Below the pieces are notes generated by a model. That model did not search any database, was not told where the DNA came from, and saw only the letters and a program-made list of their open reading frames with translations. From the IMG/VR virus record IMGVR_UViG_2630968533_000001: a DNA stretch of 47,560 bases; one strand, written 5' to 3'. The stretch is from a virus. Its lineage: Duplodnaviria; Heunggongvirae; Uroviricota; Caudoviricetes. Below, piece after piece: positions 1 through 47,560 of this stretch. The translations under genes and the position numbers were made by a program. Numbering within the stretch: the first letter of the stretch is position 1; the number at the start of each line of letters is the position of its first letter.

Positions 1-6
1 TGATAA

Positions 7-31
7 GCCCCTGTTGCAAAGGGGCTTTTTT
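7..31 (+). terminator. Rho-independent terminator (GCCCCT stem / AGGGGC, then T-run)
   Basis: Hairpin gcccct-gttgcaa-aggggc followed by TTTTTT at the window start; implies a + strand gene ending just upstream of the window. Confidence 0.5.
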
Positions 32-40
32 GTGCTCATA

Positions 41-153
41 GAATTATATAATTATATATTTATATAAAAAGTGCTTTACAGGTGGGAAAAAATTTCCTAT
101 GGTTATGCCCGAAACCGAGCGATACCCGCCCTGGTTAAACCGGAGATAACCCG
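41..153 (+). promoter_or_regulatory. Conserved promoter-leader cassette, copy 1 (AT-rich palindrome, -35 TTTACA 75-80, 17-bp spacer, -10 TATGGT 98-103, conserved leader, GGAG SD)
   Basis: Near-identical to 9344-9461 and 16303-16415; sigma70-like hexamers with 17-bp spacing read directly; ends at ATG 154. Confidence 0.55.
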
Positions 154-534
154 ATGAGCATGATTAAAATCCGCAAAAACGCTTTCCTTAAAATTCAAAC
201 TATCCTGGCTGGTTCTGTTGGCGTGATTTGCCGTTCTTCTTCAAGCCGCATCGATGACGGCTACGATGATGAGTATCGTTTGTCCTCGTGCGATGAGGCT
301 TTAACCTGGCTGAAGGAGAATCAGGAACGTGCCCAGGTATATCTGGAAACAGAGAACGGCAATCAGATGCTCCGTATTAGCGGTCGTTATGGATTTGAAA
401 CCACATTCATGGCCTATTTTAATCAGGCTTACTTTGACAAGGAGTTGGCCTGGTACACTGATCGCATGAGCAAAAGCGAGCCAGCCCCGATTACACCGCC
501 GAACGATAAACCATTTTTATTCCTCGTTAAGTAA
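154..534 (+). CDS. Hypothetical protein (126 aa) expressed from cassette copy 1
   Basis: ORF track; ATG directly after the conserved leader and SD; no domain recognised. Confidence 0.6.
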   Translation: MSMIKIRKNAFLKIQTILAGSVGVICRSSSSRIDDGYDDEYRLSSCDEALTWLKENQERAQVYLETENGNQMLRISGRYGFETTFMAYFNQAYFDKELAWYTDRMSKSEPAPITPPNDKPFLFLVK

Positions 535-637
535 ACACAATGCGCAAAGTGTCAAAATGACACTTTGCGAGTGTTAATATAGGGGGCGTTTGAAGATAGA
601 TAACTTATTGTGGGGCAAGCCGATAACTTACATTGGG

Positions 638-1063
638 TTAGCTTGAATAGGTAGTTGGTATTTTGAGCATATGGCCAATCTCTTCGAGATGCTTAGATGG
701 ATTCTCCCCAGTCTTACCTTCATGTATTGACGCTATATAGTTCAAATTTTGAGCTGCCCCAAGAATCTCGGTGGCTGATGGAACAAGACGAAAGCCGATA
801 TGTAACTTTTTGATATAGAAAGGTAAAGTGGAATATTTCGCCATTAACTGTGCTGCGGAATCTTTTAGATCATGAATGATTTCTGGCTTTAAGTTCGAGC
901 CAGGATTCACTATTTTTGCTTGGTTACACAATAACAGATTGGATATTTTCCCTAGCTGTTCCCTGAATGAAATGTAAGGCTCAATAGCTCCTTTGACGAT
1001 GAGTTGGCCTAGAACAAAAACACTTACACCAGTGACCACGGTGACAAAAGCAGATGAACTCAT
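638..1063 (-). CDS. Hypothetical membrane-anchored protein (141 aa, N-terminal TM helix)
   Basis: ORF track; hydrophobic N-terminus SSSAFVTVVTGVSVFVLGQLIV; divergent from the HTH gene at 1165. Confidence 0.5.
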   Translation of the reverse strand: MSSSAFVTVVTGVSVFVLGQLIVKGAIEPYISFREQLGKISNLLLCNQAKIVNPGSNLKPEIIHDLKDSAAQLMAKYSTLPFYIKKLHIGFRLVPSATEILGAAQNLNYIASIHEGKTGENPSKHLEEIGHMLKIPTTYSS

Positions 1064-1164
1064 TTTTTACCTAAAGCCTAAAGATTGGATTGTTAATACA
1101 TCTTATTTTGTCGTGAGTGGCTATGTCTAATTTATTGAATATCTAGGGAAAGGTAGAGGATGTA

Positions 1165-1425
1165 ATGACGGGTTACGAATTGAAATTATGGCGTCGTGGG
1201 ATGAACTGGACGCAGGAGCGAGCCGCCGAAGAGTTTGGGATATCGTTGGCTACATATAAGCGATATGAGAAGGGTGAGCCGCCGAGGGTCATTGAGATGG
1301 CCATTCGCGTTCTGTCGTTTGACGATATGGTTAAGGATCTTTCACACCTTGATAAAGATGTGATTCTGTTAAGGCTGCAAACCCTTGTATGGGAAAAGGT
1401 TAAAGTGTCGTCAGAATTGGAATAA
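1165..1425 (+). CDS. Small HTH (XRE-like) DNA-binding protein
   Basis: ORF track; N-terminal LWRRGMNWTQERAAEEFGISLATYKRYEKG resembles a Cro/C1-type helix-turn-helix. Confidence 0.55.
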   Translation: MTGYELKLWRRGMNWTQERAAEEFGISLATYKRYEKGEPPRVIEMAIRVLSFDDMVKDLSHLDKDVILLRLQTLVWEKVKVSSELE

Positions 1426-1486
1426 GGGATCAAATGATCCTTTACGGATCGTTTTATGGTGGTGTAATGTAAGCGCCAGAAAGACA

Positions 1487-1510
1487 AAAACCGCCTTGCC
1501 GGGCGGTTTT
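1487..1510. terminator. Bidirectional intrinsic terminator-like hairpin (AAAACCGCC...GGCGGTTTT)
   Basis: Perfect stem ccgcc/ggcgg flanked by an A-run and a T-run. Confidence 0.5.
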
Positions 1511-2023
1511 CAGTCTGAAATTTAAATCTTGCTTGGTAGGCTGGATTTAAAAAGACACCTCTTGATTGGGGCGGCTTTCTTGCGTCTAAAGATAATCAAA
1601 TCTTTTTGCGCCTGCAACCCCTTTTTTACTGGTGCCCATTTCAGACTCACGCTCGCGTCGTTGTCTTTGCCACTTCGTTGGGTTCGGTGTTTTTGGGCGA
1701 AGTGGCGCGCGGGTATGCGTACAAGGGGAAAGTGTGCTGACGCAAGCCAGGAACAGCGATCTAAACTAAGTCGAGTCTGAGAAAGGCAGGAGTGCGACAA
1801 CTCGCCTGTGCTCTATGAGCAGAAGAAGGTATATCAGACGACCAATGGCATGATTGTGGGCCACAGGGCGCACACGGCGGCGAAGCATTGGAAACGATGT
1901 GGAGCTATCTGGTGGCATGAGTTCCGGTACTCGATCTCGAGCTTTTTTTGATGCTTTTGAGAAGGGGCCGGAACTCCGGTAAAGGGCACCCTGTATGGGG
2001 GGAGGGGGGGGTGTGTCTGAAGG

Positions 2024-2236
2024 GTGGTTATCGGTTATGGTGGAATTATGATGCGTAGAAAAGCGAGTTTGCTGCAAGCTGTTGGGTCCATTATTTCTTT
2101 GTTTCCGGCAGTTGATCATTTTCGTCATATGGCGACACGTTCCAGTATGGGCTTAGCGCGTGATGCTGACGCTATTCGAAAGGATTTTCAGAAAGTCTCT
2201 GGCGTTGATAAGAGAGAAAAGAGTAAGGGGCCGTAG
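2024..2236 (+). CDS. Small hypothetical ORF (alternative start ATG 2048), low confidence
   Basis: ORF track; ends just before the hairpin at 2225-2242; preceded by a G-rich tract; no homology recognised. Confidence 0.2.
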   Translation: MVIGYGGIMMRRKASLLQAVGSIISLFPAVDHFRHMATRSSMGLARDADAIRKDFQKVSGVDKREKSKGP

Positions 2237-2242
2237 CCCCTT
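2225..2242. terminator. Hairpin AAGGGGC-CGTA-GCCCCTT between convergent genes
   Basis: Perfect 7-bp stem directly downstream of the antirepressor stop (minus) and the small + ORF. Confidence 0.4.
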
Positions 2243-2246
2243 GTAG

Positions 2247-3416
2247 TTATGGTCTGCTCTTCTGTGCCAGCTTATCAGCACATGTTTTTATCAGATCCTG
2301 TAGTGTCCTGGCTGGCAGGTTTGCATCCAGTACGCTGAGTATGCTGTTGTGATCTGCTTGGTCGACTACTTTGCCTGTCGGTGGTAGTAGCTTGAGCTGA
2401 GGATTCAGGTTTTCGTCAAAGCTGATAAGTGCTCTGGCGTTTCTGAGCAGATCAAGAAGTAAGGCTGATATCACATTTTCCTGAGTCATTGCTGACAGAT
2501 TTAGCGCCGCTTTGGTTTTCCCTGTTGCCTTGTCAAACTCCTTGATTAGTTCCTTCCTGTAGTTCGGTTCCGTTAATAGCCGATTATGCTCTGTTGCCGC
2601 GCGGATAATCGTTTTTTCCTGGTACAGTCGTTTAGCCAGATCACGCTCGTACTGTGTTTTTAACACGCTGCTGATAGCGTTAAAGGCTTCAATGTAGGCC
2701 AGCTTGATATCTTTCACGCCTGGACCGTCGATACTTTCCATGAGCAAGGTAAATCCGTCTTTTGTCATGCGATAGATTGTTATTTCGCGGTCGCTTCCTT
2801 CCAGCGGTCGTTGCTCTTTAAAGAAATGACGTGCCGCAGCTGTGCGAGGAATGCGTAACGCATCGATGGCCATAACGATGGAATTGTTTGTGGTGCTGAA
2901 TGCCTGGGCAACATCGGCTGAGGTTGTGAGTGGCTCGTTGTTGCACACCTTAATGTAAAACATCGGTTTGGCGTTGAGCGTATCGACAACCTCACGAGCA
3001 TTGTTTGGCGAGACGGTTACGGTCGCGGCCGTTTGTGTGTTCTGGCTGAAATAGCAGTCTTCCAGCCGTTCGAACACATCCCAAGCCTGATCGGTTTCAA
3101 GCATTTTGGCGTGACGTGCAGCCCCGCGTTCTGTCCAGAGAATGAGGGAGCGGGCTTTCGGGGAAATTTGTAACCCTCTTAAAGATGGTTGCACATTTTG
3201 TGAGTGACTTAAAGTCACTCGCAAAGTTTTTAACTCATCGCCAGCCACTTTGAAAAAATGCTTTCCTTCAATAAAGCGGTTTGCGTTACGTGAGTAATTT
3301 TTTTTGATGTTATCAACGTCTGTGCCGTATAGCTTTGCCAGTAGTTCAGTAGTGATAACGGGGATCTGGTTATGCAGGATAGGCTGTAGGGTGTTAACGG
3401 TCGGAAGCGTTTTCAT
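2247..3416 (-). CDS. Phage antirepressor (N-terminal ORF6N-like and Rha-like domains)
   Basis: ORF track; N-terminal motif ITTELLAKLYGTDVDNIKKNYSRNANRFIEGKHFFKV typical of ORF6N antirepressors; central PLTTSADVAQAF segment Rha-like; start overlaps the stop of the upstream small ORF (ATGA). Confidence 0.65.
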   Translation of the reverse strand: MKTLPTVNTLQPILHNQIPVITTELLAKLYGTDVDNIKKNYSRNANRFIEGKHFFKVAGDELKTLRVTLSHSQNVQPSLRGLQISPKARSLILWTERGAARHAKMLETDQAWDVFERLEDCYFSQNTQTAATVTVSPNNAREVVDTLNAKPMFYIKVCNNEPLTTSADVAQAFSTTNNSIVMAIDALRIPRTAAARHFFKEQRPLEGSDREITIYRMTKDGFTLLMESIDGPGVKDIKLAYIEAFNAISSVLKTQYERDLAKRLYQEKTIIRAATEHNRLLTEPNYRKELIKEFDKATGKTKAALNLSAMTQENVISALLLDLLRNARALISFDENLNPQLKLLPPTGKVVDQADHNSILSVLDANLPARTLQDLIKTCADKLAQKSRP

Positions 3417-3604
3417 TTTGCACCTCCCATAACTACTTTGGTTACGAGGGAGATTTTTGCGTCAGAAACAGCGTTATCGTTGCTGGCGATGCGCATAGCT
3501 TCGCGCTCGATGATTTCAGCCAGGCGGAATTTATCGGCGTATGAGGCTTTCTTGAGAAGGATCTTTACGAGGTTGACGTAATAGTCATGGGGTAGGTTTG
3601 TCAT
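3413..3604 (-). CDS. Small protein (63 aa) translationally coupled to the antirepressor (icd-like position)
   Basis: ORF track; 4-nt overlap with the antirepressor start; SD-like AAGGGA upstream on the minus strand. Confidence 0.45.
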   Translation of the reverse strand: MTNLPHDYYVNLVKILLKKASYADKFRLAEIIEREAMRIASNDNAVSDAKISLVTKVVMGGAK

Positions 3605-3769
3605 TGTGATGATTCCCTTAAAGGTTAAGGATACTCACCACCGTCAGGTTCCAATCATTGGGTGGTGAGACGTGCAGGGTTGGAACTACCGGACACAATG
3701 ACGAACCGGCGAGTCTTACGACTCCCCCGCACGCCCCACCATAATTTGGGTGTAGCAGTGCTTTACGCA

Positions 3770-3869
3770 TAAAAAAACCGCTAACGCGGTATGCGCCATT
3801 GTGTCTACGGGGTTCCAATCCCGACCGTAGATTTTGCTACGGCTCGGAAAGTGTCCACCAATGGCGCAT
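3770..3869 (-). ncRNA. Candidate structured small RNA / leader element (c4-like hypothesis)
   Basis: On the minus strand an 11-bp terminal stem (3791-3801 with 3859-3869) encloses an inner hairpin ctacgg/ccgtag, followed by hairpin accgc-gtta-gcggt and a U7 run (3770-3790); loop sequence has a near-complement at about 3680-3695 in the downstream leader. Confidence 0.25.
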
Positions 3870-4360
3870 TCATGTCAATACGGCGGGATTTTAACAGAGA
3901 CAACCACATAGCGTGGGTTTATTGGTAGGCAGAAACAAAAAAACCGCCCTATTGAGGACGGTTCTTTCGTGCTGATCGGATTCGCGGTCCTTTCAGCATA
4001 ACGTCGTTGTATAAACAACCACGCAAGCACAAGCAGCAAGTTAATTTTACCCAAAAGGTAATAATAGTCCACTATTATGCTTCAAAAAATTGTGGTTCTT
4101 GTTGTGCCTGCAAACTCACAGATTGTGGGTAGGTTACTGATTTTGTGAAAATAAACGAGTTTTTTCGTTTAATTTCTTTCCTATTACTAATCTTAAAATA
4201 ATCGTAAAATACCTGTGGACCTTCCCGCCGATTCGCACCCGGGCACCGACTTTAGGGGAGGATTCTCCGTTGCCGTACATGCAAGCACAAGCAGCCGTGC
4301 TTGCTCTCGCGTTGTTTTCGTCGGTGGGGATGCCGTGAAACGGCCTGTAAGGGCCATACA

Positions 4361-4483
4361 ATGAAAAAATACTGTATGTGTATTTTTATCGTTGTTACTG
4401 GGGCTTTGTTTACGCCACATGGGGAGGGTTGGAAGATTACTGATAACGCTCTGAATGTGACGATAAACATTAGCAGCAAGTAG
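4361..4483 (+). CDS. Small hydrophobic ORF (40 aa, MKKYCMCIFIVVTGALF...), speculative
   Basis: In-frame ATG within ORF 4301-4483; hydrophobic N-terminus; followed by a strong terminator; no SD seen. Confidence 0.2.
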   Translation: MKKYCMCIFIVVTGALFTPHGEGWKITDNALNVTINISSK

Positions 4484-4487
4484 CGAT

Positions 4488-4512
4488 TAGGCCCCTTCGG
4501 GGGCCTTTTTTA
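4488..4512 (+). terminator. Rho-independent terminator (AGGCCCC-TTCG-GGGGCCT then T-run)
   Basis: Perfect GC-rich hairpin followed by TTTTTTAT. Confidence 0.55.
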
Positions 4513-4548
4513 TGGTTGAATTTAAACGCTGGAGGCCGTCACCTTCTC

Positions 4549-4797
4549 TTACTTCTGGTTGTATTGAGCCTTGAGTAACTCAAAAGATTTTGTCAGCACT
4601 TCTTTCAATGACATATCCATTGAGCTGGCGAACGTTTTGTACTCGCGTTTAAATTCAGGGTCGACGTTAAACGCCATTTGTGCCCCACCTGATTTGGTTC
4701 TGGTTGGCGTTTCAGTCGGGTCGAAAACCTGCGGTTGTTCGATCGATGGCGGTACGCCTTTGCTGTTCTTCTTTGGTGGTTTTGATGGTCCGGCCAT
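4549..4797 (-). CDS. ParG-like small ribbon-helix-helix partition/centromere-binding protein (82 aa)
   Basis: ORF track; lies directly downstream of parA in the same orientation; basic flexible N-terminus and C-terminal RHH-like segment MAFNVDPEFKREYKTFASSMDMSLKEVL; SD AGAGGGGA upstream. Confidence 0.5.
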   Translation of the reverse strand: MAGPSKPPKKNSKGVPPSIEQPQVFDPTETPTRTKSGGAQMAFNVDPEFKREYKTFASSMDMSLKEVLTKSFELLKAQYNQK

Positions 4798-4840
4798 GTG
4801 TATCCCCTCTTATATAAATCTATAAAACTATAATTATATA

Positions 4841-5509
4841 TTACGCGGCAGTAGTCAGAGCCTCAAGCTGGTTGATAATCCCCTGAATAACGTCGTCTGC
4901 CTTTTTGCGTGGCGCAACGTATGAGCATTCAATGAGGCTTAAGCCCTTATCCTGAGCTTTGCTCAGAGCTGGCTTGTGGGGAATGTACTTATCGACAACA
5001 AAGTATGGCGTATTAGCCAGGTACTCTTGGGCTTCAATGTAGTCGGCTTCGTTTTCAGCCGCGCCTGAGAACACCATGCAAATTTTCTTGATTGGCACAC
5101 CCTTTTTAACGATGCCGTGAGCTGTGTTAACGGTGGTTTCCAGGTCATCGGTAGAGAATCTGGTTGGCAAAATAACCATATCCAGAAATTCAGAGAGCTT
5201 CGGTACTGATTCAGATGCGTAGGCACCGCCATCGACGATAACCAGGTCGTATACTTCTGATTCGATGATTTTCTGGACTTGTGATGGCGTGCCGCACGGC
5301 TGCGCCGCGATTGCAGGTTCGATATTGTTGGCCATTCTGCGTTGTACCCAACGCGTTACCGTTCCGTTAAGCACATCCATATCGATCAGGCATACATTCC
5401 AGCCGGCCTTTGCATAAGCAACTGCTAAAGCACGGGCAATTGTTGATTTGGTTACGCCGCCTTTTCCGTTGAAAATACCTACAGAGATAGTCATTTGTCG
5501 AGACTCCAT
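4841..5509 (-). CDS. parA: ParA/ParF-type partition ATPase
   Basis: ORF track; deviant Walker A GKGGVTKST near the N-terminus; about 220 aa, typical of small type Ib ParA proteins. Confidence 0.85.
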   Translation of the reverse strand: MESRQMTISVGIFNGKGGVTKSTIARALAVAYAKAGWNVCLIDMDVLNGTVTRWVQRRMANNIEPAIAAQPCGTPSQVQKIIESEVYDLVIVDGGAYASESVPKLSEFLDMVILPTRFSTDDLETTVNTAHGIVKKGVPIKKICMVFSGAAENEADYIEAQEYLANTPYFVVDKYIPHKPALSKAQDKGLSLIECSYVAPRKKADDVIQGIINQLEALTTAA

Positions 5510-5511
5510 GT

Positions 5512-5620
5512 ATTTGGTTATATAATTCTATAAATCTATATTTATAGAACGAGGTAAGCATAACCAACTTTTTGGCGGATGAAAAGCGTTTTATATAATT
5601 ATATAAATCTATAATCATGT
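5512..5620. repeat. Iterated AT-rich boxes upstream of parA (putative partition operator/centromere-like site)
   Basis: Two related boxes (5518-5549, 5589-5616) containing TATATAATT(A/C)TATA and AATCTATA; perfect 14-bp palindrome TATATAATTATATA at 5592-5605. Confidence 0.4.
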
Positions 5621-5644
5621 AAGCGGGCGTTAGCCCGCTTTCAG

Positions 5645-6019
5645 TCAGAGGTCAGCTATCGTTGATATCAGTTGATTTGCTAGCTGTCGCTGTTTACGTG
5701 AGAGGGTGAGAGCAGCTTCTGAGCGGTCGCTAAGAGGGGTGTTTTCATCAAGAATCATGAGGCATACAGAAATAATAGCCCTGTTATATGCCATCAATGG
5801 CTGGCACAGCTTCGATATCGCTGGCACATCGTATTGTAAGGCCGTTTTGAGGCAGACTTTTTGTTCTGATGCCAGATGAAGGATAGATTCTATCCAGTCG
5901 ATATCTTTCTCATTATCAATGATTTGGCATAACATACACTCAATCGCTATGTTCAACGCTTGGATTTCGATTCCAGCAGTGATCAGAGTTTCGTTTTTAT
6001 TGGCTGTATGTAATTCCAT
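5645..6019 (-). CDS. Hypothetical protein (124 aa) downstream of the repressor
   Basis: ORF track; no domain recognised; operator-like palindrome sits just upstream of its start. Confidence 0.5.
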   Translation of the reverse strand: MELHTANKNETLITAGIEIQALNIAIECMLCQIIDNEKDIDWIESILHLASEQKVCLKTALQYDVPAISKLCQPLMAYNRAIISVCLMILDENTPLSDRSEAALTLSRKQRQLANQLISTIADL

Positions 6020-6052
6020 GCGTAGCCTCTTTTATACTTTTACATGTTGTCA

Positions 6053-6071
6053 AAACCACAAAATGTGGTTT
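6053..6071. promoter_or_regulatory. Operator-like palindrome AACCACA-N3-TGTGGTT
   Basis: Perfect inverted repeat read directly; same half-site family as the palindromes in the cI/cro intergenic region. Confidence 0.35.
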
Positions 6072-6111
6072 TTTTGAGCGTAGAAATGCACGGCTTTCGC
6101 CGTGCTGTGTA

Positions 6112-6768
6112 TCATAACCAGTTGACAACACTAACTACGCGGCCAAGAACTTTATAACGCTTAAATTCCTCGTTATTCAGATGCTTAGTGTTCATTTCAG
6201 CATCCCTTTCGGTTGACAGCATAACAGCATTGTCACCCGGTATGACTCTACAGTGCCTCAAAACAACCAGGCCATTTCTGTCTTCAAGGGCATAGATCCC
6301 CTCATGAATCTCTGTATCGTCTGTATTAATCAGGACTTGGGAGCCAGGGGATATTGTTGGTGACATTAACTCATCGTTGCTCTGGAGAACTGACAGAGAC
6401 GATGGGTTGATGTTCTTGCTTCGTAGAATCTCCTGTTCTATCGCCAGCACTGGCTTTTCTCCGGCGTGCGATGCTATGTCATTTTTTATAGCTACAAGCC
6501 CAGGAATAACAGGAGCGTTAGTATTCTGGGGTGGGAACGGGTTATCTGTTAAGCACGCGATATAAGGCGCTGATGCTTTCAGGGCGTGCGCGATTTTCTT
6601 GATGGCAGGTATAGATGGTTGTCTTAATCCGGCCTCATAGTTCTGCAAGGTGCTTAAGCCTATTCCAGTGACTTGCTGGAGATCTCCGGCAGTCATGCCG
6701 GATTGTTTCCGTAGAGTCTGAATGCGCAGACCTATTTCTTTCTTGATGTTCTCGTCGTTGCTTTTCAT
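6112..6768 (-). CDS. cI-like repressor (N-terminal HTH plus C-terminal S24/LexA-like peptidase domain)
   Basis: ORF track; N-terminal HTH IGLRIQTLRKQSGMTAGDLQQVTGIGLSTLQNYEAG; C-terminal autocleavage-type domain; divergent from the cro-like gene. Confidence 0.8.
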   Translation of the reverse strand: MKSNDENIKKEIGLRIQTLRKQSGMTAGDLQQVTGIGLSTLQNYEAGLRQPSIPAIKKIAHALKASAPYIACLTDNPFPPQNTNAPVIPGLVAIKNDIASHAGEKPVLAIEQEILRSKNINPSSLSVLQSNDELMSPTISPGSQVLINTDDTEIHEGIYALEDRNGLVVLRHCRVIPGDNAVMLSTERDAEMNTKHLNNEEFKRYKVLGRVVSVVNWL

Positions 6769-6941
6769 GTCTCATCAATCGTGAATGGTGGGTTATTTAT
6801 ACATTACCACATTTAGTGGTTTTCACATGGTAAGACGAGAGGTGGACCACAAATAGAAGGTTATTTTTTGTTTCGCCCATTGAAAAACTCACGATATGTG
6901 GTTTTAATACCACATATCGTGGTTTAACTGGAGTTCGTTAA
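6769..6941. promoter_or_regulatory. Divergent repressor/cro promoter-operator region
   Basis: 12-bp perfect inverted repeat CACGATATGTGG/CCACATATCGTG at 6890-6921 and ACCAC-N5-GTGGT at 6806-6820 between the divergent genes. Confidence 0.5.
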
Positions 6942-7436
6942 ATGACCTTTCAGGAGTGGGTTGACGAAAATGGAGGCCAAATTGGTGTTGCCAGAAAGTT
7001 TGGCTTTACGTCATCACTGATTGGTGCCTGGTATCGCTTCGAGAGATTCCCTCGTGCGGATAACCTGACGCTGCTGGTGGCGTATTCGGAAGGCCGGATT
7101 AACGTCCAGCAATGGGCGGCAGATTTTGCCGAACGTCAGCGCCAGCGTAGCGATGGCACATCGGTTCGGCAGAACAAGATCAAAGGGAATCTCCCTGTTA
7201 ACTGCTTATCAAGGCTGAAAGCGGTTTTCTCTGAGCTGGGGATGCCTGCGGAGCGTTGCAATCTACGCGGTCCGCGATTCATTGCTCGCTGGAAACACTC
7301 ACACGTAACCGTTTCAGAGGTTCGTGATGCGATTACCGTGCTGGAGCTTAAGAATAAAGATTCCAGCGATATCGAGCTGATTCATAAGGAGATTAGCAAC
7401 GCCCGGCGTTCAGCACTTGGGAGGCTTGAGGAATGA
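6942..7436 (+). CDS. Cro/YdaS-like HTH regulator with C-terminal extension (164 aa)
   Basis: ORF track; N-terminus FQEWVDENGGQIGVARKFGFTSSLIGAW resembles Cro/YdaS-type HTH; first gene of the rightward early operon. Confidence 0.5.
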   Translation: MTFQEWVDENGGQIGVARKFGFTSSLIGAWYRFERFPRADNLTLLVAYSEGRINVQQWAADFAERQRQRSDGTSVRQNKIKGNLPVNCLSRLKAVFSELGMPAERCNLRGPRFIARWKHSHVTVSEVRDAITVLELKNKDSSDIELIHKEISNARRSALGRLEE

Positions 7437-7948
7437 TGATTCTGGCCTTCTTTGGTGATAATCACCAGATTCAATCGCAGGTGGTGCACTACCTTGATCA
7501 AACGATTAAAGGATTTGTTATCGATCATATTGATAACGATAGCAAACGTCTATCTGTAGAGCAGAAAATTGGAGGTGTGCAGCGACTGGTTGCCAGCCGT
7601 AACAGACGTGACACCGTAACAGTCGTTACGGGGATTACGGAGGTCATGGAGTACCAGATGTTGCTGCATCGTGGAGCTGTTTTCTGCGTTCTTCCTGGTA
7701 TTCTGCCAGCAATTCTTGCTCGTGGTTTTGTCCCTATTGATGAGTCGTTCTTATATGTAACCCCAAGCCGTTCCCTTCTGGATACGGAGGCGAAGCGTCG
7801 CATTTATATGATGCCGGACGAGGCATTTTCTGAATGTTACCGCCGTGAAATGAGGTTGGTTAAACGAGAAGTGTCTGTTGTTCGTGATGGCAGGTTTTTA
7901 AGAAGCCGCACGGTGAAAAGCACCAGAAATGACGGGGGCCATCAATGA
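7433..7948 (+). CDS. Hypothetical early protein (171 aa)
   Basis: ORF track; start overlaps the upstream stop; no domain recognised. Confidence 0.45.
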   Translation: MMILAFFGDNHQIQSQVVHYLDQTIKGFVIDHIDNDSKRLSVEQKIGGVQRLVASRNRRDTVTVVTGITEVMEYQMLLHRGAVFCVLPGILPAILARGFVPIDESFLYVTPSRSLLDTEAKRRIYMMPDEAFSECYRREMRLVKREVSVVRDGRFLRSRTVKSTRNDGGHQ

Positions 7949-8178
7949 GTAGTTATGTTCGCGGTGCTGCGATGCATTGCCAGAATCCCCAATTCTGGCG
8001 CTTTCTGACCAGTAAAACAGGGAAGAACGTTTCAAACAGTTCTGAGGCCTCTGTGATTCTGCGTGAGTTTTGCGGGATCTCATCCCGTAAAGAGCTGGCA
8101 AAGAACTACGCGGCCAGAAGCATGTATGTCCAGTTAATCAACGAGTTCAACCTCTTTATCAATGGTAAGGGGCGCTGA
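7945..8178 (+). CDS. Hypothetical protein (77 aa)
   Basis: ORF track; translationally coupled within the early operon. Confidence 0.4.
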   Translation: MSSYVRGAAMHCQNPQFWRFLTSKTGKNVSNSSEASVILREFCGISSRKELAKNYAARSMYVQLINEFNLFINGKGR

Positions 8179-8582
8179 TGAACGGACGTACACCAACGAA
8201 GAAAGAGAAACTTTATATACAAGCGGTGCTCACTCACGTGGGTTGCATAGCTTGCATTATTGATGGCCGTGAAATTGAGAATCCAGAGCTGTGGACGGAG
8301 CTACATCACGATCCTGATTACGGCAGCGTTGATGAGAATTGCCACTTCCATAGCTTTGGGTTGTGCGCACCACATCATCGCGGTGTTGTGCCTGGTGGTG
8401 GGCGTGTGCCTCCGCATATTGCCGTTCGTCACCCTCCCCTGAGTAATTGTGCTCGCTTTGTTGAGCGTTATGGCACAGATGAATTTTTGTGTGCGCAGAC
8501 GTGGGAGCTGTTGCCGCAGTCAGTTAAAGACGAAATTGGGTTTGATCTTAGTCTTGGTGAAGTACCAGGGGATACCAAATGA
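8178..8582 (+). CDS. Cys/His-rich putative zinc-binding protein (134 aa)
   Basis: ORF track; CIAC ... CHFHSFGLCAPHH cluster suggests metal binding; family not resolved. Confidence 0.4.
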   Translation: MNGRTPTKKEKLYIQAVLTHVGCIACIIDGREIENPELWTELHHDPDYGSVDENCHFHSFGLCAPHHRGVVPGGGRVPPHIAVRHPPLSNCARFVERYGTDEFLCAQTWELLPQSVKDEIGFDLSLGEVPGDTK

Positions 8583-8911
8583 GATATACCGGCTTTCGCA
8601 AACCAGCGACAAGGAAAAGCAAATACGGCAATAAAAAAACGGTTGTCGATGATATCGCTTTTGATAGCAAAAAAGAGGCTGATTACTACTGCGAACTGAA
8701 GCTACTGAGAAAAGCTGGCCGCGTTGTGACGTTTCTTATGCAGGTGCCTTTTCATCTGCCAGGTGGTGTCGTTTATAAACTTGATTTCATGGTGTTTTAT
8801 GACGATGGGACGATTGATTGTGTCGACACTAAAGGTGTGCGAACAGACGTCTACATCATGAAGAAAAAGCAGGTAGAGGCGCTTTATCCCGTCACGATAC
8901 GGGAGATCTGA
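8579..8911 (+). CDS. DUF1064-like phage protein
   Basis: ORF track; N-terminal KYGNKKTVVDDIAFDSKKEADYYCEL matches the DUF1064 signature as recalled. Confidence 0.5.
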   Translation: MRYTGFRKPATRKSKYGNKKTVVDDIAFDSKKEADYYCELKLLRKAGRVVTFLMQVPFHLPGGVVYKLDFMVFYDDGTIDCVDTKGVRTDVYIMKKKQVEALYPVTIREI

Positions 8912-8914
8912 ACA

Positions 8915-9292
8915 GTGAGACGCGATCTGGATAGCTTGTTTGAGCTATGGGCGCTGTGGGTGCGCAATGGCTGCAACGCCCGTAGCGGTTTCGCGTCGAT
9001 GTTAGAAATGATGATGGTTACGCGCTGCCAGTTTACCGGAGGGGGCGGCGCACCAAATGACTCACTGGAAACCAGTATAGAGGGAGCGGTGACGGCCCTC
9101 ACGGTAGTTGATGAGACTGCGGCGCTGGTTGTCCGAATTGAATACGGGGCGTGGGAGATTCGGGGCCTCGACATAAATGCACCGCATATTGATAAAGCCC
9201 ACGCCCTTTCTCTTAGCCTCAGACAGTATCGCCGGAAGCTGGCAAAAGCCAGGGCGTATGTTGTCGACTATTTGAAAAAGCGAAGAGAGTAA
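8915..9292 (+). CDS. Hypothetical protein (125 aa)
   Basis: ORF track; N-terminal LFELWALWVRNG motif; family unresolved. Confidence 0.4.
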   Translation: MRRDLDSLFELWALWVRNGCNARSGFASMLEMMMVTRCQFTGGGGAPNDSLETSIEGAVTALTVVDETAALVVRIEYGAWEIRGLDINAPHIDKAHALSLSLRQYRRKLAKARAYVVDYLKKRRE

Positions 9293-9343
9293 AAGTGTCA
9301 TTTTGAGCTGTTTTGATGGTGTGTAGACATCGGGAACATCGAA

Positions 9344-9461
9344 AATCTATAAATATATAATTATAGATTTATATAAAAAGTGCTTTACAGGTGGGAAAAA
9401 ATTTCCTATGGTTATACCCGAAACCGAGCGATACCCGCCCTGGTTAAACCGGAGAAATCTG
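9344..9461 (+). promoter_or_regulatory. Conserved promoter-leader cassette, copy 2
   Basis: About 95 bp identical to copies 1 and 3 (TTTATATAAAAAGTGCTTTACAGGTGGGAAAAAATTTCCTATGGTTATACCCGAAACCGAGCGATACCCGCCCTGGTTAAACCGGAG); ends at ATG 9462. Confidence 0.55.
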
Positions 9462-10529
9462 ATGAATAAACAAGTAATTATTTCTGACTGGATCAACAAC
9501 CCTAACAGCCTGTTAAGCACTGATACTGGCTACCTATTACGCCATGTTAATGGTCGTATGGTCAAAAGCGATGAGCACGAAACCTTTTTCTTTGTTGAAG
9601 ACGATGGGCGTATCTATGAGGATGGTTACTCTTATGAAGCCCAAACTGGTTGTATCCCTGCGGAGCTGGTGGACGTAACAGAAGATCTGCGCAAAGCATG
9701 GCTTGAACAGCAGCAGCGCGGAGATGATTACGTAAACACCTATCAGGAACGCCAGAACGCGCGTCTTGCCCGATATATTGCTCGTGCAGAAAAAGCCAGA
9801 AAAGAAGGTGCGGTAGCGCATAAGCGAGCGCATGACCTGTTGGATGTGATCCCGTTAGGCCAGCCGATTTTAGTTGACCATTATAGCGCGAAAGGCCATC
9901 GCCGCCGTTTGTCTAAAGCTGATGCGTTATTCAGAAAAGCGTTTGTTGAATGCGAAAGTAAAGCATCACACTACGAGAGCAAAGCCGCAGGTGTTGGTCG
10001 TAATGGAATTTCGTCTGATGATCCTGATGCGCTATTTAAGTTGCTTCGTAAGCTGCAAGGCTGCATGAAGTCACACGTCAAAATGAAGGCCGCAAATAAG
10101 GCCATTCGCAAATACAAAAAAGACCAAATACAGCAGCTTTCTGCATTAATCGATCTCAGGTTTACAGAAAGCGAAGCCAAAGAGTTACTGGCCGGAGATT
10201 TCTGTGGGCACATCGGATTCCCTTCATACGCACTGAGCAACAATAACGCCGAAATCAAACGACTACAGAGCCGTATTAAGGAGCTTGAATCGGTCAAGTC
10301 TGTAACAGGAGCACAGCGCGAAGAATACGACGGCTTTTCTATGGAGATAGATCCAGAGGATAACCGCATCCTGTTTTATTTCCCTGGCAAACCAGAGGCA
10401 AACATTCGTTCGCTGCTTAAATCACGCGCCTTTAAGTGGAGTCCAACCCGTAATGCATGGGTTCGCAAGATTACTCCAAACGCCCTGGCTGATGCCCGAT
10501 ATCTAAAAGAATCGCTATTGAAAGCCTGA
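9462..10529 (+). CDS. Hypothetical protein (356 aa) expressed from cassette copy 2
   Basis: ORF track ORF 9408-10529, but the ORF-track start lies inside the conserved leader; ATG 9462 sits at the same position relative to the leader as in copies 1 and 3. Confidence 0.55.
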   Translation: MNKQVIISDWINNPNSLLSTDTGYLLRHVNGRMVKSDEHETFFFVEDDGRIYEDGYSYEAQTGCIPAELVDVTEDLRKAWLEQQQRGDDYVNTYQERQNARLARYIARAEKARKEGAVAHKRAHDLLDVIPLGQPILVDHYSAKGHRRRLSKADALFRKAFVECESKASHYESKAAGVGRNGISSDDPDALFKLLRKLQGCMKSHVKMKAANKAIRKYKKDQIQQLSALIDLRFTESEAKELLAGDFCGHIGFPSYALSNNNAEIKRLQSRIKELESVKSVTGAQREEYDGFSMEIDPEDNRILFYFPGKPEANIRSLLKSRAFKWSPTRNAWVRKITPNALADARYLKESLLKA

Positions 10530-10538
10530 CAGTAAGCC

Positions 10539-10568
10539 TACGGCGGGACGTCTCCCGCCGTATATAGA
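10539..10568 (+). terminator. Intrinsic terminator-like hairpin (CGGCGGGA-CGTC-TCCCGCCG) with T/A-rich tail
   Basis: Perfect 8-bp GC-rich stem directly after the stop at 10529. Confidence 0.45.
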
Positions 10569-10606
10569 ATTATATATTTATACAAATGTATAAGGACGCC
10601 TCGACA

Positions 10607-10888
10607 ATGAAACGCAAAATTATTAACCCCCAAGATGTGATTAATTTCCTGACCGATCACCCATGTTCAAAAGTGGACGTAATCGCGGAGCACATTGGTG
10701 TGTCGCAGAACTCTATGCGTTGCAGACTGAGAAGCATGGTTGCCGAAGGACAGATAACAACCAGGAAAATAAATGGTTGCCTGTACTACTCCGCTAAACC
10801 GGAATTGCCATTTGGCATGAATCCTAACTCCATGTTGTTTAACACCTTATTAGCCAAAGTTAAGCCGTTGAGAGGGGCTGTGGCATGA
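10607..10888 (+). CDS. Putative winged-HTH DNA-binding protein (93 aa)
   Basis: ORF track ORF 10586-10888; in-frame ATG 10607 with SD AAGGA; motif DVIAEHIGVSQNSMRCRLRSMVAEGQI resembles a wHTH. Confidence 0.45.
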   Translation: MKRKIINPQDVINFLTDHPCSKVDVIAEHIGVSQNSMRCRLRSMVAEGQITTRKINGCLYYSAKPELPFGMNPNSMLFNTLLAKVKPLRGAVA

Positions 10889-11250
10889 GCATCAAAACCC
10901 ATACCGGAATAATCATTACCAATGATGGTGAGAAAAAAGTGAAGTTGCGCGAGACGCCGACAACCTGGTGTGTTGGTCCGAAAGAAACATATCGCAAGGA
11001 AGATGGCCGTCGTTGTGGGGCACCACTTTCCCGCCGTCGCCTCCTTTTGAGCACGATAAAACCTATCGGGCAGGTTGAGCAACCAACGACTCCGGTAACG
11101 AAGATTTCAGACAAGAGTCTGGCAAACCTGATCGCCGATGCGGACAAGGTGCTGGAGCGGAACACCCCAGTAGCCGATGAGGAATGGTGGCAGGATTTCC
11201 GAGCCGCAATGCTAGAGCTTCAGGAACGTCGTCGGGAGGAGTTGAAGTGA
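10885..11250 (+). CDS. Hypothetical protein (121 aa)
   Basis: ORF track; coupled start/stop. Confidence 0.45.
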   Translation: MSIKTHTGIIITNDGEKKVKLRETPTTWCVGPKETYRKEDGRRCGAPLSRRRLLLSTIKPIGQVEQPTTPVTKISDKSLANLIADADKVLERNTPVADEEWWQDFRAAMLELQERRREELK

Positions 11251-11438
11251 GCAAGAAAAATGCCGGATGGGTCAGGCCAATGAAGGCGAATAAACATCAT
11301 TATTTTAATGAAGGTGAAGTAACCAGCATTTGCGGCCGTTGGATGTATTTTGGTGATTACCGTGAGCCAGACACTTTTGAGAGTCCTGATGATTGCGTGT
11401 CTTGTCGCCGGAAATTGAACAAGGTGGCTTCTAAATGA
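11247..11438 (+). CDS. Small CxxC zinc-ribbon-like protein (GTG start)
   Basis: In-frame GTG 11247 within ORF 11184-11438, preceded by strong SD GGGAGGAG; contains ICGRW ... CVSCRR. Confidence 0.4.
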   Translation: MSKKNAGWVRPMKANKHHYFNEGEVTSICGRWMYFGDYREPDTFESPDDCVSCRRKLNKVASK

Positions 11439-12118
11439 AAGAACGTGGTGTTGTTTTTAATGACGATATGGTTAGGGCCATCCTCGAAGGAAGGAAGACG
11501 CAGACTCGCCGACCTGTAAAAAATGTCAGGGCCGATAACTGCCTGGTTATCCGTAAACCGACAAAGAAACGCAATGGTGTCTATACCCACGTTATGGATG
11601 CACCGGAACATGGTTTATGCCCGTTCGGTAACGTTGGTGATCGCATATGGGTCCGTGAAGCGTGGGCGATATTAGGCAATGAGGATGGTTGCAGTGTGGA
11701 CTGGAACGACAACCTTTGTCGTGGCGATGAGAAGAACGCAGCAAGGATTTATCGGGCCAGTTGTGAGCAAAAGTCTGGTGATTACGGTTTATGGTCGATA
11801 CCCGATGATGCCGACTGGAAACCTCACACTGTGAATGAAAAGTTTGATGGCGGGTGGCGTCCATCAATTCACATGCCGCGCTGGGCTTCACGTATTTTGC
11901 TGGAAATTACCGACGTGCGTGTGGAACGGCTGCATGACATGAGCGAGGCAGATGCTAAAGCAGAAGGCGCATCTCCGGTGACGTACAAGATTACACCGCC
12001 GGAAGCTGTTTATCGCGTTGGCTTTGGTGATATCTGGCGCGGTATTTACGGGCAAGAGAACTGGCTATCTAACCCGTGGGTATGGGTAATTGAGTTTAAG
12101 CGTATTAAGGAAGCATAA
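11435..12118 (+). CDS. ASCH-domain-like protein
   Basis: ORF track; N-terminal FNDDMVRAILEGRKTQTRRP typical of ASCH/PUA-like proteins as recalled. Confidence 0.45.
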   Translation: MKERGVVFNDDMVRAILEGRKTQTRRPVKNVRADNCLVIRKPTKKRNGVYTHVMDAPEHGLCPFGNVGDRIWVREAWAILGNEDGCSVDWNDNLCRGDEKNAARIYRASCEQKSGDYGLWSIPDDADWKPHTVNEKFDGGWRPSIHMPRWASRILLEITDVRVERLHDMSEADAKAEGASPVTYKITPPEAVYRVGFGDIWRGIYGQENWLSNPWVWVIEFKRIKEA

Positions 12119-12120
12119 CT

Positions 12121-12465
12121 ATGAGCAAATCACTTAACGCACGCTGCATCCGTCGCTGGACCGTCGAATTTAAAGGCCGCTGCGACTCAAAATATAGCCC
12201 GTATTGGCGTAAGCGCGACCTGCGGGGGTACATCCGTGAGGTTGCACTGAACACCGCGGATTGCATGGTCGAGCGTATGGCCGAGGATAATGCGATGGTA
12301 GATTTTCAGGGGGCTAATCGAGGATGGTCGCCGGAGTTCTCAGCCTGGTACCACGAACGCCGTGAACAGTATCTCAAAGAGGCGCGCGACCATCTGAACG
12401 AAGACGCCACCAATGACGAGGTTGACGAGGAGATTCAGAACGAGCTGGAGGCCTGGAATGACTAA
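12121..12465 (+). CDS. Hypothetical protein (114 aa)
   Basis: ORF track. Confidence 0.45.
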   Translation: MSKSLNARCIRRWTVEFKGRCDSKYSPYWRKRDLRGYIREVALNTADCMVERMAEDNAMVDFQGANRGWSPEFSAWYHERREQYLKEARDHLNEDATNDEVDEEIQNELEAWND

Positions 12466-13177
12466 CAGCACAGCAATTAACTATCAGGCACTACGTGAGA
12501 TAGCAAAACAGGCAACACAGGGCGAATGGGTCGCATTTATTTCGCCGGGCAAACACGGCACGTACGCTGTGCACACACCAGGAGATAATCATCACGGAGA
12601 TATTGTCGACTGGCCAGGATTCGACGAACAGAAAAACGCAGAGAACAACGCTCGTTATATCGCAGCTTTCAACCCAGAAGTAGTGCAGGCGTTGCTGAAT
12701 GAACGGGAAGCACAAAGCAAACGCATTGCTGAACTGGAGGCCAGTCGTGCGGCGCTGGCGGCGGAGAATGCAGGGCTTAAGGCGATATGTGATGACCGTC
12801 GCAGGTTCATCATGAATGGGGTGCAGACGGGTTATATCAAGGTGCCAACAGCGGAAACAGCTCCAGACCTTGAGACAATTCGCATTGCTATATCACCACA
12901 AAAGCCCATTCCAGCCACCGATGCTTTCCTGGCTGAAATACGTGCGGAGGCACGCAACGAGGGGATTAACTACACCGCAAGCCGTCTTGCTGCTGCGTTC
13001 AATCACGGATTTATCAATAAGTCTTTGCGTGAAGTTTTCGACGTTACACGCATGATTTTGTCAGCGAAAGAAGAGTTGGCTAATGAACCGCACCCGATTG
13101 ATGGCCTGTCCGGTGAATATGCGGAGAAATCTCTTGAGGAGTGGGCGGAACAGATTCGTAAAGGAGGCGACAAGTGA
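12458..13177 (+). CDS. Ead/Ea22-like protein
   Basis: ORF 12413-13177; likely start ATG 12458 after SD GGAG; N-terminal NYQALREIAKQATQGEWVAF plus coiled-coil, typical Ead/Ea22-like signature as recalled. Confidence 0.5.
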   Translation: MTNSTAINYQALREIAKQATQGEWVAFISPGKHGTYAVHTPGDNHHGDIVDWPGFDEQKNAENNARYIAAFNPEVVQALLNEREAQSKRIAELEASRAALAAENAGLKAICDDRRRFIMNGVQTGYIKVPTAETAPDLETIRIAISPQKPIPATDAFLAEIRAEARNEGINYTASRLAAAFNHGFINKSLREVFDVTRMILSAKEELANEPHPIDGLSGEYAEKSLEEWAEQIRKGGDK

Positions 13178-13365
13178 GCAATTTAGCGAGGCTACGAGCA
13201 GTATTTAGATATTCAGAGCGGGTAATGAGGCACATACAACCGAAAACATGGCAGAAATTGGATTCTGTGGGAGTTAAGTTGGAGAAGATTACTCAACTTA
13301 AGCAGTGGAATATCGGCGAATATTATGGAAGTCCTGGTCGGGATGTTCAGTTGGTAAAAAGTTGA
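13174..13365 (+). CDS. Hypothetical small protein (63 aa)
   Basis: ORF track. Confidence 0.35.
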   Translation: MSNLARLRAVFRYSERVMRHIQPKTWQKLDSVGVKLEKITQLKQWNIGEYYGSPGRDVQLVKS

Positions 13366-13511
13366 ACATTGCTTTTTTATTGATCGATTAACCACGATAT
13401 GAAGGTTTTTTTATGGGGAAACCTTGTTTTAGGTGGTAACTGGGTGTAGTGTTTCATTTAACGTAGTAAAACTGCGTTAAGCGATTACCGCGTAATTTGT
13501 TGCTTTATGAA

Positions 13512-13542
13512 GCCCTGCCTTTTTCGGCGGGGCTTTTTTTTT
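13512..13542 (+). terminator. Intrinsic terminator immediately upstream of the holin gene (tR'-like position)
   Basis: 8-bp stem GCCCTGCC/GGCGGGGC (one G-U pair) followed by a T9 run, 14 bp before the holin start. Confidence 0.5.
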
Positions 13543-13555
13543 AACGAGGATTTCA

Positions 13556-13951
13556 ATGTCAGCAGAACCAATTTCCGGTACGGCCGTTGCTGCTGGTGGC
13601 CTGATGGGTGCCAGCGTTTTTGGTATTGCAACTGGTATTGATTACGGCGTTGTATTCGGGGCATTTGCTGGCGCTGTTTTCTATGTTGCTACAGCGGTGA
13701 ATATTAGCCGTCTCAAGCTGATTGGCTATTTCTTTACATCGTTCATTGTTGGAGTGATTGGAGCGCCGTTAGTTGGCTCATTTCTTGCCAAATGGACCAG
13801 CTACAACGATCGACCTCTTGATGCGCTTGGTGCGGTTATTGTGGCTGCATTGACAATTAAAATCCTCACGTTCGTAAACAGCCAGGATCTCGGTAGCATC
13901 TTTGGAATGCTTTCCCGCTTACGTGGAGGGGGTTCAAATGGTAAGCAGTGA
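13556..13951 (+). CDS. Holin-like membrane protein (131 aa, multiple TM segments)
   Basis: ORF track; Gly/Ala-rich hydrophobic segments; first gene of the lysis cassette. Confidence 0.5.
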   Translation: MSAEPISGTAVAAGGLMGASVFGIATGIDYGVVFGAFAGAVFYVATAVNISRLKLIGYFFTSFIVGVIGAPLVGSFLAKWTSYNDRPLDALGAVIVAALTIKILTFVNSQDLGSIFGMLSRLRGGGSNGKQ

Positions 13952-14234
13952 CCCGTCAGCACTGATTAATGCGGTGCTTTGCACAGTAATAGTAATGGCG
14001 CTGATGCTTTATCGACGGAAAGACTCCAGGCATCGTCCATTTGTTTCCTTTCTGGCTTATATCTACGTCATTGTATACGCCAATGTTCCCTTCCGTTATG
14101 TGTTCGGTCTTTATCAAGAATCCCACTGGCTGGTGGTTATTGGAAATCTGATTATCTGCATCGTTGTTCTGTATTTCAGGGGCAATCTGGCGCGGATAGT
14201 TGACGCATTAGGATTTAATCATGACCAAAGATGA
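13938..14234 (+). CDS. Second holin/antiholin-like membrane protein
   Basis: ORF 13902-14234; likely start ATG 13938 with SD GGAGGGGG; three hydrophobic segments. Confidence 0.4.
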   Translation: MVSSDPSALINAVLCTVIVMALMLYRRKDSRHRPFVSFLAYIYVIVYANVPFRYVFGLYQESHWLVVIGNLIICIVVLYFRGNLARIVDALGFNHDQR

Positions 14235-14763
14235 GATTTTTAACAGCATTCTTGGAAAAGAGGGCGGCTATGTGGATCACCCTGACGACAAGGGAGGCCC
14301 AACAATGTGGGGCATCACTCAGAATACTGCCCGTGCTCACGGATACCGTGGCGATATGCGAGATCTGACGCGAGAACAGGCTCTGATGATTCTTGAAGGT
14401 GATTATTGGTATGGGCCTCGTTTTGACCAGGTGGCGCAATTTTCCCCTGATATTGCGGCTGAGATGTGCGATACGGGCGTCAACATGGGGCCGACTGTGG
14501 CTACGAAGATGCTTCAACGTTGGCTGAATGTTTTCAACCGTGGCGGGAAGTTGTATCCAGATATGGATGTGGATGGGCGAATCGGCCCGCGCACCATTGC
14601 GGCATTACGTGCTTATCTTGGGAATCGGGGAAAAGACGGCGAACGGGTAATGCTGACGGCCCTGAACTGTACGCAGGGCGACCGTTATCTGGACCTGGCG
14701 GAGAAACGCGAAGCAAATGAGTCGTTTGTCTATGGCTGGATGAAAGAGCGAGTGGTGGTATGA
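14221..14763 (+). CDS. Endolysin (GH108-like N-terminal domain plus peptidoglycan-binding C-terminal domain)
   Basis: ORF track; N-terminal GKEGGYVDHPDDKGGPTMWGIT is the GH108 signature as recalled; position between holin and spanins. Confidence 0.8.
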   Translation: MTKDEIFNSILGKEGGYVDHPDDKGGPTMWGITQNTARAHGYRGDMRDLTREQALMILEGDYWYGPRFDQVAQFSPDIAAEMCDTGVNMGPTVATKMLQRWLNVFNRGGKLYPDMDVDGRIGPRTIAALRAYLGNRGKDGERVMLTALNCTQGDRYLDLAEKREANESFVYGWMKERVVV

Positions 14764-15038
14764 CTGGTTTGAAGGCCGTTTTGTCATTTATTGGCACAAT
14801 TATATTGGTTGCATTCGGCGCGTTTGGTTTTGGTCGTATGAAGGGGCGAGAAAAGGCCGAAGATGAAGCTGAAAAGCAGCGCATTAATGAGAATGCAGCC
14901 GCCGTAAAAGCCACTGCGGAGCGGCGTATAGAAGTGACAAAAGAGGTGGGGAATGTACAGCAGAGTGTTAACCATATGGCTGATGACGATGTTGATCGCG
15001 AGCTGCGGGAGTCGTGGAAGCGTCCCGGTGGTGGTTGA
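14760..15038 (+). CDS. i-spanin (Rz-like)
   Basis: ORF track; N-terminal TM helix then charged coiled-coil; Rz1-like ORF begins inside its 3' end. Confidence 0.55.
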   Translation: MTGLKAVLSFIGTIILVAFGAFGFGRMKGREKAEDEAEKQRINENAAAVKATAERRIEVTKEVGNVQQSVNHMADDDVDRELRESWKRPGGG

Positions 15039-15162
15039 TACCGCCTGTGATTGGGTAAAGCCCATCTACCTGACTGATCACGACATCGATGTTATGGACC
15101 GCCAGACAAAGAAAGATATTCTGGCTCATAACAGGGCATGGGAAATCAACTGTCCAAAGTAA
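14953..15162 (+). CDS. o-spanin (Rz1-like lipoprotein) overlapping Rz in another frame
   Basis: ORF track; signal peptide with lipobox-like LIASC; starts within the Rz coding region. Confidence 0.55.
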   Translation: MYSRVLTIWLMTMLIASCGSRGSVPVVVDTACDWVKPIYLTDHDIDVMDRQTKKDILAHNRAWEINCPK

Positions 15163-15331
15163 TATATATTTCTATAATTATATAAATATATAGTTACAAC
15201 ATTCTATGCGCTTTTCTCATGGGCGCACGCATCAACCATGTTTGTCTGATATGCCGCCGCGCCCAAAAATCCTGAATTTATTGGCTGGGATTTTCGTGCG
15301 CGGCGCCACACCAGACAAACAAATCAAATAT

Positions 15332-15407
15332 GGCCCCTTAGCTCAGTGGTTAGAGCAGGCGACTCATAATCGCACGGTCATCGGTTCAAATCCGGTAGGG
15401 GCCACCA
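15332..15407 (+). tRNA. tRNA with CAT anticodon (tRNA-Met or lysidine-type tRNA-Ile2-like)
   Basis: Cloverleaf read by hand: acceptor GGCCCCT/AGGGGCC, D-arm GCTC/GAGC, anticodon loop CTCATAA (CAT at 15365-15367), T-arm ATCGG-TTCAAAT-CCGGT, encoded CCA; G1-C72 paired so not an initiator; 5' half resembles E. coli ileX as recalled. Confidence 0.85.
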
Positions 15408-15714
15408 ATTCACTCTCACACATAAAGATAAGCGCGGTGGAGTTACTTCTTCGTGCTCATCTTTATGCGTGCCTGGTGCGCATTTCGGGCGAACGTGGGG
15501 CTAAGTTACAGGCAGGGCCTGTTATCCGCAAAGGGGTAAAAGCTGGAGCGGCACGGAACTGTAGCCGTGTTACCAAAACAGCGTTGTCGGGCGATATCCG
15601 GCACACAACAGGCAAGGGCATTAATCAGTCTGGTTAGCGCCCTTTTCGTTGTGTTTGCTGTAGAGCTGGCCAGCGTTATGACTGCCGGAGATAAGCGCCG
15701 GAGGCACAATTAAC

Positions 15715-16302
15715 ATGGAGGAAATTGCATTGTTTAATCTGATTTATGCAGATCCCCCCTGGGAATACAAAGACAAGTGTAAGGATGGGAATCGTGGAGC
15801 TGGTTTTAAGTATCCAACGATGAAAGCTGAGGAGATTGCTCGTATTCCTGTCTGGCAGCTTGCTAATCCTGAATCGTGTTTGTTGGCCATGTGGTGGGTT
15901 CCGACTCAGCCAGAAGAAGCGTTGCTGGTGGTGAAAGCATGGGGATTCAGGCTTATGACCATGAAGGGCTTCACATGGAACAAATGTGGTAGCCGACAAC
16001 CAGATAAGCTGGTGATGGGGATGGGGCATATGACTCGTGCAAACAGTGAAGATTGCTTGTTTGCGGTAAAAGGCAAATTGCCGACCCGCCTTGATGCGGG
16101 GATCATTCAGTCGTTTACATCGCTTCGTCTGGAGCATTCTCGGAAGCCTGATGTGGTTCGTGACAAGCTGGTAAGGCTGTTAGGTGATGTTCCTCGTATT
16201 GAGCTGTTTGCTCGCGGTGATTTACCTGATGGTTGGCATGGCTGGGGCAACCAGTGCAATGGAGGTATCCAGTTGCATGATGCTCTCTGGCAAGTGGCAT
16301 AG
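15715..16302 (+). CDS. MT-A70 family adenine DNA methyltransferase
   Basis: ORF track; catalytic DPPW motif in LIYADPPWEYK near the N-terminus. Confidence 0.8.
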   Translation: MEEIALFNLIYADPPWEYKDKCKDGNRGAGFKYPTMKAEEIARIPVWQLANPESCLLAMWWVPTQPEEALLVVKAWGFRLMTMKGFTWNKCGSRQPDKLVMGMGHMTRANSEDCLFAVKGKLPTRLDAGIIQSFTSLRLEHSRKPDVVRDKLVRLLGDVPRIELFARGDLPDGWHGWGNQCNGGIQLHDALWQVA

Positions 16303-16415
16303 AATTATATAATTATATATTTATATAAAAAAGTGCTTTACAGGTGGGAAAAAATTTCCTATGGTTATACCCGAAACCGAGCGATACCCGCCCTGGTTAA
16401 ACCGGAGATAACCCG
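16303..16415 (+). promoter_or_regulatory. Conserved promoter-leader cassette, copy 3
   Basis: Near-identical to copy 1; perfect palindrome TATATAATTATATA at 16306-16319; -35 TTTACA 16337-16342, -10 TATGGT 16360-16365. Confidence 0.55.
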
Positions 16416-16685
16416 ATGAAAGTACAAGACCGTGAAGTAGTAAAAAACCTCCTGCAATACCTGACCTCAAAAAACCTGACGAGCAGCGTTGAGTTCCGTG
16501 AAGCGTTAAAACATTTCAACGTCACTACGGTTTATCGTTGGGAAAACAAACATTCTGAAAGACCGTATGTGGTGGATGTTTTTGCGCCTGATATTGAGTG
16601 CGGTTTTGAGCGCCATTCATTCAAAAAGAAACATTCCGCTGATGTTTTTTGTGAGGTTGTATGTGCGGCAGGAGATGATGAGTGA
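16416..16685 (+). CDS. Hypothetical protein (89 aa) expressed from cassette copy 3
   Basis: ORF track; ATG directly after the conserved leader. Confidence 0.55.
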   Translation: MKVQDREVVKNLLQYLTSKNLTSSVEFREALKHFNVTTVYRWENKHSERPYVVDVFAPDIECGFERHSFKKKHSADVFCEVVCAAGDDE

Positions 16686-16882
16686 TGCGTATTTCCTTCA
16701 AACGTGCGACTGAGCAGCAACGCAAAGAGTTCCTGGCTGATGATGTTGCGGCCGTTTATGACCTCATGAAAGAGGTTGTGGAATCAGGAAACTACACGGC
16801 GGCAAAGATGCTTAAACTGCAATTCTTGCTGGGCGACCTGAAATACAAATCCGAAGTTGTCGCCGGACGACGCGAGCATTAA
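16682..16882 (+). CDS. Hypothetical protein (66 aa)
   Basis: ORF track; coupled to the upstream gene; followed by a terminator. Confidence 0.45.
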   Translation: MMRISFKRATEQQRKEFLADDVAAVYDLMKEVVESGNYTAAKMLKLQFLLGDLKYKSEVVAGRREH

Positions 16883-16905
16883 ACCGTAACGATAACGAAC
16901 AACGA

Positions 16906-16931
16906 GCCTCGGCAATTGCCGGGGCTTTTTT
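16906..16931 (+). terminator. Rho-independent terminator
   Basis: 8-bp stem GCCTCGGC/GCCGGGGC with AATT loop, then TTTTTT. Confidence 0.5.
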
Positions 16932-16956
16932 ACATCCAGACAAAGGAGAACATGGG

Positions 16957-17256
16957 ATGCCTTCGACAAGCACCAAAAAAGAAATGGCGGTTAGTGATGT
17001 GCTTTACGCGCTTTCGACTATATGTGACGGAGCAATGATGAGGATGAAAGTCCTCCATGAAGCATACGAAAAAAGTCACGATGAGGCAGCTAAAGAGTGC
17101 CTGAATGAGATTGTGGACTTCCTTGATAGCCATCGTTCAGTTATATCGCGTCAACCGACAGCGTCGTCCATCACGATTAGCGCACCGGTTATCAATATAT
17201 CAGTAACTGCGGCGTGTAAATCAGCAGCGGAAGATGATTGTGCTTATGCCGAGTGA
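16957..17256 (+). CDS. Hypothetical protein (99 aa)
   Basis: ORF track. Confidence 0.45.
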   Translation: MPSTSTKKEMAVSDVLYALSTICDGAMMRMKVLHEAYEKSHDEAAKECLNEIVDFLDSHRSVISRQPTASSITISAPVINISVTAACKSAAEDDCAYAE

Positions 17257-17446
17257 TTTGTTCTGGTTTCCGCTTCCAATAAGAGATTTGTTGGTATTTC
17301 TGGCTGGCGCTTACGTCTGGAGAAAAGCGAAAGACACCTCGTTATCTTTGAGGTTTGTCTTGGCTATATCGGTAGGAACCGCGCTGGGGACGGCGTATCT
17401 TTTGACATTACTGGAGATATTCATTGAAGAATGGATAGTTTCATGA
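17234..17446 (+). CDS. Small membrane protein (70 aa, two hydrophobic segments)
   Basis: ORF track. Confidence 0.4.
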   Translation: MIVLMPSDLFWFPLPIRDLLVFLAGAYVWRKAKDTSLSLRFVLAISVGTALGTAYLLTLLEIFIEEWIVS

Positions 17447-17595
17447 ATGGTGTTGGCATTTTTCTGATGGTTGTGGCCGTGTGGTTTTGTTTCTCGCTGG
17501 TGTTTATTGCTGGTGTCCTGTGGCGCATCTTAGTGGCGCAGACAGCTTTTCGGCGTAAGCGAGAGCAAATGCACCTTGATTTATATCGAAAGTAA
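17443..17595 (+). CDS. Small membrane protein (50 aa), not in the ORF track
   Basis: Hand translation: ATG 17443 overlapping the upstream TGA, MNGVGIFLMVVAVWFCFSLVFIAGVLWRILVAQTAFRRKREQMHLDLYRK, stop 17593-17595, followed by a terminator. Confidence 0.3.
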   Translation: MNGVGIFLMVVAVWFCFSLVFIAGVLWRILVAQTAFRRKREQMHLDLYRK

Positions 17596-17602
17596 CTCTT
17601 AC

Positions 17603-17634
17603 AGCCTCGCGGTGTCGCGGGGCTTTTTATTTTC
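17603..17634 (+). terminator. Rho-independent terminator
   Basis: Stem AGCCTCGCG/CGCGGGGCT with GTGT loop, then TTTTTATTTTC. Confidence 0.5.
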
Positions 17635-17644
17635 AGGTGATGTT

Positions 17645-18055
17645 ATGGAAAAGAAAGAAGATAAACCGATTGCCATTGGTGCAGAGTCTGTTCCGTTTAA
17701 GTTTGAATTATCCCAACTGGTAACAATGCGTATCAGTGACGAATGGGGAGAAGTTCAAGCCCGTGCTCAGTATGCAAATGGCGAAAACCAGTATCTGATT
17801 CACTATCAGGCGGCTGATGGCCGTGCTACCACAGAGTGGTTCGGTGAGTCGATGCTGATTGCGATGGAGGATAAACGTCATCCTGGCTGCCCTGTTTTTG
17901 CCTGTATTGATTTGCCAGAAGGCGCGGTACTTGAAGACGACGAAGAAGAATGCTCATCTGATGGCGAACTTGTCATTACCGGAATCGTTGATGGTAAGCC
18001 GGAATACTCTCGTATTGAGGTAAATAACGGCTGCCTCCGTTTGATCCCTGCGTAA
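17645..18055 (+). CDS. Hypothetical acidic protein (136 aa)
   Basis: ORF 17576-18055; in-frame ATG 17645 downstream of the terminator. Confidence 0.5.
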   Translation: MEKKEDKPIAIGAESVPFKFELSQLVTMRISDEWGEVQARAQYANGENQYLIHYQAADGRATTEWFGESMLIAMEDKRHPGCPVFACIDLPEGAVLEDDEEECSSDGELVITGIVDGKPEYSRIEVNNGCLRLIPA

Positions 18056-18116
18056 CGCATTACAGCAGCTCTTGTGCCTATCAGGGGCTGCGATAATGCG
18101 CAAACCAAAGCTGCCT

Positions 18117-18160
18117 CATTAACTCCAGCTCGCTGTGGAGTTAATGCTGGTGGCTTTTTT
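18117..18160 (+). terminator. Terminator-like 11-bp perfect hairpin with downstream T-run
   Basis: CATTAACTCCA-GCTCGCTG-TGGAGTTAATG then GCTTTTTT a few nt later. Confidence 0.4.
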
Positions 18161-18289
18161 ATTACTGGAAGGTGGGCGACCGCCGTCAGTTGCGACCTGA
18201 CGACAGTCATTCATACCCACAGGGTGCCGTGGATACAAACCGAGGCCCACTTGCTTGCACAAGCGAGGGGATTTTAGCGGATAAACGGC

Positions 18290-18913
18290 ATGACAAAACA
18301 ACTTAATGTGGTTTCTTTACCACTTTCTGTGTTGATTGGTTATGAAAAGAACGCTCGCACACACTCCGTGGAGCAGGTAGATCAGATTGTTGCCAGCATA
18401 CAGGAGTACGGATGGACTAATCCGATCCTGATAGACGAGAACAACGTTGTAATTGCTGGTCATGGTCGAATTGCTGCGGCCACTCAGTTGGGGATGGATG
18501 ATGTTCCCTGCATTGTTCTGGCTGGGCTAACGGAGAATCAGAAGAAGGCATATCGTCTGGCCGACAACCGTATTCCGCTGAATGCTGGTTGGGATGAAGA
18601 GCTGTTAAGCGCGGAGCTTGCAGATCTTGCGGCCGATGATTTTGCTCTGGACTCAATTGGTTTTACTCAGCGCGAACTGGATAACTTATTGAGTGCGGCG
18701 GTCTACGATGACACAGAGGGTATGGATATCCCATTTGAGAAGGATGAGGCCAAATCAGGCGTAAAAGTTCAGTACCTGTCATTTGGAGGTCATAAAATCC
18801 CGGCAACGGATGAGGAAGCGGATCGTTTTGACTGCGCGGTGTCTCGTTATGTTGATGATAATGGCAGCTATATCGGATTTGTATCCGCATTGCTGGCTGG
18901 GGAGGTGTGCTAA
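18290..18913 (+). CDS. ParB/Srx-like N-terminal domain protein
   Basis: ORF track; ParB-like nuclease-domain pattern with AGHGRIAAA; paralogue of the gene at 21579. Confidence 0.7.
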   Translation: MTKQLNVVSLPLSVLIGYEKNARTHSVEQVDQIVASIQEYGWTNPILIDENNVVIAGHGRIAAATQLGMDDVPCIVLAGLTENQKKAYRLADNRIPLNAGWDEELLSAELADLAADDFALDSIGFTQRELDNLLSAAVYDDTEGMDIPFEKDEAKSGVKVQYLSFGGHKIPATDEEADRFDCAVSRYVDDNGSYIGFVSALLAGEVC

Positions 18914-20286
18914 TGCTTCACCTCAATTACGACATAACGCACCTACGCGGCGCGGAATATAACCCGCGTTTTATCGGTGAAGATGATCTTGCGAGGCTGG
19001 CGGAAAGCGTCAGGGAGCTGGGGCTTGTGAAGCCATTGATAGTGCGCGGCGATTTGCTGGTGGCGGGACACCAAAGGACGAAGGCGCTACGTAAGTTGGG
19101 AATAACGCGTGCTGCGGTGTATGTGTTGCCCTGTGAAACGACGGTATACGACGAAGTACGGTTTAACCAACTGCATAACGGAACGGATTTTGATAGCGGA
19201 GATGAGCGTTGCAGGGTGTCCGGTCTGGAAGATAAGCATGGTTTTGTTCAGGTATCGGCAAGCCAGATCTCAGGCAATATGCGCGCGAAAATGGCATATG
19301 TTCGAAAGAACATAGCGGAACTGGTTATCAAGTATGGTCCGTGGGGTGGTTGTGTTGCGACTCAGTCTGGCGAGGTTATTCACTGTGCTCAGTATGCATT
19401 AGCAGCGAAGATGACGCGTACACCGCTAACGGTGTTTGTGATCCCTGATGTTGAGAAGGAAAAATACCAAAGTTATCTGAATAAAACTTATGGTGTATTT
19501 GAGTATTCTCATCTGGAGAAAACAACATACATCCAGACGTATGCGCAGCTTATGCGGTTGCGTAATGGTGGCAGCCTGAAATCAAACCTGTATGAGTCGT
19601 TGATCCTCCCGATCATTGCCAAGACGCCAAGAGGAATTGATTTTGGTTCGGGGCAGGGAGACTACGCGCGAATGCTCAGGGCAAAGGGATATAACCTGCA
19701 TGATCTCGAGCTTTTCCGCCGTAAGGGCGCTGGAAACACTCTGGATAGGACCGCAACAAACCGGATGATTGATACGCTGGTGGACGACTTAAAAACGCGA
19801 GGGCGTTACGACTACGTGATTTGCGATAGCGTTTTGAACTCGGTCGATAGTGTCGAGGCTGAATGGTCCGTTCTGACGGTTCTGAAAGGCTTGTGTAAAG
19901 CTGGTGGGTCAATATTCTTTTCTGGCCGTAGCCGTGGAGAGCTGGAAACAGTCCTGAAGCAAACACAAGCTGCGAGTTCCAAAAGCCGGCTTTATTTTAT
20001 TGATCATAACGGTTTTACCGCGTTGTACCGGAAGGGGCACTGGTTTTACCAGAAGTTTCACTCTGATGAGGAAGTGAAGCAGTTGTGTCGTGTACATGGT
20101 TTCAGGATTAAGCGGTCAATATTCAACTGTAAGAGCTGGTATTTGCACGTCATTAACGATGATTCCCTTAGTTGGGCGAGTCTGGAGAAAGCTGTTCGTT
20201 TTGAGTTTGAGTTGCCGTTGCCTGGTGGTTCAACAATCGGACGATCTGATGATGTGCTGGCGGCTTTCCGGCCGTTGATTAAGTAG
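18907..20286 (+). CDS. ParB-like N-terminal domain fused to a class I SAM-dependent methyltransferase-like domain (459 aa)
   Basis: ORF track; N-terminal LIVRGDLLVAGHQRTKALRKLG ParB-like; C-terminal GIDFGSGQGDYARML (motif I-like) and RYDYVICDSVLN; no DPPY/NPPY DNA-methylase motif seen. Confidence 0.6.
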   Translation: MLMLHLNYDITHLRGAEYNPRFIGEDDLARLAESVRELGLVKPLIVRGDLLVAGHQRTKALRKLGITRAAVYVLPCETTVYDEVRFNQLHNGTDFDSGDERCRVSGLEDKHGFVQVSASQISGNMRAKMAYVRKNIAELVIKYGPWGGCVATQSGEVIHCAQYALAAKMTRTPLTVFVIPDVEKEKYQSYLNKTYGVFEYSHLEKTTYIQTYAQLMRLRNGGSLKSNLYESLILPIIAKTPRGIDFGSGQGDYARMLRAKGYNLHDLELFRRKGAGNTLDRTATNRMIDTLVDDLKTRGRYDYVICDSVLNSVDSVEAEWSVLTVLKGLCKAGGSIFFSGRSRGELETVLKQTQAASSKSRLYFIDHNGFTALYRKGHWFYQKFHSDEEVKQLCRVHGFRIKRSIFNCKSWYLHVINDDSLSWASLEKAVRFEFELPLPGGSTIGRSDDVLAAFRPLIK

Positions 20287-20302
20287 TGTGTAGGAGGCGC
20301 TG

Positions 20303-21022
20303 GTGGCTGACAGAATTGAGATAAAGATGGATTTTTCTTCTCAGGATATTCAACGACAACTCCAGCGCCTTGAAGAACGCGAATTGCCGTTCGCAATGGC
20401 GCTTGCGGCAACCAGAACGGCAAAGGCTTCTCAGGCTGCGATTAAGAATGAAATTAATCGGGTATTTGACAGGCCCACGCCGTGGATTCAGAACTCTACT
20501 TACGTTTTGGCCGCAAAGAAGGGTGATCCTACAGCCATTGTGTATGCTCGTGAATGGGGAGGAACGCCAGCACCTGTAACGTTGACTCCGCAAATCGAAG
20601 GTGGCCAACGACAGTACAAACGCTCAGAAGGGGCGCTAAGGGCTGGTGGATATTTGCCTAACGGCTGGCAGCTTGCTCCTGGTCCCGGCGCAAAGCTGGA
20701 CAAATACGGGAATATTTCGCGGGGGCAATTACAGCAGGTCTTATCTGGCCTAAGAGTTCAGCGAGATGCGCATCAAAATCGCCGTCAGGGCAAGCCTACG
20801 GAGTTTTTTGTTGTTCGACCTGGTACAAGTAACCCGCTTCAACCAGGCGTCTGGCAGCGCGTTGGGCGGCGTCCTACGTTGATCCTTACGTTTATCCAGC
20901 AACCTAACTATTCGCAGCGTCTTGATTGGCATGGCGTGGCGCTGCGTGCTGGTGAGGATGCGTTTGCTGATGAAGTCACAAAGGCTATTGATGACATTCT
21001 TTCTAAGACCTTCTCTCGTTAA
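20303..21022 (+). CDS. Hypothetical protein (239 aa)
   Basis: ORF track; no domain recognised. Confidence 0.5.
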   Translation: MADRIEIKMDFSSQDIQRQLQRLEERELPFAMALAATRTAKASQAAIKNEINRVFDRPTPWIQNSTYVLAAKKGDPTAIVYAREWGGTPAPVTLTPQIEGGQRQYKRSEGALRAGGYLPNGWQLAPGPGAKLDKYGNISRGQLQQVLSGLRVQRDAHQNRRQGKPTEFFVVRPGTSNPLQPGVWQRVGRRPTLILTFIQQPNYSQRLDWHGVALRAGEDAFADEVTKAIDDILSKTFSR

Positions 21023-21199
21023 TCATCGTGTGGTTGATGGTGTTGTTATGCAGAGTGTATTCACTGTGTTCTGTAGCGTCGCTCGCTGGCTGTCTGTGGG
21101 GGAGCACGAGCATCGTTTCATCGTCCGGCAGAATTGGGTCCTTCTGGCCAAAAGCGTTGGATGCGGGTCATTCGAACCCCGATATTCGGCTAGCTAAAC

Positions 21200-21578
21200 G
21201 TGAAAAAAGTTAGGTTAAAAGTTGCGGTAAAAGAAATTTACTCATCTCATTGAAAAATATCGGGAAAACGTGATTTTTTCTGTATTTGTGCTGGTAAAAA
21301 GAAAGTGGAAAATTTTCTTTTAGATCATCAAGATACGCGCAGATCTTTAACCAATGTGATGTTGTTCTGATAAAAATCGTTATAAATCATGCAAATACAT
21401 CCAATCTTTTAACCAAAACACCATCGCAAGATCCTTTTTACTTATAAAAACTTAATAAAATCAGATAATTATGCTGGTTTGTGTGATTTTTCATGAGTAA
21501 AAAGATCGTCATTTTTCTCTTTTAGTATCAATAAGTTAAACAGTTTTCTTTAACCTGTTGTGTTATGGCGGTTAAAAA
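21200..21578. promoter_or_regulatory. AT-rich non-coding region with an imperfect ~75-bp direct repeat and GATC-containing boxes
   Basis: Matching blocks (GTAAAAAG, TTTTAG, TTTAACC) in 21290-21370 and 21493-21570 offset by about 203 bp; 379 bp without an ORF. Confidence 0.35.
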
Positions 21579-22169
21579 ATGGCTCTAAAAATCGAATATT
21601 TACCAGTCGGTAAGTTGCTCAGATATGCCAAAAATTCACGGACTCATTCAGATGAGCAAGTTGAACAGTTGGTGAACAGTATCCGTGAGTTCGGTTTCAC
21701 TAATCCTGTGCTGATCGATGAAAAGAATGAACTGATTGCGGGGCATGGGCGGCTTGCAGCAGCCGAAATTCTGGAAATGGATAAAGTTCCGGCGATTCGG
21801 TTGAGTAACCTTTCTGAAAAACAGAAGAAGGCTTACAGGATTGCAGATAACAAGCTGGCCTTAAATGCTGGCTGGGATATGCAGCTTCTGGCCGAAGAAG
21901 TCAAAGAGTTAATGGATGATGATTTTGATATTGATCTGCTTGGGTTTAATGATGCAGAGCTTGACGAAATGTTAAGCGATGAACAGCCGCAGGAAGAAGA
22001 CGATAATTCTTCCCCTGTTGTTCAAATTAAGTACCTGGCTATTGATAAAGAACGTATTCCCGCGACGGATATGGAAATTGCATTGTTGCTGGATGTTTAT
22101 CGTCAGTACCACGACGCGCATGAAACGCATGAGGGATTTGTTCAGTATCTTGCTAATGGTTGCAAGTAA
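21579..22169 (+). CDS. ParB/Srx-like N-terminal domain protein
   Basis: ORF track; paralogous to 18290-18913 (shared LIAGHGRLAAA and QKKAYRIADN motifs). Confidence 0.7.
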   Translation: MALKIEYLPVGKLLRYAKNSRTHSDEQVEQLVNSIREFGFTNPVLIDEKNELIAGHGRLAAAEILEMDKVPAIRLSNLSEKQKKAYRIADNKLALNAGWDMQLLAEEVKELMDDDFDIDLLGFNDAELDEMLSDEQPQEEDDNSSPVVQIKYLAIDKERIPATDMEIALLLDVYRQYHDAHETHEGFVQYLANGCK

Positions 22170-22720
22170 TGGCCATCGTCAGTAAGTCAGAGTTTGCCCG
22201 CCGGAAAGGTATTTCTCCGGCAATGGTTACGAAGCTCTGTCGTTCCGGTCGCATTCCAGTGCTGAAAAGCGGCAAGCTGGATTTTGATAAAGCCAGTGCG
22301 GCTTATGAAGCGAGCCGACAGGTTGGTCGTGAGGTATCTGCTGAAAATGGAAAAAGAGGGCATGGGATATCTTCGGAACAACCAGAGTTACCCGCTGATG
22401 ATGCCGGATTAGCTGGTGGTACTTCCGGTGTTGCGGTGCAATTCAACAAGGCTAAGACCGCAGAAAAAATTTATCAGGCAAAGCTGAAACGCCTTGAATT
22501 TGAAGAAAAGGAAGGCTCTCTCATCGCTAAAGATGCGGTCAGGGATGATGCATTTCTGGCAGCTAATGAATTGCGTAGCCGCTTATTTAGTATTGCTCCA
22601 AGAGCAGCTCCCCGTTGTGAAGGCAAAACAGCCAGGGAGATCGAGCGCATTATTGAAGACGAGATTAATTTTGCGCTTCAGGCGCTCCAGGAATCCCGAT
22701 TTATTAAGCAGGAAGAATAA
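22169..22720 (+). CDS. terS: Terminase small subunit
   Basis: ORF track lists a TTG start at 22160; ATG 22169 overlaps the upstream stop (TAATG); N-terminal HTH-like segment; immediately upstream of terL. Confidence 0.6.
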   Translation: MAIVSKSEFARRKGISPAMVTKLCRSGRIPVLKSGKLDFDKASAAYEASRQVGREVSAENGKRGHGISSEQPELPADDAGLAGGTSGVAVQFNKAKTAEKIYQAKLKRLEFEEKEGSLIAKDAVRDDAFLAANELRSRLFSIAPRAAPRCEGKTAREIERIIEDEINFALQALQESRFIKQEE

Positions 22721-22725
22721 ACCTC

Positions 22726-24582
22726 ATGGGCGAAACAGTATGGAGCACCGCTTTTTTCCGTGCGCTTCGCCCTAAATCACGGCTAACTGTTTCCGAATGG
22801 GCTGATAAGTATCGTCATGTAGCGCCGGGAACGTCTCCAGAGCCAGGGCCGTGGCGTACAAGCCGAGTGCCATATTTGCGTGAACCAATGGATGTTATTG
22901 GTGACGCTGATACAGAAACAGTAGTGATGCAATGTAGCTCGCAAATTGGTAAATCCGAATTACAGCTAAATGTTATGGGTTACTTTGCAGATCAGGAGCC
23001 ATCTCCTCAGTTGATGATTTATCCAACGGTAGAGGCGGCTGAGGCTTTTTCAAAAGAGCGTATTGATCCGACGTTCAAATATTCCCCTGGTTTGAAACAC
23101 AAGCTGCATGAAGGGAAAGAGGGGCGCGGTGCAGCCAAAAAGTCCAGCACGACTATACGTATGAAGCATTACGCTGGTGGATATATAGCACTTGTTGGTG
23201 CTAATTCCCCAGCAGGTCTTGCATCCAGGCCAATTCGAATACTGTTAGCTGATGAGATTGATCGTTACGGTGTGACGCAGGAGGGCGACCCACTAAAACT
23301 AGGTATTCAGCGTACTACCAACTTTCATAATCGTAAGAAAGTTTTTGTTTCTACTCCTGTTTTGGAGGAAACAAGCAAAATCCACAAGTGGTTTAAGCTC
23401 TCCGATCAGCGTTACTACCATGTTCCTTGCCCATGTTGTGGCACCATGCAGGTGATGAAATGGTCGCAAGTCAGATGGGATAAGAGCGATTCAGGTGAGG
23501 CGTTACCGGAAACGGCCAGATATGAGTGCTGTGAGTGCGGCGGGATTATGCGCGGATCTGGTAAACCAGACGTTGATTGGTTGGCGAAGGGGGTATGGAT
23601 AGCTGAACATACTGGAGTTAAAGGTATTGTTGGTTTTCATATTAACAGTCTTTACTCCCCGTGGGTTGCATTGTCAGAGCTGGTTGAAGAATTTACGGAA
23701 GCAACCAGAAACCGCGATAAAAATGGATTAATGGAGTTTATTAACCTTAAGCTGGGTGAGCCATGGAAAGAGGATGCTAAAGACGATATCGATCCTGAAT
23801 ACTTGTTGCAACGCAGAATAAGGTTTGAAGAGTTTTTACCAGATGATGTTTTATTGTTAAGTGCTGGTGTTGACGTACAGGACACGTATTTAGTTTGTGA
23901 ATTGGTCGGTTGGGGAAAAGGTAAGGAGTCATGGGGGATAGAATATAAAATATTCCCAGGTGATCCCGCACAAGATGTTGTCTGGAAACAACTTGATGAA
24001 TACTTACTCCGTAGCTGGTCATTCCGTGACGGTCGAAAATTACAGATTTCTTCCGTTTGTATTGACTCTGGTGGGCATTTTACGACAGAGGTATATCGCT
24101 TTACTAAGCCGAGAGAATCAAGGCGAATATACTCTATCAGGGGGCGTGGTGGGGTAGGTTTACCATTTATAGGAAAGCCAAGTAATAATAACCGTGTGGG
24201 TGCTATGTTGTTTAATTTGGGGGTTGATGATGGTAAAGGGACCATCATGGCAAGAATTAAACTACATGATCCTGGTCCTGGTTATATGCATTTCCCATTA
24301 GATTCTGACAGAGGATATGATACCGAATACTTTAAAGGATTATTATCAGAGAAAAAAATATTTGAATATAAAAATGGGCAGACAAAAGAAAAGTGGGTGA
24401 AAGTCTACGAGCGTAACGAGCCTCTTGATTGCCGTAACTATGCAACTGCCGCGATGGAAATTCTGAACCCTAATTTTAACTGGCTTGCCGAACAGGAAAT
24501 GCGAGGTAATGTGTATGTGCAGAACTCGTCAGGTATACGTAGAAGACGCCGTAGAGTTATAAGTAAAGGCGTAACCATATAG
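22726..24582 (+). CDS. terL: Terminase large subunit (lambda GpA family)
   Basis: ORF track; 618 aa with LLADEIDRY-type ATPase motif and lambda gpA-like organisation as recalled. Confidence 0.9.
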   Translation: MGETVWSTAFFRALRPKSRLTVSEWADKYRHVAPGTSPEPGPWRTSRVPYLREPMDVIGDADTETVVMQCSSQIGKSELQLNVMGYFADQEPSPQLMIYPTVEAAEAFSKERIDPTFKYSPGLKHKLHEGKEGRGAAKKSSTTIRMKHYAGGYIALVGANSPAGLASRPIRILLADEIDRYGVTQEGDPLKLGIQRTTNFHNRKKVFVSTPVLEETSKIHKWFKLSDQRYYHVPCPCCGTMQVMKWSQVRWDKSDSGEALPETARYECCECGGIMRGSGKPDVDWLAKGVWIAEHTGVKGIVGFHINSLYSPWVALSELVEEFTEATRNRDKNGLMEFINLKLGEPWKEDAKDDIDPEYLLQRRIRFEEFLPDDVLLLSAGVDVQDTYLVCELVGWGKGKESWGIEYKIFPGDPAQDVVWKQLDEYLLRSWSFRDGRKLQISSVCIDSGGHFTTEVYRFTKPRESRRIYSIRGRGGVGLPFIGKPSNNNRVGAMLFNLGVDDGKGTIMARIKLHDPGPGYMHFPLDSDRGYDTEYFKGLLSEKKIFEYKNGQTKEKWVKVYERNEPLDCRNYATAAMEILNPNFNWLAEQEMRGNVYVQNSSGIRRRRRRVISKGVTI

Positions 24583-24593
24583 AGGAAATATAA

Positions 24594-24833
24594 ATGAACA
24601 ATGAAGCATTTTCTCTGACTGAAGCCAGAGAGATGTTATCTGTCTGGCGGGAAGCATATCGCGCTATTGCTATTGGCGGTCAGTCATATAAATTTGGTAC
24701 GCGGCAGTTAACTCGTGCGGATTTATCAGAAGTCAGAAAAGAGATGGATTACTGGCGTAATGAAGTAGAAAGATTATCAGCAGGTGTACGCCGAGGCCCA
24801 CGAATTAAACGAGTGGTGATAAGAGATTTATGA
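24594..24833 (+). CDS. Head-tail joining protein (gpW-like)
   Basis: ORF track; 79 aa between terL and portal, as lambda W. Confidence 0.5.
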   Translation: MNNEAFSLTEAREMLSVWREAYRAIAIGGQSYKFGTRQLTRADLSEVRKEMDYWRNEVERLSAGVRRGPRIKRVVIRDL

Positions 24834-26404
24834 ATATTCTTGATCGAGTTATTGCGCCGTTTTCACCTCAGAGGGCATTAAATCGAGCTTTGGCAAGAAA
24901 ACGGTTAGAAGCACTTGAAGGTATTAATAACCTTGGATATTCACGTCATGGTGCAAGCACTCATAAAAAATCATTAAGGGGTTGGTTTAGTAAAGCTGGT
25001 TCTCCTGATGATGATATTGTTAAAAATATAGATAAATTGCGTGAGCGTTCTCGTGATCTCTTCATGGGAAACCCGCTATCTGTTGGCGCAATAAAAACTA
25101 TCAGGACAAACGTTGTTGGTTCCGGTTTAAAACTAAATGCGAACATTGATGCCGATTTCTTGGGGATGACGCAGGAAGAAGCGCGAGCATGGGAAAAGCA
25201 TGTTGAGCGTGAGTTTAGATTATGGGCTGATTCTCCAAATTGTGATGCATCAAGAATGTGTACTTTTGGACAATTGCAATCATTGGTCCAAATATCTGCG
25301 TTAACATCTGGCGATATATTTGCTGCGCTACCAGTTATTAAGCGTAAGGGTGTTATATATGATTTGTGCGTCTATTTAATTGAAGGTGATCGTGTTTGCA
25401 ATCCAGAGGATCGTTTTATACCAAATCTTTACGGTGGCGTAGAGGTTGGTGAATTTAGCGAGCCTGTGGCGTACTGGGTTGCAAAACATCACCCAGCCGG
25501 GACTTCTGGTTTTGTAACCCGCAAGTGGGAACGTATTCCCGCATATGGGAGTAAAACAGGAAGAAGAAATATTCTGCATGTCATGCAGGATTTTGAAAGG
25601 CCTGGGCAACGCCGTGGCGTTCCTGTCCTTGCTCCTGTAATTGAAGCATTGAAGCAGTTAGGACGATACACCGATGCTGAATTGGTTGCTGCGGTTGTGT
25701 CAGGGATGTTTACTGTCTTTATTAAAACAGACGCTCCTGATGGGCCAGTCGGTGAATCGGGTATCCCTCAGTACGAGCAGATCGATAACCATGATAATAA
25801 CACCCAAGAAATGGGGAATGGCTCCATAGTAAGTTTGGGTGAAGGTGAGTCGATAGATACAGCAAATCCCGGGCGACCAAATACGGCATTTGATGGTTTT
25901 GTTGTCGCCATATGCCGTCAAATTGGGGCTGCTTTAGAACTCCCTTACGAACTCTTGGTAAAGCATTTTACAGCAAGTTATAGCGCAAGCAGGGCCGCAT
26001 TACTTGAAGCCTGGAAAATGTTCCGTATGCGACGTGACTGGATGGTTCAGTCATTTTGCCAACCGATCTATGAGGAATGGTTGGCCGAAGCCGTTGCTAA
26101 AGGTCGTGTTATTGCCCCTGGTTTTTTTTATGGGCCTGAATATCGCGCTGCATGGAGTGGCGCTCAATGGTATGGCCCATCACAAGGCCAATTAGATCCC
26201 CTTAAAGAAGTCAAAGCTGCAAAACTGCGTGTTGAGGAAACATTCTCTACCCGTGAAAAAGAAGCGGCTGAAATGTCAGGTCTTAACTGGGAAGAAACCG
26301 CACAAATCTGTGGCAGAGAAGAGAATGCTCGCCGTGAGTTGGGGCTTATTACACCTCCTGTTTCTGAGGTAAATGAACAAAATATGGAGACTGATGATGC
26401 CTAA
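24830..26404 (+). CDS. Portal protein (lambda gpB family)
   Basis: ORF track; 524 aa, position after terL and gpW. Confidence 0.85.
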   Translation: MNILDRVIAPFSPQRALNRALARKRLEALEGINNLGYSRHGASTHKKSLRGWFSKAGSPDDDIVKNIDKLRERSRDLFMGNPLSVGAIKTIRTNVVGSGLKLNANIDADFLGMTQEEARAWEKHVEREFRLWADSPNCDASRMCTFGQLQSLVQISALTSGDIFAALPVIKRKGVIYDLCVYLIEGDRVCNPEDRFIPNLYGGVEVGEFSEPVAYWVAKHHPAGTSGFVTRKWERIPAYGSKTGRRNILHVMQDFERPGQRRGVPVLAPVIEALKQLGRYTDAELVAAVVSGMFTVFIKTDAPDGPVGESGIPQYEQIDNHDNNTQEMGNGSIVSLGEGESIDTANPGRPNTAFDGFVVAICRQIGAALELPYELLVKHFTASYSASRAALLEAWKMFRMRRDWMVQSFCQPIYEEWLAEAVAKGRVIAPGFFYGPEYRAAWSGAQWYGPSQGQLDPLKEVKAAKLRVEETFSTREKEAAEMSGLNWEETAQICGREENARRELGLITPPVSEVNEQNMETDDA

Positions 26405-27461
26405 TTGGTGGGAAATAAAAAATAGCACGGGTGAAGATGACTCTCCGGCTGAACTTTTAATTTACGGGTATATTGGTGAATTTGATGAGGTTTCTTCTTC
26501 TGACATAGTTAATAAATTAAAGGATATTTCATCAAATACTATCAACGTAAAAATTAATAGTTATGGTGGTTCTGTTTTTACTGCTCAAGCTATTCTTTCA
26601 TCATTAAAGCGTCATAAGGCGAATATTACGGTTTATATCGACGGGATTGCTGCATCGGCTGCAACTATTATTGCAATGGCGGGTGATAAAATTATTATCC
26701 CATCTAATGCTATGATGATGATCCATAATCCGTGGATATTTGCTGCTGGCGATGCGGATGAATTGCGTGATATTGCTGAGATGATGGATAAGATACGCAA
26801 TAGTATTTTATCTGCATATAAGGAGAAAACAGGGCTTTCTGAGGATAAATTAATTGAACTAATGGATCAGGAAACATGGCTAAATGCAGAAGAGGCTGTA
26901 GAGCTTGGATTTGCTGACGAAGTTGAAAAACCAATACGCTTATCCGCTTCTATAAAGGAAGGGATGCTTTCGCTTAATGGAATAACTTTTGAAGCATCAA
27001 GGTTTTCAAAATTACCTGATTCACTCGCAAAGTTGCCGCAAAATAAAAATGAGTTATCTACTGAATCAAATGAACAAAATGAGGACGATATTGTGACTCT
27101 TGATGAATTAAAAAATAAATATCCAGAATTATACAATCAGGTTTTTAATGCTGGTAAAGACGAGGGCGTTAAATCAGAACGCGAGCGCATTGAAACAATC
27201 GAGAATAGCGTGATTCCTGGTCATGACGACCTGGTTAAGAATGCAAAATTCAAAACAGGAGTTTCTGCGGCTGAACTTGCTTTGGAAATTATGAATGCAG
27301 AGCGAGCGCGTAACAAAAACTTTCTTAATCAACGGCAAGAAGACGCAAGTGAGGTGAATGATTCAGTTGATGTTAATCAACCAGAAAACAACGGCAACAA
27401 ACAGGCTGAAGCAGTAAAAAATGTTATTGGGTCAGTATTTAAAAACCGCGATAAAAATTAA
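26373..27461 (+). CDS. Prohead protease (S49/ClpP-like) with C-terminal scaffold-like region
   Basis: ORF track; S49 core NSYGGSVFTAQAI ... GIAASAATIIAMAGDKIIIPSNAMMMIHNPW; start may be ATG 26394 or 26397. Confidence 0.8.
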   Translation: MNKIWRLMMPNWWEIKNSTGEDDSPAELLIYGYIGEFDEVSSSDIVNKLKDISSNTINVKINSYGGSVFTAQAILSSLKRHKANITVYIDGIAASAATIIAMAGDKIIIPSNAMMMIHNPWIFAAGDADELRDIAEMMDKIRNSILSAYKEKTGLSEDKLIELMDQETWLNAEEAVELGFADEVEKPIRLSASIKEGMLSLNGITFEASRFSKLPDSLAKLPQNKNELSTESNEQNEDDIVTLDELKNKYPELYNQVFNAGKDEGVKSERERIETIENSVIPGHDDLVKNAKFKTGVSAAELALEIMNAERARNKNFLNQRQEDASEVNDSVDVNQPENNGNKQAEAVKNVIGSVFKNRDKN

Positions 27462-27470
27462 GGTGAGTTT

Positions 27471-27854
27471 ATGCGAGAGTCTTTTTCATTTGAACCAGAT
27501 AATCTGATTATTTCTGGTGGTATGCCAGCAATTCCAGCAAGTATTAAACTTGCCAGCGGTAAAGTAAAACGGGGTGAGTTACTTGCTTTTGTCAGTATTG
27601 ATCAGACAACAAATGTTGTCACTGTGGCGCCAATAAATCTCTCTGGTGAAGGGGAGGCAAAAGAACCGTATTGTATCGCTCAACACAATATTGATGCGAC
27701 TGATTCAGCGCAAGTCGGAACAGCATGGCTGACCGGAATGTTCAATGCACATGCGGTTATCCTTCCTGAATCAGCAAAAGTTGCCGATGTATATCTGGCT
27801 TGCCGGAAGGTTGGAATATTCCTTAATACCGCACAACAAAATCCATCTGCATAA
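27471..27854 (+). CDS. Head decoration protein (gpD-like)
   Basis: ORF track; 127 aa between protease and capsid genes. Confidence 0.5.
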   Translation: MRESFSFEPDNLIISGGMPAIPASIKLASGKVKRGELLAFVSIDQTTNVVTVAPINLSGEGEAKEPYCIAQHNIDATDSAQVGTAWLTGMFNAHAVILPESAKVADVYLACRKVGIFLNTAQQNPSA

Positions 27855-27874
27855 TATAAAGAGGTCGTATTTTT

Positions 27875-28918
27875 ATGCCGAATATTGATATTTTTGAACG
27901 ACGTACGATGCTTGAGCCTGTTATTCAGAATTTCAAGGCTCGTCGTTTTCTTCTTCGTACCTTTTTTCCTGGTGTTCAGACCTTTAATACAAAGAAAGTT
28001 GATCTGGATTTTGTTCGCGGTGGCCGTACTATGGCTCCGTTTGTTGGTAAAGGTTTTGGCTCAAAAACCGTTGAGCGACGCGGCTTTGTAACGAGAACTC
28101 TGGAGCCACCACTTGTTGCACCTGATTTGGTAACAACAGCCGAGCTGCTTTTAAACAGGCTTCCGGGTGAGAATATTTACAACGCAAAATCGCCAGCAGA
28201 ACGAGCCGCCGAGCAATTAGGTAAAGATTTGCTTGAGCTTGATGAAATGGTTAACCGCCGTGAAGAATGGATGTGTGCACAAGTCTTGTTTACGGGGCAG
28301 GTTGATATTGTTGGTGAAGGAGTGGATGACACAGTTTATTTTTGGCCTGAAGAGGAAGGAGATAAACCATATCTTGAACTGACAGGTGATGATTTATGGA
28401 GTGCAGCAAAATCAGATCCGTTAGTCAATGTTCGCAACTGGAAACGTCGGGTATCACTAACTTCAGGTTTTACACCTCGTGTTGCCGTAATGGGCGCAAA
28501 AGTTGTTGATGCCTTCGTTAAAAATGAAGCAGTAACTAAATATCTTGATAATCGCCGAAAAGAGCTTGGGTATATTGAGCCTAAAGAGTTAGAAGAAGGC
28601 GTAACTCATTATGGCAATCTTGAAGGTGTCGATTTTTATGGTTACGACGAACTTATTCGCAATGATAAAACAGGAAAACCTGAACCATTAGTACCGGAAG
28701 ATAAGATCCTCTTTGGCTCTCCTGGTCGAGGAACGATGCTGTATGGTGCTGTAGAGCTTGTAGATGACGCCGAAAAGACTCTAACGATTGTTGAGTCACC
28801 ACGAGTTCCAGACACTTGGGTAACTCGTAAGCCGGCTGGCCGTTATGTTGCCATGAAGTCATCTCCACTGCCTAATCCTGGTGTGGCTGATGCCTATCTG
28901 GTGGCTAAGGTGGTTTAA
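27875..28918 (+). CDS. Major capsid protein (lambda gpE-like)
   Basis: ORF track; N-terminal FKARRFLLRTFF and C-terminal RVPDTWVTRKPAGRYVAM resemble lambda gpE as recalled. Confidence 0.85.
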   Translation: MPNIDIFERRTMLEPVIQNFKARRFLLRTFFPGVQTFNTKKVDLDFVRGGRTMAPFVGKGFGSKTVERRGFVTRTLEPPLVAPDLVTTAELLLNRLPGENIYNAKSPAERAAEQLGKDLLELDEMVNRREEWMCAQVLFTGQVDIVGEGVDDTVYFWPEEEGDKPYLELTGDDLWSAAKSDPLVNVRNWKRRVSLTSGFTPRVAVMGAKVVDAFVKNEAVTKYLDNRRKELGYIEPKELEEGVTHYGNLEGVDFYGYDELIRNDKTGKPEPLVPEDKILFGSPGRGTMLYGAVELVDDAEKTLTIVESPRVPDTWVTRKPAGRYVAMKSSPLPNPGVADAYLVAKVV

Positions 28919-29311
28919 ATGGCCAGACTGATTAAAAACATTGATACGATAAGCCACGGCTCGCTAAAAGCGGGCCGTTTGCTTAATGGGCTAATGGATA
29001 ACTCCAGAATTGCCGAACTGATTGCGTCAGGACATGCTATTGCCACCGAAGAGGATGGTGATTTGGCATCGGCTGGGGGCTATGATGCTGCTAAGTTAGC
29101 TTTTGAGCATGGATACGCATCTGCTGTTAATGATGCTGTGGACGCGGGGTTGATTACGCGAACGGAGGCGGGTAGCTGTGTATTCGAGGTTGAGTTTGAG
29201 GATGATGGCGGCAATGAGGAAATGGTTGCTGATGATTCATCTGAATCTGTAGCTACTTCTGATACCAGTAATGCGAAAAAATCAACGCAAAAAAAAGGTA
29301 ATAAGAAGTAA
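28919..29311 (+). CDS. Hypothetical head-associated protein (130 aa)
   Basis: ORF track; acidic C-terminal tail; position only. Confidence 0.4.
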   Translation: MARLIKNIDTISHGSLKAGRLLNGLMDNSRIAELIASGHAIATEEDGDLASAGGYDAAKLAFEHGYASAVNDAVDAGLITRTEAGSCVFEVEFEDDGGNEEMVADDSSESVATSDTSNAKKSTQKKGNKK

Positions 29312-29655
29312 TGAACTCCTTCAAAGAGGTTATAGCGCAAGATATTTCTGCAATATTCCTCAATGAAAAAGAGTTTGCCGATACATATAACATAGACGGC
29401 AAGGATATCCTTGCCGTTATTGATACAGACCTTATTCATGAGCGGAATAAACGCTCATATGCTGAGTTTGCAGAGGGAATAAATCAGGGGCAAATAATAT
29501 TATTTGTTTCAAGAAAAGATTTTCCTGTTCTCCCTGTCAAAGACCAGTCAATGAAAATCAACGGTAAAAATTATATTGTTGATGAAGTATCAGATAATGT
29601 TGGTGTATTGGAAATAACTCTCACTGTTAATACTAACAGAGGAATGCCGATTTGA
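29311..29655 (+). CDS. Putative head-tail connector/adaptor protein
   Basis: ORF track; position between head and tail modules. Confidence 0.4.
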   Translation: MNSFKEVIAQDISAIFLNEKEFADTYNIDGKDILAVIDTDLIHERNKRSYAEFAEGINQGQIILFVSRKDFPVLPVKDQSMKINGKNYIVDEVSDNVGVLEITLTVNTNRGMPI

Positions 29656-30137
29656 TTAATCTTTTGATAGATGCAATAAAAAATCGGTTGGAACATGAGG
29701 TTTTCCATGATTTATTAGTGCAGGGGCCTCCTTATGATGAAACAGACAGCGATATTAAATTGTTTGTTCCAACAATATTTAAAGGGTACTTGCCTCCTAA
29801 ATCACAACCATCTCCAGATAAACCGCCAGAATTTCCTCATGTGATTATCAGGCCCACGGAAGGAGGAATGCAGCCTGAAACGGATGAAGTTAAGGTTAAG
29901 TTTCTTCTAGGTGGTTTTTGTGAGGACCATACTGGATATGAATGGGTAATGGCTCTTCTTGAAAGGATGATGTTTCATTTTCAGGAGAAGCCTTTACTTG
30001 AAGAGAAATTTCTCTTTCAGGGTGATATCAGATGGCGAATGTTTGATGATCAACCATATCCATATTGGATAACGGAAGCAACTGGAACGTGGCTAGTATT
30101 AAAGCCTCAGAATATTCAGTCTCAGGAGTTTATCTAA
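29652..30137 (+). CDS. Putative neck/tail completion protein
   Basis: ORF track; position. Confidence 0.4.
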   Translation: MINLLIDAIKNRLEHEVFHDLLVQGPPYDETDSDIKLFVPTIFKGYLPPKSQPSPDKPPEFPHVIIRPTEGGMQPETDEVKVKFLLGGFCEDHTGYEWVMALLERMMFHFQEKPLLEEKFLFQGDIRWRMFDDQPYPYWITEATGTWLVLKPQNIQSQEFI

Positions 30138-30428
30138 ATGGCTAATAAGAAAAGTAGTAAAGAAGATATAGAAAAGAAGGAAGATGTTGCTCAAACATTT
30201 GTATATATAGGGCCAACAATCCCTCAACTCTCAATTTTGAAGCATAAACTATTTAAGAATGGCTTATCTCCAGAGTGTGAAAAATTAATATCACATATTC
30301 CTGGTGCAAAGTGTTTGTTTGTGGCAACCAGTGATTTTTCAGATGCAGAAAAAAGACTTTCTGATAAAACCAGTGTCGAGTATGTAATGTACTCTAGAGT
30401 TTCTTCTTCTATCATGGAGATTAAATAA
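30138..30428 (+). CDS. Hypothetical protein (96 aa)
   Basis: ORF track. Confidence 0.35.
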   Translation: MANKKSSKEDIEKKEDVAQTFVYIGPTIPQLSILKHKLFKNGLSPECEKLISHIPGAKCLFVATSDFSDAEKRLSDKTSVEYVMYSRVSSSIMEIK

Positions 30429-31891
30429 TGGGATATCGCCACGGTATTTATATATCTGAGCTGGCTACATCTATAACTCCTCCAGTACAAGTTAGTGCTG
30501 GGTTGATTGTCGCATTTGGTACAACTCCTGTTAATCAGTTAGAAGATCCAGCCTCAGCGGTAAATAAACCTATCATTGCTTATACATACGCAGAGGCCGT
30601 ATCTAAAATAGGATATAGCACAAACTTCGAGAAATATACTTTAAGCGAAGTAATTAAAGTCGCATTTGGAATATATGGTGTTGCGCCAGTTGTATTTATC
30701 AATGTGCTTGATCCAGCAAAGCATAAGAAAGACGTAACTGATGAGGTAGTAAAACTTTCTGGCGGGAAAGGTACGCTCTCTAACGATGGTGTCTTATATA
30801 AATCTGTTGTTGTGAAAAAAGCAGATGGTGATTCTCCAGGGTTAACGGTTGATACAGATTATGTACTGGCGCTGGATGATAATGGCTATACGGTCATTAC
30901 CGCTATTAGCGGAGGAAAAATTACTGAAAAAGACGCCACTCTTAAGGTTAGTTATACGCATCTTGATCCCGGGGCTGTAACTAAAAACGATATTATTGGT
31001 GGTGTGGATTCCAACACTAAAGCGAATACGGGGCTTGAGTTACTGTCGGATGTTTATCCCCGCTTCAAACTAGTTCCAGGACAAGTGATTGCGCCTGGAT
31101 TTAGTTCTGATAGTGAAGTTGGCCAGCTAATGGCGGCTAAAGCTGCGCTGATTAGTGAATTGTTCAAAGCAGAAGCTATCACCGATGCGCCGACTGATAA
31201 ATCTACTATCAGTGATTATTCTGCTGTTCCTGAATGGAAGCAGAACAATAATCATATGGCAGCTAACCAGACAGTGTGCTGGCCGATGGTGAAACTTGGT
31301 GACAATATTTACCATCACTCAACCCATTTAGCGGCAGCAACATGCTTGCTGGATAGTCAGTATGGTGATATTCCATCACGTTCTCCGTCAAATATAAAAC
31401 TACAGATGGACGGTGCTGTACGTAAAGATGGCAGTGAGGTATGGCTTAACATTAGCCAGGCAAACTACTTAAATGGACAGGGGATTGTAACAAGCCTTAA
31501 TTTTGATGGTTGGAAATCATGGGGAAACCGTAATGCTATTTATCCAACATCTACAGACCCCAAAGACGCATTTCGTGTTTGCCGACGTATGTTTAACTGG
31601 GTGGGTAATACGTTAATTCTTTCGTATTGGTCAAAAATAGACAATCCTGCAAACCGTCGATTAATTGAATCGATTGTTACTAGTGCGAATATTTGGCTTA
31701 ACGGCCTCACTGGTAATCAGGATATTGCAGGTGGTGTTGTTACCTTTGATCAGTCTGAAAACACGATTACGTCATTGATGGACGGGATTGTTAAATTCCA
31801 TGTAAAAATGACACCATTCTCACCTGCCAGAGATATAGAGTTCGTCATGGAATATAATCCTGATTATCTGCTGAACTTGTTTTCTGAATAA
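30428..31891 (+). CDS. Tail sheath protein
   Basis: ORF track; 487 aa directly upstream of the tube gene and frameshifted chaperone pair, the characteristic myovirus arrangement. Confidence 0.65.
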   Translation: MGYRHGIYISELATSITPPVQVSAGLIVAFGTTPVNQLEDPASAVNKPIIAYTYAEAVSKIGYSTNFEKYTLSEVIKVAFGIYGVAPVVFINVLDPAKHKKDVTDEVVKLSGGKGTLSNDGVLYKSVVVKKADGDSPGLTVDTDYVLALDDNGYTVITAISGGKITEKDATLKVSYTHLDPGAVTKNDIIGGVDSNTKANTGLELLSDVYPRFKLVPGQVIAPGFSSDSEVGQLMAAKAALISELFKAEAITDAPTDKSTISDYSAVPEWKQNNNHMAANQTVCWPMVKLGDNIYHHSTHLAAATCLLDSQYGDIPSRSPSNIKLQMDGAVRKDGSEVWLNISQANYLNGQGIVTSLNFDGWKSWGNRNAIYPTSTDPKDAFRVCRRMFNWVGNTLILSYWSKIDNPANRRLIESIVTSANIWLNGLTGNQDIAGGVVTFDQSENTITSLMDGIVKFHVKMTPFSPARDIEFVMEYNPDYLLNLFSE

Positions 31892-31907
31892 ATAATAGGA
31901 GGTTGCT

Positions 31908-32429
31908 TTGAGCAATCAAATTCCTGAGAGACTTATTAACTTTACAGTATACGGTGAAGGAAACCGTATTATCGGTGTTGCTGACGCAAAGCTGCCATCA
32001 ATTGAGATGATGACAGAAACTGTTAGTGGTGCAGGTATCGCTGGAGAGCTTGAGAGCGGAACGCTGGGGCATTTCAAACCAATGACTGTCTCTCTTAAAT
32101 GGCGAACTCTGACCTCTGCTGGTACAAAATTATTTCTATCCTCATCGCATCAGGTAGATTTTCGCGGTAGCCAGCAGGTTTATGATGCAGGAACAGGAAA
32201 ATATAAAACGGTTCCTATTCGGGCTTCAATGAAGCTAAACCCTAAAAAACTGGATTTAGGTTCGCTACAGGTGGCAAAGGCTACTGATTCAGAGAATGAA
32301 TTTGAAGTTCTCTATATCAAATTATTTATTGATGGAAAAGAAGTCCTGGAAATTGATAAGTTGAACTTTATTTGTATCTTTGATGGTGAAGATATATTAA
32401 AAAGCGTTCGTGATGATTTAGGTTTATAA
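31908..32429 (+). CDS. Tail tube protein
   Basis: ORF track; 173 aa after the sheath. Confidence 0.65.
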   Translation: MSNQIPERLINFTVYGEGNRIIGVADAKLPSIEMMTETVSGAGIAGELESGTLGHFKPMTVSLKWRTLTSAGTKLFLSSSHQVDFRGSQQVYDAGTGKYKTVPIRASMKLNPKKLDLGSLQVAKATDSENEFEVLYIKLFIDGKEVLEIDKLNFICIFDGEDILKSVRDDLGL

Positions 32430-32438
32430 GGTGACAAA

Positions 32439-32720
32439 ATGGAAACCGTTAAATTAAGTAAAGAATATCGTTTTGAAGACTTTGAGCCGGTGACTGAACT
32501 CAACCTTGATTTAGACAACCTAAAAGGCAGTGATATTTTAGAGGTATCGGACTTACTGCAATCTCAAGGGCATGTTTCAGTTCAAACATCACTTGATAAT
32601 AAAGTCCATGCAGCCTTGGCTGCTCGCTGTATTGGTCGTCCAATAGAGTATCTGAATGGATTACCAGCGAAAGACTTTGTTAAAGTTTGTCAAAAGGTAC
32701 AGAATTTTTTGCTCTCGTAG
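32439..32720 (+). CDS. Tail assembly chaperone (gpE/gpG-like)
   Basis: ORF track; small acidic protein immediately before the tape measure; overlapping -1 frame ORF. Confidence 0.55.
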   Translation: METVKLSKEYRFEDFEPVTELNLDLDNLKGSDILEVSDLLQSQGHVSVQTSLDNKVHAALAARCIGRPIEYLNGLPAKDFVKVCQKVQNFLLS

Positions 32721-32869
32721 GTTTTGATGAGCAAAAACCTATTGATAAGCAAATAATGAGGGCCGCGAGTTCTCTATCTCAATCATCTCAATCAACACCT
32801 ATATCCTACTGGCTTTCGCTTCGGTTGAGGCGAATCGTCGCATGGATTGACGTGTTTAATGAGGATTAA
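32687..32869 (+). CDS. -1 frame extension of the tail chaperone (gpE'/gpGT-like frameshift product)
   Basis: ORF in the -1 frame relative to 32439-32720; slippery TTTTTTG at 32705-32711 in the overlap. Confidence 0.45.
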   Translation: MSKGTEFFALVGFDEQKPIDKQIMRAASSLSQSSQSTPISYWLSLRLRRIVAWIDVFNED

Positions 32870-32874
32870 TACTA

Positions 32875-35667
32875 ATGGCCAGCAATAAGAACTTTAAGCT
32901 GGCTTTTGAAATTGGCGGCAAAGTTGCCGCCTCTCTCCCCAAAAGTTTTACTACAGCTAATCAGGCTGTTGCTAAATTAAATGCAGAGCTTGCTGGATTA
33001 ACGAAAGAACATGGGGAAATTCAAAAGCTACAATCTGTAAAAGTAAAGGTTGGACAGACTGCCCTCGAATATCATAAAGCTGCCGCTCGCGTTGAAGAGT
33101 TACAGAAGCAAATAAAAAACACGGCCAATCCAACCAGAGCGATGCTTCGTGACTTTGAGAAGGCAAAAACACATTCATCAAATTTACGAGCATCACTACG
33201 TTCTCAGCGTGAAGAACTGGCCGCTTTAAAGTCTGCCTATCAGGGAGCTGATACATCTGCCAGAGCTTTGGCCTCAAGAGAGAAAGAGCTTAAAGCCAGC
33301 ATTGATCGTAATCGTGAGGCTCAGGCCCGTAGCGTTGAGCAGGTTAACCGCTACAGAACGGCTTTGGCTTTAGCCAGAGCAAATGTTCAGCAAGTGAAAA
33401 AACAGCAGGAGGAACTTAACCGGGCATTAGAAAAACAACGTATTGATAAAATTAACAGCTATAAAAATGCGTTGGCTGAAGCACGGAAAAATGTTCTTGC
33501 AGTAAAACGTGCTCAGGAGGAGTTAAACCGCGCGTTGGAAAGGCAGCGTGAATTGAAGCGAGAGCATCTTGGTGAGGCAAAGAGTCAACTTGTAAGGTCA
33601 GGATTACAAACTGGTGCTGTAGCGGCTGGTGCATTTGCTGCTGCTAACAATGCAGCAAATTTCAATCGTGAAAACAAAATGATTGGTCTTACGGCAGATA
33701 TGAAGCCGGAAGAAGTTCAGGCGATGGGGCAGGCGATGCTTGTTACCGGAACGGCTACCAACCAGTTTGCATCTGATATTCAGGCCGCTCAGGGTTTTCT
33801 CGTCGCTGCTGGGCAGGATTATAAAGAGGCTCAGGCGAATCTACTAACTATTGGGCGAACAGCTACAGCTACTGGCTCTGATATCCTCGATGTCTCGAAA
33901 GCATCATTTACATTAAGTGACTCATTGAAGATTGATCCATCTCAAATGAAGTCTGCAATGGGGATTCTGGTTCAGGCAGGGAAAGAGGGGAACTTTGAAT
34001 TTAAAGATATGGCCAAAAATCTTCCTGTGCTTGGTGCTCAGTTCCAGGCATTAAAAATGGGAGGTAAAGAAGCAGCCGCGACGATGGGTGCAGCTTTGCA
34101 GATAGCTCGCAAGGGGGCTGCAACTTCGGATGAGGCTGCTAATAATATGAACAACTTTTTGGCAAAAATACTTTCCCCTGAAACACTAAAAAAAGCAAAG
34201 AAAAATTTCGGTGTAGATTTATATAAAATTGTTACAACAGCGCAGAAAAAAGGGAAGAATCCATTCGAAGCTGCAATGCATTCTGTCATGAAAATGACTA
34301 AGAACGGAGATCAGAAGTTACTTGGTGAACTATTTGGCGATATGCAGGTTCAGAACTTTGTTCGTCCGATGATTCAAAACTGGAAGGAATACCAGAGAAT
34401 CAAAGCAACATCTCTTGGAGCTGGAAGTGCTGTTATTGACCGCGATTTTGCCAACATAACGAAAGATAATGCGGAGCGATTGAAACAATTACGTATTCAG
34501 GCTAGCAATGCATCATTAAGTTTTGGTCAGGCCTTGCAACCTGCTTTGAATGCCGCGCTTAGTGTTTTGGTTCCGCTGATTACAAAAATTAGTGAATTTG
34601 TAGCTAACAACCCCAATTTTGTGTCTCAGATAGTGATGGCGGCAGGTGCGTTTCTAACCATGAAAAGTGTGGTTATAGCGTGTAGGGTAGCTATGCTGGC
34701 TTTATCTGTAGCGACAAAGCTAACACCCTTCGGGTGGATTCAGATGGCTATATCTGCGCTGGTTGCCGCAGGAATATTGCTCTATCAGAATTGGGATAAG
34801 ATCAGAGATTATGCTGTCAGAGTTTGGCCTTCTGTTAAGGAATATACAGTTAAATCATTTGAGGCTATAAAAAACTTTATCTTAAACTTTGACCTCAATG
34901 GATGGATTATATCTATGTTTGGTAAAGCATGGGATTATCTTTCCAACATAAACTGGAGTTCGGCAGGAGTAAGAATTTACAGTACATTAATTAGTGCTTT
35001 TAAATGGATGTCTCCGCTTCCGTTCTTAATTAAAGCATTTAAAATTACAACAAATTACCTTTCTGGCATTAACTGGAGCGAAACAGGAAAGAAAATCATA
35101 GATACACTGGTATCTGTTTTTATGCGTTTTTCACCAGTTGGACTCTTTATAAGAGCATTCCAATCTGTAACGACTTATTTATCTGGAATAAACTGGAGTG
35201 AGTCAGGCGCAAAAATAATTGAGACGTTAATCACTGGGATAAAATCAAAAGCAAATGCTTTAATTAATGAAGTGAAAGGCGTTTTTTCTTCTGTACGTGA
35301 GTATTTACCGTTCTCTGACGCGAAAAAAGGTCCATTCTCACAGCTAACAAAGTCAGGTGGTGCAATAATGACTACTCTGGCATCAGGTGTTAGCAGGAAT
35401 AACAGCTTACAGAATGCAATAGCAAGCAAGTTCGGGCAATCAAATTTATCACCTCACGGGATATCTGCCGCTGGGACTTCTGGACCTCGCCAGAACGTTA
35501 ACGCTGTGACTGGTGGAATAACCTATTCACCTGTAATCAATCTTCCGGCTGGTTCACCAAAGGAAACTGAGGCGGCAGCTAAAAGAGCATTAGATGCGGG
35601 ATATTCTGATTTTGAGAAGAAATTGAGTGCTCATATGTTCCAACAACGGAGATTAAGTTTTGGATGA
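32875..35667 (+). CDS. Tail tape measure protein
   Basis: ORF track; 930 aa, coiled-coil N-terminus, hydrophobic central segments, tandem ~40-aa repeats with YLSGINWSE. Confidence 0.85.
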   Translation: MASNKNFKLAFEIGGKVAASLPKSFTTANQAVAKLNAELAGLTKEHGEIQKLQSVKVKVGQTALEYHKAAARVEELQKQIKNTANPTRAMLRDFEKAKTHSSNLRASLRSQREELAALKSAYQGADTSARALASREKELKASIDRNREAQARSVEQVNRYRTALALARANVQQVKKQQEELNRALEKQRIDKINSYKNALAEARKNVLAVKRAQEELNRALERQRELKREHLGEAKSQLVRSGLQTGAVAAGAFAAANNAANFNRENKMIGLTADMKPEEVQAMGQAMLVTGTATNQFASDIQAAQGFLVAAGQDYKEAQANLLTIGRTATATGSDILDVSKASFTLSDSLKIDPSQMKSAMGILVQAGKEGNFEFKDMAKNLPVLGAQFQALKMGGKEAAATMGAALQIARKGAATSDEAANNMNNFLAKILSPETLKKAKKNFGVDLYKIVTTAQKKGKNPFEAAMHSVMKMTKNGDQKLLGELFGDMQVQNFVRPMIQNWKEYQRIKATSLGAGSAVIDRDFANITKDNAERLKQLRIQASNASLSFGQALQPALNAALSVLVPLITKISEFVANNPNFVSQIVMAAGAFLTMKSVVIACRVAMLALSVATKLTPFGWIQMAISALVAAGILLYQNWDKIRDYAVRVWPSVKEYTVKSFEAIKNFILNFDLNGWIISMFGKAWDYLSNINWSSAGVRIYSTLISAFKWMSPLPFLIKAFKITTNYLSGINWSETGKKIIDTLVSVFMRFSPVGLFIRAFQSVTTYLSGINWSESGAKIIETLITGIKSKANALINEVKGVFSSVREYLPFSDAKKGPFSQLTKSGGAIMTTLASGVSRNNSLQNAIASKFGQSNLSPHGISAAGTSGPRQNVNAVTGGITYSPVINLPAGSPKETEAAAKRALDAGYSDFEKKLSAHMFQQRRLSFG

Positions 35668-35878
35668 TTATAGAACGGTTCAAGGGGACTCATGGGATAG
35701 TATCGCTTTAAAGTTGTATGGTAATGAGTACCTGTCTTATCTTCTTATTGATGCTAATACTGAGCACCGCTTTACGGTGCTTTTTTCTGCGGGAATTATT
35801 CTTAAAGTTCCTGATGCTCCGGTTATGCCAATATCAGTAAACAATTTTCCTCCGTGGAGACGCAATAGTGTTACGTAA
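35660..35878 (+). CDS. Tail protein X-like (LysM-like small protein)
   Basis: ORF track; YRTVQGDSWDSIALKLYG resembles P2 gpX as recalled. Confidence 0.5.
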   Translation: MDDYRTVQGDSWDSIALKLYGNEYLSYLLIDANTEHRFTVLFSAGIILKVPDAPVMPISVNNFPPWRRNSVT

Positions 35879-36869
35879 AACGCTTTTTGATGTTATATAT
35901 CAGAATGTAAATATTACCGCTCATATGTCACCTGATGTTTTGTCAATGTCTTATACAGATAATGAAGATGGTCAGGTCGATGATATTTCTATTATATTAA
36001 AAAATGATGATGGGAAATGGTCTGGAGACTGGACACCTAAAAAGGGTGATTTTATTGATTTGAGCTTTAAGCCTATAAATCAAATCGTCCTTGAGTGCGG
36101 GAAATTCCAGGTAGATGGCATAACTTGCTCTGGACCACCTTCTGTGGTTGAGGTAACTGCTGTTTCTGTTCCTGTTTCATCAGGCATTAGACGTGATTTA
36201 AAAAGTAATGCATGGGAAAAAACAACTCTTAAAGATATAGCAACTTCTATAGCTAAATTAGCTAACCTTGAACTGTTGTTTCTTATTGATGGTGATAGTA
36301 ATCCATATTATGCGCGTGAAGATCAAATGGAGGAAAGCGATTTAAAATTTCTCCATCGACTTTGCCAGGATGAAGGGTTGTCGTTAAAGGTCACTGATAG
36401 CCAATTAATAATATTTGCTCAAGAGATGTTTGAGCAAAAAGATCCTATCGCTACGCTTACGTTAGGTATTGATGAGATAATCAGATATAGCTTTAGCACA
36501 CAATCTACAGATTTGTATAAAAGTTGCACGTGCAAATATCGCGTACCTAAAAAAAGAAAGTCGCTTTCGTATACTTGGGTAGATCCATCCGTAGAAGAAG
36601 GGTCGAATCTTAAGATAAGAAAACTGGTAGCTAATTTAGATGAAGCAAAACGTAAGGCAAAGGCTGCTTTGCGGCTTAAAAATAGATATCAAAATACCGG
36701 ATCTTTAGTATTGGTTGGAGACACCAGATTGGTAGCTGGTGTAACTATAAATCTGGAGGGATTCGGTTCATTTTCTGGAAAATATCTTATATCGAAAGCT
36801 GTGCATTCAATTGGGACTAGTGGTTATACCACCTCGATTGATGTCCGAAGAGTAATTAATGGGTATTAA
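35868..36869 (+). CDS. Tail/baseplate hub protein (P2 gpD-like)
   Basis: ORF track; position after tape measure and X. Confidence 0.55.
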   Translation: MLRKTLFDVIYQNVNITAHMSPDVLSMSYTDNEDGQVDDISIILKNDDGKWSGDWTPKKGDFIDLSFKPINQIVLECGKFQVDGITCSGPPSVVEVTAVSVPVSSGIRRDLKSNAWEKTTLKDIATSIAKLANLELLFLIDGDSNPYYAREDQMEESDLKFLHRLCQDEGLSLKVTDSQLIIFAQEMFEQKDPIATLTLGIDEIIRYSFSTQSTDLYKSCTCKYRVPKKRKSLSYTWVDPSVEEGSNLKIRKLVANLDEAKRKAKAALRLKNRYQNTGSLVLVGDTRLVAGVTINLEGFGSFSGKYLISKAVHSIGTSGYTTSIDVRRVINGY

Positions 36870-36871
36870 TT

Positions 36872-37492
36872 ATGAATGATTTAGAAACATTATTACGTCA
36901 GACTATAAGAGTTGGCGTTGTTTCTGATATTGATGATGGTGATGTTACAGCAAGAGTTACTTTCGATGATCAGGATAACGTCACTTCGGCAAAGTTATCA
37001 GTTATTGTGAAAAATACAGATAAGAATGCTGATTACTGGATGCCAGATATTGGTGAGCAAGTTTTGTGTATCTTTCATCCCGCGGGGCCGCAACAAGGTT
37101 TTATTCTTGGTAGTTTTTATGATGAAACACAGAAGCCGCCATCTAATACTGTTAATAAACGCGTCATTAGATTTAATAACGGAACTCGTATTGAGATAGA
37201 CAGAGAATCTAATTTACTCCTTGTTGATGCTGTCGGAGATGTAACCATTAAGGCTACAGGAACCGTAACTATTGATGCTCCAGAAACCATCATTACCGGA
37301 AATGCTACAGTTGAAGGATTACTAACCTTCAAAGGTGGAATGAAAGGATCTTCTGCTGGAGGTGTTGCAGCTACAATTTCTGGGAATGTTAAGGTTGTTG
37401 GTGGTGATATAGATGTTGATGGGATTAAATCTAAAGGCCACCATCACACAGCTCAGGGGGAATACGCTCCGACAACGGAGGCTCAGGCATGA
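36872..37492 (+). CDS. Baseplate spike protein (gpV-like)
   Basis: ORF track; conserved GEQVL motif and overall resemblance to P2 gpV as recalled. Confidence 0.7.
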   Translation: MNDLETLLRQTIRVGVVSDIDDGDVTARVTFDDQDNVTSAKLSVIVKNTDKNADYWMPDIGEQVLCIFHPAGPQQGFILGSFYDETQKPPSNTVNKRVIRFNNGTRIEIDRESNLLLVDAVGDVTIKATGTVTIDAPETIITGNATVEGLLTFKGGMKGSSAGGVAATISGNVKVVGGDIDVDGIKSKGHHHTAQGEYAPTTEAQA

Positions 37493-37956
37493 TTGTGGGT
37501 ATGCTTGGTACAATGCCTTTTGTTGCCTCATCAATAGTGGTGAATACGTTCAACAATTTTAAAAGGACGTCAAAGCGTCGTGTAGCGCGCCATGATGTTA
37601 TTGGGCTTAAACCTGTTCTGGAGGATATAGGTCCAGATCTGGATGAAGTTAGTTTTAATATGCGGTTGGATACAACACTTGGCATTGTTCCATTGGCTGC
37701 GCTTTCATTACTTAGGACAATGCAATCAATTCAGGAAGTAAATCCTGTTGTAATTGGTATTCAGTATTTTGGTAATTTTATAATTACAGATATAGAGGAA
37801 TCATGGACTTATTTCGGTCCAACTGGGAATCCACGAGTGATTATCGTCGGCATTAAATTACAGGAAGTCGGACAGACCTCTCTGAAAGAAGCATTAGTTG
37901 ATATTGCTGGCAATATAGAGTCAAAAACTAGAAGTGCGTTAGGTAAATTATTATGA
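37489..37956 (+). CDS. Tail/baseplate protein (tentatively gpU-like or Mu gp46-like)
   Basis: ORF track; 155 aa within the baseplate cluster. Confidence 0.4.
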   Translation: MIVGMLGTMPFVASSIVVNTFNNFKRTSKRRVARHDVIGLKPVLEDIGPDLDEVSFNMRLDTTLGIVPLAALSLLRTMQSIQEVNPVVIGIQYFGNFIITDIEESWTYFGPTGNPRVIIVGIKLQEVGQTSLKEALVDIAGNIESKTRSALGKLL

Positions 37957-38273
37957 ATAATACGTTTACCATATCATCACCTTCTTACTCGATTGATTGG
38001 TCGCCCAAAACAGTTGTAGAAGAAGTTTTGCAAAATGTCTCTACTATTATTAATACTCAAATTGGCACTGTACCATATGCCAGAAAATTAGGAATTAATT
38101 CAAGTCTTGTTGATAGCCCTAGTCCAATTTTTATTGCTACAGCAACACGAGAAATAATTCAAAAAATTAGTGAGTTTGAGCCTAGAGCGATTATCCATTC
38201 TGTTACTTTTGAAAGAACGGACGTTTCTGATGGTTTTATTAGGCCAAAACTTGTGATAGGAGTTAGAGAATGA
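37953..38273 (+). CDS. Baseplate wedge protein (gpW/gp25-like)
   Basis: ORF track; 106 aa immediately upstream of the J-like gene. Confidence 0.6.
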   Translation: MNNTFTISSPSYSIDWSPKTVVEEVLQNVSTIINTQIGTVPYARKLGINSSLVDSPSPIFIATATREIIQKISEFEPRAIIHSVTFERTDVSDGFIRPKLVIGVRE

Positions 38274-39394
38274 CGTTGCCGCGTGGTGGTTTGCCAGATA
38301 TTACTTTCGCAGATTCTAACCCGACTGATATAACAACTCGTTCAATCAGGGCTTTTGAGAGTATAACAGGTGAAACATTAGCACCTGCTGATCCACGTAG
38401 ATTATTCATCTTATCATTGTGTGAGATTATTATACAGCAAAGAAAAGCTATCGATTTTTCTGCAAAACAAAACCTTCTTACATATGGTGAAGGTGAATAT
38501 CTCGACCATATAGGCTATCTGACGGATACGCCTAGGCTGGAAGCTCAATCTGCCTTGACTACATTTGAGTTTAATCTGTCAACAAAATTATCGGGGATAT
38601 ATACAATACCTGCTGGCACTCAAGTTTCAACTGGAAATGGTGTTATTTTCCAAACAGATATGTTGTTGGAAATACCTGCTGGGAAAACAGTTGGTACAGT
38701 CTCAGGATATGCTGTTATACCTGGTTTATCTGGGAATGGCTTTTTACCAGGGCAAATAAATGAGTTGGTGACTCCGTTGCCGTATGTTTCCAGAGTAAGG
38801 AATGTAACAACATCTAATTCTGGTGCTGATACGGAGTCAGATGATAATTATGCTGAAAGAATAAAACTGTCGCCGGAAAAACTGTCTACAGCAGGGCCGG
38901 AGGATTCTTATAAATATTGGACAAGAACAGCCAATCAGAATATAAAAGATGTGAATGTATATACACCATCGCCCGGAATTGTAGAAATCCGTTCTTTGTT
39001 AGAGAACGGAGATATACCTTCTGATGAACTATTAGAGCAGATAAATAGCGTTCTCTCTGCAACTAATATTCGACCATTCACAGATAAAGTTCTTGTTAAG
39101 AAACCAGAGAGCATTGAATACGATATAATAATTAAATACTGGATTAACTCATCGGACAAAAACAGAACAACTTTAATTCAAAGTGAGGTTGAGAAAGCTA
39201 TTGATGAGTATAAACAATGGCAACGTTCGGTTATGGGAAGAGATATAAATCCAGATGAAATTATTCAACGTTTAAAAAATGCTGGGGCTAAAAGATTAGA
39301 AATATCAAGTCCTGTTTTTAATGTGGTTGGAGAGACACAGGTCGCCAGAGAGAGAAATATAAATTGCCAGTATGCGGGGTTAGAGGATGGCTGA
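38270..39394 (+). CDS. Baseplate J-like protein
   Basis: ORF track; segment AGPEDSYKYWTRTANQNIKDVNV parallels the P2 gpJ core as recalled. Confidence 0.7.
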   Translation: MTLPRGGLPDITFADSNPTDITTRSIRAFESITGETLAPADPRRLFILSLCEIIIQQRKAIDFSAKQNLLTYGEGEYLDHIGYLTDTPRLEAQSALTTFEFNLSTKLSGIYTIPAGTQVSTGNGVIFQTDMLLEIPAGKTVGTVSGYAVIPGLSGNGFLPGQINELVTPLPYVSRVRNVTTSNSGADTESDDNYAERIKLSPEKLSTAGPEDSYKYWTRTANQNIKDVNVYTPSPGIVEIRSLLENGDIPSDELLEQINSVLSATNIRPFTDKVLVKKPESIEYDIIIKYWINSSDKNRTTLIQSEVEKAIDEYKQWQRSVMGRDINPDEIIQRLKNAGAKRLEISSPVFNVVGETQVARERNINCQYAGLEDG

Positions 39395-39968
39395 TATCTT
39401 TAATGTTAGCTTGTTGGATGTTTTACCTCCTAACTTAGCTAGCGATCCCAACGTGATAGCTATGTCGAAAGCTATTGATGATGAACTACAAGCAATTAAC
39501 AATTTAATATATAAGACAGAAATATATAGCGTTGTTGATAACCTGGACTCAGTTGTTCTCGATCATTTAGCTTGGCAATGGAATGCTGATACATGGAGGG
39601 ATAGTTGGCCTGTATCGTTAAAGCGTTCTGTTTTTAAATCAATAATACGAACAAAGCGAATAAAGGGTACAAGGGCAGCGGTTGAAGATGTAGTAAATAG
39701 CTTGGGTGGAGAGGTAAACATAACAGAATGGTTTGAAACATCACCACCTGGCGAACCATATACAGCCTCAATTGTTGCTTCGATTAACTCTTTTGATGGT
39801 GCTGTTCCTTCGAAAGAGATGTTGGAGGATACGTTAAGAAGTATCAAGAGTGCAAAGTCGGCAAGAACACTATTTACATTTTCGCAAGCAACCAATGTTT
39901 CAGGTGGTGTTGGTATTGTCGGTGCTTTCCAGCCTGTGTCTTATGTACGATTAATTGGTGAGTGCTAA
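39387..39968 (+). CDS. Tail protein I-like (P2 gpI family)
   Basis: ORF track; LDHLAWQWNADTWRDSWP ... NITEWFETSPPGEPY closely parallels P2 gpI motifs as recalled. Confidence 0.7.
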   Translation: MADIFNVSLLDVLPPNLASDPNVIAMSKAIDDELQAINNLIYKTEIYSVVDNLDSVVLDHLAWQWNADTWRDSWPVSLKRSVFKSIIRTKRIKGTRAAVEDVVNSLGGEVNITEWFETSPPGEPYTASIVASINSFDGAVPSKEMLEDTLRSIKSAKSARTLFTFSQATNVSGGVGIVGAFQPVSYVRLIGEC

Positions 39969-39998
39969 TTTGCGATTTGTTAATCCAAGGAATTAAGC

Positions 39999-42845
39999 GT
40001 GAGTAAATTATTATTTACGATGACTGACGCCGGGCGTAAGGCGCTGGTTAATGCCAACAAGACTGGAACAAATAAAGTTGAGATCGTTTCTGTTGGTTTA
40101 GGTAGTAGATATTATGCCACATCAACCACACAAACAAAAATAACAGATGAAATAAAGCGACTTACCACAATAGGAGGCAAAGTCGTTTCTCCTGATACCA
40201 TTCATGTAACTGCGAAGGATGATAGTAAAGATGAGTATGTTGTCCATACAATAGGTTTGTATACAAATAAAGGAACATTGTTTGCTGTATACTCGCAAGA
40301 ACAAGTAATAATAAATAAAGCATCTTCTACAATTGCTTTAATATCAAGTGATATAGCAATTAAAAATCTTGATACTAAAAACATTACATTTGGTGATGTT
40401 GAGTTTATTAACCCTCCCGCAACCGAAACTGTTGTTGGAGTAGCAAGATTTGCTAATGAACAAGAAATTGATGCAGGTACAGATGATTCCCTGGCTGTTT
40501 CAGCAAAGCGGCTTAAGCAAGCTATTGTAAAACATGAGCAATCACGTAATCATCCTGATGCAACTTTAACATCAAAAGGCATTGTTCAACTCAGTAATGC
40601 CACCAATAGCACGTCTGAAAAGCTCGCAGCGACGCCTAAGGCTGTTAAGGCTGCATATGACCTGGCTAACGCTAAATACACCGCACAGGACGCTACCACG
40701 GCGCGAAAAGGGATTGTTCAGCTCAGTAGTGCCACTAACAGTACGTCTGAAACGCAGGCGGCAACGCCAAAAGCGGTCAAGGCAGCAAATGACAACGCAA
40801 ATTCACGTCTGGCGAAAAATCAGAACGGTGCAGATATCCAGGATAAATCAGCTTTTCTGGACAATGTTGGCGTTACCAGCCTGACGTTTATGAAAAACAA
40901 TGGCGAAATGCCGCTTGATGCTGATCTGAATACGTTTGGTCCTGTTAAGGCTTATTCAGGTATCTGGTCTAAAGCAACATCCACCAACGCAACACTGGAG
41001 AAAAATTTCCCGGAAGATAATGCTGTCGGTGTGCTTGAGGTTTTTGCTGCCGGCAATTTTGCAGGTACGCAACGCTTTACCACGAGAGACGGCAATGTAT
41101 ACATGCGTAAACTCGCCAATAAGTGGAATGGCACTGATGGTCCGTGGGGCGTATGGCGTCACACTCAATCTGCTACCCGCCCTTTGAGTACGACTATAGA
41201 CCTGAATACGCTTGGAGCCGCCGAGCATCTTGGTTTATGGCGTAACAGTAGCTCAGCTATAGCTTCATATGAACGCAATTATCCAGAGGAAGGCGGCTTT
41301 GCTCAGGGGATGCTTGAGATCCTCGAAGGCGGAAATTATGGAAGAACGCAACGTTATACCACTCGCCGTGGAAATATGTATGTCCGCTGTCTTGCGGCAA
41401 GCTGGGATGCATCAAATCCGCAGTGGGAACCGTGGTTAAGAGTCGGTCATCAGTCAGAGAGTCGTTATTACGACGGTGATTTGAATGATGTAACCTCACC
41501 AGGTATTTACAGCGTTACAGGTAAAGCGACCAACGGTCCAATACTGGACGGAAACGGCGTGACAGTCCTCGGTATTCTGGAGGTGTTGAGGCGCTTTGAT
41601 GGTGTTAATGTATGGCAGCGTTATACAACTGCCGGAACAGGTACAACCCTTAAAGGCCGCACCTTTGAGCGCGTCTTTACCGGCAGCTCATGGAGCGAAT
41701 GGCGGGAAGTCTACACCTCGTATTCACTTCCCCTGAATCTGGGTATCGGCGGTGCTGTGGCAAAGCTCACCAGCCTGGACTGGCAGACCTACGATTTTGT
41801 GCCGGGCAGTCTGATAACCGTTCGGCTTGATAACATGACCAATATTCCCGACGGTATGGACTGGGGCGTCATTGATGGCAACCTGATAAACATCTCAGTC
41901 GGTCCGAGTGATGATTCTGGTTCGGGACGCTCAATGCATGTATGGCGCAGCACTGTAAGTAAAGCCAACTACCGCTTTTTTATGGTTCGCATTTCAGGAA
42001 ATCCGGGAAGCCGCACGATCACGACAAGACGTGTGCCAATTATCGACGAAGCTCAGACATGGATGGCGAAACAGACATTCAGCGGTGGTCTTTCAGGCGA
42101 ACTATCCGGCAATGCTGCTACAGCAACAAAGCTGAAAACGGCAAGGACAATTAACGGCGTAAAATTTGACGGCTCGGCAAATATTGAAGCGTTTCCGCCA
42201 GGTGTTCCGCTGCCGTGGCCATCAGATACGCCACCTGCAGGTTATGCAATCATGCTGGGGCAGACGTTTGATAAGGCAGCATATCCGAAACTGGCTATTG
42301 CCTATCCTTCTGGTGTTATTCCAGATATGCGCGGCTGGACAATCAAGGGCAAACCCGCCAGTGGTCGGGCCGTATTGTCTCAGGAACAGGATGGCATTAA
42401 ATCGCACACCCACAGTGCCAGCGCATCCAATACGGATTTGGGTACGAAAACCACATCGTCGTTTGATTACGGTACTAAATCAACGAATAACACAGGTGCA
42501 CATACCCATAATGTATCTGGTACTGCAAATAGTGCTGGCGCACATACTCATACCGTTCCATTAAGGAGACCAAACAGTGGCGGTATGAATTTCGACTGGC
42601 TGGATGGTTCATCAAGTGGCACGGTGGTGGGGAATGGAACTGTGCCTTCTTCTGGCGCACATACCCACTCAGTATCAGGTACCGCTACAAGTGCTGGGGC
42701 ACATGCACACACTGTTGGTATTGGCGCTCATACGCACTCTGTTGCGATTGGTTCACATGGACACACCATCACCGTTAACGCTGCTGGTAACGCGGAAAAC
42801 ACCGTTAAAAACATCGCATTTAATTATATTGTGAGGCTTGCATAA
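39999..42845 (+). CDS. Tail fibre protein (948 aa; GTG start)
   Basis: ORF track; duplicated collar motif [21 protein letters not shown]; His-rich C-terminal GAHTH repeats; followed by Tfa. Confidence 0.85.
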
Positions 42846-43462
42846 TGGCATTCAGAATGAGTGAACAATCACGTACCGTAAAAATTTATAACCTGCTGGC
42901 CGGAACTAATGAGTTTATTGGTGAAGGTGACGCATATATTCCACCTCATACAGGGCTGCCAGCTAATTCTACAGATATCGCCCCACCGGAAATTCCTGCT
43001 GGCTTTGTGGCAGTTTTTAACAGTGAAAATGAATCGTGGAATATTGTTGAAGACCATCGTGGTAAAACGGTCTATGACGTGGCGTCGGGGGACGCATTGT
43101 TTATTTCTGAACTCGGACCGCTACCAGAGAATGTCACCTGGTTGTCGCCAGCAGGGGAGTATCAGAAGTGGGACGGCGTATCCTGGGTGAATGATGAGGA
43201 AGCAGAAAAACTGTTTCGGATACGGGAAGCGGAAGAGAAAAAGGCAAGGTTGATCCAGGAAGCAACAGATAACATCGCAATTCTGCAGGATGCAGTTAAT
43301 CTTGAAATAGCAACAAACGAGGAAAATTCACAACTGGATTCCTGGAGAAAATACAGAGTATTAGTGAGTAGAATTGACACCAGTACAGCTCCGGATATCG
43401 TATGGCCAGAGCTGATGAATCAGGGTTATGTTCGGGAGGACGAGCAGATAACTTCAGACTGA
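42845..43462 (+). CDS. Tail fibre assembly protein (Tfa)
   Basis: ORF track; 205 aa immediately after the fibre gene. Confidence 0.75.
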
Positions 43463-43989
43463 AATTTAGTGATGAATGTTGAATCATCAGGAATATCATG
43501 CAATACCAATGCATGAGCACCTATTGTGACATTGTTTCCTATACGCACTTTGCCACCAAGAATGGTGGCATTACAACCAATGGTCACATTATGCCCTATA
43601 ACAATATCCATATCATTAAATTCCCCGCGAAGTCCAATAGTTACTCCGGGCTTAATTGAACAATTTTCACCGATTGTTACTTTGTGACCGATAACAACAC
43701 TGTTGAGATAAGAAATATCAAAGCCTTTCCCTATATTTACAGTTAAAGGGACTGTTACATTATATTTATCAAGAATGAAACGTTCTATTTTTCCCGCAAT
43801 CTTCCGACAGTATCCGCCTTTATCAAAAAGGTATTTGGCTATGCGCCACCAAAATAAATAACGAACCCTTCTATGTTTTATTGCGCGAACAATTGCCTTT
43901 CGCCAGGAGAAAGGACGCTCGCTACCGATTACTTCATAGTGAATACAGTCTTTAAGTTCATTAATATTCATATCTTTATTATTCAGCAT
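43426..43989 (-). CDS. Hexapeptide-repeat (left-handed beta-helix) acetyltransferase, CysE/WcaB-like
   Basis: ORF track; repeated [LIV]-G-x-x-x-x-I-G hexapeptides ([49 protein letters not shown]); convergent, 3' end overlaps Tfa by about 37 nt; AT-rich. Confidence 0.75.
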
Positions 43990-44469
43990 AAGATAATCAT
44001 GTGACCAATTATTGTAATAATTTTAATGGTATGTTTCTACTGGCTATCCAGCGTGTCTGATACCCAGTAACAAATCGTTAACACAGGTGCAATCAAATGG
44101 TGAGTGTTAAGACTGGCCACTTATTACCAGGTATGAGGGTATGAGTGGCCAGCATTAAATCAGAACAGCCCTTTAACTGAACTGGCCGCGCTGTTAAGGG
44201 ATGATGTCACCTTATCTTTGAAGCCGGACAGCATATTGCTGAACGATGAGTTTACCGCAGGTTTCTGGCTGGGAATCATTGACTGGAGTTAGGCCAGTAG
44301 TATGATGCTCGCAAAACGAGATCCAATTTAGATCCTTTTACTGGTGGATTATCGTTCGATCAGTGAGAGACTTCGTGCATGACCGAAAGTGTTGTGGTAG
44401 AGTTCTCTTAAAACCACGTAACGTGGTTATGATTGTGGGTGTCTGGTTGGAAAGTGACCAGATATGGAA

Positions 44470-44590
44470 ACAAAAAGCCCGCAGATAAATCTGCGGGCTT
44501 CTTGCGACATCCACGGAAAACCAACAATTAACCATGGGCGCCTCGACAACTCCCATTATACGTTGGTTTTCCGTGGACGCAAGAGCGAAC
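44470..44590 (-). ncRNA. CopA-like antisense RNA region (copy-control hairpins in the repA leader)
   Basis: On the minus strand: long stem-loop (44510-44577, arms TCCACGGAAAACCAAC / GTTGGTTTTCCGTGGA) followed by hairpin GCCCGCAG-ATTTA-CTGCGGGC and U-run (44471-44499), the architecture of IncFII CopA antisense RNAs. Confidence 0.45.
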
Positions 44591-44592
44591 AT

Positions 44593-45441
44593 ATGGATAG
44601 ACCAATGCCGTCTCTACGTTCAGCTTACGTTTGTAATTTGTCGCCGGAGTTCCAGCCTCCAAAGCACCATACGCACAAGCTGCCGCTGGTGTTATCTGAT
44701 GCTTTACAGCGCATTAATGGGCGTGATCTTACGTGTGAGGTTGCGTTCTACGTTAATCAACCGTCAGAGCGGAAGCGCCGGATAAACGAGCATCGTCGTC
44801 GGGCGATTAATGCTGTGATCGCTGCGATTTTGCACCATGTAAACATCATTTCTAAGCGGGTTCTGGCCAGTGCTGAGGCGTTGGCTGATTTTTGCGGCCT
44901 GTCTACCGTATCCGAAGCTGGGAACAAGTCTATAACACGCTGTACAAGGGCGTTGTCGCAACTGAAAGCGTTAGGTTTTATTGATTATGAACGTCGCTGG
45001 GATCGGGTGAATAAACAGTATTGGCCAGCGAAAATAGAGATTCGTGATCAACTGCTGGAAACCGTTGGTATTACTGAACAAGCATGGAGACGTGCGGTTA
45101 GCCAGAAACTTAATTACTTCAATGCGAAGAATAGCGAACGGCTTAAAAAAGCGATAACGGAGGCTGATTATAAGCGTATTGTTATTCAGGAGCAGATGGA
45201 GAATGTATGGCGTCAGAGGAAGACGGCCAGAGAGATAAAGGCAAAACAGAAAGCAGCGGAGAGAGCTGCGCGTCTTGTTCGGGAAAAGGGAGAGGCCGAA
45301 CTTCGTCATCAAATCACTAGAGAGGTTAGCCAGGAATTTGCTGATGGCATGTATCCTGGAGCTGACCTTGCATATTTACGATCCCTCGTTGAGCAGCGTT
45401 ATAACAGGTTAAGAAAGACCTGGAAATCACTCCAACATTAA
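44593..45441 (+). CDS. repA: Replication initiator RepA (IncFII RepA1-like)
   Basis: ORF track ORF 44464-45441; core CGLSTVSEAGNKSITRCTRALSQLKALGFIDYE recalled as close to R100/R1 RepA1; start placed at ATG 44593 to match the ~285-aa length of RepA1. Confidence 0.75.
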   Translation: MDRPMPSLRSAYVCNLSPEFQPPKHHTHKLPLVLSDALQRINGRDLTCEVAFYVNQPSERKRRINEHRRRAINAVIAAILHHVNIISKRVLASAEALADFCGLSTVSEAGNKSITRCTRALSQLKALGFIDYERRWDRVNKQYWPAKIEIRDQLLETVGITEQAWRRAVSQKLNYFNAKNSERLKKAITEADYKRIVIQEQMENVWRQRKTAREIKAKQKAAERAARLVREKGEAELRHQITREVSQEFADGMYPGADLAYLRSLVEQRYNRLRKTWKSLQH

Positions 45442-45479
45442 CCCACCTGAATGATGAATCCGGTTTTACCGGAGGATTA

Positions 45480-45700
45480 TCTACGTCGCAATAAAACATC
45501 TGTTCAAAAAACAATCTAAATTAATTTTCTCTAAACCTGAACACAGCAAAAATATCGCCTTTACAGGCATCGGCTAATAAAGTTATCCACAGTTTTGATA
45601 TGTATATGCAAATGGTTTTTTATAATAGATGCACTAAACAAATAAATGCAAAATCACTTTCTTTTATTAAGACTTTCTTTATTTAACTTACGCAGGCTTT
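45480..45700. promoter_or_regulatory. Putative origin region with DnaA box TTATCCACA (45583-45591) and AT-rich tract
   Basis: Perfect DnaA-box consensus directly downstream of repA followed by about 100 bp of AT-rich sequence, as in IncFII oriR layouts. Confidence 0.45.
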
Positions 45701-45910
45701 GCCTGTGAATATGTTCGCCCTTGCAGCGAGCTAAAGCTCGCGCCGGTTCGAGTCGCTACGCTCAAATATACCTCCTCCGGCACTTGCCGGAGGCATGGAG
45801 CAGCCTGATCATCCTTTTCGAAACGGCGCGTTTCGAACTATACAAAATCAATTTATATAAGGCCGAAATAAGGCCTACGGCCGGGCTTTGCAGGAGGAAG
45901 GGGCGAGCCT
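45700..45910. repeat. Cluster of five short GC-rich hairpins
   Basis: Perfect short inverted repeats caggc/gcctg, gcgagc/gctcgc, ctccggca/tgccggag, cgaaacg/cgtttcg, aggcc/ggcct within 200 bp. Confidence 0.35.
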
Positions 45911-46072
45911 TATCAATAAACGTCGATAAATACGCACACAGTAGCCATCAGAACGCGATAAAACGTAAGAAACATCATTTCCTATTAGACATAGAAAACT
46001 TGTCTTATACGCAATGTAGTAAATTTCTATTGCCACATAGGAAAAGATTTCCTACCATCGTAGATATAATAA

Positions 46073-46372
46073 ATGGAGATGGTTATGGATAAAGATACTG
46101 TTTTAAAAATGTTGAATCCGGCTTGTTTAAAAAAAGCGGATGAATGGGAATCTCCTACATGTGGAGAAGTTCGGGCAGTCATTGGCCTGACCGGAATGAG
46201 CGGCTCGCAGTTAGCCAAAAAACTAGGCTTAAAAGATAGTCGCAATGTTCGCAACTGGCAGATGTTAAAGGAGTCCACATCCAGATCCAGCATTCCGTAT
46301 GCAGCCTGGGCGCTGCTGTGTTACTTCGCTGGGTTAGGGTTAATCTTCATTGATAACAAAACAGATGTTTGA
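46073..46372 (+). CDS. Putative HTH DNA-binding protein with hydrophobic C-terminus (99 aa)
   Basis: ORF track; GEVRAVIGLTGMSGSQLAKKLGLKDSRNVRNWQ resembles an HTH. Confidence 0.45.
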   Translation: MEMVMDKDTVLKMLNPACLKKADEWESPTCGEVRAVIGLTGMSGSQLAKKLGLKDSRNVRNWQMLKESTSRSSIPYAAWALLCYFAGLGLIFIDNKTDV

Positions 46373-46659
46373 AACATGCAAATATGAGGTTTGTTATGGA
46401 ACTTGTACGCAAAACACGCAAAGAGTTCTTGGACCTGTATCGCATGGGAGCTTTCACTTGTGTTGTGGCTACCCAGGACGAAGTGACAAAAAGCTGGCGG
46501 CTTTTTGCTCTCAATAAAAAAGGGATTGCCGTTTTCATTGAAAAAGCCCGTGGTGGTATCCGCGAATGGGCGGGATTGAATTATGTGGCTGATTTTTGCG
46601 CAGCTATGGGGATTCGTCGCTGGGAAGTCCATATGCCAGGAGTAAAGTCACAAAAATAG
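46369..46659 (+). CDS. Hypothetical protein (96 aa)
   Basis: ORF track; coupled to the upstream gene. Confidence 0.45.
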   Translation: MKHANMRFVMELVRKTRKEFLDLYRMGAFTCVVATQDEVTKSWRLFALNKKGIAVFIEKARGGIREWAGLNYVADFCAAMGIRRWEVHMPGVKSQK

Positions 46660-46897
46660 GACTTTCGCGTCGAAAATGAGGCGAAACTGAAAACGAGATT
46701 TCATTAACAAATAAGCAACATAAAAAACGGTGGAAAACGCCCAGGAAAACATGATCTTTTGAGCGGATTTTTTAGATCCGACAATGAACGGTGATCCGGT
46801 GGTGCCGATAACGTCCATTATGTTAAATAGCCCCGTTTTTCTTGAAATTATAACTCACAGGTTATATAGTTAGTGATATAAACTACAGGTTATAGGA

Positions 46898-47251
46898 TTG
46901 AGCATGTGGACGGTACTTTTTAGCCAGCGATTTGACGACTGGCTAAATGAGCAAGAAGACGCTCTTCAGGAAAAGGTTTTGGCTGATTTGAAAAAGCTAC
47001 AGGTTTACGGACCTGAGTTACCCAGGCCATATGCCGATACCGTAAAAGGTTCTCGGTACAAAAATATGAAAGAGCTTCGCGTTCAGTTTTCTGGCCGTCC
47101 GATAAGAGCCTTTTATGCGTTCGATCCGATTCGCCGGGCCATCGTTCTTTGTGCAGGAGACAAAAGTAACGATAAGCGGTTTTATGAAAAACTGGTGCGT
47201 ATAGCTGAGGATGAGTTTGCAGCACATCTGAACACACTGGAGAGCAAGTAA
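46898..47251 (+). CDS. RelE/ParE-superfamily toxin (HigB-like gene order)
   Basis: ORF track; KELRVQFSGRPIRAFYAFDPIRRAIVLCAGDKSNDKRFYE matches the addiction-module killer signature as recalled; toxin gene precedes the antitoxin. Confidence 0.7.
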   Translation: MSMWTVLFSQRFDDWLNEQEDALQEKVLADLKKLQVYGPELPRPYADTVKGSRYKNMKELRVQFSGRPIRAFYAFDPIRRAIVLCAGDKSNDKRFYEKLVRIAEDEFAAHLNTLESK

Positions 47252-47550
47252 TGAGAACATTAGATGAGGCGATTGCCAGCCGTTCACCTGAAAGCCAGGC
47301 GCGAATTAAAGAAATGGCAGATGAGATGATTCTTGAGGTCGGCTTGCAGATGATGCGTGAAGAACTCCAGTTATCACAAAAACAGGTTGCTGAGGCGATG
47401 GGTATAAGCCAGCCAGCAGTAACAAAGCTGGAGCAGCGCGGAAATGATTTAAAGCTGGCGACATTAAAGCGTTACGTTGAAGCTATGGGAGGCAAATTAA
47501 GCCTGGATGTTGAGCTTCCCACAGGAAAACGAATAGCGTTTAACATCTGA
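47251..47550 (+). CDS. HTH (XRE-type) antitoxin, HigA-like
   Basis: ORF track; start overlaps toxin stop (TAATG); HTH LSQKQVAEAMGISQPAVTKLEQRGNDLKLATL. Confidence 0.7.
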   Translation: MRTLDEAIASRSPESQARIKEMADEMILEVGLQMMREELQLSQKQVAEAMGISQPAVTKLEQRGNDLKLATLKRYVEAMGGKLSLDVELPTGKRIAFNI

Positions 47551-47560
47551 TCAGAACGAA

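What the first reader, a model, noticed from the sequence alone, without database searches (positions are those of the whole stretch)
1..47560. Tailed phage genome carrying plasmid replication, partition and toxin-antitoxin modules (phage-plasmid architecture)
The window holds an essentially complete temperate phage (cI-like S24 repressor with cro-like switch, antirepressor, lysis cassette, lambda-type packaging and head genes, P2/Mu-type contractile tail) but no integrase or attachment site. Interleaved with these are three plasmid-maintenance modules: ParA/ParG-like partition genes (4549-5509), an IncFII-type RepA with CopA-like antisense hairpins and a DnaA box (44470-45700), and a RelE/ParE-type toxin with HTH antitoxin (46898-47550). 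The replicon sits directly after the tail-fibre module and the partition operon sits between the antirepressor and the repressor, so they are part of the phage, not a neighbouring backbone. A lambda-like head with contractile tail and an IncFII-type replicon is not a phage-plasmid family I can place.
Basis: partly seen in the sequence, partly recalled or inferred. Interest (0 to 1): 0.8.

Follow-up and report, generated by a model that had tools for sequence, protein, structure and literature searches.

The report
Complete E. coli phage-plasmid, uncharacterised family
The window is the whole 47.6-kb circle of a temperate tailed phage that lives in Escherichia coli as a plasmid instead of integrating; the family is common in sequence databases (it includes the 48.5-kb plasmid of reference strain ATCC 25922) but I found no published description of it.

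Summary
The window is a complete circular replicon. After rotation it matches a circular E. coli plasmid end to end, with four substitutions and two one-base indels. It carries a full myovirus gene set (lambda-type terminase, portal and capsid; P2-type contractile tail; lysis cassette). It has an immunity switch and a P1-type C4-RNA/antirepressor module. It also has a RepA replicon with an antisense RNA and a DnaA box, a ParA operon and a HigBA-type toxin-antitoxin pair. No integrase is present.

Relatives sit on plasmids in all 81 places found for the replicon in 5,426 complete E. coli genomes. Three near-identical genomes are deposited as Yersinia pestis phages.

- RepA is only a distant member of the IncFII superfamily.
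- The repressor's S24-like domain seems to lack the catalytic dyad.
- 'Cro-like' and 'ParG-like' could not be shown.
- A conserved dif-like Xer site exists.

New leads are repressor-type operators in the repA leader and before the par operon, and AT-rich arrays at seven to eight promoter regions. This is a new member of a known kind, of moderate interest.

The parts
1..47560 (.). Complete circular phage-plasmid genome, linearised between the toxin-antitoxin pair and the next gene
   Evidence: Full-length collinearity with a rotated circular RefSeq plasmid: 4 substitutions and 2 indels. The window ends are contiguous in NZ_AP022164.1.
44279..44306 (+). Promoter-like site upstream of repA (TTGACT, 16 nt, TATGAT)
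   Evidence: Consensus scan gives 10 of 12 matches. Conserved in the Salmonella relative. Function is inferred.
44413..44427 (.). Palindrome ACCACGTAACGTGGT in the repA leader, same form as the repressor operators
   Evidence: Exact match to ACCAC-N5-GTGGT. The half-sites are kept in five replicon variants. A heteroimmune relative has its own operator type at the equivalent place.
44462..44582 (-). Predicted antisense control RNA of repA: long stem-loop plus rho-independent terminator
   Evidence: MFE -69.5 kcal/mol, z -10.4. The Salmonella relative gives a similar fold, z -4.0. This stretch is nearly invariant in a 74%-identical replicon. Rfam CopA does not match.
44605..45441 (+). RepA replication initiator (278 aa from the conserved ATG; the open frame extends back to 44464)
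   Evidence: PF02387 E 1.3e-43 and NF040977 231.5 bits. The 44464 ATG is absent in the Salmonella relative, where PGAP codons including the stop, a 277-aa product.
45583..45700 (.). Origin-like region: DnaA box TTATCCACA (45583-45591) followed by AT-rich DNA
   Evidence: Read directly from the sequence. Origin function is inferred from the IncFII layout.
46801..46828 (+). dif-like XerC/XerD site GGTGCCGATAA-CGTCCA-TTATGTTAAAT; candidate multimer-resolution site
   Evidence: 2 mismatches in 22 specified positions. Present at the same place in every relative examined, with the XerD arm invariant.
46898..47550 (+). Type II toxin-antitoxin pair: HigB/Gp49-type RelE/ParE toxin (46898-47251) and HTH antitoxin (47251-47550)
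   Evidence: PF05973 E 5.7e-23 and HTH_3 E 3.9e-10. PGAP names agree.
4549..4797 (-). 82-aa gene downstream of parA; candidate centromere-binding partner
   Evidence: No family match; PHROG of unknown function. The model shows a disordered N-terminus and two C-terminal helices. No fold match. Weak in-register hhalign to ParG, E 0.06.
4841..5509 (-). Small Walker-type ParA partition ATPase
   Evidence: PF01656 E 1.7e-12. NF041546 ParA_partition E 4.7e-22, but below its cut-off.
5510..5618 (.). Two AT-rich arrays with 8-bp period upstream of parA (a third lies at 4810-4845); candidate centromere/operator
   Evidence: The motif gives 35 hits in the window against 0.30 expected. Repeats are listed. 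Conserved in the Salmonella relative.
5645..6019 (-). 124-aa gene of unknown function between the repressor and parA, preceded by an operator-type palindrome at 6055-6069
   Evidence: PHROG of unknown function. The palindrome is exact and conserved in four diverged relatives.
6112..6768 (-). CI-like repressor: N-terminal HTH and a degenerate S24-like C-terminal domain
   Evidence: HTH_3 E 4.5e-11; S24 E 0.0018, below cut-off. The Ser/Lys dyad is not recovered in an alignment with LexA and lambda CI.
6806..6923 (.). Operator cluster between the repressor and the early operon (ACCAC-N5-GTGGT at 6806 and 6909; degenerate copy at 6888)
   Evidence: Equivalent sites occur in the relatives.
6942..13177 (+). 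Early operon: unknown proteins, P1 Ref-type nuclease (8178-8582), DUF1064, DUF3560, ASCH and Ead/Ea22
   Evidence: PGAP names; PHROGs; Pfam. No recognisable replication initiator or helicase.
2247..3416 (-). Antirepressor (ORF6N + Rha domains), preceded by a 63-aa ORF at 3413-3604
   Evidence: PF10543 E 7.8e-21 and PF09669 E 4.2e-12. Antirepressor PHROGs.
3658..3843 (-). C4 antisense RNA (3658-3746) and isrK-like RNA (3771-3843) upstream of the antirepressor: a P1/P7-type ImmI module
   Evidence: Rfam RF01695 77.8 bits (cut-off 45) and RF01394 67.7 bits (cut-off 50). CTCACCACC in C4 is complementary to GGTGGTGAG ahead of the 63-aa ORF.
4215..4511 (+). ryfA-like RNA with a 40-aa hydrophobic ORF (4361-4483); possible type I toxin locus
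   Evidence: Rfam RF00126 141.8 bits, cut-off 80. ORF found.
13556..15038 (+). Lysis cassette: two holins, GH108 endolysin, Rz-like spanin
   Evidence: PGAP names; spanin PHROG.
21023..21578 (.). Largest non-coding stretch, directly upstream of the packaging genes; candidate cos region
   Evidence: No ORF of 50 aa or more overlaps 21214-21578. The first gene of Yersinia phage record OR545053 (415-1005) corresponds to window 21579-22169, which puts the record's base 1 near window 21165. This is inference only.
21579..28918 (+). Packaging and head module: ParB-N protein, small terminase, GpA large terminase, gpW-like, lambda-family portal, ClpP protease, decoration-like protein, gpE capsid
   Evidence: Pfam; small-terminase PHROG.
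30428..43462 (+). Contractile tail module: sheath, FII tube, chaperone, tape measure, gpX, gpD, gpV, gpW, gpJ, gpI, fibre, fibre-assembly protein
   Evidence: Pfam tube and gpD; PGAP names. About 1.4 kb of the fibre region, starting near window 40706, is 93% identical to P2.
43426..43989 (-). Hexapeptide-repeat O-acetyltransferase; accessory gene between the tail genes and the replicon
   Evidence: NCBIfam EpsC/CysE-type matches, all below cut-off. Many relatives carry an invertase at this place instead.
32..157 (+). Copy 1 of a ~120-bp cassette (AT-rich array, TTTACA-17-TATGGT, leader, GGAG, ATG). Copies 2 and 3 are at 9349-9466 and 16298-16420.
   Evidence: Self-similarity and alignment with about 115 invariant columns. 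Conserved in the Salmonella relative.

Best explanation
The window is the complete genome of a temperate myovirus whose prophage is a circular, low-copy plasmid: a phage-plasmid.

Shown here:
- One circle carries a full virion, lysis and immunity gene set together with a RepA replicon, a ParA operon, a HigBA-type pair and a Xer site.
- Relatives are found on plasmids and almost never on chromosomes; the replicon itself was never seen on one.
- Near-identical genomes are deposited as phages.

Inferred mechanism in the lysogen:
- RepA fires an origin downstream of its gene (DnaA box plus AT-rich DNA).
- A roughly 110-nt antisense RNA against the repA leader sets copy number.
- ParA and the 82-aa protein segregate copies, using the AT-rich arrays.
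- Host XerCD resolves dimers at the dif-like site.
- HigBA, and perhaps the ryfA-type locus, kill cells that lose the plasmid.
- The CI-like repressor holds the early operon off at three operators.

Inferred induction: the repressor's protease-like domain appears inactive, so induction probably runs through the antirepressor. The translation of the antirepressor is gated by C4 RNA, as in P1.

The repressor probably also binds the repA leader and the par operon, which would link immunity to replication.

Inferred lytic growth: it ends with cos-type packaging by a lambda-type terminase into lambda-like heads joined to P2-type contractile tails.
For: - Circularity and completeness.
- Replicon parts.
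- Partition.
- Toxin-antitoxin.
- Xer site, conserved in all relatives.
- Structural and lysis genes.
- No integrase among 69 features.
- Plasmid location: 81 of 81 places for the replicon and 91 of 92 for the structural block.
- The replicon is confined to 44-52-kb non-mobilizable plasmids plus one 94-kb record with two copies.
- Yersinia phage records named as myoviruses carry the same RepA at 98.5-99.4% identity.
- Synteny across six genera.
- C4 and isrK RNAs ahead of the antirepressor.
- Operator-type palindromes in the repA leader and before the par operon.
- A heteroimmune relative has its own operator 10-mer at the matching place.
Against: - Nothing here shows that this particular copy makes virions.
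- The virion evidence rests on how three GenBank records are named, not on a paper I could read (one search found none).
- No lytic replication function was recognised in the early operon.
- The partner of ParA could not be assigned a fold.
- The antisense RNA, the origin, the cos region and Xer function are all predictions.
- The leader palindrome could equally be an RNA hairpin.
Confidence: 0.9

Rival explanations
1. The element is a defective plasmid-borne prophage: a plasmid that keeps a phage gene set but no longer produces infectious particles.
For: No experiment bears on this copy. One PLSDB relative is shortened to 32 kb, and further short records (39 kb and 31 kb) appear among the E. 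coli genome hits. The element is non-mobilizable yet widespread, which vertical inheritance could explain.
Against: All structural, lysis and packaging frames are open. The structural half is 98.5% identical to genomes deposited as plaque-forming Yersinia phages. The gene order is kept across six genera, which suggests continuing selection on the phage genes.
Confidence: 0.12
2. The circle is the excised or replicating form of an integrative prophage, assembled as a separate contig, and not a stable plasmid.
For: One of 92 places for the structural block lies on a chromosome (not examined). A dif-like site exists that could in principle support Xer-mediated integration.
Against: No integrase or excisionase is present. 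A dedicated replicon, partition operon and toxin-antitoxin pair are present. All 81 replicon places in complete genomes are on plasmids. The same circle recurs in unrelated strains and genera.
Confidence: 0.03
3. The window is a cointegrate or chimeric assembly of a small IncFII-like plasmid and an unrelated phage.
For: GC content differs between halves: about 0.38-0.43 across the head and tail genes and 0.44-0.52 elsewhere. A related RepA (63%) also occurs on a plasmid with type IV secretion genes.
Against: The plasmid modules are scattered. Partition lies between the antirepressor and the repressor, while the replicon lies after the tail fibres. The same arrangement recurs in independent assemblies and in the phage records. 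Replicon and phage block co-occur almost one to one, in 70 against 71 genomes.
Confidence: 0.02

Closest known systems
Yersinia phages vB_YpM_39, vB_YpM_41 and vB_YpM_44 (GenBank OR545053-OR545055) and about 65 enterobacterial plasmids of 44-52 kb, among them the 48,488-bp plasmid of E. coli ATCC 25922 (NZ_CP009073)
   Same: Same family. Identity is 97-99% over about 86% of the genome, with the same RepA, ParA, toxin, repressor, head and tail genes.
   Different: The tail-fibre end differs: an invertase with alternative fibre genes replaces the acetyltransferase. The antirepressor is 84-88% identical, and some early genes differ. The phage records carry no taxonomy below 'Viruses', and I found no paper on them.
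Phage P1 / P7 (P1 group of phage-plasmids)
   Same: A circular plasmid prophage with a contractile tail. It has a C4 antisense RNA ahead of an antirepressor (ImmI), a Ref-type nuclease, and plasmid replication, partition and addiction modules.
   Different: Half the size (47.6 kb against about 95 kb; PMC11652158). Lambda-type GpA terminase and gpE capsid; from my own knowledge, P1 uses pac headful packaging. No Cre and no lytic-replicon gene are annotated. RepA belongs to a different family. The repressor is an HTH_3 protein rather than C1 (from my own knowledge of P1). The only nucleotide match to P1-size plasmids is a 60-bp stretch.
IncFII replicons (R1/R100 repA-copA-copB-oriR) and IncL/M-type relatives
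   Same: RepA of the PF02387 superfamily, an antisense RNA with two stem-loops against the leader, and a DnaA box with AT-rich DNA downstream of repA.
   Different: About 31% identity over 39% of the protein. Fails the IncFII equivalog model. No Rfam CopA match. No copB gene and no tap-like leader peptide were found by reading. An operator-type palindrome sits where a CopB-controlled promoter would be.
Lambda-head, contractile-tail temperate phages; nearest capsids are in Vibrio phage phi 2 and Paenibacillus phage Lily
   Same: gpE-type capsid and lambda-type packaging genes.
   Different: Capsid identity is only 47% and 40%. Apart from the five family records, no phage among 50,697 records exceeds 60%.
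N15 (linear phage-plasmid)
   Same: From my own knowledge, not checked here: N15's prophage repressor and an antisense RNA both control its replication gene. That is the nearest precedent for the proposed repressor-replicon link.
   Different: N15 is a linear siphovirus of about 55 kb (PMC11652158). From my own knowledge it is maintained with a protelomerase. The element here is circular, no protelomerase is annotated, and it has a contractile tail.

Membership tests
Phage-plasmid (general definition) | Complete set of virion, packaging and lysis genes | tested here: met
Phage-plasmid (general definition) | Plasmid replication and/or partition genes on the same molecule | tested here: met
   RepA and ParA. 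One circle.
Phage-plasmid (general definition) | Maintained extrachromosomally, without an integrase | tested here: met
   No integrase. 81 of 81 replicon places are on plasmids. The records are circular.
Phage-plasmid (general definition) | Forms infectious virions | not testable with these tools
   Indirect only: three 97-98%-identical genomes are deposited as Yersinia phages with a named host.
IncFII replicon (R1/R100 type) | RepA meets the IncFII equivalog model | tested here: not met
   TIGR03474 78.6 bits against 446.9, and NF010313 82.2 against 478. The superfamily models PF02387 and NF040977 are met.
IncFII replicon (R1/R100 type) | CopA antisense RNA | tested here: not met
   No Rfam CopA match at E up to 1. 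A structurally analogous antisense RNA is predicted.
IncFII replicon (R1/R100 type) | CopB repressor gene and tap leader peptide upstream of repA | tested here: not met
   No such ORFs were seen when reading 44000-44610. Only a conserved 9-10-codon mini-ORF at 44379 is present.
IncFII replicon (R1/R100 type) | Origin downstream of repA with a DnaA box | tested here: inconclusive
   A perfect DnaA box and AT-rich DNA are present. Origin activity was not tested.
P1 group | ImmI with C4 RNA and antirepressor | tested here: met
   Rfam C4 77.8 bits.
P1 group | P1-type structural genes, Cre/lox, RepL, size about 95 kb | tested here: not met
   Lambda-type head genes. No Cre or RepL is annotated. 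Size is 47.6 kb. The only DNA match to P1-size plasmids is a 60-bp stretch.
SSU5, pKpn, pSLy3, pMT1, pCAV, N15 and AB groups | Siphovirus morphology and size of 55-111 kb (Table 1 of PMC11652158) | tested here: not met
   Sheath and tube genes are present. Size is 47.6 kb. Table read. Gene-repertoire relatedness was not computed.
Type Ib partition system (ParF/ParG type) | Small Walker ParA followed by a small ribbon-helix-helix centromere-binding protein | tested here: inconclusive
   The ParA is 222 aa. The partner has the right size, position and secondary-structure order, but no fold or family match.
LexA/CI-type autocleaving repressor | S24 domain with catalytic Ser and Lys | tested here: not met
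   S24 is below cut-off. The dyad positions hold Glu (or Leu) and Ser in the alignment. The alignment has low identity, so this is provisional.
HigBA toxin-antitoxin | RelE/ParE-fold toxin gene first, then an HTH antitoxin gene | tested here: met
   PF05973 followed by HTH_3, overlapping by one base.

The most novel reading that the evidence does not exclude
In this family the prophage repressor may be wired directly into plasmid maintenance. Operators of the immunity type sit in the repA leader, just upstream of the antisense cassette, and in front of the par operon. Loss of repressor would then switch the same RepA replicon from copy-controlled plasmid replication to lytic amplification, with no separate lytic replicon.

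In a heteroimmune relative with a 27%-identical repressor, the site before repA has changed to that relative's own operator sequence.

A second, separate layer may exist. It consists of AT-rich arrays shared by the par promoter and seven to eight dispersed promoter regions.
Probability: 0.35. Interest if true: 0.6.

Novelty: new member of a known kind. Interest (0 to 1): 0.4.

Why it matters
Phage-plasmids move genes both as viruses and as plasmids. Surveillance tools type only the P1 and SSU5 replication genes among phage-plasmid groups (bioRxiv 10.1101/2025.09.12.675607). This family is found in about 1.3% of complete E. coli genomes and in several other enterobacterial genera. It sits in the quality-control strain ATCC 25922. 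Its phage relatives are recorded with Yersinia pestis as host. Its RepA has no homologue in any other of the 50,697 phage records searched.

A small, tractable phage-plasmid in a standard strain would be a convenient model. It could show how one replicon serves both lifestyles, and how immunity, copy control and partition are coordinated.

Tried and rejected
- The p0111 replicon type was my first guess for this element. Papers show that p0111 is a P1-group replicon, so I dropped it.
- Ten literature searches and two searches of supplementary files for member accessions found no description of this family.
- The Gilcrease and Casjens 2018 survey of enterobacterial plasmid prophages is not held. 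It may cover this family.
- vB_YpM_HQ103 turned out to be an unrelated 32-kb peduovirus.
- A scan of one genome per species with RepA found nothing.
- The first early protein gave a low-confidence model (pLDDT 56), so I ran no fold search on it.
- No LexA box lies in regulatory DNA. The single match is inside a head gene, at chance level.
- No tap-like leader ORF ending at the repA start was found by reading frames.
- A covariation test of the leader palindrome among members with 61-65%-identical repressors was uninformative, because all of them keep the same operator specificity. Only the C. freundii relative was informative.

Full report
**What the window is.** The 47,560-base window is a whole circular replicon. 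After rotation it aligns from its first base to its last with the circular 47,558-bp plasmid p5 of E. coli 254D-1. The only differences are four substitutions and two one-base insertions. In a second circular plasmid, NZ_AP022164.1, the window's last and first bases are adjacent.

**The phage half.** The following were confirmed.
- Packaging and head genes are a GpA-type large terminase (ATPase E 7e-76, nuclease E 1e-84), a lambda-family portal (E 7e-101), a ClpP-type protease, a weak gpD-like decoration protein and a gpE capsid protein (E 1.5e-55). A small terminase lies upstream.
- The tail has a P2 FII-type tube and gpD. PGAP names sheath, tape measure, V, W/gp25, J, I, fibre and fibre-assembly genes.
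- About 1.4 kb of the fibre region is 93% identical to P2.
- The lysis cassette has two holins, a GH108 endolysin and an Rz-like spanin.
- None of the 69 annotated features is an integrase, a recombinase or a protelomerase.

**The plasmid half: the replicon.**
- RepA matches PF02387 (E 1.3e-43) and passes the NCBIfam model RepA_IncFII_LM (231.5 bits, cut-off 70). It falls far short of the IncFII equivalog (78.6 against 446.9).
- By tblastn, classical IncFII RepA proteins are about 31% identical over 39% of the length. Only about 61 PLSDB plasmids hold a RepA at 80% identity or more.
- 'IncFII-type' is therefore right for the superfamily and wrong for the incompatibility group.
- The ATG at 44464 is missing in a Salmonella relative, where PGAP calls a 277-aa product. 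The conserved start is most likely 44605.
- Directly upstream, the minus strand of 44462-44582 folds into a 20-bp stem-loop followed by a 16-bp terminator with a U run (-69.5 kcal/mol, z -10.4). The Salmonella version folds the same way (z -4.0).
- This stretch is almost invariant in a replicon that is only 74% identical overall.
- Rfam's CopA model does not match. I found no copB gene and no tap-like peptide.
- A perfect DnaA box (45583-45591) followed by AT-rich DNA lies downstream of repA, as in IncFII origins.

**The plasmid half: partition, addiction and resolution.**
- ParA is a small Walker-type ATPase.
'ParG-like' is therefore plausible but not shown.
- The toxin is a Gp49/HigB-type RelE/ParE protein and its partner is an HTH protein.

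**Location and spread.**
- The replicon DNA occurs in 70 of 5,426 complete E. coli genomes. All 81 places are on plasmids.
- The structural block occurs in 71 genomes, with 91 of 92 places on plasmids. Replicon and phage therefore travel together.
- In PLSDB the replicon is confined to non-mobilizable plasmids of 44-52 kb, plus one 94-kb record holding two copies. The 48,488-bp plasmid of ATCC 25922 is among them.
- Three Yersinia phage records (49 kb; host Y. pestis EV76; names that denote myoviruses) are 97-98% identical and carry the same RepA, ParA, toxin and repressor. They are the only phage records among 50,697 with a homologue of this RepA.
- Apart from the five family records, the best capsid match among phages is 47%.
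- Diverged members keep the same gene order. I found them in Salmonella, Yokenella, Enterobacter, Citrobacter and Klebsiella.
- The toxin-antitoxin pair is swapped in some members: HicAB in Enterobacter and a ParE pair in C. freundii.

**Immunity.**
- The repressor (6112-6768) has an HTH_3 domain. Its S24 match is below threshold.
The identity is low, so this is provisional, but RecA-driven self-cleavage looks doubtful.
- No LexA box lies in regulatory DNA.
- The divergent region holds operators of the form ACCAC-N5-GTGGT at 6806 and 6909, with a degenerate copy at 6888.
- The first early gene encodes 164 aa with no family match. Its model was too poor to test, so 'cro-like' stands unverified.
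Rfam finds a C4 antisense RNA (77.8 bits) and an isrK-like RNA (67.7 bits) upstream of a 63-aa ORF and the antirepressor.
- C4 carries CTCACCACC, which is complementary to GGTGGTGAG just ahead of that ORF. This is the P1/P7 ImmI design.

**Further parts found here.**
- A dif-like Xer site, GGTGCCGATAA-CGTCCA-TTATGTTAAAT, lies at 46801-46828. Every relative examined has one at the same place, with an invariant XerD arm. I read it as the multimer-resolution site that stands in for P1's Cre/lox. This is an inference.
- A ryfA-family RNA (141.8 bits) with a 40-aa hydrophobic ORF lies between ImmI and par. It may be a type I toxin locus.

**Two regulatory leads.**

*First lead: repressor operators outside the immunity region.*
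- Exact operator-type palindromes also occur at 6055-6069, 36 bp before the 124-aa gene that heads the par operon.
- Another occurs at 44413-44427, in the repA leader 41 bp before the antisense cassette.
- A one-mismatch copy at 3903-3917 precedes the ImmI promoter.
- Sites allowing up to one mismatch number nine in the window, against 0.82 expected.
- The leader and par sites persist in members whose repressors are 61-65% identical, but these keep the same specificity.
- The informative case is the C. freundii relative. Its repressor is 27% identical and its operators contain TTTGTAGTCA.
- That exact 10-mer occurs three times in 20.8 kb. Two copies are in its repressor-early region and one is 70 bp before the antisense cassette of its own repA.
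- I did not find it before that relative's par operon.
- This pattern suggests that the repressor gates the replicon. A leader hairpin is the alternative reading for the window's palindrome.

*Second lead: dispersed AT-rich arrays.*
- An AT-rich motif with an 8-bp period (TTATATAATTMTATAWAT) gives 35 hits against 0.30 expected.
- The hits fall in eight intergenic clusters. Two lie upstream of parA, one lies between parA and the 82-aa gene, and five lie before other genes.
- Three of those five belong to nearly identical 120-bp cassettes that carry a promoter-like TTTACA-17-TATGGT.
- The Salmonella relative has the same clusters at the same places.
- What binds these arrays is unknown. The 82-aa protein is my guess.

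**Comparison with what is known.** The eight curated phage-plasmid groups (AB, N15, P1, pCAV, pKpn, pMT1, pSLy3, SSU5_pHCM2) are siphoviruses of 55-111 kb or, for P1, a 95-kb myovirus (PMC11652158). None fits. I found no paper describing this family. The most likely source, Gilcrease and Casjens 2018, is not held.

**Verdict.** The element is a clear phage-plasmid. Its sequence is already public many times over, but the lineage appears uncharacterised. I file it as a new member of a known kind, with moderate interest. The possible repressor-replicon coupling raises that interest somewhat.

Noticed in passing
window 4215-4511 (+): A ryfA-family RNA (Rfam 141.8 bits) with a 40-aa ORF, MKKYCMCIFIVVTGALF... 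at 4361-4483. It may be a type I toxin locus and a third addiction module. The Yersinia phage records carry different sequence at this place.
   Followed up: partly
window 32-157, 9349-9466, 16298-16420: Three nearly identical ~120-bp cassettes, each made of an AT-rich array, a promoter-like TTTACA-17-TATGGT, a leader, GGAG and ATG. They stand in front of three unrelated genes and are conserved in a Salmonella relative.
   Followed up: partly
window 34-69, 4810-4845, 5516-5543, 5589-5616, 9343-9378, 10560-10593, 15162-15195, 16303-16330: Arrays of an AT-rich motif with an 8-bp period: 35 hits against 0.30 expected. They are shared by the par promoter region and five other intergenic sites. The binding protein is unknown.
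   Followed up: partly
window 43426-43989 (-): A hexapeptide-repeat O-acetyltransferase sits between the tail genes and the replicon. Many relatives, the Yersinia phages and ATCC 25922 among them, instead carry a Hin-type invertase with alternative fibre genes there.
   Followed up: partly
L019 2765-3413; L015 11706-12414: The toxin-antitoxin slot after the replicon is exchangeable: HicAB in an Enterobacter member and a ParE pair in a C. freundii member.
   Followed up: no
L015 2952-6267: The C. freundii member has Mu-type baseplate genes (Gp45, GP46, Gp48) where the window has P2-type genes. It also has a Tn3-family transposase nearby and a 162-aa ORF inserted between the antisense cassette and repA.
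   Followed up: no
L016 8968-10852: A RepA 63% identical to the window's lies on a contig with type IV secretion genes, not phage genes. It is preceded by two HTH_3 regulator genes.
   Followed up: no
NZ_CP032086.1 (94,204 bp): This plasmid record holds two copies of the element. It is either a head-to-tail dimer or an assembly artefact.
   Followed up: no
E. coli complete genomes: One of the 92 places matching the structural block is on a chromosome. I did not identify or examine it. The replicon has no chromosomal place.
   Followed up: no
window 46234 and 46545: Two one-base insertions relative to RefSeq plasmid p5 of E. coli 254D-1 open ORFs 46073-46372 and 46369-46659. These ORFs are truncated in that record.
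   Followed up: yes
window 15332-15407 (+): A tRNA with anticodon CAT. ARAGORN calls it Met and PGAP calls it Ile.
   Followed up: no
window 18290-20286 and 21579-22169: Three ParB-N/Srx-domain proteins lie near the packaging genes, and one of them is fused to a methyltransferase. They are separate from the partition operon. An MT-A70 methyltransferase lies at 15715-16302.
   Followed up: no
window 44379-44409 (+): A 10-codon mini-ORF (MTESVVVEFS) ends just before the leader palindrome. The Salmonella replicon has a conserved counterpart (MESVMIEFF).
   Followed up: no

Follow-up and report, generated by a model that had tools for sequence, protein, structure and literature searches.

The window, the whole 47,560-nt stretch of DNA analysed here, is an E. 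coli myovirus phage-plasmid, with an IncFII-type RepA and a ParA. It belongs to a family of ~48-kb phage-plasmids, comprising 65 PLSDB plasmids and three isolated Yersinia phages, that carries RepA, ParA and a myovirus structural module. Sequence architecture, homologies, conservation and covariation were computed directly. We identified three modules of ~118 bp (36-153, 9345-9461 and 16297-16415) that precede three unrelated genes. The parts of each cassette occur in the same order: a four-box array of 8-bp boxes, a sigma-70 promoter (TTTACA-17-TATGGT), a hairpin-containing leader, ACCGGAGA, and the ATG. A 17-bp palindrome, T(G/A)GGAAA-N3-TTTCCTA, occupies the promoter spacer of each cassette and overlaps the -10.

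36-67, plus strand: cassette A box array, four boxes (TCATAGAA TTATATAA TTATATAT TTATATAA), ending 7 bp before the -35
75-103, plus strand: cassette A promoter; -35 TTTACA at 75-80, 17-bp spacer, -10 TATGGT at 98-103
83-99, no strand assigned: cassette A KorC-type candidate operator TGGGAAAAAATTTCCTA, 2 nt past the -35 and covering the first 2 nt of the -10
113-136, plus strand: cassette A leader hairpin (AACC-GAGCG / CGC-CCU-GGUU), near the predicted mRNA 5' end
137-156, plus strand: cassette A conserved ribosome-binding region AAACCGGAGATAACCCG and ATG; SD GGAG at 142-145, ATG at 154
154-534, plus strand: cargo gene A, 126-aa protein; then a bidirectional terminator hairpin (543-569)
9345-9376, plus strand: cassette B box array (ATCTATAA ATATATAA TTATAGAT TTATATAA)
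9384-9412, plus strand: cassette B promoter TTTACA-17-TATGGT; KorC-type candidate operator at 9392-9408
9422-9464, plus strand: cassette B leader; hairpin 9422-9445, SD GGAG 9451-9454, ATG 9462
9462-10529, plus strand: cargo gene B, encoding 355 aa that include a DUF3560 domain; the C-terminal part matches a PHROG annotated as primase
16297-16328, plus strand: cassette C box array (GCATAGAA TTATATAA TTATATAT TTATATAA)
16337-16365, plus strand: cassette C promoter TTTACA-17-TATGGT; KorC-type candidate operator at 16345-16361
16375-16418, plus strand: cassette C leader; hairpin 16375-16398, SD GGAG 16404-16407, ATG 16416
16416-16882, plus strand: cargo genes C, 89-aa (16416-16685) and 66-aa (16682-16882) proteins; then a terminator (16904-16927)

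Alignment of the three copies, which the earlier note had called for, bore out the near-identity it described: pairwise identity is 90-97% over ~120 bp, and a 37-nt core has three matches at one mismatch or fewer, against 0 expected from 100 shuffles. The -35, 17-bp spacer, -10, GGAG and ATG all lie where that note had placed them. Identity of the cassette to its counterpart in a Salmonella plasmid is 87.6-87.9%, compared with a genome-wide mean of 74% and 71-72% for adjacent genes, and this excess over the genome-wide mean suggests that the cassette is under selection. Part of the high identity among the copies within the window is due to gene conversion, not selection. The cassette C array begins at the stop codon of an MT-A70 methyltransferase gene.

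Each cassette heads a transcription unit of one or two genes closed by a hairpin or terminator; for cargo gene B, a GC-rich hairpin (10541-10558) lies 3'. The 126-, 355- and 89-aa products (the second previously given as 356 aa) have no BLASTP similarity among themselves, confirming that the downstream proteins are unrelated to each other.

Besides the three cassettes, the palindrome occurs at one other place, the promoter of a gene for a 95-aa helix-turn-helix (HTH) protein.

46030-46058, plus strand: fourth promoter, TTGCCA-17-TACCAT; its palindrome (46038-46054, TAGGAAAAGATTTCCTA) is perfect, and it has no box array
46085-46372, plus strand: KorC homologue, the 95-aa HTH protein, candidate repressor of the four operators

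Identity of this protein to IncP-1 KorC is 45-52%: 45% to the annotated KorC of pMLUA1, and 52% (E 1e-25) to the product of the gene that immediately follows klcA-klcB in IncP-1 plasmids. The fourth promoter is presumably the autoregulated korC promoter. All four palindrome sites are kept in relatives from Salmonella, Klebsiella and Enterobacter, with diverged flanks at the fourth site; in the E. coli lineage, each of the three cassettes has an imperfect left arm (TGGG). Operator register is the same in the cassettes and in IncP-type promoters, starting 2 nt past the -35 and extending 2 nt into the -10. The inner arms are GAAA/TTTC in the cassettes versus GGCA/TGCC or GACA/TGTC in IncP operators, and because of this difference it is co-occurrence alone that suggests recognition of the palindrome by the KorC homologue. 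The transcriptional co-regulation proposed in the earlier note is well supported, as each of the three cassettes combines a box array with a KorC-type palindrome across the -10, and the KorC homologue encoded by the replicon has the same palindrome in its own promoter. That note had mentioned neither the spacer palindrome as a KorC operator nor the fourth promoter, the connection with the partition system or the kinship with IncP-1 promoters. A 90-aa gene (46387-46659) lies 3' of the KorC homologue gene.

The 8-bp boxes extend beyond the cassettes. What had been described as an AT-rich palindrome is really four tandem boxes, and arrays are present at five further places, three in the par region and two elsewhere.

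4549-4797, minus strand: 82-aa ParG/omega-like protein with a disordered basic N-terminal tail, then strand-helix-helix; candidate box binder
4810-4841, no strand assigned: box array in the parA-parG intergenic region
4841-5509, minus strand: ParA, small Walker-type, 222 aa, without an N-terminal HTH; type Ib-like
5518-5622, minus strand: parA promoter; -35 TTTTCA at 5580-5585, -10 TATGCT at 5557-5562
5591-5622 and 5518-5549: box arrays flanking the parA promoter, upstream and downstream (in the leader), respectively
10562-10593, plus strand: box array directly before a 93-aa winged-helix-like gene (10607-10888)
15162-15201, plus strand: box array 5' of both tRNA-Met (15332-15407) and the MT-A70 methyltransferase gene

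Arrays contain three or four boxes, the box (TTATATAA) being palindromic. Their period is strictly 8 bp (six arrays, versus none at other periods from 6 to 12 and 0.03 in shuffles). In Salmonella the cassette arrays are conserved, as are the one near the tRNA, the one preceding the 93-aa gene and two of the par-region three; the parA-leader array was not recovered there at the stringency used. The parA promoter shares the cassette layout of boxes, then -35. The sequence GGACGCCTCGACAATG, 3' of the 10562-10593 array, resembles the parA ribosome-binding region.

The 82-aa ribbon-helix-helix-like protein, whose gene follows parA, is the likeliest box binder. In two relatives (L017 and L018) the 82-aa proteins are only 46-48% identical, and the 8-bp-periodic boxes around parA differ in sequence, at three par positions in L018 and at the two flanking the parA promoter in L017. 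Pfam RHH_10 is matched by 19 of 50 members of the protein family, and the family profile has a weak, in-register match to ParG (E 0.69). Direct searches with the 82-aa protein itself returned no Pfam or PDB match; its AF2 model is moderate (pLDDT 65) and was uninformative in Foldseek. Given a moderate model and no Pfam match, the boxes could be bound by another protein or be UP elements. Comparable type Ib systems are ParF-ParG of TP228, in which the ribbon-helix-helix centromere binder is also a transcriptional regulator and tetramer boxes are spaced at 8 bp, and delta-omega of pSM19035, with a ribbon-helix-helix regulator and heptad repeats before several promoters. As in those systems, a small ParA lacking an HTH is followed by an ~80-aa basic-tailed strand-helix-helix protein, short tandem repeats surround the par promoter and, as with omega, par repeats also occur upstream of other promoters of the replicon. 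Unlike in those systems, similarity to ParG is marginal, the box is unlike those known, some arrays are located within the operon or before start codons, and the binder is a candidate only.

When the stretch between the -10 and the ATG is aligned to IncP klcA leaders, the cassette agrees with them in 41-48 of 61-63 columns (z 6.7-9.7), a level reached in 0 of 2000 shuffles. The promoter core AAGTGCTT(T/G)ACAGGT is common to the cassettes and IncP-type promoters. Among KorC-encoding loci of diverse Proteobacteria, 38 of 50 yielded one or more such modules, with two or three copies in 21 of the 38; across the 52 IncP-type loci scanned, the modules stand before different genes, and none of this cargo, KlcA and KleA included, is related to the cargo proteins of the window. 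In RP4, KorA and KorC repress klcA (an anti-restriction gene), kleA and kleC, whose zygotic induction is 20- to 224-fold (PMC7314908). The KorC site of pOXA-48 lies between the -35 and -10 (PMC12365149). Strong steady-state repression and zygotic induction characterize KorC regulons (PMC7314908, PMC7414963, PMC12365149).

These homologies suggest that the three cassettes are a kil-kor-type regulon within a phage-plasmid, the module being homologous to the klcA/kleA/kleC promoters of IncP-1; we put the probability of this reading at about 0.7. Like the IncP-1 kil-kor system of RK2/RP4 and the KorC regulons of IncU RA3 and IncL pOXA-48, the element has a replicon-encoded KorC homologue, a 17-bp TAGG...CCTA palindrome 2 nt past the -35 and overlapping the -10, two or three near-identical promoter-leader copies per replicon before unrelated genes, a second (here candidate) operator directly upstream of the -35, and a homologous promoter core, leader hairpin and ACCGGAGA ribosome-binding site. 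The regulon type is known, but the carrier here is a tailed-phage phage-plasmid rather than a conjugative plasmid. Other differences, besides the inner operator arms and the cargo, are that korC has its own operator-bearing promoter and adjoins the replication region, and that the place of the KorA operator is taken by the box arrays common to the par locus. The KorA operator GTTTAGCTAAAC and KorA were looked for in the phage-plasmid and are absent.

From these features we infer which proteins bind the DNA, in which direction they regulate, what the hairpin is for and how the cargo proteins may act. The cassette would be a near-consensus sigma-70 promoter under double repression. The KorC homologue may bind the palindrome that fills the spacer and the start of the -10, and autoregulate at the fourth copy. 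The four-box array occupies the position just ahead of the -35 that the KorA operator has in IncP-1 promoters, and binding by the 82-aa partition protein would tie cassette activity to the partition operon. In the leader, the 5'-proximal hairpin and the open ACCGGAGA ribosome-binding site that follows may serve mRNA stabilisation and efficient translation. By analogy, the cassette genes are most likely switched on in a burst at entry into a new, repressor-free cell, as three short promoter-gene-terminator units, and then shut down in the plasmid-prophage state. An early-establishment or anti-defence role, as the earlier note expected, fits the analogy to RP4 zygotic induction and klcA, but the three cargo proteins resemble no known kil, kle or anti-defence proteins.

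Leader folding, covariation and conservation in related elements had been set as a test in the earlier note. Among 44 distinct homologous leaders, the hairpin has compensatory changes at five of eight pairs, with a covariation score reached by 0 of 500 shuffles, and 93.4% of cells pair versus 20-52% when partner columns are slid. RNAalifold independently recovers seven of the eight pairs. This covariation is partly from single lineages, eight A-U cells at the outermost pair representing one event, and the folding energy is modest (-9.6 kcal/mol, z -2.3). The direct repeat ATACCCG, previously singled out as conserved, has been lost from the Salmonella and Klebsiella counterparts (TAACCAG and ATAGTCG), where the hairpin is conserved instead. 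Post-transcriptional co-regulation is thus plausible, given a leader conserved well beyond background and a covarying hairpin, but the leader may simply favour expression without being regulated. A true post-transcriptional switch, with the leader as target of a trans-acting antisense RNA or RNA-binding protein or as a riboswitch-like sensor, seems unlikely. Conservation of the leader from IncP-1 plasmids to the phage-plasmid, near-invariant positions of ACCGGAGA and the hairpin, and antisense RNAs (C4 among them) encoded elsewhere on the phage-plasmid would fit such a switch. However, complementary stretches in the window are few, at most 11 nt long and confined to coding regions; the leader matches no Rfam family, alternative pairing that sequesters the SD is not evident, and a small hairpin with a freely variable stem better fits a structural role than recognition. 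It is highly improbable that the inverted repeat instead works at the DNA level, as an operator bound past the start site by another dimeric repressor. Its spacing from the promoter is indeed the same in every copy, but stem sequence varies by lineage (GGGC/GCCC, GAAA/UUUC, AGA/UCU, AACC/GGUU); because stems change while complementarity persists, a folded strand is indicated rather than a sequence recognised by a protein.

It is also unlikely that the arrays are UP elements, or H-NS or IHF sites, that set promoter strength, leaving the cassettes regulated by KorC only. They are almost pure A+T and lie at about -43 to -75, in the range of UP elements, and the 82-aa protein lacks a direct database match. 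Against this reading, the box is palindromic and strictly periodic, with other periods empty, its sequence changes with the 82-aa protein in the two relatives, and arrays occur downstream of the parA promoter, between parA and parG and before start codons, where UP elements would have no role. The cassettes could also be recent duplicates of a strong constitutive "moron" promoter, homogenised by gene conversion, with incidental palindrome and boxes and no dedicated repressor. Paralogues within the genome are indeed more alike than orthologues between genomes, variants of the SD-to-ATG linker swap among copies in relatives, and the promoter-gene-terminator layout of each unit is typical of morons. 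We consider this very unlikely, as the cassette remains 88% identical in a relative with a 74% genome-wide mean, the palindrome recurs before the KorC homologue in an otherwise unrelated promoter and is conserved there across genera, and the whole module is homologous to promoters experimentally repressed by KorC (PMC7314908). As with prophage morons, one or two genes per cassette are closed by a terminator inside a long co-directional block of phage genes. Morons normally have unrelated promoters, whereas these three units share one promoter-leader, homologous to that of a plasmid regulon.

The three promoter-leader copies reported in the earlier note are real, and the cassettes are a genuine, non-random and explainable feature. 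Judged from its sequence, this phage-plasmid carries three copies of a KorC-type promoter-leader module, a putatively autoregulated korC promoter, and arrays resembling the operators of a type Ib partition system. The kind of regulation is already known from the kil-kor regulon of IncP-1 plasmids. Reading of nucleotides 1-600, 9200-9600 and 16150-16750, followed by alignment, resolved the copies into a single common module (cassettes A, B and C, at 36-153, 9345-9461 and 16297-16415) with pairwise identities of 90-97% over ~120 bp. A 37-nt core has three matches at ≤1 mismatch, versus none expected from 100 shuffles.

The -35 TTTACA, 17-bp spacer, -10 TATGGT, GGAG and ATG all lie as first described. 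What had been called an AT-rich palindrome upstream is actually four tandem 8-bp boxes (consensus TTATATAA), the box itself being palindromic. The ATACCCG direct repeat, proposed as a conserved leader feature, is lost in the Salmonella and Klebsiella versions and was dropped as a candidate binding site for that reason. Homology begins abruptly, after the terminator at 5-27 in copy A, in the intergenic space past the 8915-9292 gene in copy B, and at the stop codon of an MT-A70 methyltransferase in copy C, and stops at the ATG. The leader forms a hairpin that is followed by the conserved ribosome-binding region AAACCGGAGA. Each unit comprises one or two genes and then a terminator or hairpin (543-569, 10541-10558, 16904-16927). 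The three proteins directly downstream (126, 355 and 89 aa) are mutually unrelated by BLASTP, as had been stated; the second had been given as 356 aa. Cassette C is followed by a 66-aa protein as well.

The window belongs to a myovirus phage-plasmid, based on annotated relatives and Pfam and PHROG scans. Yersinia phages vB_YpM_39/41/44 (49 kb) are 97-98% identical to its first 12 kb, and each has three cassette copies. The cassette was found in at least 51 of 65 matching PLSDB plasmids, which are non-mobilisable, ~46-51 kb in length, and come from E. coli, E. albertii, E. fergusonii, Salmonella and Klebsiella. The absence of cassettes A and C from two compared loci, L008 and L010, is apparent only: the locus ends cut off cassette A in both, and cassette C is present in L008 and missing in L010, where the contig diverges downstream. 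The features referred to here are as follows.

113-136: leader hairpin, copy A
36-67, 4810-4841, 5518-5549, 5591-5622, 9345-9376, 10562-10593, 15162-15201, 16297-16328: box arrays, including looser ones
44464-45441: IncFII-type RepA (annotated relatives, Pfam/PHROG)
4841-5509, minus strand: small ParA (annotated relatives, Pfam/PHROG)
6112-6768, minus strand: CI-like repressor (annotated relatives, Pfam/PHROG)
HigB/HigA-like toxin-antitoxin pair: annotated RelE/ParE-family toxin and HTH protein; higB2 in vB_YpM_39
Single long rightward block: early, lysis, methylase, ParB-like, terminase, head and tail genes
3658-3746 and 3771-3843, minus strand: C4 antisense RNA (77.8 bits) and isrK (67.7 bits), from Rfam
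2247-3416 and 3413-3604, minus strand: 389-aa Ant/Rha-type antirepressor and small ORF, downstream of C4/isrK

Region 2247-3843 is a P1/P7-type, immI-like antirepressor region. Given C4 and isrK ahead of the Ant/Rha-type gene, an RNA-controlled antirepressor seems to exist alongside a CI-like repressor in this element. Palindromes of the form ACCACA-N3-TGTGGT (6050-6070 and 6800-6925) are found where the CI-like gene and the early operon diverge, and also after a 124-aa gene. They are probably CI/Cro operators, unlike either type of cassette operator. Just downstream of the par operon, Rfam gave a full-length match to the ryfA sRNA family (4215-4511, plus strand; 141.8 bits, E 1.7e-36), with a terminator (4489-4506) at its end; this RNA may be a type I toxin-antitoxin or stress RNA aboard the phage-plasmid. 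In the interval that separates cassette C from the terminase genes, three genes with ParB/Srx N-terminal domains (207, 459 and 196 aa) occupy 18290-22169. A fragment of cassette A (boxes, -35 and operator start), truncated by IS26, lies beside higBA-like genes on a conjugative cfr-carrying plasmid (L016, NZ_CP037908.1, 1444-1491), showing exchange between this phage-plasmid family and resistance plasmids.

The spacer of the cassette promoter contains a 17-bp palindrome, TGGGAAAAAATTTCCTA, the final two bases of which are the TA of the -10. Beyond the cassettes, the window has a single further GGAAA-N3-TTTCC (46038-46054), which forms a perfect TAGGAAAAGATTTCCTA in the spacer of a TTGCCA-17-TACCAT promoter, in the same register as in the cassettes. 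That promoter precedes the gene of a 95-aa helix-turn-helix protein (46085-46372, plus strand), and this fourth copy is the pointer to KorC. The protein, a KorC-family repressor on the same replicon, is 52% identical (E 1e-25) to an IncP-1 protein whose gene lies directly after klcA-klcB and before kleE-korA-incC-korB, the position of korC. PLSDB relatives of the IncP-1 protein are annotated as "transcriptional repressor KorC", and full-length alignment of the 95-aa protein with the annotated pMLUA1 KorC gives 45% identity. At the C-terminus, the motif IPYAAWALLCYFAGLGxIF is common to the 95-aa protein and KorC homologues. Operator-bearing promoters on the replicon are thus those of the three cassettes and of korC, and the homologue is the putative repressor of the cassettes, predicted to regulate its own promoter as well. 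In Salmonella plasmid CP053324, on average 74% identical to the window, all four sites read TAGGAAA(A/T)AT(T/A)TTCCTA and the flanks of the fourth have diverged; Klebsiella and Enterobacter relatives likewise keep the operators, with diverged fourth-site flanks. A 90-aa protein without database match (46387-46659, plus strand) is co-transcribed with the KorC homologue, and could be, for example, a partner or second regulator.

KorC was recognised as a global repressor in IncP-1 plasmids as early as the 1980s. The pMLUA1 kleAp/klcAp promoters read GTTTAGCTAAAA-cgc-TTGACA-gc-TAGGGCAAATTGCCCTA-ATATT, so that the operator begins 2 nt past the -35 and extends two bases into the -10, a placement identical to that in the cassettes. 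The same register is seen in most operator-bearing promoters displayed from 50 IncP-type loci. The outer TAGG/CCTA is common to both groups of operators, whereas the inner arms differ in the window. Also shared are the core AAGTGCTT(T/G)ACAGGT around the -35, the leader hairpin and ACCGGAGA. From -10 to ATG, cassette and IncP klcA leaders are identical in 41-48 of 61-63 aligned columns (z 6.7-9.7), a match equalled by 0 of 2000 shuffles and as close as that of two IncP clades to each other.

A KorC-alignment scan using one genome per species found loci in a broad range of Proteobacteria, 50 in all. In 38 of them we recovered one or more modules built as TTGACA-nn-TAGG..CCTA-(about 10 nt)-GAAGGCCGGGCAnnnnGCCCAGGTCAAnnACCGGAGAAnnnCCGATG, and 21 of the 38 have two or three copies. 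Across 52 IncP-type loci (the 50 plus L019 and L026), modules precede differing genes. By number of distinct sequences, this cargo comprises KlcA-like (20), KleA-like (16) and ParB-like (443-690 aa; 4) proteins and assorted small ones; the ParB-like cargo is found at L055, L057, L060 and L067. Multiple near-identical promoter-leader cassettes, each in front of an unrelated gene, are therefore a standing property of KorC regulons. Published work on other plasmids is in agreement. RP4 uses KorA and KorC to repress klcA, kleA and kleC; arrival of the plasmid in a recipient raises klcA expression about 224-fold and that of the kle genes 20-50-fold (PMC7314908). The chief global regulator of RA3 is KorC (PMC7414963). 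pOXA-48 needs korC for its maintenance and has the KorC site in korC's own operon, between -35 and -10; the same 2025 paper describes the precise function of KorC in RP4 physiology as still undefined (PMC12365149).

Repressors other than KorC were also considered for the cassettes. Control by the CI-like repressor is out, as the ACCACA-N3-TGTGGT operators are missing from them. In IncP-1 kil-kor promoters a KorA operator lies next to the -35, whereas the window cassettes have 8-bp box arrays in that place. The KorA operator GTTTAGCTAAAC is absent beside the cassette -35; its two window matches, both with 2 mismatches, lie elsewhere and are at chance frequency (2.3 expected), and we rejected it. 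A two-box pattern has 17 window matches versus 0.49 expected. Arrays of at least three boxes (≤2 mismatches each) number six at a period of 8, none at periods of 6, 7 or 9-12, and 0.03 in shuffles. The parA promoter, on the minus strand, consists of boxes, 5 bp, TTTTCA, 17 bp, TATGCT, 7 bp, boxes, SD and ATG, and another array occupies the parA-parG intergenic space. The upstream half of the cassette thus copies the parA promoter layout. Because the KorA gene of IncP-1 plasmids is part of the partition operon, the logic appears to be preserved with different parts: one par-operon repressor plus KorC.

The likeliest binder of the boxes is an 82-aa protein encoded after parA (4549-4797, minus strand), a putative ParG- or omega-like centromere protein and regulator. 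The ParA is a small Walker-type protein of 222 aa without a DNA-binding domain, its CbiA/ParA/MipZ domains starting at residue 10-12. The 82-aa protein has a proline- and lysine-rich N-terminal tail followed by MAFNVDPEFKREYKTFASSMDMSLKEVLTKSFELLKAQ; an AF2 model (pLDDT 65) has disorder over residues 1-40 and helices at 47-59 and 62-80. The protein itself has no Pfam or PDB match, and Foldseek on this pLDDT 65 model was uninformative. An exhaustive HMMER search found a family of 75-90-aa proteins of the same build, with Pfam RHH_10 in 19 of 50 members and Antitox_RHH in 12 of 50. The family profile gave weak, in-register matches to ParG 1p94 (E 0.69) and a CopG-family RHH protein (E 1.4). Tandem short repeats at the par promoter change together with the protein: two relatives (L017 and L018) with 46-48% identical proteins have 8-bp-periodic boxes of other sequence around parA. 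These are ATCTTTAA / TTAAAGAT at all three par positions in L018, and ATACATAT-like at the two promoter-flanking positions in L017, where the parA-parG intergenic space has none. The assignment to the 82-aa protein is suggested by the family RHH matches, this covariation and the placement of the arrays.

In Salmonella, TTATATAA arrays are kept at the three cassettes, in front of both the 93-aa gene and the tRNA gene, and at two of the three positions in the par region; at the stringency used, the array in the parA leader did not show up. At 10562-10622 in the window, the array before the 93-aa winged-helix-like gene is followed by GGACGCCTCGACAATG, which resembles the parA ribosome-binding region GGAGTCTCGACAAATG (L018 counterpart, GGAGCCTCGACAATG). 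Part of the parA leader thus seems to have been copied to a second gene, and the arrangement is kept in Salmonella plasmid L012 (34116-34163). Another array, of 4-5 units, lies ~130 bp upstream of the tRNA-Met gene (15332-15407). The mechanically called ORF 15206-15637 overlaps this tRNA and is probably not a gene.

The folding and covariation check suggested for the leader identified a hairpin with compensatory changes. The alignment comprised 44 distinct leaders (36 IncP-type, 8 from this family of phage-plasmids), and its columns 18-25 pair with 33-41. Standard pairs make up 93.4% of cells, versus 20-52% with the 3' partner slid by 1-3 columns. Five of the eight pairs have both-sided changes, the eight A-U cells at the outermost pair representing a single event. 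In 0 of 500 shuffles did covariation score, percentage paired or number of pair types reach the observed values, and RNAalifold independently recovered seven of the same eight pairs. Several stem variants are independent: GGGC/GCCC is the majority form, with GAAA/UUUC and AGA/UCU in L055 and L060, GGGU/ACU in L058, GGGU/ACC in L028, CGGC/GCUG in L057 and L067, and an outer stem AACC/GGUU in phage-plasmids. Within the phage-plasmid family, leader changes are confined to the loop (CC to GU, C to U), unpaired 5' bases, or G.U to G-C replacements.

Alone, the hairpin is modestly stable (-9.6 kcal/mol, z -2.3). With transcription predicted to start ~7 nt past TATGGT, near 110, 9419 and 16372 in the three copies, only 3-4 nt would precede the stem. 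In E. coli mRNA decay, 5'-terminal stem-loops protect against 5'-end-dependent attack by RNase E, and the leader is thus most likely a stabilising, expression-boosting 5' UTR. A terminator or attenuator is out, as the hairpin lacks a U-tract downstream, and the leader has no apparent pairing in which the SD would be masked. Nor is it a known RNA family, with no cassette match in Rfam 15 at gathering thresholds or at E up to 10. An antisense partner encoded in the window was rejected, as complementary stretches there are few, at most 11 nt long, and inside coding regions.

The leader is also kept in related elements. Cassettes are 87.6-87.9% identical to those of the Salmonella plasmid, versus 71-72% for the adjacent 126-aa and DUF3560 genes and a genome-wide mean of 74%, so conservation is higher in the non-coding module than in the genes under its control. 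Within a genome, copies are more alike (90-97% in E. coli, 87-90% in Salmonella) than are orthologous copies from different genomes (84-85%), and orthologous pairs are no closer than non-orthologous ones. In relatives, the SD-ATG linker variants ATAACCCG and AATCTG trade positions among copies. Together with the within-genome likeness, this swapping indicates gene conversion on top of selection. An imperfect left operator arm (TGGG), present in all three E. coli-type cassettes and not in the korC promoter, fits with gene conversion.

Within the cargo, the 355-aa protein combines a DUF3560 domain with a C-terminal part matching a primase-annotated PHROG. Sequence searches of Pfam, NCBIfam and PDB with the cargo proteins returned nothing besides DUF3560, the other PHROG families have no assigned function, and the 89-aa and 66-aa proteins had no informative match. 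None of the cargo resembles KlcA, KleA or other IncP-type cassette cargo. We dropped the assignment of function by sequence match; that these may be anti-defence or establishment genes is an idea drawn from regulatory analogy only. A more speculative proposal, which we consider rather unlikely, is that the hairpin-plus-ACCGGAGA leader is an uncatalogued cis-acting RNA, common to KorC regulons of IncP-type plasmids and this phage-plasmid, that would control the size or the timing of the entry burst post-transcriptionally, and that the cargo (126 aa, DUF3560/primase-like 355 aa, 89 plus 66 aa) represents new establishment or anti-defence factors. If so, the cargo would serve a phage that must also settle as a plasmid.

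Three aspects of the system seem not to have been described before: the phage context, the IncP-1 regulatory module now being in a virus that doubles as a plasmid; the exchange of the KorA operator for 8-bp box arrays, the putative operator of a different partition system; and the new cargo, three wholly different genes. It makes testable "burst on entry, then silence" as a strategy common to conjugative plasmids and phage-plasmids, the role of the conserved leader hairpin, and whether the three cargo proteins aid establishment of a newly arrived genome. The order -35, 2 nt, TAGG-N9-CCTA, hairpin and ACCGGAGA provides a signature for entry-burst genes in other mobile elements.

A full-text literature search for KorC with phage-plasmid returned no pertinent title or abstract. 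Among 50,697 GenBank phage records, KorC homologues were found only in the three Yersinia phages, with one weak match in a Pseudomonas phage. Nine of 12 IMG/VR matches to KorC come from this phage-plasmid family, and two of the other three have the same kind of module. Two IMG/VR contigs classed as viral, L088 (3608-3700) and L089 (588-680 and 1263-1339), have distant KorC homologues (37-39% identity) and a module that combines another operator, TAGGACGAAAAGTCCTA, with a hairpin leader.

What the first reader, a model, noticed from the sequence alone, without database searches (positions are those of the whole stretch)
41..16332. Dispersed 14-bp palindrome TATATAATTATATA and related AT-rich boxes at eight intergenic sites
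Perfect copies occur at 45-58, 5592-5605 and 16306-16319; degenerate versions with the companion box AATCTATA occur at 4809-4843 (between parA and parG), 5518-5549 (upstream of parA), 9344-9379, 10561-10590 and 15162-15193. All are intergenic and at operon boundaries. A dyad-symmetric site shared between the partition operon and several unrelated promoters suggests one dimeric DNA-binding protein, possibly the ParG-like RHH protein, acting as operator or centromere at many sites. It is distinct from the ACCAC/GTGGT operators near the cI-like repressor.
Basis: seen in the sequence. Interest (0 to 1): 0.6.

Follow-up and report, generated by a model that had tools for sequence, protein, structure and literature searches.

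The report
Partition-protein binding arrays scattered over phage-plasmid
The scattered AT-rich "palindromes" are eight 32-bp arrays of four 8-bp repeats that most likely bind the small partition protein of this E. coli phage-plasmid, which would tie plasmid segregation to the control of several other promoters.

Summary
TATATAATTATATA occurs 3 times exactly, and 19 times with up to 2 mismatches against 0.22 expected. All hits fall in exactly eight places.

The functional unit is not a 14-bp palindrome. Each site is an array of four tandem 8-bp units, TATA[T/G]AWT, 32 bp long.

The window is a 47.5-kb circular myovirus-type phage-plasmid, E. coli 254D-1 plasmid p5. Relatives occur in ATCC 25922 and as Yersinia phages vB_YpM_39/41/44.

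Three arrays sit in the par locus. Two flank the parA promoter and one fills the parA-parG gap. Five more lie at other promoters or ribosome-binding sites.

Comparative evidence ties the arrays to the 82-aa ribbon-helix-helix protein encoded downstream of parA:
- About 70 ParA/RHH loci, including ordinary plasmids that share only these two genes, often carry 8-bp-period arrays beside parA.
- The core of the repeat differs between lineages (TATA, CTTTA, CGTTA, CGCTA, AGCTA, GGAACC) and tracks the ribbon residues.
- In a Serratia relative, the cores at the par locus and at the homologous dispersed promoters have changed together.

The best reading is a type Ib centromere/operator whose binding protein also occupies a dispersed set of sites. 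This is a new variant of a known kind, comparable to ParG, omega, KorB and N15 SopB. Binding and its effects are inferred, not shown.

The parts
37..68 (+). Array 1 (class A): CATAGAAT TATATAAT TATATATT TATATAAA. It follows a terminator (5-27) and ends 6 bp before the -35 of promoter cassette copy 1.
   Evidence: (37.8 bits)
75..153 (+). Promoter/leader cassette copy 1: -35 TTTACA (75-80), 17-bp spacer, -10 TATGGT (98-103), then a leader of about 50 nt with a small hairpin, ending at the ATG of the 126-aa ORF (154).
4549..4797 (-). Gene for the 82-aa ParG-like protein: a disordered basic N-terminal tail followed by a ribbon-helix-helix domain (ribbon QMAFNV). It is the proposed binder of all the arrays.
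4809..4840 (-). Array 2: TATATAAT TATAGTTT TATAGATT TATATAAG (read on the - strand). It fills the parA-parG gap and abuts the parG ribosome-binding site.
   Evidence: 38.7 bits. Equivalent gap arrays occur in L004, L010, L012 and L011.
4841..5494 (-). parA: a small (217 aa) Walker-type ParA with no N-terminal DNA-binding domain (type Ib-like).
5517..5548 (-). Array 3 (B position): TCTATAAA TATAGATT TATAGAAT TATATAAC. It starts 8 bp after the inferred -10, so it covers the start of the parA leader, and it ends 9 bp before the parA ribosome-binding site.
5557..5585 (-). Inferred parA promoter: -35 TTTTCA (5585-5580), 17-bp spacer, -10 TATGCT (5562-5557). A promoter sits between array A and array B in every lineage examined.
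   Evidence: It falls below the consensus-scan threshold; the inference rests on conserved position.
5590..5621 (-). Array 4 (A position): (TACATGAT) TATAGATT TATATAAT TATATAAA. It ends 4 bp upstream of the -35, and the terminator hairpin of the upstream gene (5621-5640) abuts its far end.
9346..9377 (+). Array 5 (class A): TCTATAAA TATATAAT TATAGATT TATATAAA, directly upstream of cassette copy 2 (-35 at 9384, -10 ending at 9412), which drives the DUF3560 gene (9462).
10563..10594 (+). Array 6 (class B): TATAGAAT TATATATT TATACAAA TGTATAAG. It lies between a hairpin (10541-10560) and the ribosome-binding site plus 'CCTCGACAATG' start region of the winged-HTH gene (10607).
15163..15194 (+). Array 7: TATATATT TCTATAAT TATATAAA TATATAGT. 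It lies after the lysis genes and about 140 bp upstream of the tRNA gene (15332-15407). Its class is unclear.
16298..16329 (+). Array 8 (class A): identical to array 1. It overlaps the stop codon of the MT-A70 gene and lies directly upstream of cassette copy 3 (-35 at 16337, -10 ending at 16365), which drives the 89-aa ORF at 16416.

Best explanation
Each of the eight sites is a 32-bp array of four 8-bp units: a 4-bp core (TATA) plus a 4-bp A/T spacer. Each unit is proposed to bind one dimer of the 82-aa ribbon-helix-helix protein encoded just downstream of parA, so an array would be coated cooperatively by about four dimers.

At the par locus, the arrays lie on either side of the parA promoter (A at about -41 to -72, B from about +2) and fill the parA-parG gap. 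Together they would form the centromere and the autoregulatory operator of a type Ib partition system. The basic N-terminal tail of the bound protein would stimulate ParA.

The same protein would occupy five further four-box modules. Three lie immediately upstream of three copies of one sigma-70 promoter/leader cassette, one abuts the ribosome-binding site of a winged-HTH gene, and one lies upstream of a tRNA gene. Expression of these operons would therefore depend on the level of the partition protein (most likely by repression), and/or the modules would act as extra minimal centromeres.

What is shown: the anatomy, the statistics, conservation, covariation with the RHH protein, and the RHH fold. 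What is inferred: binding itself, the number of dimers, and the direction of regulation.
For: 1. The motif is far beyond chance and restricted to eight arrays.
2. All eight arrays are conserved at homologous positions in Yersinia phage vB_YpM_39 and in a Salmonella plasmid that is only 79% identical across the par region.
3. The layout terminator, array A, promoter, array B, ribosome-binding site, parA recurs in all 12 or more lineages inspected, but with lineage-specific cores.
4. Loci L011 (plasmid with a T4SS coupling protein) and L013 (plasmid with Ank and DnaB genes) share only ParA and the RHH protein with the window, yet carry 8-bp-period arrays beside parA. L013 has 43 copies of GGAACCAR.
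5. 73 of 80 IMG/VR contigs with ParA relatives have the RHH ORF directly downstream. Period 8 is the best period in 39 of 74 distinct loci.
6. The core tracks the ribbon sequence: QM[A/S]FNV and LLTFNI go with TATA; x[ML]NFN and [PN]LNFK with CTTTA; PMNFKV with CGTTA; DLNFKV with CG[C/T]TA; PMTFNM with AGCTA.
7. In Serratia plasmid L003, the three homologous promoter cassettes and the par promoter all carry TTTA/TAAA-type arrays instead of TATA-type ones.
8. The protein has a disordered basic tail plus a beta-alpha-alpha domain. 17 of 44 family members hit Pfam RHH_10, and the Foldseek top hits are almost all RHH proteins such as PutA, CopG, AmrZ and Arc.
9. Precedents exist. ParG binds 4-bp boxes separated by 4-bp AT-rich spacers, one dimer per box (PMC3130281). 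Omega needs at least 4 contiguous repeats to activate its ParA, and its sites overlap three promoters (PMC9499535).
Against: - There is no binding, expression or stability data for this element or any relative, and no literature was found.
- The window protein itself has no Pfam or PDB sequence hit. The Foldseek E-values are individually non-significant because the domain is small.
- The mapping from ribbon to core is a correlation among related loci, not a phylogenetically controlled test, and it is imperfect. For example, PMNFKV loci score for both CTTTA and CGTTA.
- The class A arrays lie where an UP element would lie, and they contain TATAAT-like hexamers, so part of their sequence could serve RNA polymerase directly.
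- Whether the dispersed arrays repress, activate or only tether is unknown.
Confidence: 0.78

Rival explanations
1. The arrays are operators of a different element-encoded regulator, for example the winged-HTH protein at 10607-10888, the 86-aa HTH at 1165-1425, or the 124-aa protein at 5645-6019. Their association with par would then be coincidental.
For: - Array 6 sits directly in front of the winged-HTH gene, which would suit autoregulation.
- The 124-aa protein is syntenic with parA in most phage-plasmid lineages.
Against: - Loci L011, L013, L014, L012 and L006 carry 8-bp arrays beside parA but have no homologue of any window protein except ParA and the RHH protein.
- The core tracks the RHH ribbon.
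- The 124-aa protein is truncated or unrecognisable in L005 and L010, which still have arrays.
Confidence: 0.07
2. The arrays are protein-independent or host-factor elements: UP elements or AT-rich -10-like promoter sequence, intrinsically bent DNA, or H-NS/IHF/Fis nucleation sites that happen to be repetitive.
For: - Class A arrays end 4-6 bp upstream of a -35 hexamer, which is the UP-element position.
- They contain TATAAT.
- They are the most AT-rich tracts in the genome.
Against: - The strict 8-bp register with four units is not needed for any of these roles.
- Arrays also lie downstream of the promoter, in the parA-parG gap, and against ribosome-binding sites.
- Relatives in related hosts use other cores, including GC-containing ones (CGTTA, CGCTA, AGCTA, GGAACC), in the same positions.
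- In the Serratia relative, all arrays switched core together while the adjoining promoter stayed homologous.
Confidence: 0.06
3. The arrays, together with the repeated cassettes, are mainly recombination junctions. On this view they are short shared sequences that mediate modular exchange between related phage-plasmids and have no regulatory or partition role outside the par locus.
For: - BLAST alignments to many relatives break at 32-44 (array 1) or at 16419/16420 (end of cassette 3).
- The three cassette copies evolve in concert within a genome.
Against: - Junction use does not explain the four-unit architecture or the match to the par arrays.
- It does not explain the concerted change of core with the RHH protein, or dispersal in lineages that lack the cassette.
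- Module boundaries at regulatory elements are expected anyway.
Confidence: 0.04

Closest known systems
TP228 ParF/ParG with the parH centromere and O_F operator (type Ib partition)
   Same: - A small Walker ParA followed by a protein of about 80 aa with a flexible N-terminal tail and a C-terminal RHH domain.
- Sites are arrays of 4-bp boxes regularly separated by 4-bp AT-rich spacers (8-bp period), in direct and inverted orientation.
- The arrays lie upstream of the ATPase gene and serve as both centromere and operator (PMC3130281).
   Different: - No detectable sequence membership in Pfam ParG.
- The core is TATA rather than ACTC.
- The arrays are four-box modules flanking the promoter, not a 12-box plus 8-box block.
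- One array lies in the parA-parG gap.
- Five further modules lie at other promoters up to about 11 kb away.
pSM19035 omega (RHH ParB) with its heptad parS sites
   Same: - An RHH centromere-binding protein whose tandem short repeats overlap several promoters (copS, delta, omega). One protein is therefore both partition adaptor and global regulator.
- At least four contiguous repeats are needed to activate ParA (PMC9499535). Four is exactly the module size here.
   Different: - 7-bp heptads (WATCACW) in arrays of 7-10, against 8-bp units in arrays of 4.
- A Firmicute plasmid, not a phage.
- The targets here are phage-plasmid accessory or early operons and a three-copy promoter cassette, not copy control.
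N15 prophage-plasmid SopB with dispersed centromere sites, and RK2 KorB with scattered O_B sites
   Same: Binding sites for a partition protein are scattered over the genome of a plasmid or plasmid-prophage, some in promoter regions (review PMC5016525, citing Ravin & Lane 1999, Grigoriev & Lobocka 2001 and Balzer 1992).
   Different: - Those proteins are large HTH ParB proteins (type Ia) that bind single palindromes.
- Here the protein is a small RHH protein binding tandem arrays.
- Different phage-plasmid lineage: a circular, P2-like myovirus with an IncFII-type RepA.
Mycobacteriophage L5 'stoperators' (from my own knowledge, not checked here)
   Same: Many copies of one short operator lie in short intergenic regions across a prophage genome, some positioned to block elongation rather than initiation. 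Arrays 2, 3 and 6 lie downstream of promoters.
   Different: - Stoperators are single asymmetric 13-bp sites with a fixed polarity, bound by the immunity repressor.
- Here the sites are near-palindromic arrays without polarity.
- The candidate binder here is the partition protein, not the cI-like repressor.

Membership tests
Type Ib (ParA + RHH centromere-binding protein) partition system | Small Walker-type ParA (about 200-220 aa) lacking an N-terminal DNA-binding domain | tested here: met
   217 aa. Pfam CbiA, ParA and MipZ matches span the whole protein, and it matches PHROG ParA-like.
Type Ib (ParA + RHH centromere-binding protein) partition system | Small centromere-binding protein with a ribbon-helix-helix fold, encoded directly downstream of parA | tested here: met
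   The 82-aa ORF lies 43 bp downstream of parA. AF2 models give a disordered tail plus two helices preceded by an extended segment. 17 of 44 family members hit Pfam RHH_10. Foldseek top hits are almost all RHH proteins, with TM-score to target of 0.6-0.87 among the best hits, although the E-values are weak.
Type Ib (ParA + RHH centromere-binding protein) partition system | Array of short repeats next to the par promoter that acts as centromere and operator | tested here: inconclusive
   The sequence arrangement is present and conserved across lineages. Centromere and operator activity cannot be tested with these tools.
ParG family (Pfam PF09274, TP228 ParG) | Sequence match to the ParG family model | tested here: not met
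   The window protein has no Pfam hit at E up to 0.1, and ParG is not among the families hit by any of the 44 relatives. It is ParG-like in architecture only.
ParG-type site architecture | 4-bp boxes regularly separated by 4-bp AT-rich spacers, in mixed orientation | tested here: met
   8-bp register, TATA core, A/T spacer, both orientations. The comparison is with PMC3130281.
Omega-type global regulator/centromere protein | The same repeat arrays at several promoters besides the par promoter | tested here: met
   Five arrays lie outside par in the window. Dispersed arrays also occur in 20 of 24 viral loci with strong arrays.
Omega-type global regulator/centromere protein | 7-bp heptad repeats (WATCACW) and homology to omega | tested here: not met
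   The period is 8, not 7. No PDB sequence hit, omega structures included.
N15/RK2-type dispersed centromeres | HTH ParB (SopB/KorB) protein binding single palindromic sites | tested here: not met
   The only ParB/Srx-domain proteins in the window (record 19200-19823 and 22489-23079) sit with a methyltransferase and the terminase, not with parA. The sites here are tandem arrays.
L5-type stoperators | Single asymmetric sites with a fixed orientation relative to transcription | tested here: not met
   The arrays score similarly on both strands, and units occur in both orientations.

The most novel reading that the evidence does not exclude
In a widespread family of enterobacterial and environmental phage-plasmids, the RHH partition protein may have been recruited as a genome-wide regulator that senses copy number. 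In the low-copy prophage-plasmid state it would occupy four-box modules at its own promoter and at a set of portable promoter and RBS modules, including three identical promoter/leader cassettes per genome. When lytic replication multiplies the 32 boxes per genome, the protein would be titrated and those operons released. This would couple plasmid segregation, copy number and the phage developmental programme through one 82-aa protein. The specificity of the protein and all of its sites would co-evolve, which would also make each lineage's regulon and incompatibility group private.
Probability: 0.25. Interest if true: 0.75.

Novelty: new variant of a known kind. Interest (0 to 1): 0.58.

Why it matters
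Phage-plasmids are common in clinical Enterobacteriaceae. This one occurs in about 60 sequenced plasmids, including one in E. coli ATCC 25922. How they coordinate plasmid maintenance with phage gene expression is largely unknown.

If the partition protein also controls five other promoter or RBS modules, it would be a simple, testable link between segregation and gene control. It would resemble omega or KorB, but in a phage.

The family also offers a natural series of ribbon-to-core specificity changes (TATA, CTTTA, CGTTA, CGCTA, AGCTA, GGAACC). This series is useful for understanding and engineering RHH DNA recognition, and for predicting partition incompatibility between co-resident phage-plasmids.

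Tried and rejected
- **PDB sequence searches.** Searching with the protein and with its family profile gave no meaningful hit. The fold assignment therefore rests on Pfam hits of relatives and on Foldseek.
- **Locus search with the RHH alignment.** The search for related loci failed because no stretch was conserved enough. I used the look-up of encoding contigs on individual relatives instead, and then a ParA alignment against viral contigs.
- **Membership of the 'pSLy3' phage-plasmid group.** I guessed this first and rejected it. That group belongs to the SSU5 supergroup, a separate phage-plasmid lineage.
- **Uniform array polarity.** I first thought all arrays pointed towards the downstream gene, as stoperators do. 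Both strands score almost equally and the asymmetric units occur in both orientations, so I rejected this.
- **Arrays as plain promoters or UP elements.** They do contain TATAAT, but relatives carry non-TATA and GC-containing cores at the same positions.
- **Leader RNA.** Folding the cassette leader alone gives no significant stability (z = -0.87). Only a small hairpin with two compensatory pairs is supported.
- **Shared start-region motif.** The 'CTCGACAA' motif shared by parA and array 6 is not significant within the window. Its recurrence in other lineages is only suggestive.
- **Literature.** Searches for the motif, and for RHH centromeres in phage-plasmids, found nothing relevant.


Full report
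**1. What the window is**

The first 17 kb match E. coli strain 254D-1 plasmid p5 (NZ_JBWJYR010000006.1; 47,558 bp, circular) at 100% identity. Window coordinate equals record coordinate minus 910.

The element is a phage-plasmid. It encodes:
- a P2-like contractile-tail virion module, terminase, portal and lysis genes;
- a cI-like XRE/S24 repressor;
- a P1-type C4 antisense RNA next to Rha/ORF6N antirepressor genes;
- a RelE-type toxin-antitoxin pair;
- an IncFII-type RepA;
- a small ParA followed by an 82-aa ORF.

About 60 sequenced plasmids carry the same par region at 96-99.7% identity, including one in E. coli ATCC 25922. Close relatives were isolated as infectious Yersinia phages vB_YpM_39/41/44.

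**2. Checking the observation**

TATATAATTATATA occurs exactly at 45-58, 5592-5605 and 16306-16319, with none expected. With up to 2 mismatches there are 19 hits against 0.22 expected, all in the eight listed places.

Reading the sites in register shows that the real repeat is an 8-bp unit present four times in tandem at each site, 32 bp in all. Over 31 units the position frequencies are T.89 A.83 T.95 A.95 [T.65/G.29] A.92 [A.65/T.29] [T.62/A.26]. The 14-bp palindrome is two adjacent units. 'AATCTATA' is the unit TATAGATT read on the other strand.

I then separated training from testing. A matrix built only from the three par-locus arrays recovers exactly the other five sites at 29.5-41.5 bits. 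Nothing else in the 47.5 kb exceeds 20 bits. The highest shuffle scores are 19.7 (dinucleotide) and 21.8 (200-bp blocks, which keep local composition).

All five A/T-only runs of 18 nt or more in the window lie in the arrays. Units occur in both orientations, so I dropped my early idea that arrays have a polarity.

**3. Anatomy**

*The par locus (minus strand).* The order is:
- terminator hairpin (5621-5640);
- array 4 (5590-5621);
- 4 bp;
- -35 TTTTCA, 17-bp spacer, -10 TATGCT (5585-5557);
- 8 bp;
- array 3 (5517-5548);
- ribosome-binding site and parA (5494-4841);
- array 2 (4809-4840), which fills the 43-bp gap and abuts the ribosome-binding site of the 82-aa ORF (4797-4549).

*Class A modules.* Arrays 1, 5 and 8 each end 6-7 bp before the -35 of one promoter/leader cassette that is present three times: -35 TTTACA, 17-bp spacer, -10 TATGGT, then a leader of about 50 nt and the ATG. 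The cassettes drive a 126-aa ORF, the DUF3560 gene, and an 89-aa ORF that opens the next rightward gene block.

*Other modules.* Array 6 lies between a hairpin and the ribosome-binding site of a winged-HTH gene. Array 7 follows the lysis genes, upstream of a tRNA gene.

All eight arrays lie in the early/maintenance part of the genome (1-16.4 kb). None lies in the virion genes or near repA.

**4. The protein**

The 82-aa product has a Pro/Lys-rich N-terminal half that is predicted to be disordered. This is followed by an extended segment (QMAFNV) and two helices with pLDDT above 90.

The protein itself has no Pfam or PDB sequence hit. A full HMMER search found 58 hits at E up to 0.001; apart from a few long proteins that matched only the Pro/Lys-rich tail, these were relatives of about 62-140 aa. 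Of the 44 aligned, 17 match Pfam RHH_10, and others match Antitox_RHH or 56B_RHH.

Foldseek of the alignment-based model returns almost only ribbon-helix-helix proteins at the top: PutA DNA-binding domain, CdbA, CopG, AmrZ, ParD and Arc. TM-scores to target are 0.6-0.87 among the best hits, but the E-values are weak, as expected for a 43-residue domain.

Its architecture therefore resembles ParG of TP228: a flexible tail plus an RHH domain, encoded downstream of a small ParA. It is not a sequence member of the Pfam ParG family.

**5. Comparative evidence linking arrays to the protein**

(a) Conservation. The Salmonella Weltevreden plasmid L002 is 79% identical in the par region. Yersinia phage vB_YpM_39 (L015) is a close relative. 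Both have the same eight arrays at homologous positions.

(b) Concerted change in Serratia. Serratia plasmid L003 has a different, lambda-like virion module but shares the early region; its ParA is 53% and its RHH protein 38% identical. It has six arrays with a different unit, of the WWTNTTTA/TAAATAWW type (36 bits or more; highest shuffle 25.7). Two flank the parA promoter. Three lie upstream of three copies of a promoter/leader cassette homologous to the one in the window. One abuts a ribosome-binding site. The promoters stayed homologous while all arrays changed core together. That is the signature of a trans-acting specificity determinant encoded by the element.

(c) Conserved par architecture with different cores. 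In loci fetched through distant RHH relatives, the order terminator, array A, promoter, array B, ribosome-binding site, parA recurs, but the cores differ:
- TATA/CATA in L005;
- CTTTA in L004, L007, L008 and L010;
- CGCTA in L006;
- CGTTA in L011;
- CGACC in L014;
- TGTAC in L012;
- GGAACCAR, 43 copies, in L013.

(d) Minimal shared gene content. L011 is a plasmid-like contig with a T4SS coupling protein. L013 is a plasmid with Ank and DnaB genes. They share no protein with the window except ParA and the RHH protein. This excludes the cI-like repressor, the 124-aa neighbour and the HTH proteins as the common binder.

(e) Wider survey. A ParA-profile scan of viral contigs returned 80 loci. In 73 of them the RHH ORF lies directly downstream of parA. 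Period 8 is the best tandem period upstream of parA in 39 of 74 distinct loci.

(f) Core tracks ribbon. Cross-scanning with five core matrices gives these pairings:

| Ribbon sequence | Best-scoring core |
|---|---|
| QM[A/S]FNVD, LLTFNID, QLLLQLD | TATA |
| x[ML]NFN.., [PN]LNFK.. | CTTTA |
| PMNFKVD, NLNFKVP | CGTTA |
| DLNFKV., DLGFKVS | CG[C/T]TA |
| PMTFNMP | AGCTA |

The mapping is imperfect and not corrected for phylogeny. It is nevertheless what read-out by the RHH beta-ribbon predicts.

**6. Dispersal is a family trait of the phage-plasmid lineages**

Arrays well outside the par locus and above the shuffle maxima occur in L007 (4 by the matrix scan; a fifth lies just downstream of parG), L010, L008 and L003. 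They also occur in 20 of 24 distinct viral loci that have strong arrays. These include lineages whose cores contain G and C (L040, L047, L051, L061), often directly after a terminator hairpin.

In the two non-phage loci with long flanks (L011, 20 kb; L013, 12 kb) all arrays lie at the par locus. That sample is small.

**7. Most likely mechanism**

This step is inference, by analogy with two characterised systems:
- ParG loads one dimer per 4-bp box, with boxes separated by 4-bp AT-rich spacers, and the same sites act as centromere and operator (PMC3130281).
- Omega of pSM19035 binds arrays of tandem 7-bp repeats that overlap three promoters, and needs at least four contiguous repeats to activate its ParA (PMC9499535).

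I propose that about four RHH dimers coat each 32-bp array. Arrays 4 and 3 bracket the parA promoter and would give autoregulation. Together with array 2 they would form the centromere, and the basic tail would stimulate ParA.

The five dispersed four-box modules would be occupied by the same protein. At class A modules the protein would sit at about -40 to -72, the UP-element and alpha-CTD position. At arrays 3, 2 and 6 it would sit downstream of the transcription start, in a roadblock or leader position. I consider repression the likeliest outcome, possibly combined with extra centromere activity. The data cannot decide between these.

**8. Rivals**

- A different element-encoded regulator is disfavoured by points 5(d) and 5(f).
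- Host-factor, UP-element or promoter-only readings are disfavoured by the strict four-unit register, by arrays in non-promoter positions, and by GC-containing cores at the same positions in relatives.
- A pure recombination-junction role fits the alignment breakpoints at array 1 and at the end of cassette 3. It does not explain the architecture or the covariation.

**9. Comparison with known systems and novelty**

The system works like a type Ib ParG/omega-type centromere-operator. Its sites are dispersed, as seen for omega (three promoters), KorB of RK2 and SopB of N15 (PMC5016525).

The features I did not find described are:
- this RHH family itself;
- the four-box modular design flanking the promoter;
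- the array in the parA-parG gap;
- the spread of such modules to a three-copy promoter cassette and to ribosome-binding sites across phage-plasmid genomes;
- the lineage-wide co-evolution of the cores.

I found no literature on any of this. I rate it a new variant of a known kind, with moderate-to-good interest. The eight sites and their link to the RHH protein are well supported. The functional consequences remain to be tested.

Noticed in passing
window 69-153, 9378-9461, 16330-16415 (also L002 and L003): One sigma-70 promoter plus a leader of about 50 nt is present three times per genome and evolves in concert. The three Salmonella copies share substitutions that the three E. coli copies lack. 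Serratia has a homologous three-copy cassette. The leader contains a small hairpin with two compensatory AU-to-GC pair changes between lineages, which suggests a conserved 5'-UTR element.
   Followed up: partly
window 3658-3746 (-), 3771-3843 (-), 4215-4511 (+): Rfam gathering-score hits to C4 antisense RNA, isrK and ryfA lie next to the Rha and ORF6N antirepressor genes. This suggests a P1/P7 immI-type antisense-controlled antirepressor module and a possible type I toxin-like locus just beside the par operon.
   Followed up: no
window 32-44 and 16419-16420: BLAST alignments to dozens of related plasmids start or stop exactly at array 1 or at the ATG after cassette 3. The array and cassette modules therefore coincide with junctions where gene modules have been exchanged between relatives.
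   Followed up: no
window 6890-6921 (and 6800-6850): A perfect inverted repeat with 13-bp arms, CACGATATGTGGT...ACCACATATCGTG, and further ACCAC/GTGGT boxes lie in the divergent region next to the cI-like repressor gene. These are probably its operators and are unrelated to the TATA arrays.
   Followed up: no
window 5492-5507 and 10595-10610; L003 27700-27730; L010 about 6560: The start region of parA (GGAG-N-CTCGACAAATG) recurs in front of other genes that are preceded by an array abutting the ribosome-binding site. It looks as if the array-plus-leader end of the par operon was copied as a unit. The motif is not significant within the window alone.
   Followed up: partly
L013 8922-9272: A plasmid contig (GCA_003353935.1) carries about 43 tandem copies of an 8-bp unit, GGAACCAR, upstream of a ParA/RHH pair of the same family. 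This is an unusually long and regular candidate centromere.
   Followed up: no
window 18290-18913 and 21579-22169 (record 19200-19823, 22489-23079): Two ParB/Srx N-terminal-domain proteins lie next to a methyltransferase and the terminase genes, not next to parA. They are probably not partition proteins.
   Followed up: no
window 15332-15407: The tRNA gene downstream of array 7 is annotated tRNA-Ile in this plasmid, but the homologous gene in Yersinia phage vB_YpM_39 is annotated tRNA-Met. A CAU anticodon would be ambiguous in this way.
   Followed up: no

What the first reader, a model, noticed from the sequence alone, without database searches (positions are those of the whole stretch)
638..1425. 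Divergent membrane-protein / HTH-regulator pair at the left end
A 141-aa protein with a single N-terminal TM helix is divergently transcribed from a small XRE-like HTH protein, upstream of the antirepressor module. Lysogen-expressed membrane protein plus regulator pairs often mediate superinfection exclusion or abortive infection.
Basis: inference. Interest (0 to 1): 0.4.

Follow-up and report, generated by a model that had tools for sequence, protein, structure and literature searches.

The report
Membrane-protein moron beside an unrelated regulator
The two genes are real, but they are not a functional pair: the small membrane-protein gene is an optional, self-contained insert of unknown function in this E. 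coli phage-plasmid, found on about 6% of complete E. coli genomes, and it landed next to a regulator gene that belongs to the element's backbone.

Summary
ORF 638-1063(-) encodes a 141-aa protein with one N-terminal membrane helix. ORF 1165-1425(+) encodes an 86-aa XRE/HTH_3 protein. The two are divergent, 101 bp apart, and lie left of a P1 immI-like c4-icd-ant antirepressor operon.

The "pair" is accidental. Sister elements (Yersinia phage vB_YpM_39 and several E. coli plasmids) keep a near-identical HTH gene but have 8 bp where the window has 582-1157. The HTH gene is on 58 PLSDB plasmids; the cassette is on only 11. Homologues of the 141-aa protein sit without this HTH on more than 330 other plasmids (IncF/ColV, IncX4, D6-like), in Salmonella, Serratia and Leclercia plasmids, and in a lambdoid prophage.

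The protein belongs to an unannotated family (phrog_7512; 697 clusters at 50% identity). It is under purifying selection. It is predicted to be N-out/C-in, with a cytoplasmic four-helix bundle (pLDDT 91). It has no conserved catalytic-type residues, no conserved neighbour, and no match in Pfam, NCBIfam, PADLOC or PDB.

Best reading: a stand-alone moron whose product acts by binding at the inner membrane, possibly excluding phages or other mobile elements. That function is inferred, not shown. Interest is modest.

The parts
582..1157 (.). 576-bp facultative cassette (moron-like insert) that carries the 141-aa gene. Sister elements have 8 bp (TGTGCGAG or a variant) in its place.
   Evidence: Filled versus empty sites were aligned. 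The cassette is at >=99% identity in only 11 PLSDB plasmids and 12 of 5426 complete E. coli genomes. Its GC content is 39.1% against 44.6% for the window, which puts it in the lowest 16% of same-size windows.
638..1063 (-). Gene for a 141-aa N-terminally anchored membrane protein with a predicted cytoplasmic four-helix bundle (phrog_7512 family).
   Evidence: ORF. phrog_7512 match E = 2.8e-74. One TM segment, with 0.2 K/R before it and 2.4 after it on average. AlphaFold2 pLDDT 91.4, pTM 0.81, helices 2-46, 60-78, 97-117, 123-133. dN/dS 0.13-0.53.
1100..1129 (-). Sigma-70 promoter-like site (TAGACA-18-TAAGAT) inside the cassette, 36 bp upstream of the 141-aa start codon.
   Evidence: Consensus scans. 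This is a consensus match only. The number of promoter-like sites in the region does not exceed the shuffle expectation, so it is a candidate and not evidence of function.
599..637 (+). Two direct copies of GATAACTTAnnnTGGG, 23 bp apart, inside the cassette just 3' of the 141-aa stop codon. Role unknown.
   Evidence: 2 matches in the window against 0.03 expected.
543..569 (.). Perfect 12-bp-arm palindrome in the backbone, immediately left of the insertion point. It is terminator-like on the minus strand, so it could end the 141-aa transcript. In empty sites it lies about 25 bp upstream of the HTH ribosome-binding site.
   Evidence: unique in the window. A compensatory change in both arms is seen in L011.
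1165..1425 (+). Backbone gene for an 86-aa XRE/HTH_3 regulator (phrog_6962). It is not specific to the cassette.
   Evidence: Pfam HTH_3 29.9 bits. It is 94-100% identical in sister elements with or without the cassette. It is on 58 PLSDB plasmids at >=90% identity and in 3 Yersinia phages.
1485..1512 (.). GC-rich hairpin flanked by A and T runs (terminator-like) downstream of the HTH gene.
154..534 (+). Backbone 126-aa gene (phrog_8090, unknown function). In empty-site relatives it is directly followed by the palindrome and then the HTH gene.

Best explanation
The window is a ~48-kb myovirus-type phage-plasmid of E. coli. The 141-aa gene is a self-contained, independently mobile accessory gene (a moron). 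It was inserted, on the opposite strand, between two co-oriented backbone genes: the 126-aa gene and the 86-aa HTH gene. The HTH protein is a backbone regulator and not the partner of the 141-aa protein. The 141-aa product is a single-pass inner-membrane protein. Its N-terminus (about 4 residues) is predicted to face the periplasm. Its remaining ~115 residues are predicted to form a basic four-helix bundle tethered to the cytoplasmic face. The residues conserved across the family are structural or packing types (G12, Q20 in the membrane helix, P29, L45, P95, N108, L133), with no catalytic-type set, so it most likely works by binding rather than catalysis. The membrane helix may mediate self-association or docking on a host membrane protein. 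Shown here: the insert boundaries, independence from the HTH, plasmid and phage carriage, purifying selection, and the predicted topology and fold. Inferred: it is expressed from its own promoter in the carrier state, acts alone, and benefits the element by excluding or aborting incoming phages or other mobile DNA at the inner membrane. My probabilities: about 0.9 for the independent moron, not paired with the HTH; about 0.3 for an exclusion or defence function.
For: Filled and empty sites differ only by 582-1157 versus 8 bp. The HTH gene is kept in elements that lack the cassette. Counts are 58 plasmids with the HTH against 11 with the cassette. Homologues sit on IncF/ColV, IncX4 and D6-like elements, on Salmonella, Serratia and Leclercia plasmids, and in a lambdoid prophage. 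DNA similarity there is confined to the ORF and the neighbours differ. In E. coli complete genomes, 335 of 339 copies are on plasmids, in 332 of 5426 genomes. In the window and in the lambdoid prophage L035 the gene is antiparallel to its flanking genes. A promoter-like site lies inside the cassette. The profile search finds 697 clusters, almost all full-length at ~140-150 aa. dN/dS is 0.13-0.53. Topology statistics are and the model (pLDDT 91.4). A defence gene is nearby in some contexts: AbiD immediately upstream in two Salmonella plasmids, and a PDC-S73 nSTAND candidate 1.8 kb away in L037. TA, partition and resolution genes neighbour it in most plasmid contexts.
Confidence: 0.4

Rival explanations
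1. One reading: the HTH protein and the membrane protein form a dedicated regulator-effector module (superinfection exclusion or abortive infection under XRE control) transcribed from a shared divergent promoter region.
For: Divergent arrangement with a 101-bp spacer. The HTH is a bona fide XRE-type DNA binder.
Against: Their distributions are independent: the HTH occurs without the membrane gene in most sister elements, and the membrane gene occurs without this HTH on more than 330 plasmids, in D6 and in a lambdoid prophage. The spacer is insert DNA except for its last 7 bp, and holds no inverted repeat and no plus-strand promoter-like site.
Confidence: 0.07
2. Toxin-antitoxin or post-segregational-killing reading: the membrane protein is a membrane-damaging toxin that stabilises the plasmid. 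The antitoxin would be the HTH or an unrecognised antisense RNA.
For: It is nearly always plasmid-borne in E. coli. It typically lies beside stability modules: HigBA here, Phd/ParE, Phd/Doc, ParA/ParM and resolvases elsewhere. It is a small membrane protein.
Against: There is no conserved adjacent partner gene. The HTH is not co-distributed and is divergent rather than co-operonic. At 141 aa with a folded cytoplasmic bundle, it is unlike type I toxins. There is no match to TA families in Pfam, NCBIfam or PADLOC.
Confidence: 0.06
3. The protein is an accessory factor for host or element physiology rather than a defence factor. Examples would be a membrane-tethered adaptor that sequesters or recruits a cytoplasmic partner for envelope stress, cell division or SOS-linked functions, or for plasmid maintenance at the membrane.
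For: The domain is cytoplasm-facing and the conservation pattern is non-catalytic. Distant relatives lie in ordinary chromosomal neighbourhoods. UmuD/UmuC-like genes are often within a few kb, and in D6 the gene is directly downstream of humD. There is no defence-family match.
Against: The distribution is sporadic and biased to mobile elements, and near-identical elements differ by its presence or absence, which is more typical of conflict genes. No partner or pathway is conserved. I saw no LexA-box-like sequence when reading 1064-1157 by eye.
Confidence: 0.3
4. The gene serves the phage's own infection cycle (for example a counter-defence, lysis-timing or injection-related accessory protein) rather than the carrier state.
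For: It is carried by three unrelated temperate phage types and has a PHROG family.
Against: Most copies are on conjugative, non-phage plasmids (264 of 346). It is antiparallel to the neighbouring phage operons and far from the lysis and morphogenesis modules.
Confidence: 0.1
5. The ORF is a chance or decaying reading frame without function.
For: No annotation in any curated library.
Against: dN/dS is 0.13-0.53 with near-saturated synonymous sites. There are 697 clusters of full-length relatives. The fold prediction is confident.
Confidence: 0.02

Closest known systems
Morons of temperate phages (promoter-gene-terminator units present in one phage and absent from its close relative, as defined for HK97/HK022; my own knowledge)
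   Same: Sister genomes are otherwise 97-99% identical and differ by presence or absence of the cassette. The insertion is intergenic. The gene is antiparallel to its flanks. A promoter-like site lies inside the unit and a hairpin lies just downstream. GC content is somewhat lower.
   Different: Promoter and terminator activity and prophage-state expression are untested. The same gene family is mostly carried by conjugative plasmids rather than phages.
Small prophage-encoded inner-membrane superinfection-exclusion proteins (for example lactococcal Sie2009, HK97 gp15, T4 Imm, P22 SieA; my own knowledge)
   Same: Small size, membrane anchoring, stand-alone gene, carriage by temperate elements, patchy distribution.
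   Different: No sequence or profile similarity to any annotated PHROG, Pfam or PADLOC family. The bulk of the protein is predicted to be cytoplasmic. No phenotype is known.
phrog_7512 / phage D6 orf109 (hypothetical proteins)
   Same: True homologues: the phrog_7512 match is end to end (E = 2.8e-74), and D6 orf109 is 74% identical over 141 aa.
   Different: None of these has a described function, so membership gives no mechanism.
Small plasmid and phage XRE regulators (Pfam HTH_3; distant similarity to CTXphi RstR and to ~83-aa HTH proteins of IncL/M, IncI and IncF plasmids). This entry concerns the 86-aa protein.
   Same: HTH_3 domain at residues 6-40, ~85 aa, located in plasmid maintenance regions.
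   Different: It is below the NCBIfam RstR cut-off (34.3 against 80 bits). No target or operator has been identified. The element's likely main repressor is a different, cI/LexA-like 218-aa protein at 6112-6768(-).

Membership tests
phrog_7512-type membrane-anchored helical-bundle family (unannotated) | Full-length profile match | tested here: met
   phrog_7512 E = 2.8e-74 over residues 1-141 of 141. A profile of the family retrieves 697 clusters at 50% identity, nearly all full length.
phrog_7512-type membrane-anchored helical-bundle family (unannotated) | Single N-terminal TM helix, short N-tail, K/R-rich C-side; conserved G12, Q20, P29, L45, P95, N108, L133 | tested here: met
   All 40 of 40 members have one dominant N-terminal hydrophobic window. 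K/R counts average 0.2 before it and 2.4 after it.
Moron (phage accessory transcription unit) | Present in one genome and absent at the same site from close relatives | tested here: met
   Window 582-1157 versus 8 bp in L002, L011 and L012.
Moron (phage accessory transcription unit) | Own promoter and terminator | tested here: inconclusive
   TAGACA-18-TAAGAT lies at 1129..1100(-), and a hairpin at 569..543(-) lies just outside the insert. These are consensus matches only, and the promoter-like count is not above the shuffle expectation.
Moron (phage accessory transcription unit) | Expressed from the repressed prophage or plasmid state | not testable with these tools
   This needs RNA-seq or TSS mapping of a carrier strain.
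Superinfection-exclusion / abortive-infection proteins | Homology to a described Sie, Abi or defence family | tested here: not met
   PADLOC gave 0 families for the protein and only scattered single weak hits for 40 relatives. Pfam and NCBIfam gave no hits. The only PHROG is of unknown function.
Superinfection-exclusion / abortive-infection proteins | Protects the carrier cell or population from phage | not testable with these tools
   This needs plaque, EOP and infection-dynamics assays.
Superinfection-exclusion / abortive-infection proteins | Enrichment next to known defence genes | tested here: inconclusive
   AbiD is adjacent in L005 and L007, and a PDC-S73 candidate lies near L037. At least ten other contexts show no recognised defence gene. 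The sample is too small for statistics.
Two-gene regulator-effector or type II TA module (XRE protein plus partner) | Conserved adjacency or co-occurrence of the two genes | tested here: not met
   The HTH gene occurs without the cassette in L002, L011 and L012, and in 47 of 58 plasmids by count. The 141-aa family occurs without this HTH in every other replicon examined.
Two-gene regulator-effector or type II TA module (XRE protein plus partner) | Shared operon or shared operator-bearing control region | tested here: not met
   The genes are divergent. There is no inverted repeat in 1064-1164. The spacer is insert-derived.
XRE / HTH_3 transcription regulators (86-aa protein) | Pfam HTH_3 above the gathering score | tested here: met
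   29.9 bits against a cut-off of 23; HTH_31 27.6 against 27.
RstR family repressors (86-aa protein) | NCBIfam NF041951 above its cut-off | tested here: not met
   34.3 bits against a cut-off of 80. tblastn shows 31% identity to CTXphi RstR.

The most novel reading that the evidence does not exclude
The 141-aa protein defines a new single-gene, non-enzymatic immunity family. It would be a four-helix bundle tethered to the cytoplasmic face of the inner membrane, carried by enterobacterial conjugative plasmids, phage-plasmids and prophages (about 6% of complete E. coli genomes). It would block or abort incoming phage or plasmid DNA by binding a host or invader component at the membrane.
Probability: 0.25. 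Interest if true: 0.55.

Novelty: new member of a known kind. Interest (0 to 1): 0.3.

Why it matters
If the 141-aa family proved to be an exclusion or defence factor, it would add a very small, single-gene, plasmid-borne system that is already common in clinical and avian E. coli plasmids (IncF/ColV, IncX4, P1/D6-like). That would bear on phage therapy and plasmid ecology. As things stand, the practical value of this analysis is corrective. The apparent regulator-effector pair comes from an insertion, so experiments should test the 576-bp cassette on its own. The HTH gene should be treated as part of the phage-plasmid backbone.

Tried and rejected
- Curated family searches. Pfam, NCBIfam and PADLOC gave no hit for the 141-aa protein, and Pfam and PADLOC gave none for 40 diverse relatives. 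A PDB sequence-profile search found nothing below E = 0.25.
- Link to the 159/167-aa protein. This single-TM protein neighbours the homologue in IncF, IncX4 and Salmonella plasmids. hhalign gave probability 0.4%, so the two families are unrelated. The 159-aa family is absent from the window and is more widespread on its own, on 659 plasmids.
- Related-locus scans. The search for related loci with the diverse alignment failed because no stretch was conserved enough. The close-family alignment found only 2 species-representative genomes.
- Regulatory signals. I looked for a shared operator or divergent promoter pair in 1064-1164 and found none.
- Palindrome 543-569 as a repeated operator. It is unique in the window.
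- Literature. Searches by protein and plasmid accession numbers and by phage names found no relevant paper.
- Signal-peptide reading of the N-terminus. I rejected it because there is no basic n-region, the hydrophobic stretch is ~20 residues, and the positive charges follow it.
- LexA box. Reading the upstream region by eye showed none.

Full report
**Observation.** The two ORFs exist exactly as described. ORF 638..1063 on the minus strand encodes 141 aa. ORF 1165..1425 on the plus strand encodes 86 aa. Their start codons face away from each other across 101 bp.

The 141-aa protein has one strongly hydrophobic segment. The Kyte-Doolittle 19-residue maximum is 2.23 at residues 5-23, and nothing else exceeds 0.75. 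The 86-aa protein passes the Pfam gathering scores for HTH_3 and HTH_31.

To the right lies a P1 immI-like operon on the minus strand. Rfam finds a C4 antisense RNA (3658-3746, 77.8 bits) and its a1b1 target. These are followed by a 63-aa ORF and an ORF6N+Rha antirepressor gene at 2247-3416. The factual part of the finding is therefore confirmed.

**What the element is.** The left 3.5 kb is 99.7% identical to E. coli ECOR 39 plasmid RCS82_pI (47.8 kb). It is 97-98% identical to about 60 other non-mobilizable ~48-kb E. coli plasmids and to three Yersinia pestis myophages, vB_YpM_39, 41 and 44.

The annotated relative carries RepA, ParA and HigB/HigA, together with terminase, portal, capsid, sheath/tube, baseplate, tail-fibre and holin/endolysin genes. 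It is thus a myovirus-type phage-plasmid.

Its likely main repressor is a separate 218-aa protein with an HTH_3 domain and a weak Peptidase_S24 match, at window 6112-6768(-). That gene is divergent from the early genes.

**The pair is not a pair.** In vB_YpM_39 the HTH gene is 97.7% identical at the protein level, but the 141-aa gene is missing. Aligning the junctions shows that window 582-1157 (576 bp) is replaced by 8 bp (TGTGCGAG, or a one-base variant) in three independent relatives (L002, L011, L012). Other relatives (L001, L013, L014) carry the same insert at the same site.

In empty sites the HTH gene directly follows the 126-aa backbone gene and a 12-bp-arm palindrome.

Counts in PLSDB point the same way. 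The HTH is found at >=90% identity on 58 plasmids. The cassette is found at >=99% identity on only 11, and in 12 of 5426 complete E. coli genomes.

Of the 101-bp "divergent control region", 94 bp came in with the insert. This stretch contains no inverted repeat and no plus-strand promoter-like site, even under relaxed criteria. The only promoter-like site there is TAGACA-18-TAAGAT at 1129..1100, which points towards the 141-aa gene. That is a consensus match only.

**Distribution of the 141-aa family.** Close homologues (56-82% identity) are confined to Enterobacterales.

By tblastn, 346 PLSDB plasmids carry one, and 264 of those are conjugative. In complete E. coli genomes, 335 of 339 copies are on plasmids, in 332 of 5426 genomes.

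DNA similarity to these copies stops at the ORF borders (query positions 64-492 of 576). The gene therefore moves as a unit into different surroundings:
- **Phage D6:** between humD and phd/doc. D6 is the only other phage record that matches among 50,697.
- **pECOS88 (IncFIB) and an IncX4 plasmid:** next to a 500-aa hypothetical protein and a 159-aa single-TM protein.
- **Salmonella plasmids:** beside Phd/ParE, AbiD, ParA and a resolvase.
- **A Serratia plasmid:** near RdgC, a Dam-type methyltransferase and ParE.
- **A Leclercia plasmid:** near ParM/StbA.
- **A lambdoid prophage contig:** a 40%-identical copy lies antiparallel in the nin-like region, between the Dam/DUF1367 genes and the replication genes.

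None of these contexts contains the window's HTH.

A profile search of 1.84 billion cluster representatives finds 697 relatives at E <= 1e-3. Almost all are 135-155 aa and match end to end. The seven distant members whose contigs I examined have heterogeneous neighbourhoods. One lies at a prophage end next to an integrase and HigBA. One lies near an nSTAND/PDC-S73 candidate. One lies on a conjugative plasmid. Four lie among ordinary or unannotated genes, with no recurrent partner.

**The protein.** Pairwise dN/dS against six homologues is 0.13-0.53, with synonymous sites near saturation. It is therefore a protein under purifying selection.

All 40 diverse members tested have a single N-terminal hydrophobic helix after a median 4-residue tail. 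They average 0.2 K/R before the helix and 2.4 K/R in the 15 residues after it. By the positive-inside rule this predicts an N-out/C-in anchor, not a cleaved signal peptide. This is an inference.

AlphaFold2 with a 59-sequence alignment gives pLDDT 91.4 and pTM 0.81. The model has one long helix (2-46) that contains the membrane segment, followed by helices 60-78, 97-117 and 123-133 packed as a four-helix bundle. An earlier model from 22 close sequences agreed (pLDDT 79).

The residues conserved in at least 90% of members are G12, Q20, P29, L45, P95, N108 and L133. There is no conserved His/Asp/Cys/Ser set that would suggest catalysis. The soluble part is mildly basic, with pI 8.7 here and a family median of 8.9.

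No library gives a lead:
- Pfam, NCBIfam and PADLOC give no hit for the protein, and Pfam and PADLOC give none for the 40 relatives.
- The PDB sequence-profile search gives nothing below E = 0.25.
- The best Foldseek PDB hit is 2huj, an unknown-function protein, at E = 0.2.
- BFVD gives nothing.
- The only named family is phrog_7512, annotated "unknown function".

**Interpretation.** The firmly supported conclusion is structural and evolutionary. The 141-aa gene is a facultative, self-contained insert that behaves like a moron. The HTH gene is a backbone gene that happens to lie next to the insertion point.

How the protein works is inference. It is tethered to the cytoplasmic face of the inner membrane. 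It appears non-catalytic. It has a polar and glycine-bearing face in its membrane helix. It is solitary, and it is sporadically distributed on plasmids, phage-plasmids and prophages in accessory or stability regions.

The most economical reading is a binder that acts alone in the carrier state for the benefit of the element. Exclusion or abortion of incoming phages or other mobile DNA is the leading candidate, and I put it at about 0.3.

A physiological adaptor role has comparable weight. The support for it is the housekeeping contexts of some distant relatives, the frequent UmuD/UmuC-like neighbours, and the absence of any defence-family signal.

One side effect of the insertion deserves mention. 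If the HTH gene was originally co-transcribed with the 126-aa gene, or transcribed from the palindrome region, its transcript must now run antisense through the 141-aa gene. This is untested.

**The HTH protein.** It matches phrog_6962 (E = 1.3e-45). It is distantly similar to CTXphi RstR, at 34.3 bits against an NCBIfam cut-off of 80 and 31% identity. It is also 35-53% identical to ~75-85-aa XRE proteins in the maintenance regions of thousands of IncL/M, IncI and IncF plasmids. No solved structure is close. Its target is unknown. In one relative, p142_C, the gene is frameshifted.

**Comparison and novelty.** The arrangement is a typical moron in a phage-plasmid accessory region. The protein is a true member of an existing but functionally blank family (phrog_7512, D6 orf109). 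It resembles small prophage Sie proteins only in size, membrane anchoring and lifestyle, and it fails the one testable membership criterion, which is homology. I therefore rate it a new member of a known kind (an accessory moron encoding a small membrane protein), with modest interest.

The most novel reading that the evidence leaves open is that it founds a new single-gene, plasmid-borne immunity family. I put the probability of that at about 0.25.

Noticed in passing
window 4215-4511 (+): There is a full-length Rfam ryfA match (141.8 bits against a gathering score of 80). The ORF at 4301-4483 contains a short hydrophobic peptide (MKKYCMCIFIVVTGALF...). This looks like a ryfA/TimP-type type I toxin locus carried by the phage-plasmid between the immI region and parA.
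   Followed up: no
window 2247-3860 (-): This is a P1 immI-like operon: C4 antisense RNA (3658-3746, 77.8 bits), an a1b1 target (3804-3856, 38.8 bits, below the gathering score), an overlapping isrK-like match (3771-3843, 67.7 bits), a 63-aa icd-position ORF (3413-3604), and an ORF6N+Rha antirepressor (2247-3416).
   Followed up: partly
window 543-569; L011 1043-1069: A perfect 12-bp-arm palindrome (CGCAAAGTGTCA-nnn-TGACACTTTGCG) lies between the 126-aa gene and the insertion point, and is unique in the window. In one relative both arms carry a compensatory change (CACAAAG...CTTTGTG), and the loop varies between AAAA and TTTT. It could be a terminator or attenuator, or an operator in front of the HTH gene in empty-site elements.
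   Followed up: partly
L008 5561-6040; L009 5555-6034; L005/L007 6022-6525: A second family of small proteins (159-167 aa) with one N-terminal TM helix lies within 1 kb of the 141-aa homologue. This is seen in IncF/ColV, IncX4 and Salmonella plasmids, but in different relative orientations. The family is on 659 PLSDB plasmids, is sometimes annotated 'peptidase M14', and shows no detectable homology to the 141-aa family.
   Followed up: partly
L012 1091-1328 (plasmid p142_C): In this cassette-less relative the HTH gene is split into two ORFs by a frameshift, so the regulator can be lost.
   Followed up: no
window 599-637: A tandem direct repeat GATAACTTAnnnTGGG (two copies, 23 bp apart) lies inside the cassette just after the 141-aa stop codon. 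It occurs nowhere else in the window.
   Followed up: no
window 1520-2246: This ~700-bp stretch between the HTH terminator and the end of the antirepressor gene has GC content of 50% (the highest of the six left-end segments I measured). It contains a G-run (GGGGGGAGGGGGGGG near 1996-2011) and only one small annotated ORF in relatives (62 aa, corresponding to about 2048-2236). Several relatives differ in this region.
   Followed up: no
window 6112-6768 (-): A 218-aa protein with HTH_3 and a weak Peptidase_S24 match lies divergent from the early-gene cluster. It is the probable main lysogeny repressor, distinct from the 86-aa HTH protein.
   Followed up: partly

Follow-up and report, generated by a model that had tools for sequence, protein, structure and literature searches.

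A probable, highly diverged ColE1-class replication origin in a ~48-kb myovirus phage-plasmid

Our analysis indicates that positions 1427-2024 of a 47,560-nucleotide stretch of viral DNA (the window, by which we mean the whole stretch analyzed) are likely to be a highly diverged ColE1-class replication origin, carried by a ~48-kb myovirus phage-plasmid and assigned its function by homology and selection. A preliminary description of this DNA noted a structured, ORF-poor region with two inverted repeats and a G-rich tract; it missed the homology that sequence comparison reveals between the entire block and the ColE1 RNAII/RNAI origin. Conservation of the block, a covarying structure on its plus strand, homology with ColE1 origins, and invariance of the G-rich tract are all directly supported by our data.

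As that description stated, the region contains no convincing gene: 1425-2048 lacks an annotated CDS in the 71 RefSeq E. coli genomes and 61 PLSDB plasmids that have the region. A decayed gene, which it named as an alternative, was not supported, as the ORFs within 1513-2024 are not conserved, frame-breaking insertions and deletions are tolerated, substitutions show no bias toward third codon positions, and compensatory changes occur in RNA helices. These compensatory changes also justify calling the region structured. Both inverted repeats are in place, with GCCACTTCG (1669-1677) opposite CGAAGTGGC (1698-1706) and GAGTTCCGG (1919-1927) opposite CCGGAACTC (1968-1976). Inverted-repeat pairs of at least 8 nt number 15 in the same 1 kb and 9-nt repeats alone are not unusual; these two are the cores of evolutionarily kept helices (1669-1706 and 1919-1976). 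An Rfam 15 scan of 1400-2300 gave zero gathering-level matches and, at E values up to 10, noise only, besides a weak RNAI match described below; neither the gathering nor the permissive scan found a family for the long RNA. Other candidates were rejected. A hok/sok-like type I toxin mRNA was ruled out, as no small hydrophobic ORF is conserved; GGA motifs that could form a CsrA sponge number only ~7 in 520 nt, which is about chance level; and complementarity to the rest of the element, expected of a trans-acting antisense regulator, is not above chance.

The relationship to ColE1 was detected in several ways. Using nhmmer with a profile of nine ColE1-family members, we obtained a single significant match in the 47.5-kb window, at 1416-1510 on the plus strand (E=2.3e-5). 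Global alignments to nine diverse ColE1-type origins gave z=5.1-7.7, and the 3′ two-thirds alone gave z=3.5-5.2; every global alignment score exceeded the maximum of 150 natural null segments. In the combined alignment, 169 of the 295 columns that are invariant in both families are identical. When the helices of the module were projected onto ColE1-family sequences, 58% of positions were paired, compared to 39-43% in slid controls, and four specific helices were common to both. The two also share the order of their parts: RNAII promoter, 5′ hairpin/RNAI terminator, central block, GGAAAC hairpin, and origin-proximal hairpin. Since the local nhmmer search detects only the promoter and 5′ hairpin, homology beyond these rests on the global-alignment statistics and the common helices.

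Established ColE1-type origins can be found by methods for which this module is too diverged, namely blastn, the published HMM/PlasmidFinder census and, apparently, MOB-suite. Searches with blastn between the module and ColE1 origins found nothing in either direction, and PLSDB/MOB-suite typing assigns no replicon to these plasmids. A census of 1,035 ColE1 replicons, compiled with PlasmidFinder and HMMs (Ares-Arroyo et al. 2021, PMC8683028), contains none of six family accessions that existed by 2020. Our literature search found no paper linking ColE1-type origins to plasmid prophages, and canonical ColE1-type origins in the phage collection were limited to apparent cloning-vector contaminants.

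At its left end, the module resembles ColE1/pMB1-type origins, which are likewise ~550-bp non-coding modules whose promoter has a flanking GATC inverted repeat and whose A-run and hairpin double as an antisense terminator. The inverted repeat AAATGATCC/GGATCGTTT (1427-1454), which contains GATC (Dam) sites and straddles the -35 of the primer promoter, was identified by alignment to the ColE1-family profile; its ColE1 counterpart is AAAGGATCT/AGATCCTTT. In nine ColE1-type origins, 91% of cells in the aligned columns are paired, compared to 48% in slid controls. The palindrome GGATCAAATGATCC, examined as a repressor operator, does not recur elsewhere and turned out to be this ColE1-type promoter inverted repeat. 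The predicted RNAII-like promoter (1441-1470, plus strand) has a -35 of TTTACG (1441-1446) and a -10 of TAATGT (1465-1470) after TGgTG, and its sequence is invariant in 26 distinct copies. From the alignment to ColE1 TTGAGA...TAATCT, the primer RNA is predicted to start near A1478. The hairpin AAAACCGCC/GGCGGTTTT (1485-1512), which would form the first stem-loop of the primer RNA, was scored as a terminator on the minus strand only, where it has a T5 tail. Its counterpart in the alignment is the terminator hairpin of ColE1 RNAI, with 93% pairing across the ColE1 family, and positions 75-97 of the Rfam RNAI model match it. We predict that it terminates an RNAI-like countertranscript on the minus strand, and it probably also terminates the transcript of the adjacent HTH gene.

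The countertranscript itself, a predicted but not established RNAI-like antisense RNA of ~76 nt (1482-1558, minus strand), would have two stem-loops and be complementary to the 5′ end of the primer. The full Rfam RNAI model (RF00106) matches 1484-1557 on the minus strand with 18.1 bits compared to a gathering threshold of 47 (E=0.24 for 201 nt against all families), and the middle stem-loop is missing; in other clades, the match is lost in the larger search space. Weak as it is, the match lies where, and on the strand on which, a ColE1-type origin would have its RNAI. The antisense sequence folds into two stem-loops in three clades, with z about -3.5 to -3.9. By eye, we noted a weak match to an antisense promoter (-35 TTTAGA, 1590-1585; -10 AATCAA, 1567-1562), of which the -10 differs between clades. 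The stem-loop common to the RNAII-like and RNAI-like RNAs (1522-1549 on the plus strand) has clade-specific stems (GCTT..AGGC, GGTT..AACC and GGT..ACC) that include a compensatory pair, and variability is higher at 1525-1549 than in any other 25-nt bin of the module. This stem-loop is a candidate determinant of incompatibility and specificity. Enterobacterial ColE1 replicons have three stem-loops in the antisense RNA, whereas two are predicted here. Vibrionales and Pasteurellales have ColE1-like replicons with a two-stem-loop RNAI (Ares-Arroyo et al. 2021, PMC8683028), although these are small plasmids of other orders and the comparison made here is one of stem-loop count.

The predicted RNAII-like preprimer (1478-2024, plus strand) would be ~506 nt long to the aligned ColE1 RNA-DNA switch and ~547 nt to the end of conservation. 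Its consensus fold contains 153 pairs, with 99.5% of cells paired across 26 distinct copies; nine pairs carry double compensatory changes and ~25 carry one-sided G-U exchanges. None of 500 shuffles was as good and slid controls had 0-2 compensatory pairs, while the minus strand folded worse, with fewer pairs and more breaks. In the hairpin at 1669-1706, which contains the first inverted repeat, five pairs have undergone compensatory double changes. Its homologue in ColE1 RNAII is the hairpin GCCTTACCGG...CCGGATAAGGC, with which it aligns, and the loop begins with GUUGG in both; one metagenomic copy (L049) lacks it through a clean deletion of ~1668-1717. The 54-nt block that follows (1704-1757) was invariant in the first 16 distinct copies, and one of 26 copies (L051) has an A-to-T change at ~1749. 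The ColE1 block aligned with it, which surrounds the G-rich loop at ~-265, is the one most strongly conserved in ColE1. A hairpin with a GGAAAC loop (1885-1900) has two compensatory pairs and three stem sequence variants; it is the homologue of ColE1 CCAGG-GGGAAAC-GCCTGG, whose aligned columns are 83% paired compared to 40% in slid controls.

The second inverted repeat lies in the long origin-proximal hairpin (1919-1976), in which 19-20 pairs are 100% paired in 26 distinct copies, with three to four one-sided G-U/G-C changes. It is the homologue of the ColE1 hairpin that has a G6 run at -20 in its 3′ arm (85% paired, compared to 54% in slid controls). As in ColE1/pMB1-type origins, a long origin-proximal hairpin with a G run in the 3′ arm is followed by an A-rich switch point, although the module has G4 where ColE1 has G6 at two G-rich sites. 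The sequence CGGTAAAGGGCACC (1977-1990, plus strand) aligns with ColE1 TATGGAAAAACGCC and, by homology only, is the candidate site of RNase H cleavage and DNA start.

A mechanism of the ColE1 kind would run as follows. The promoter at ~1441-1470 would launch a plus-strand RNAII-like preprimer from ~1478, which would fold into the conserved helix set, including both inverted repeats. Once correctly folded, as in ColE1, the RNA would remain hybridized to its template through its 3′ part near 1978-2024, forming an R-loop; trimming of the primer by RNase H and rightward extension by DNA polymerase I would follow. Initiation frequency and incompatibility would be set by the minus-strand countertranscript, which would run from ~1558 to 1482, stop at the 1485-1512 terminator, and base-pair with the preprimer at its 5′ end. 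The G6AG7-8 tract may lock an rG:dC hybrid or stall RNA polymerase, which would define the end of the functional module; any cargo would be tolerated after 2024. We infer the transcription starts, antisense RNA, R-loop priming, replication activity, and biological role in this scheme. GC skew is positive around the whole element, which fits unidirectional rightward replication; because it is positive everywhere, without a switch, it is uninformative as to where an origin lies.

The element also encodes ParA, a toxin-antitoxin pair, and, 3.6 kb from the module, an IncFII RepA replicon, which is of another replicon type. The module would therefore be a second replicon, missed by typing tools. 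Because replicon, partition, and toxin-antitoxin genes are already there, a constitutive multicopy origin looks redundant, and a conditional (lytic/amplification) origin is favored over a maintenance origin. The same replicon can be read as pointing away from replication altogether: the module could descend from a ColE1-type RNAII that has stopped priming and, by co-option, now serves the immunity region as a regulatory or scaffold RNA, for instance through transcription running convergently into the anti-repressor operon or through binding to a protein of the phage or host. The location of the module fits this alternative. On its left, outside the origin and bounding the module, is a gene for an 86-aa XRE-type HTH protein (1165-1425, plus strand; Pfam HTH_3 5.8e-7, PHROG 6962), and on its right is a convergent anti-repressor gene with ORF6N and Rha domains (2247-3416, minus strand; Pfam and PHROG matches). 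The anti-repressor belongs to a P1-type immI module, with a C4 RNA, an isrK-like RNA, and an icd-like ORF upstream (Rfam scores of 77.8 bits for C4 and 67.7 bits for isrK). Moreover, any RNA function would explain selection on RNA structure. However, the module keeps a promoter, a 5′ hairpin/terminator, a central block, and an origin-proximal hairpin in the ColE1 order, and its conservation stops shortly beyond the aligned switch point; retained origin function is the simplest reading of both. Complementarity to other parts of the element stays at chance level. We consider co-option unlikely and favor a ColE1-class origin.

The right boundary of the module is sharp. The conserved tail TGTGTCTGAAGGG (2012-2024, plus strand) marks it, conservation stops at 2024, and at least five unrelated continuations begin after ~2022-2024. 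One of these is the small ORF that had been proposed earlier and is indeed present, an ATG ORF of 62 aa at 2048-2236 on the plus strand. It corresponds to a RefSeq hypothetical protein in near-identical plasmids, with no Pfam match and a weak match to PHROG 26284. In three relatives the ORF is missing (L005, L004, and L049), and in another (L006) a 211-aa ORF takes its place. In many family members without cargo, including the same three, a terminator follows the G tract directly; in the window, a bidirectional terminator hairpin common to the convergent anti-repressor operon was found on both strands at 2225-2242. The sharply bounded slot at 2024 appears to be a natural cargo-insertion site.

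This boundary bears on a further reading, in which the module is a long structured 5′ leader driving and controlling whichever gene lies downstream; a mini-ORF coupled to the cargo ORF would then be translated from a strong ribosome-binding site, the GGAGG within the G tract. In all variants, a GTG or TTG start (MCLKG...) lies 5 nt downstream of GGAGG and the first four codons are conserved; the stop of this mini-ORF and the start region of the 62-aa ORF overlap in the window. Nevertheless, many copies are cargo-free with a terminator directly after, the cargo genes are mutually unrelated, and a leader leaves the homology with ColE1 origins unexplained, which makes this reading improbable.

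The module is found, full-length and unannotated, in 61 PLSDB plasmids, which are all the family members there, and in 71 of 5426 complete E. coli genomes. It is also present in three virion-derived Yersinia phage genomes and in 15 metagenome contigs (15 further copies that added little divergence); a scan of genome contigs gave chance matches only. The carriers form a ~48-kb E. coli/Salmonella myovirus phage-plasmid family. ColE1-type origins are typically found on small multicopy mobilizable plasmids, whereas these carriers, at 47-52 kb, are non-mobilizable and have the genes for a complete myovirus. Neither of two named elements belongs to the family: pSLy3 is an SSU5-type element of ~100 kb and HQ103 is an unrelated 32-kb phage. 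In a synteny search for distant homologues, relatives of the HTH gene at 43-53% identity were without the module. Between the E. coli and Salmonella clades, the module is 89% identical, compared to 70% (nucleotide) and 72% (amino acid) for the adjacent HTH gene and 60-80% (nucleotide) for repA.

Cointegrates of ColE1 with larger plasmids are known (PMC8683028 supplement) and typing tools miss the block, as might be expected if a small ColE1-type plasmid had long ago formed a cointegrate and left this block behind as an inert relic. A relic would decay, whereas this block is in all 61 PLSDB family members, is better conserved than the flanking genes, and has helices kept intact between clades by compensatory changes. 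We regard a relic as very unlikely.

The G tract was as first described, with G6 at 1997-2002, A at 2003, and G8 at 2004-2011 on the plus strand, and is the sole G6-A-G8 tract in the 47.5-kb window (0.16 expected). We compared 31 independent copies from plasmids, phage genomes, and metagenomes, including a clade that is only 88-89% identical. The first G6 run was invariant in all 31; the alleles were G6AG7 (27/31), G6AG8 (3/31), and G6AG5TG (1/31). The G8 allele is a T-to-G substitution that leaves tract length unchanged, and no insertion or deletion occurred inside the tract in any copy. Thus, the tract is under purifying selection, not phase variation, as it is invariant except for base substitutions; the near-invariance fits a functional constraint, whereas the slipped-strand length variation envisaged in the preliminary description did not materialize. 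Since there are only two G runs, with no further G tract nearby, the intramolecular four-run quadruplex also envisaged is impossible, though a bimolecular RNA-DNA quadruplex could still form. Nor did the supposed link between the tract and the small ORF hold, as the ORF is one of at least five alternatives after 2024 and is absent from many relatives. Although a 15-nt homopurine tract does lie 37 nt upstream of the 2048-2236 ORF, a slipped-strand (phase-variable) or G-quadruplex switch of that ORF is scarcely credible given 31 copies differing by base substitutions only, two G runs, and an ORF that is optional cargo. The tract is most likely a conserved part of the origin's end and not a slippery switch. 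It lies 12-30 nt beyond the position aligned with the ColE1 RNA-DNA switch, and an invariant G6AG7-8 tract there is an addition relative to ColE1/pMB1-type origins; because ColE1 has nothing equivalent beyond its own switch point, the proposed role of the tract is speculative.

If the module is a ColE1-class origin, ~1.3% of complete E. coli genomes have an unrecognized second replicon on a phage-plasmid, with carriers that include the quality-control strain ATCC 25922 and Salmonella and Klebsiella isolates, and replicon typing, incompatibility prediction, and copy-number models all miss it. The ColE1 class would then extend from small mobilizable plasmids to the genome of a tailed phage. The module would also be a candidate answer to how a phage without recognizable replication proteins of its own replicates after induction.

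A precedent for a second origin in this position is the lytic replicon of phage P1 (kilA-repL/oriL), which adjoins the immI c4-icd-ant operon. The P1 oriL is within the repL gene, needs the phage protein RepL, and depends on transcription through oriL. Like the P1 replicon, our module would be a second origin, besides a RepA maintenance origin, directly beside a C4-RNA/icd/ant immunity module; unlike the P1 replicon, the module has no initiator gene, is convergent to ant, and shows no sequence relationship. For the G tract, the closest parallel is human mitochondrial CSB II (G5-6AG7-8), where the primer RNA-to-DNA transition of the heavy-strand origin occurs and a hybrid RNA-DNA G-quadruplex stabilizes an R-loop and terminates transcription. 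By analogy, the motif is nearly the same, in that a single A separates two G runs on the non-template strand where a primer transcript ends, although the system and polymerase are unrelated and the likeness may be coincidental.

We suggest tentatively, as a possible but doubtful extension, that a natural tailed phage here has an initiator-free, R-loop-primed ColE1-type vegetative (lytic/amplification) origin. It would be silenced or throttled by antisense RNA in the plasmid-prophage state, with IncFII RepA responsible for maintenance, and G6AG7-8 would be a CSB II-like element whose RNA-DNA hybrid or quadruplex fixes the primer 3′ end. An invariant G6AG7-8 beside the predicted primer end may show how R-loop origins define their start point.

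The module is collinear with plasmid ColE1 (NC_001371) from the RNAII promoter through the origin. The first clue was a weak one, an 18-bit Rfam match to RNAI on the minus strand (1484-1557), as was the second, a hairpin at 1485-1512 that makes a good terminator for the minus strand only. In a direct comparison, the alignment with ColE1 scored 255, while natural-sequence nulls gave 163-166 ± 13-15 (maximum 215) and controls made by reversing or complementing the sequence gave 151-180. Using a profile of nine diverse ColE1-type origins (75-100% identical to ColE1), nhmmer found a single significant match in the whole window, 1416-1510(+) (E=2.3e-5), which spans the GATC-flanked inverted repeat, the -35, the -10 (TAATGT; TAATCT in ColE1), the A-run, and the first hairpin. 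Global alignment against each of the nine origins gave z=5.1-7.7, and z=3.5-5.2 for the 3′ two-thirds alone, and every one of these scores was above that of the top-scoring of 150 null segments. When the two families were aligned jointly, 295 columns were invariant in both, and 169 of these were identical. When the module's consensus structure was mapped onto ColE1-family sequences, 58% paired, compared to 39-43% in slid controls. Four helices are common to both families at aligned columns: the promoter inverted repeat (91% paired in the ColE1 family versus 48% in the slid control), the RNAI-terminator hairpin (93% versus 43%), the GGAAAC-loop hairpin (83% versus 40%), and the origin-proximal hairpin (85% versus 54%). 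The best-conserved stretch of ColE1, surrounding the G-rich loop at ~-265, is matched in the alignment by 54 nearly invariant nt of the module (1704-1757).

ColE1-type replication is a well-known kind of system; these comparisons point to the module as an unrecognised lineage of it. The lineage was missed by MOB-suite typing in PLSDB, by PlasmidFinder, and by an HMM census of 1,035 ColE1 replicons, and blastn between the module and ColE1-type origins returned nothing in either direction. Canonical ColE1-type origins occurred within the phage collection only in records resembling vector contamination, and a literature search found no link between such origins and plasmid prophages.

The preliminary description had called this stretch structured and devoid of a convincing gene. 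Near-identical public records carry no annotated CDS at 1425-2048; a coding region or gene remnant was also rejected, as substitutions do not favour third codon positions and the region tolerates indels of a single base. Across 26 distinct copies, the plus-strand consensus fold contains 153 pairs, and 99.5% of the cells are paired. Compensatory double changes occur in nine pairs and one-sided exchanges of G-U to G-C or A-U in ~25, while breaks are almost absent. None of 500 column shuffles equalled this fold, and slid controls gave 0-2 compensatory pairs. Folding the minus strand instead yields fewer pairs with more breaks. On that strand, the G-U exchanges would give A-C mismatches. The two 9-nt inverted repeats noted earlier (1669-1677/1698-1706 and 1919-1927/1968-1976) are present where that description placed them and are both cores of conserved hairpins, the first (1669-1706) with five compensatory pairs and the second (1919-1976) within a 19-20-pair hairpin that is never broken. 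The Rfam search that had been proposed yielded no family for the structured plus-strand RNA. Two metagenome contigs carry deletions: L049 (227-801) cleanly lacks the equivalent of ~1668-1717, comprising the first hairpin and the next small hairpin, and L057 (2398-2998) has lost 22 nt (~1769-1790), a deletion that would break two helices. These variants may be either functional copies or assembly artefacts.

By alignment with ColE1, the primer promoter would lie at 1441-1470, with a start near 1478. The predicted preprimer RNA would end at the position aligned with the ColE1 RNA-DNA switch (CCGGTAAAGG, ~1978-1985), giving ~506 nt, or alternatively at the end of conservation, giving ~547 nt; ColE1 RNAII is ~550 nt (PMC8683028). 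The predicted countertranscript would run from ~1558 to 1482 (~76 nt) and form two stem-loops, an arrangement that has been described among ColE1-like replicons in Vibrionales and Pasteurellales, though not in Enterobacterales (PMC8683028). In three clades, its sequence adopts a consistent fold. The stem-loop at 1522-1549, common to both predicted RNAs, varies more than any other bin of the module, as expected of an incompatibility determinant. Because the antisense promoter matches the consensus poorly, the antisense part of this anatomy is unproven.

The G6-A-G8 tract at 1997-2011 is the sole such tract in the window (0.16 expected). Among 31 independent copies, 27 carry G6AG7, three (including the window) G6AG8, and one, that of L049, G6AG5TG. 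The G8 allele arises by a T-to-G substitution that leaves tract length unchanged. We found no insertion or deletion inside the tract in any of the 31, even between clades that are 88-89% identical, which indicates purifying selection, the opposite of the slipped-strand variation initially proposed. The G6 run of ColE1 at -20 aligns instead with a GGGG on the 3′ side of the origin-proximal hairpin. Relative to ColE1, the G6AG7-8 tract is an extra feature, which falls barely inside the module edge, 12-30 nt downstream of the aligned switch. Since an rG:dC hybrid is very stable, the tract could anchor an R-loop or stall polymerase where the primer region ends. The motif is nearly the same as mitochondrial CSB II. 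A minor alternative is that GGAGG in the tract and a GTG or TTG form the start of a mini-ORF. At 2001-2058, GGAGG is followed 5 nt on by GTG (TTG in most relatives) and by 10-15 codons with conserved first residues (M-C-L/P-K); in this window, its stop overlaps the start region of the 62-aa ORF.

Comparison of variants revealed that ~1427-2024 is retained in every family member, with the right edge of conservation at ~2022-2024. From this same nucleotide position, family members diverge into at least five unrelated continuations: the window's own 62-aa ORF, an ORF of 211 aa (PHROG 23465), two other types, or none, in which case the terminator shared with ant comes directly after the module. 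The slot occupies ~2022-2246 in the window and was examined at the same position in the relatives L004-L008, L017, L039, and L049; none of its occupants has a known function. Thus, the small ATG ORF, present at 2048-2236 as described, is optional cargo rather than a target of the tract or upstream region.

The 47.5-kb window approximates an entire circular phage-plasmid of ~48 kb with myovirus structural genes, which also encodes an IncFII-type RepA (44464-45441; Pfam 1.3e-43), ParA, and a HigB-type toxin-antitoxin pair. This element recurs in 61 plasmids of PLSDB (57 Escherichia, three Salmonella, one Klebsiella), in three virion-derived Yersinia phage genomes, and in 71 of 5426 complete E. 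coli genomes, ATCC 25922 among them. As each of the 61 PLSDB records has both the ColE1-like origin and repA, the module appears to be a core second replicon. Between E. coli and Salmonella clades, the module is 88-89% identical, the adjoining XRE-type HTH gene to its left (1165-1425, 86 aa) 70% at the nucleotide and 72% at the amino acid level, and repA, although only 3.6 kb from the module, 60-80%. The two replicons differ greatly in evolutionary rate.

The genome annotation shows no gene for a helicase, primase, or polymerase, nor one resembling lambda O/P. The partition and toxin-antitoxin genes point to a prophage of low copy number, and we therefore favour conditional use of the ColE1-like origin, in lytic or amplification replication. 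Its placement would resemble that in P1, where a separate lytic replicon lies beside immI. Alternatively, the module may carry out ordinary co-resident plasmid replication, or its RNA may have been co-opted for a non-replicative role. Every 2-kb bin around the whole element (1-47560) has a positive GC skew, including those in the 2-7 kb block of minus-strand genes; the skew does not locate an origin and is compatible with unidirectional rightward replication. Such uniform skew suggests that one strand is leading throughout, through unidirectional or rolling-circle replication.

To the right, the convergent anti-repressor gene (ant, 3416-2247, minus strand) belongs to a P1-type immI module. The part upstream of ant (3413-3843, minus strand) is of P1/P7/N15 type, with an isrK-like RNA (3771-3843, 67.7 bits), a C4 antisense RNA (3658-3746, 77.8 bits), and a 63-aa icd-like ORF (3413-3604), all on the minus strand; a c4-a1b1 target match was additionally present in the Salmonella relative L004. 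Beside the immunity region lies a full-length ryfA RNA (4215-4511(+); 141.8 bits, gathering score 80), usually treated as a chromosomal enterobacterial RNA, and a tRNA gene is found at 15332-15404(+) (Rfam, 67 bits). The E. coli ATCC 25922 plasmid record NZ_CP032086.1 (94,204 bp) is ~2x the usual length with two module copies, and is probably a dimer or assembly duplication of a 48.5-kb phage-plasmid.
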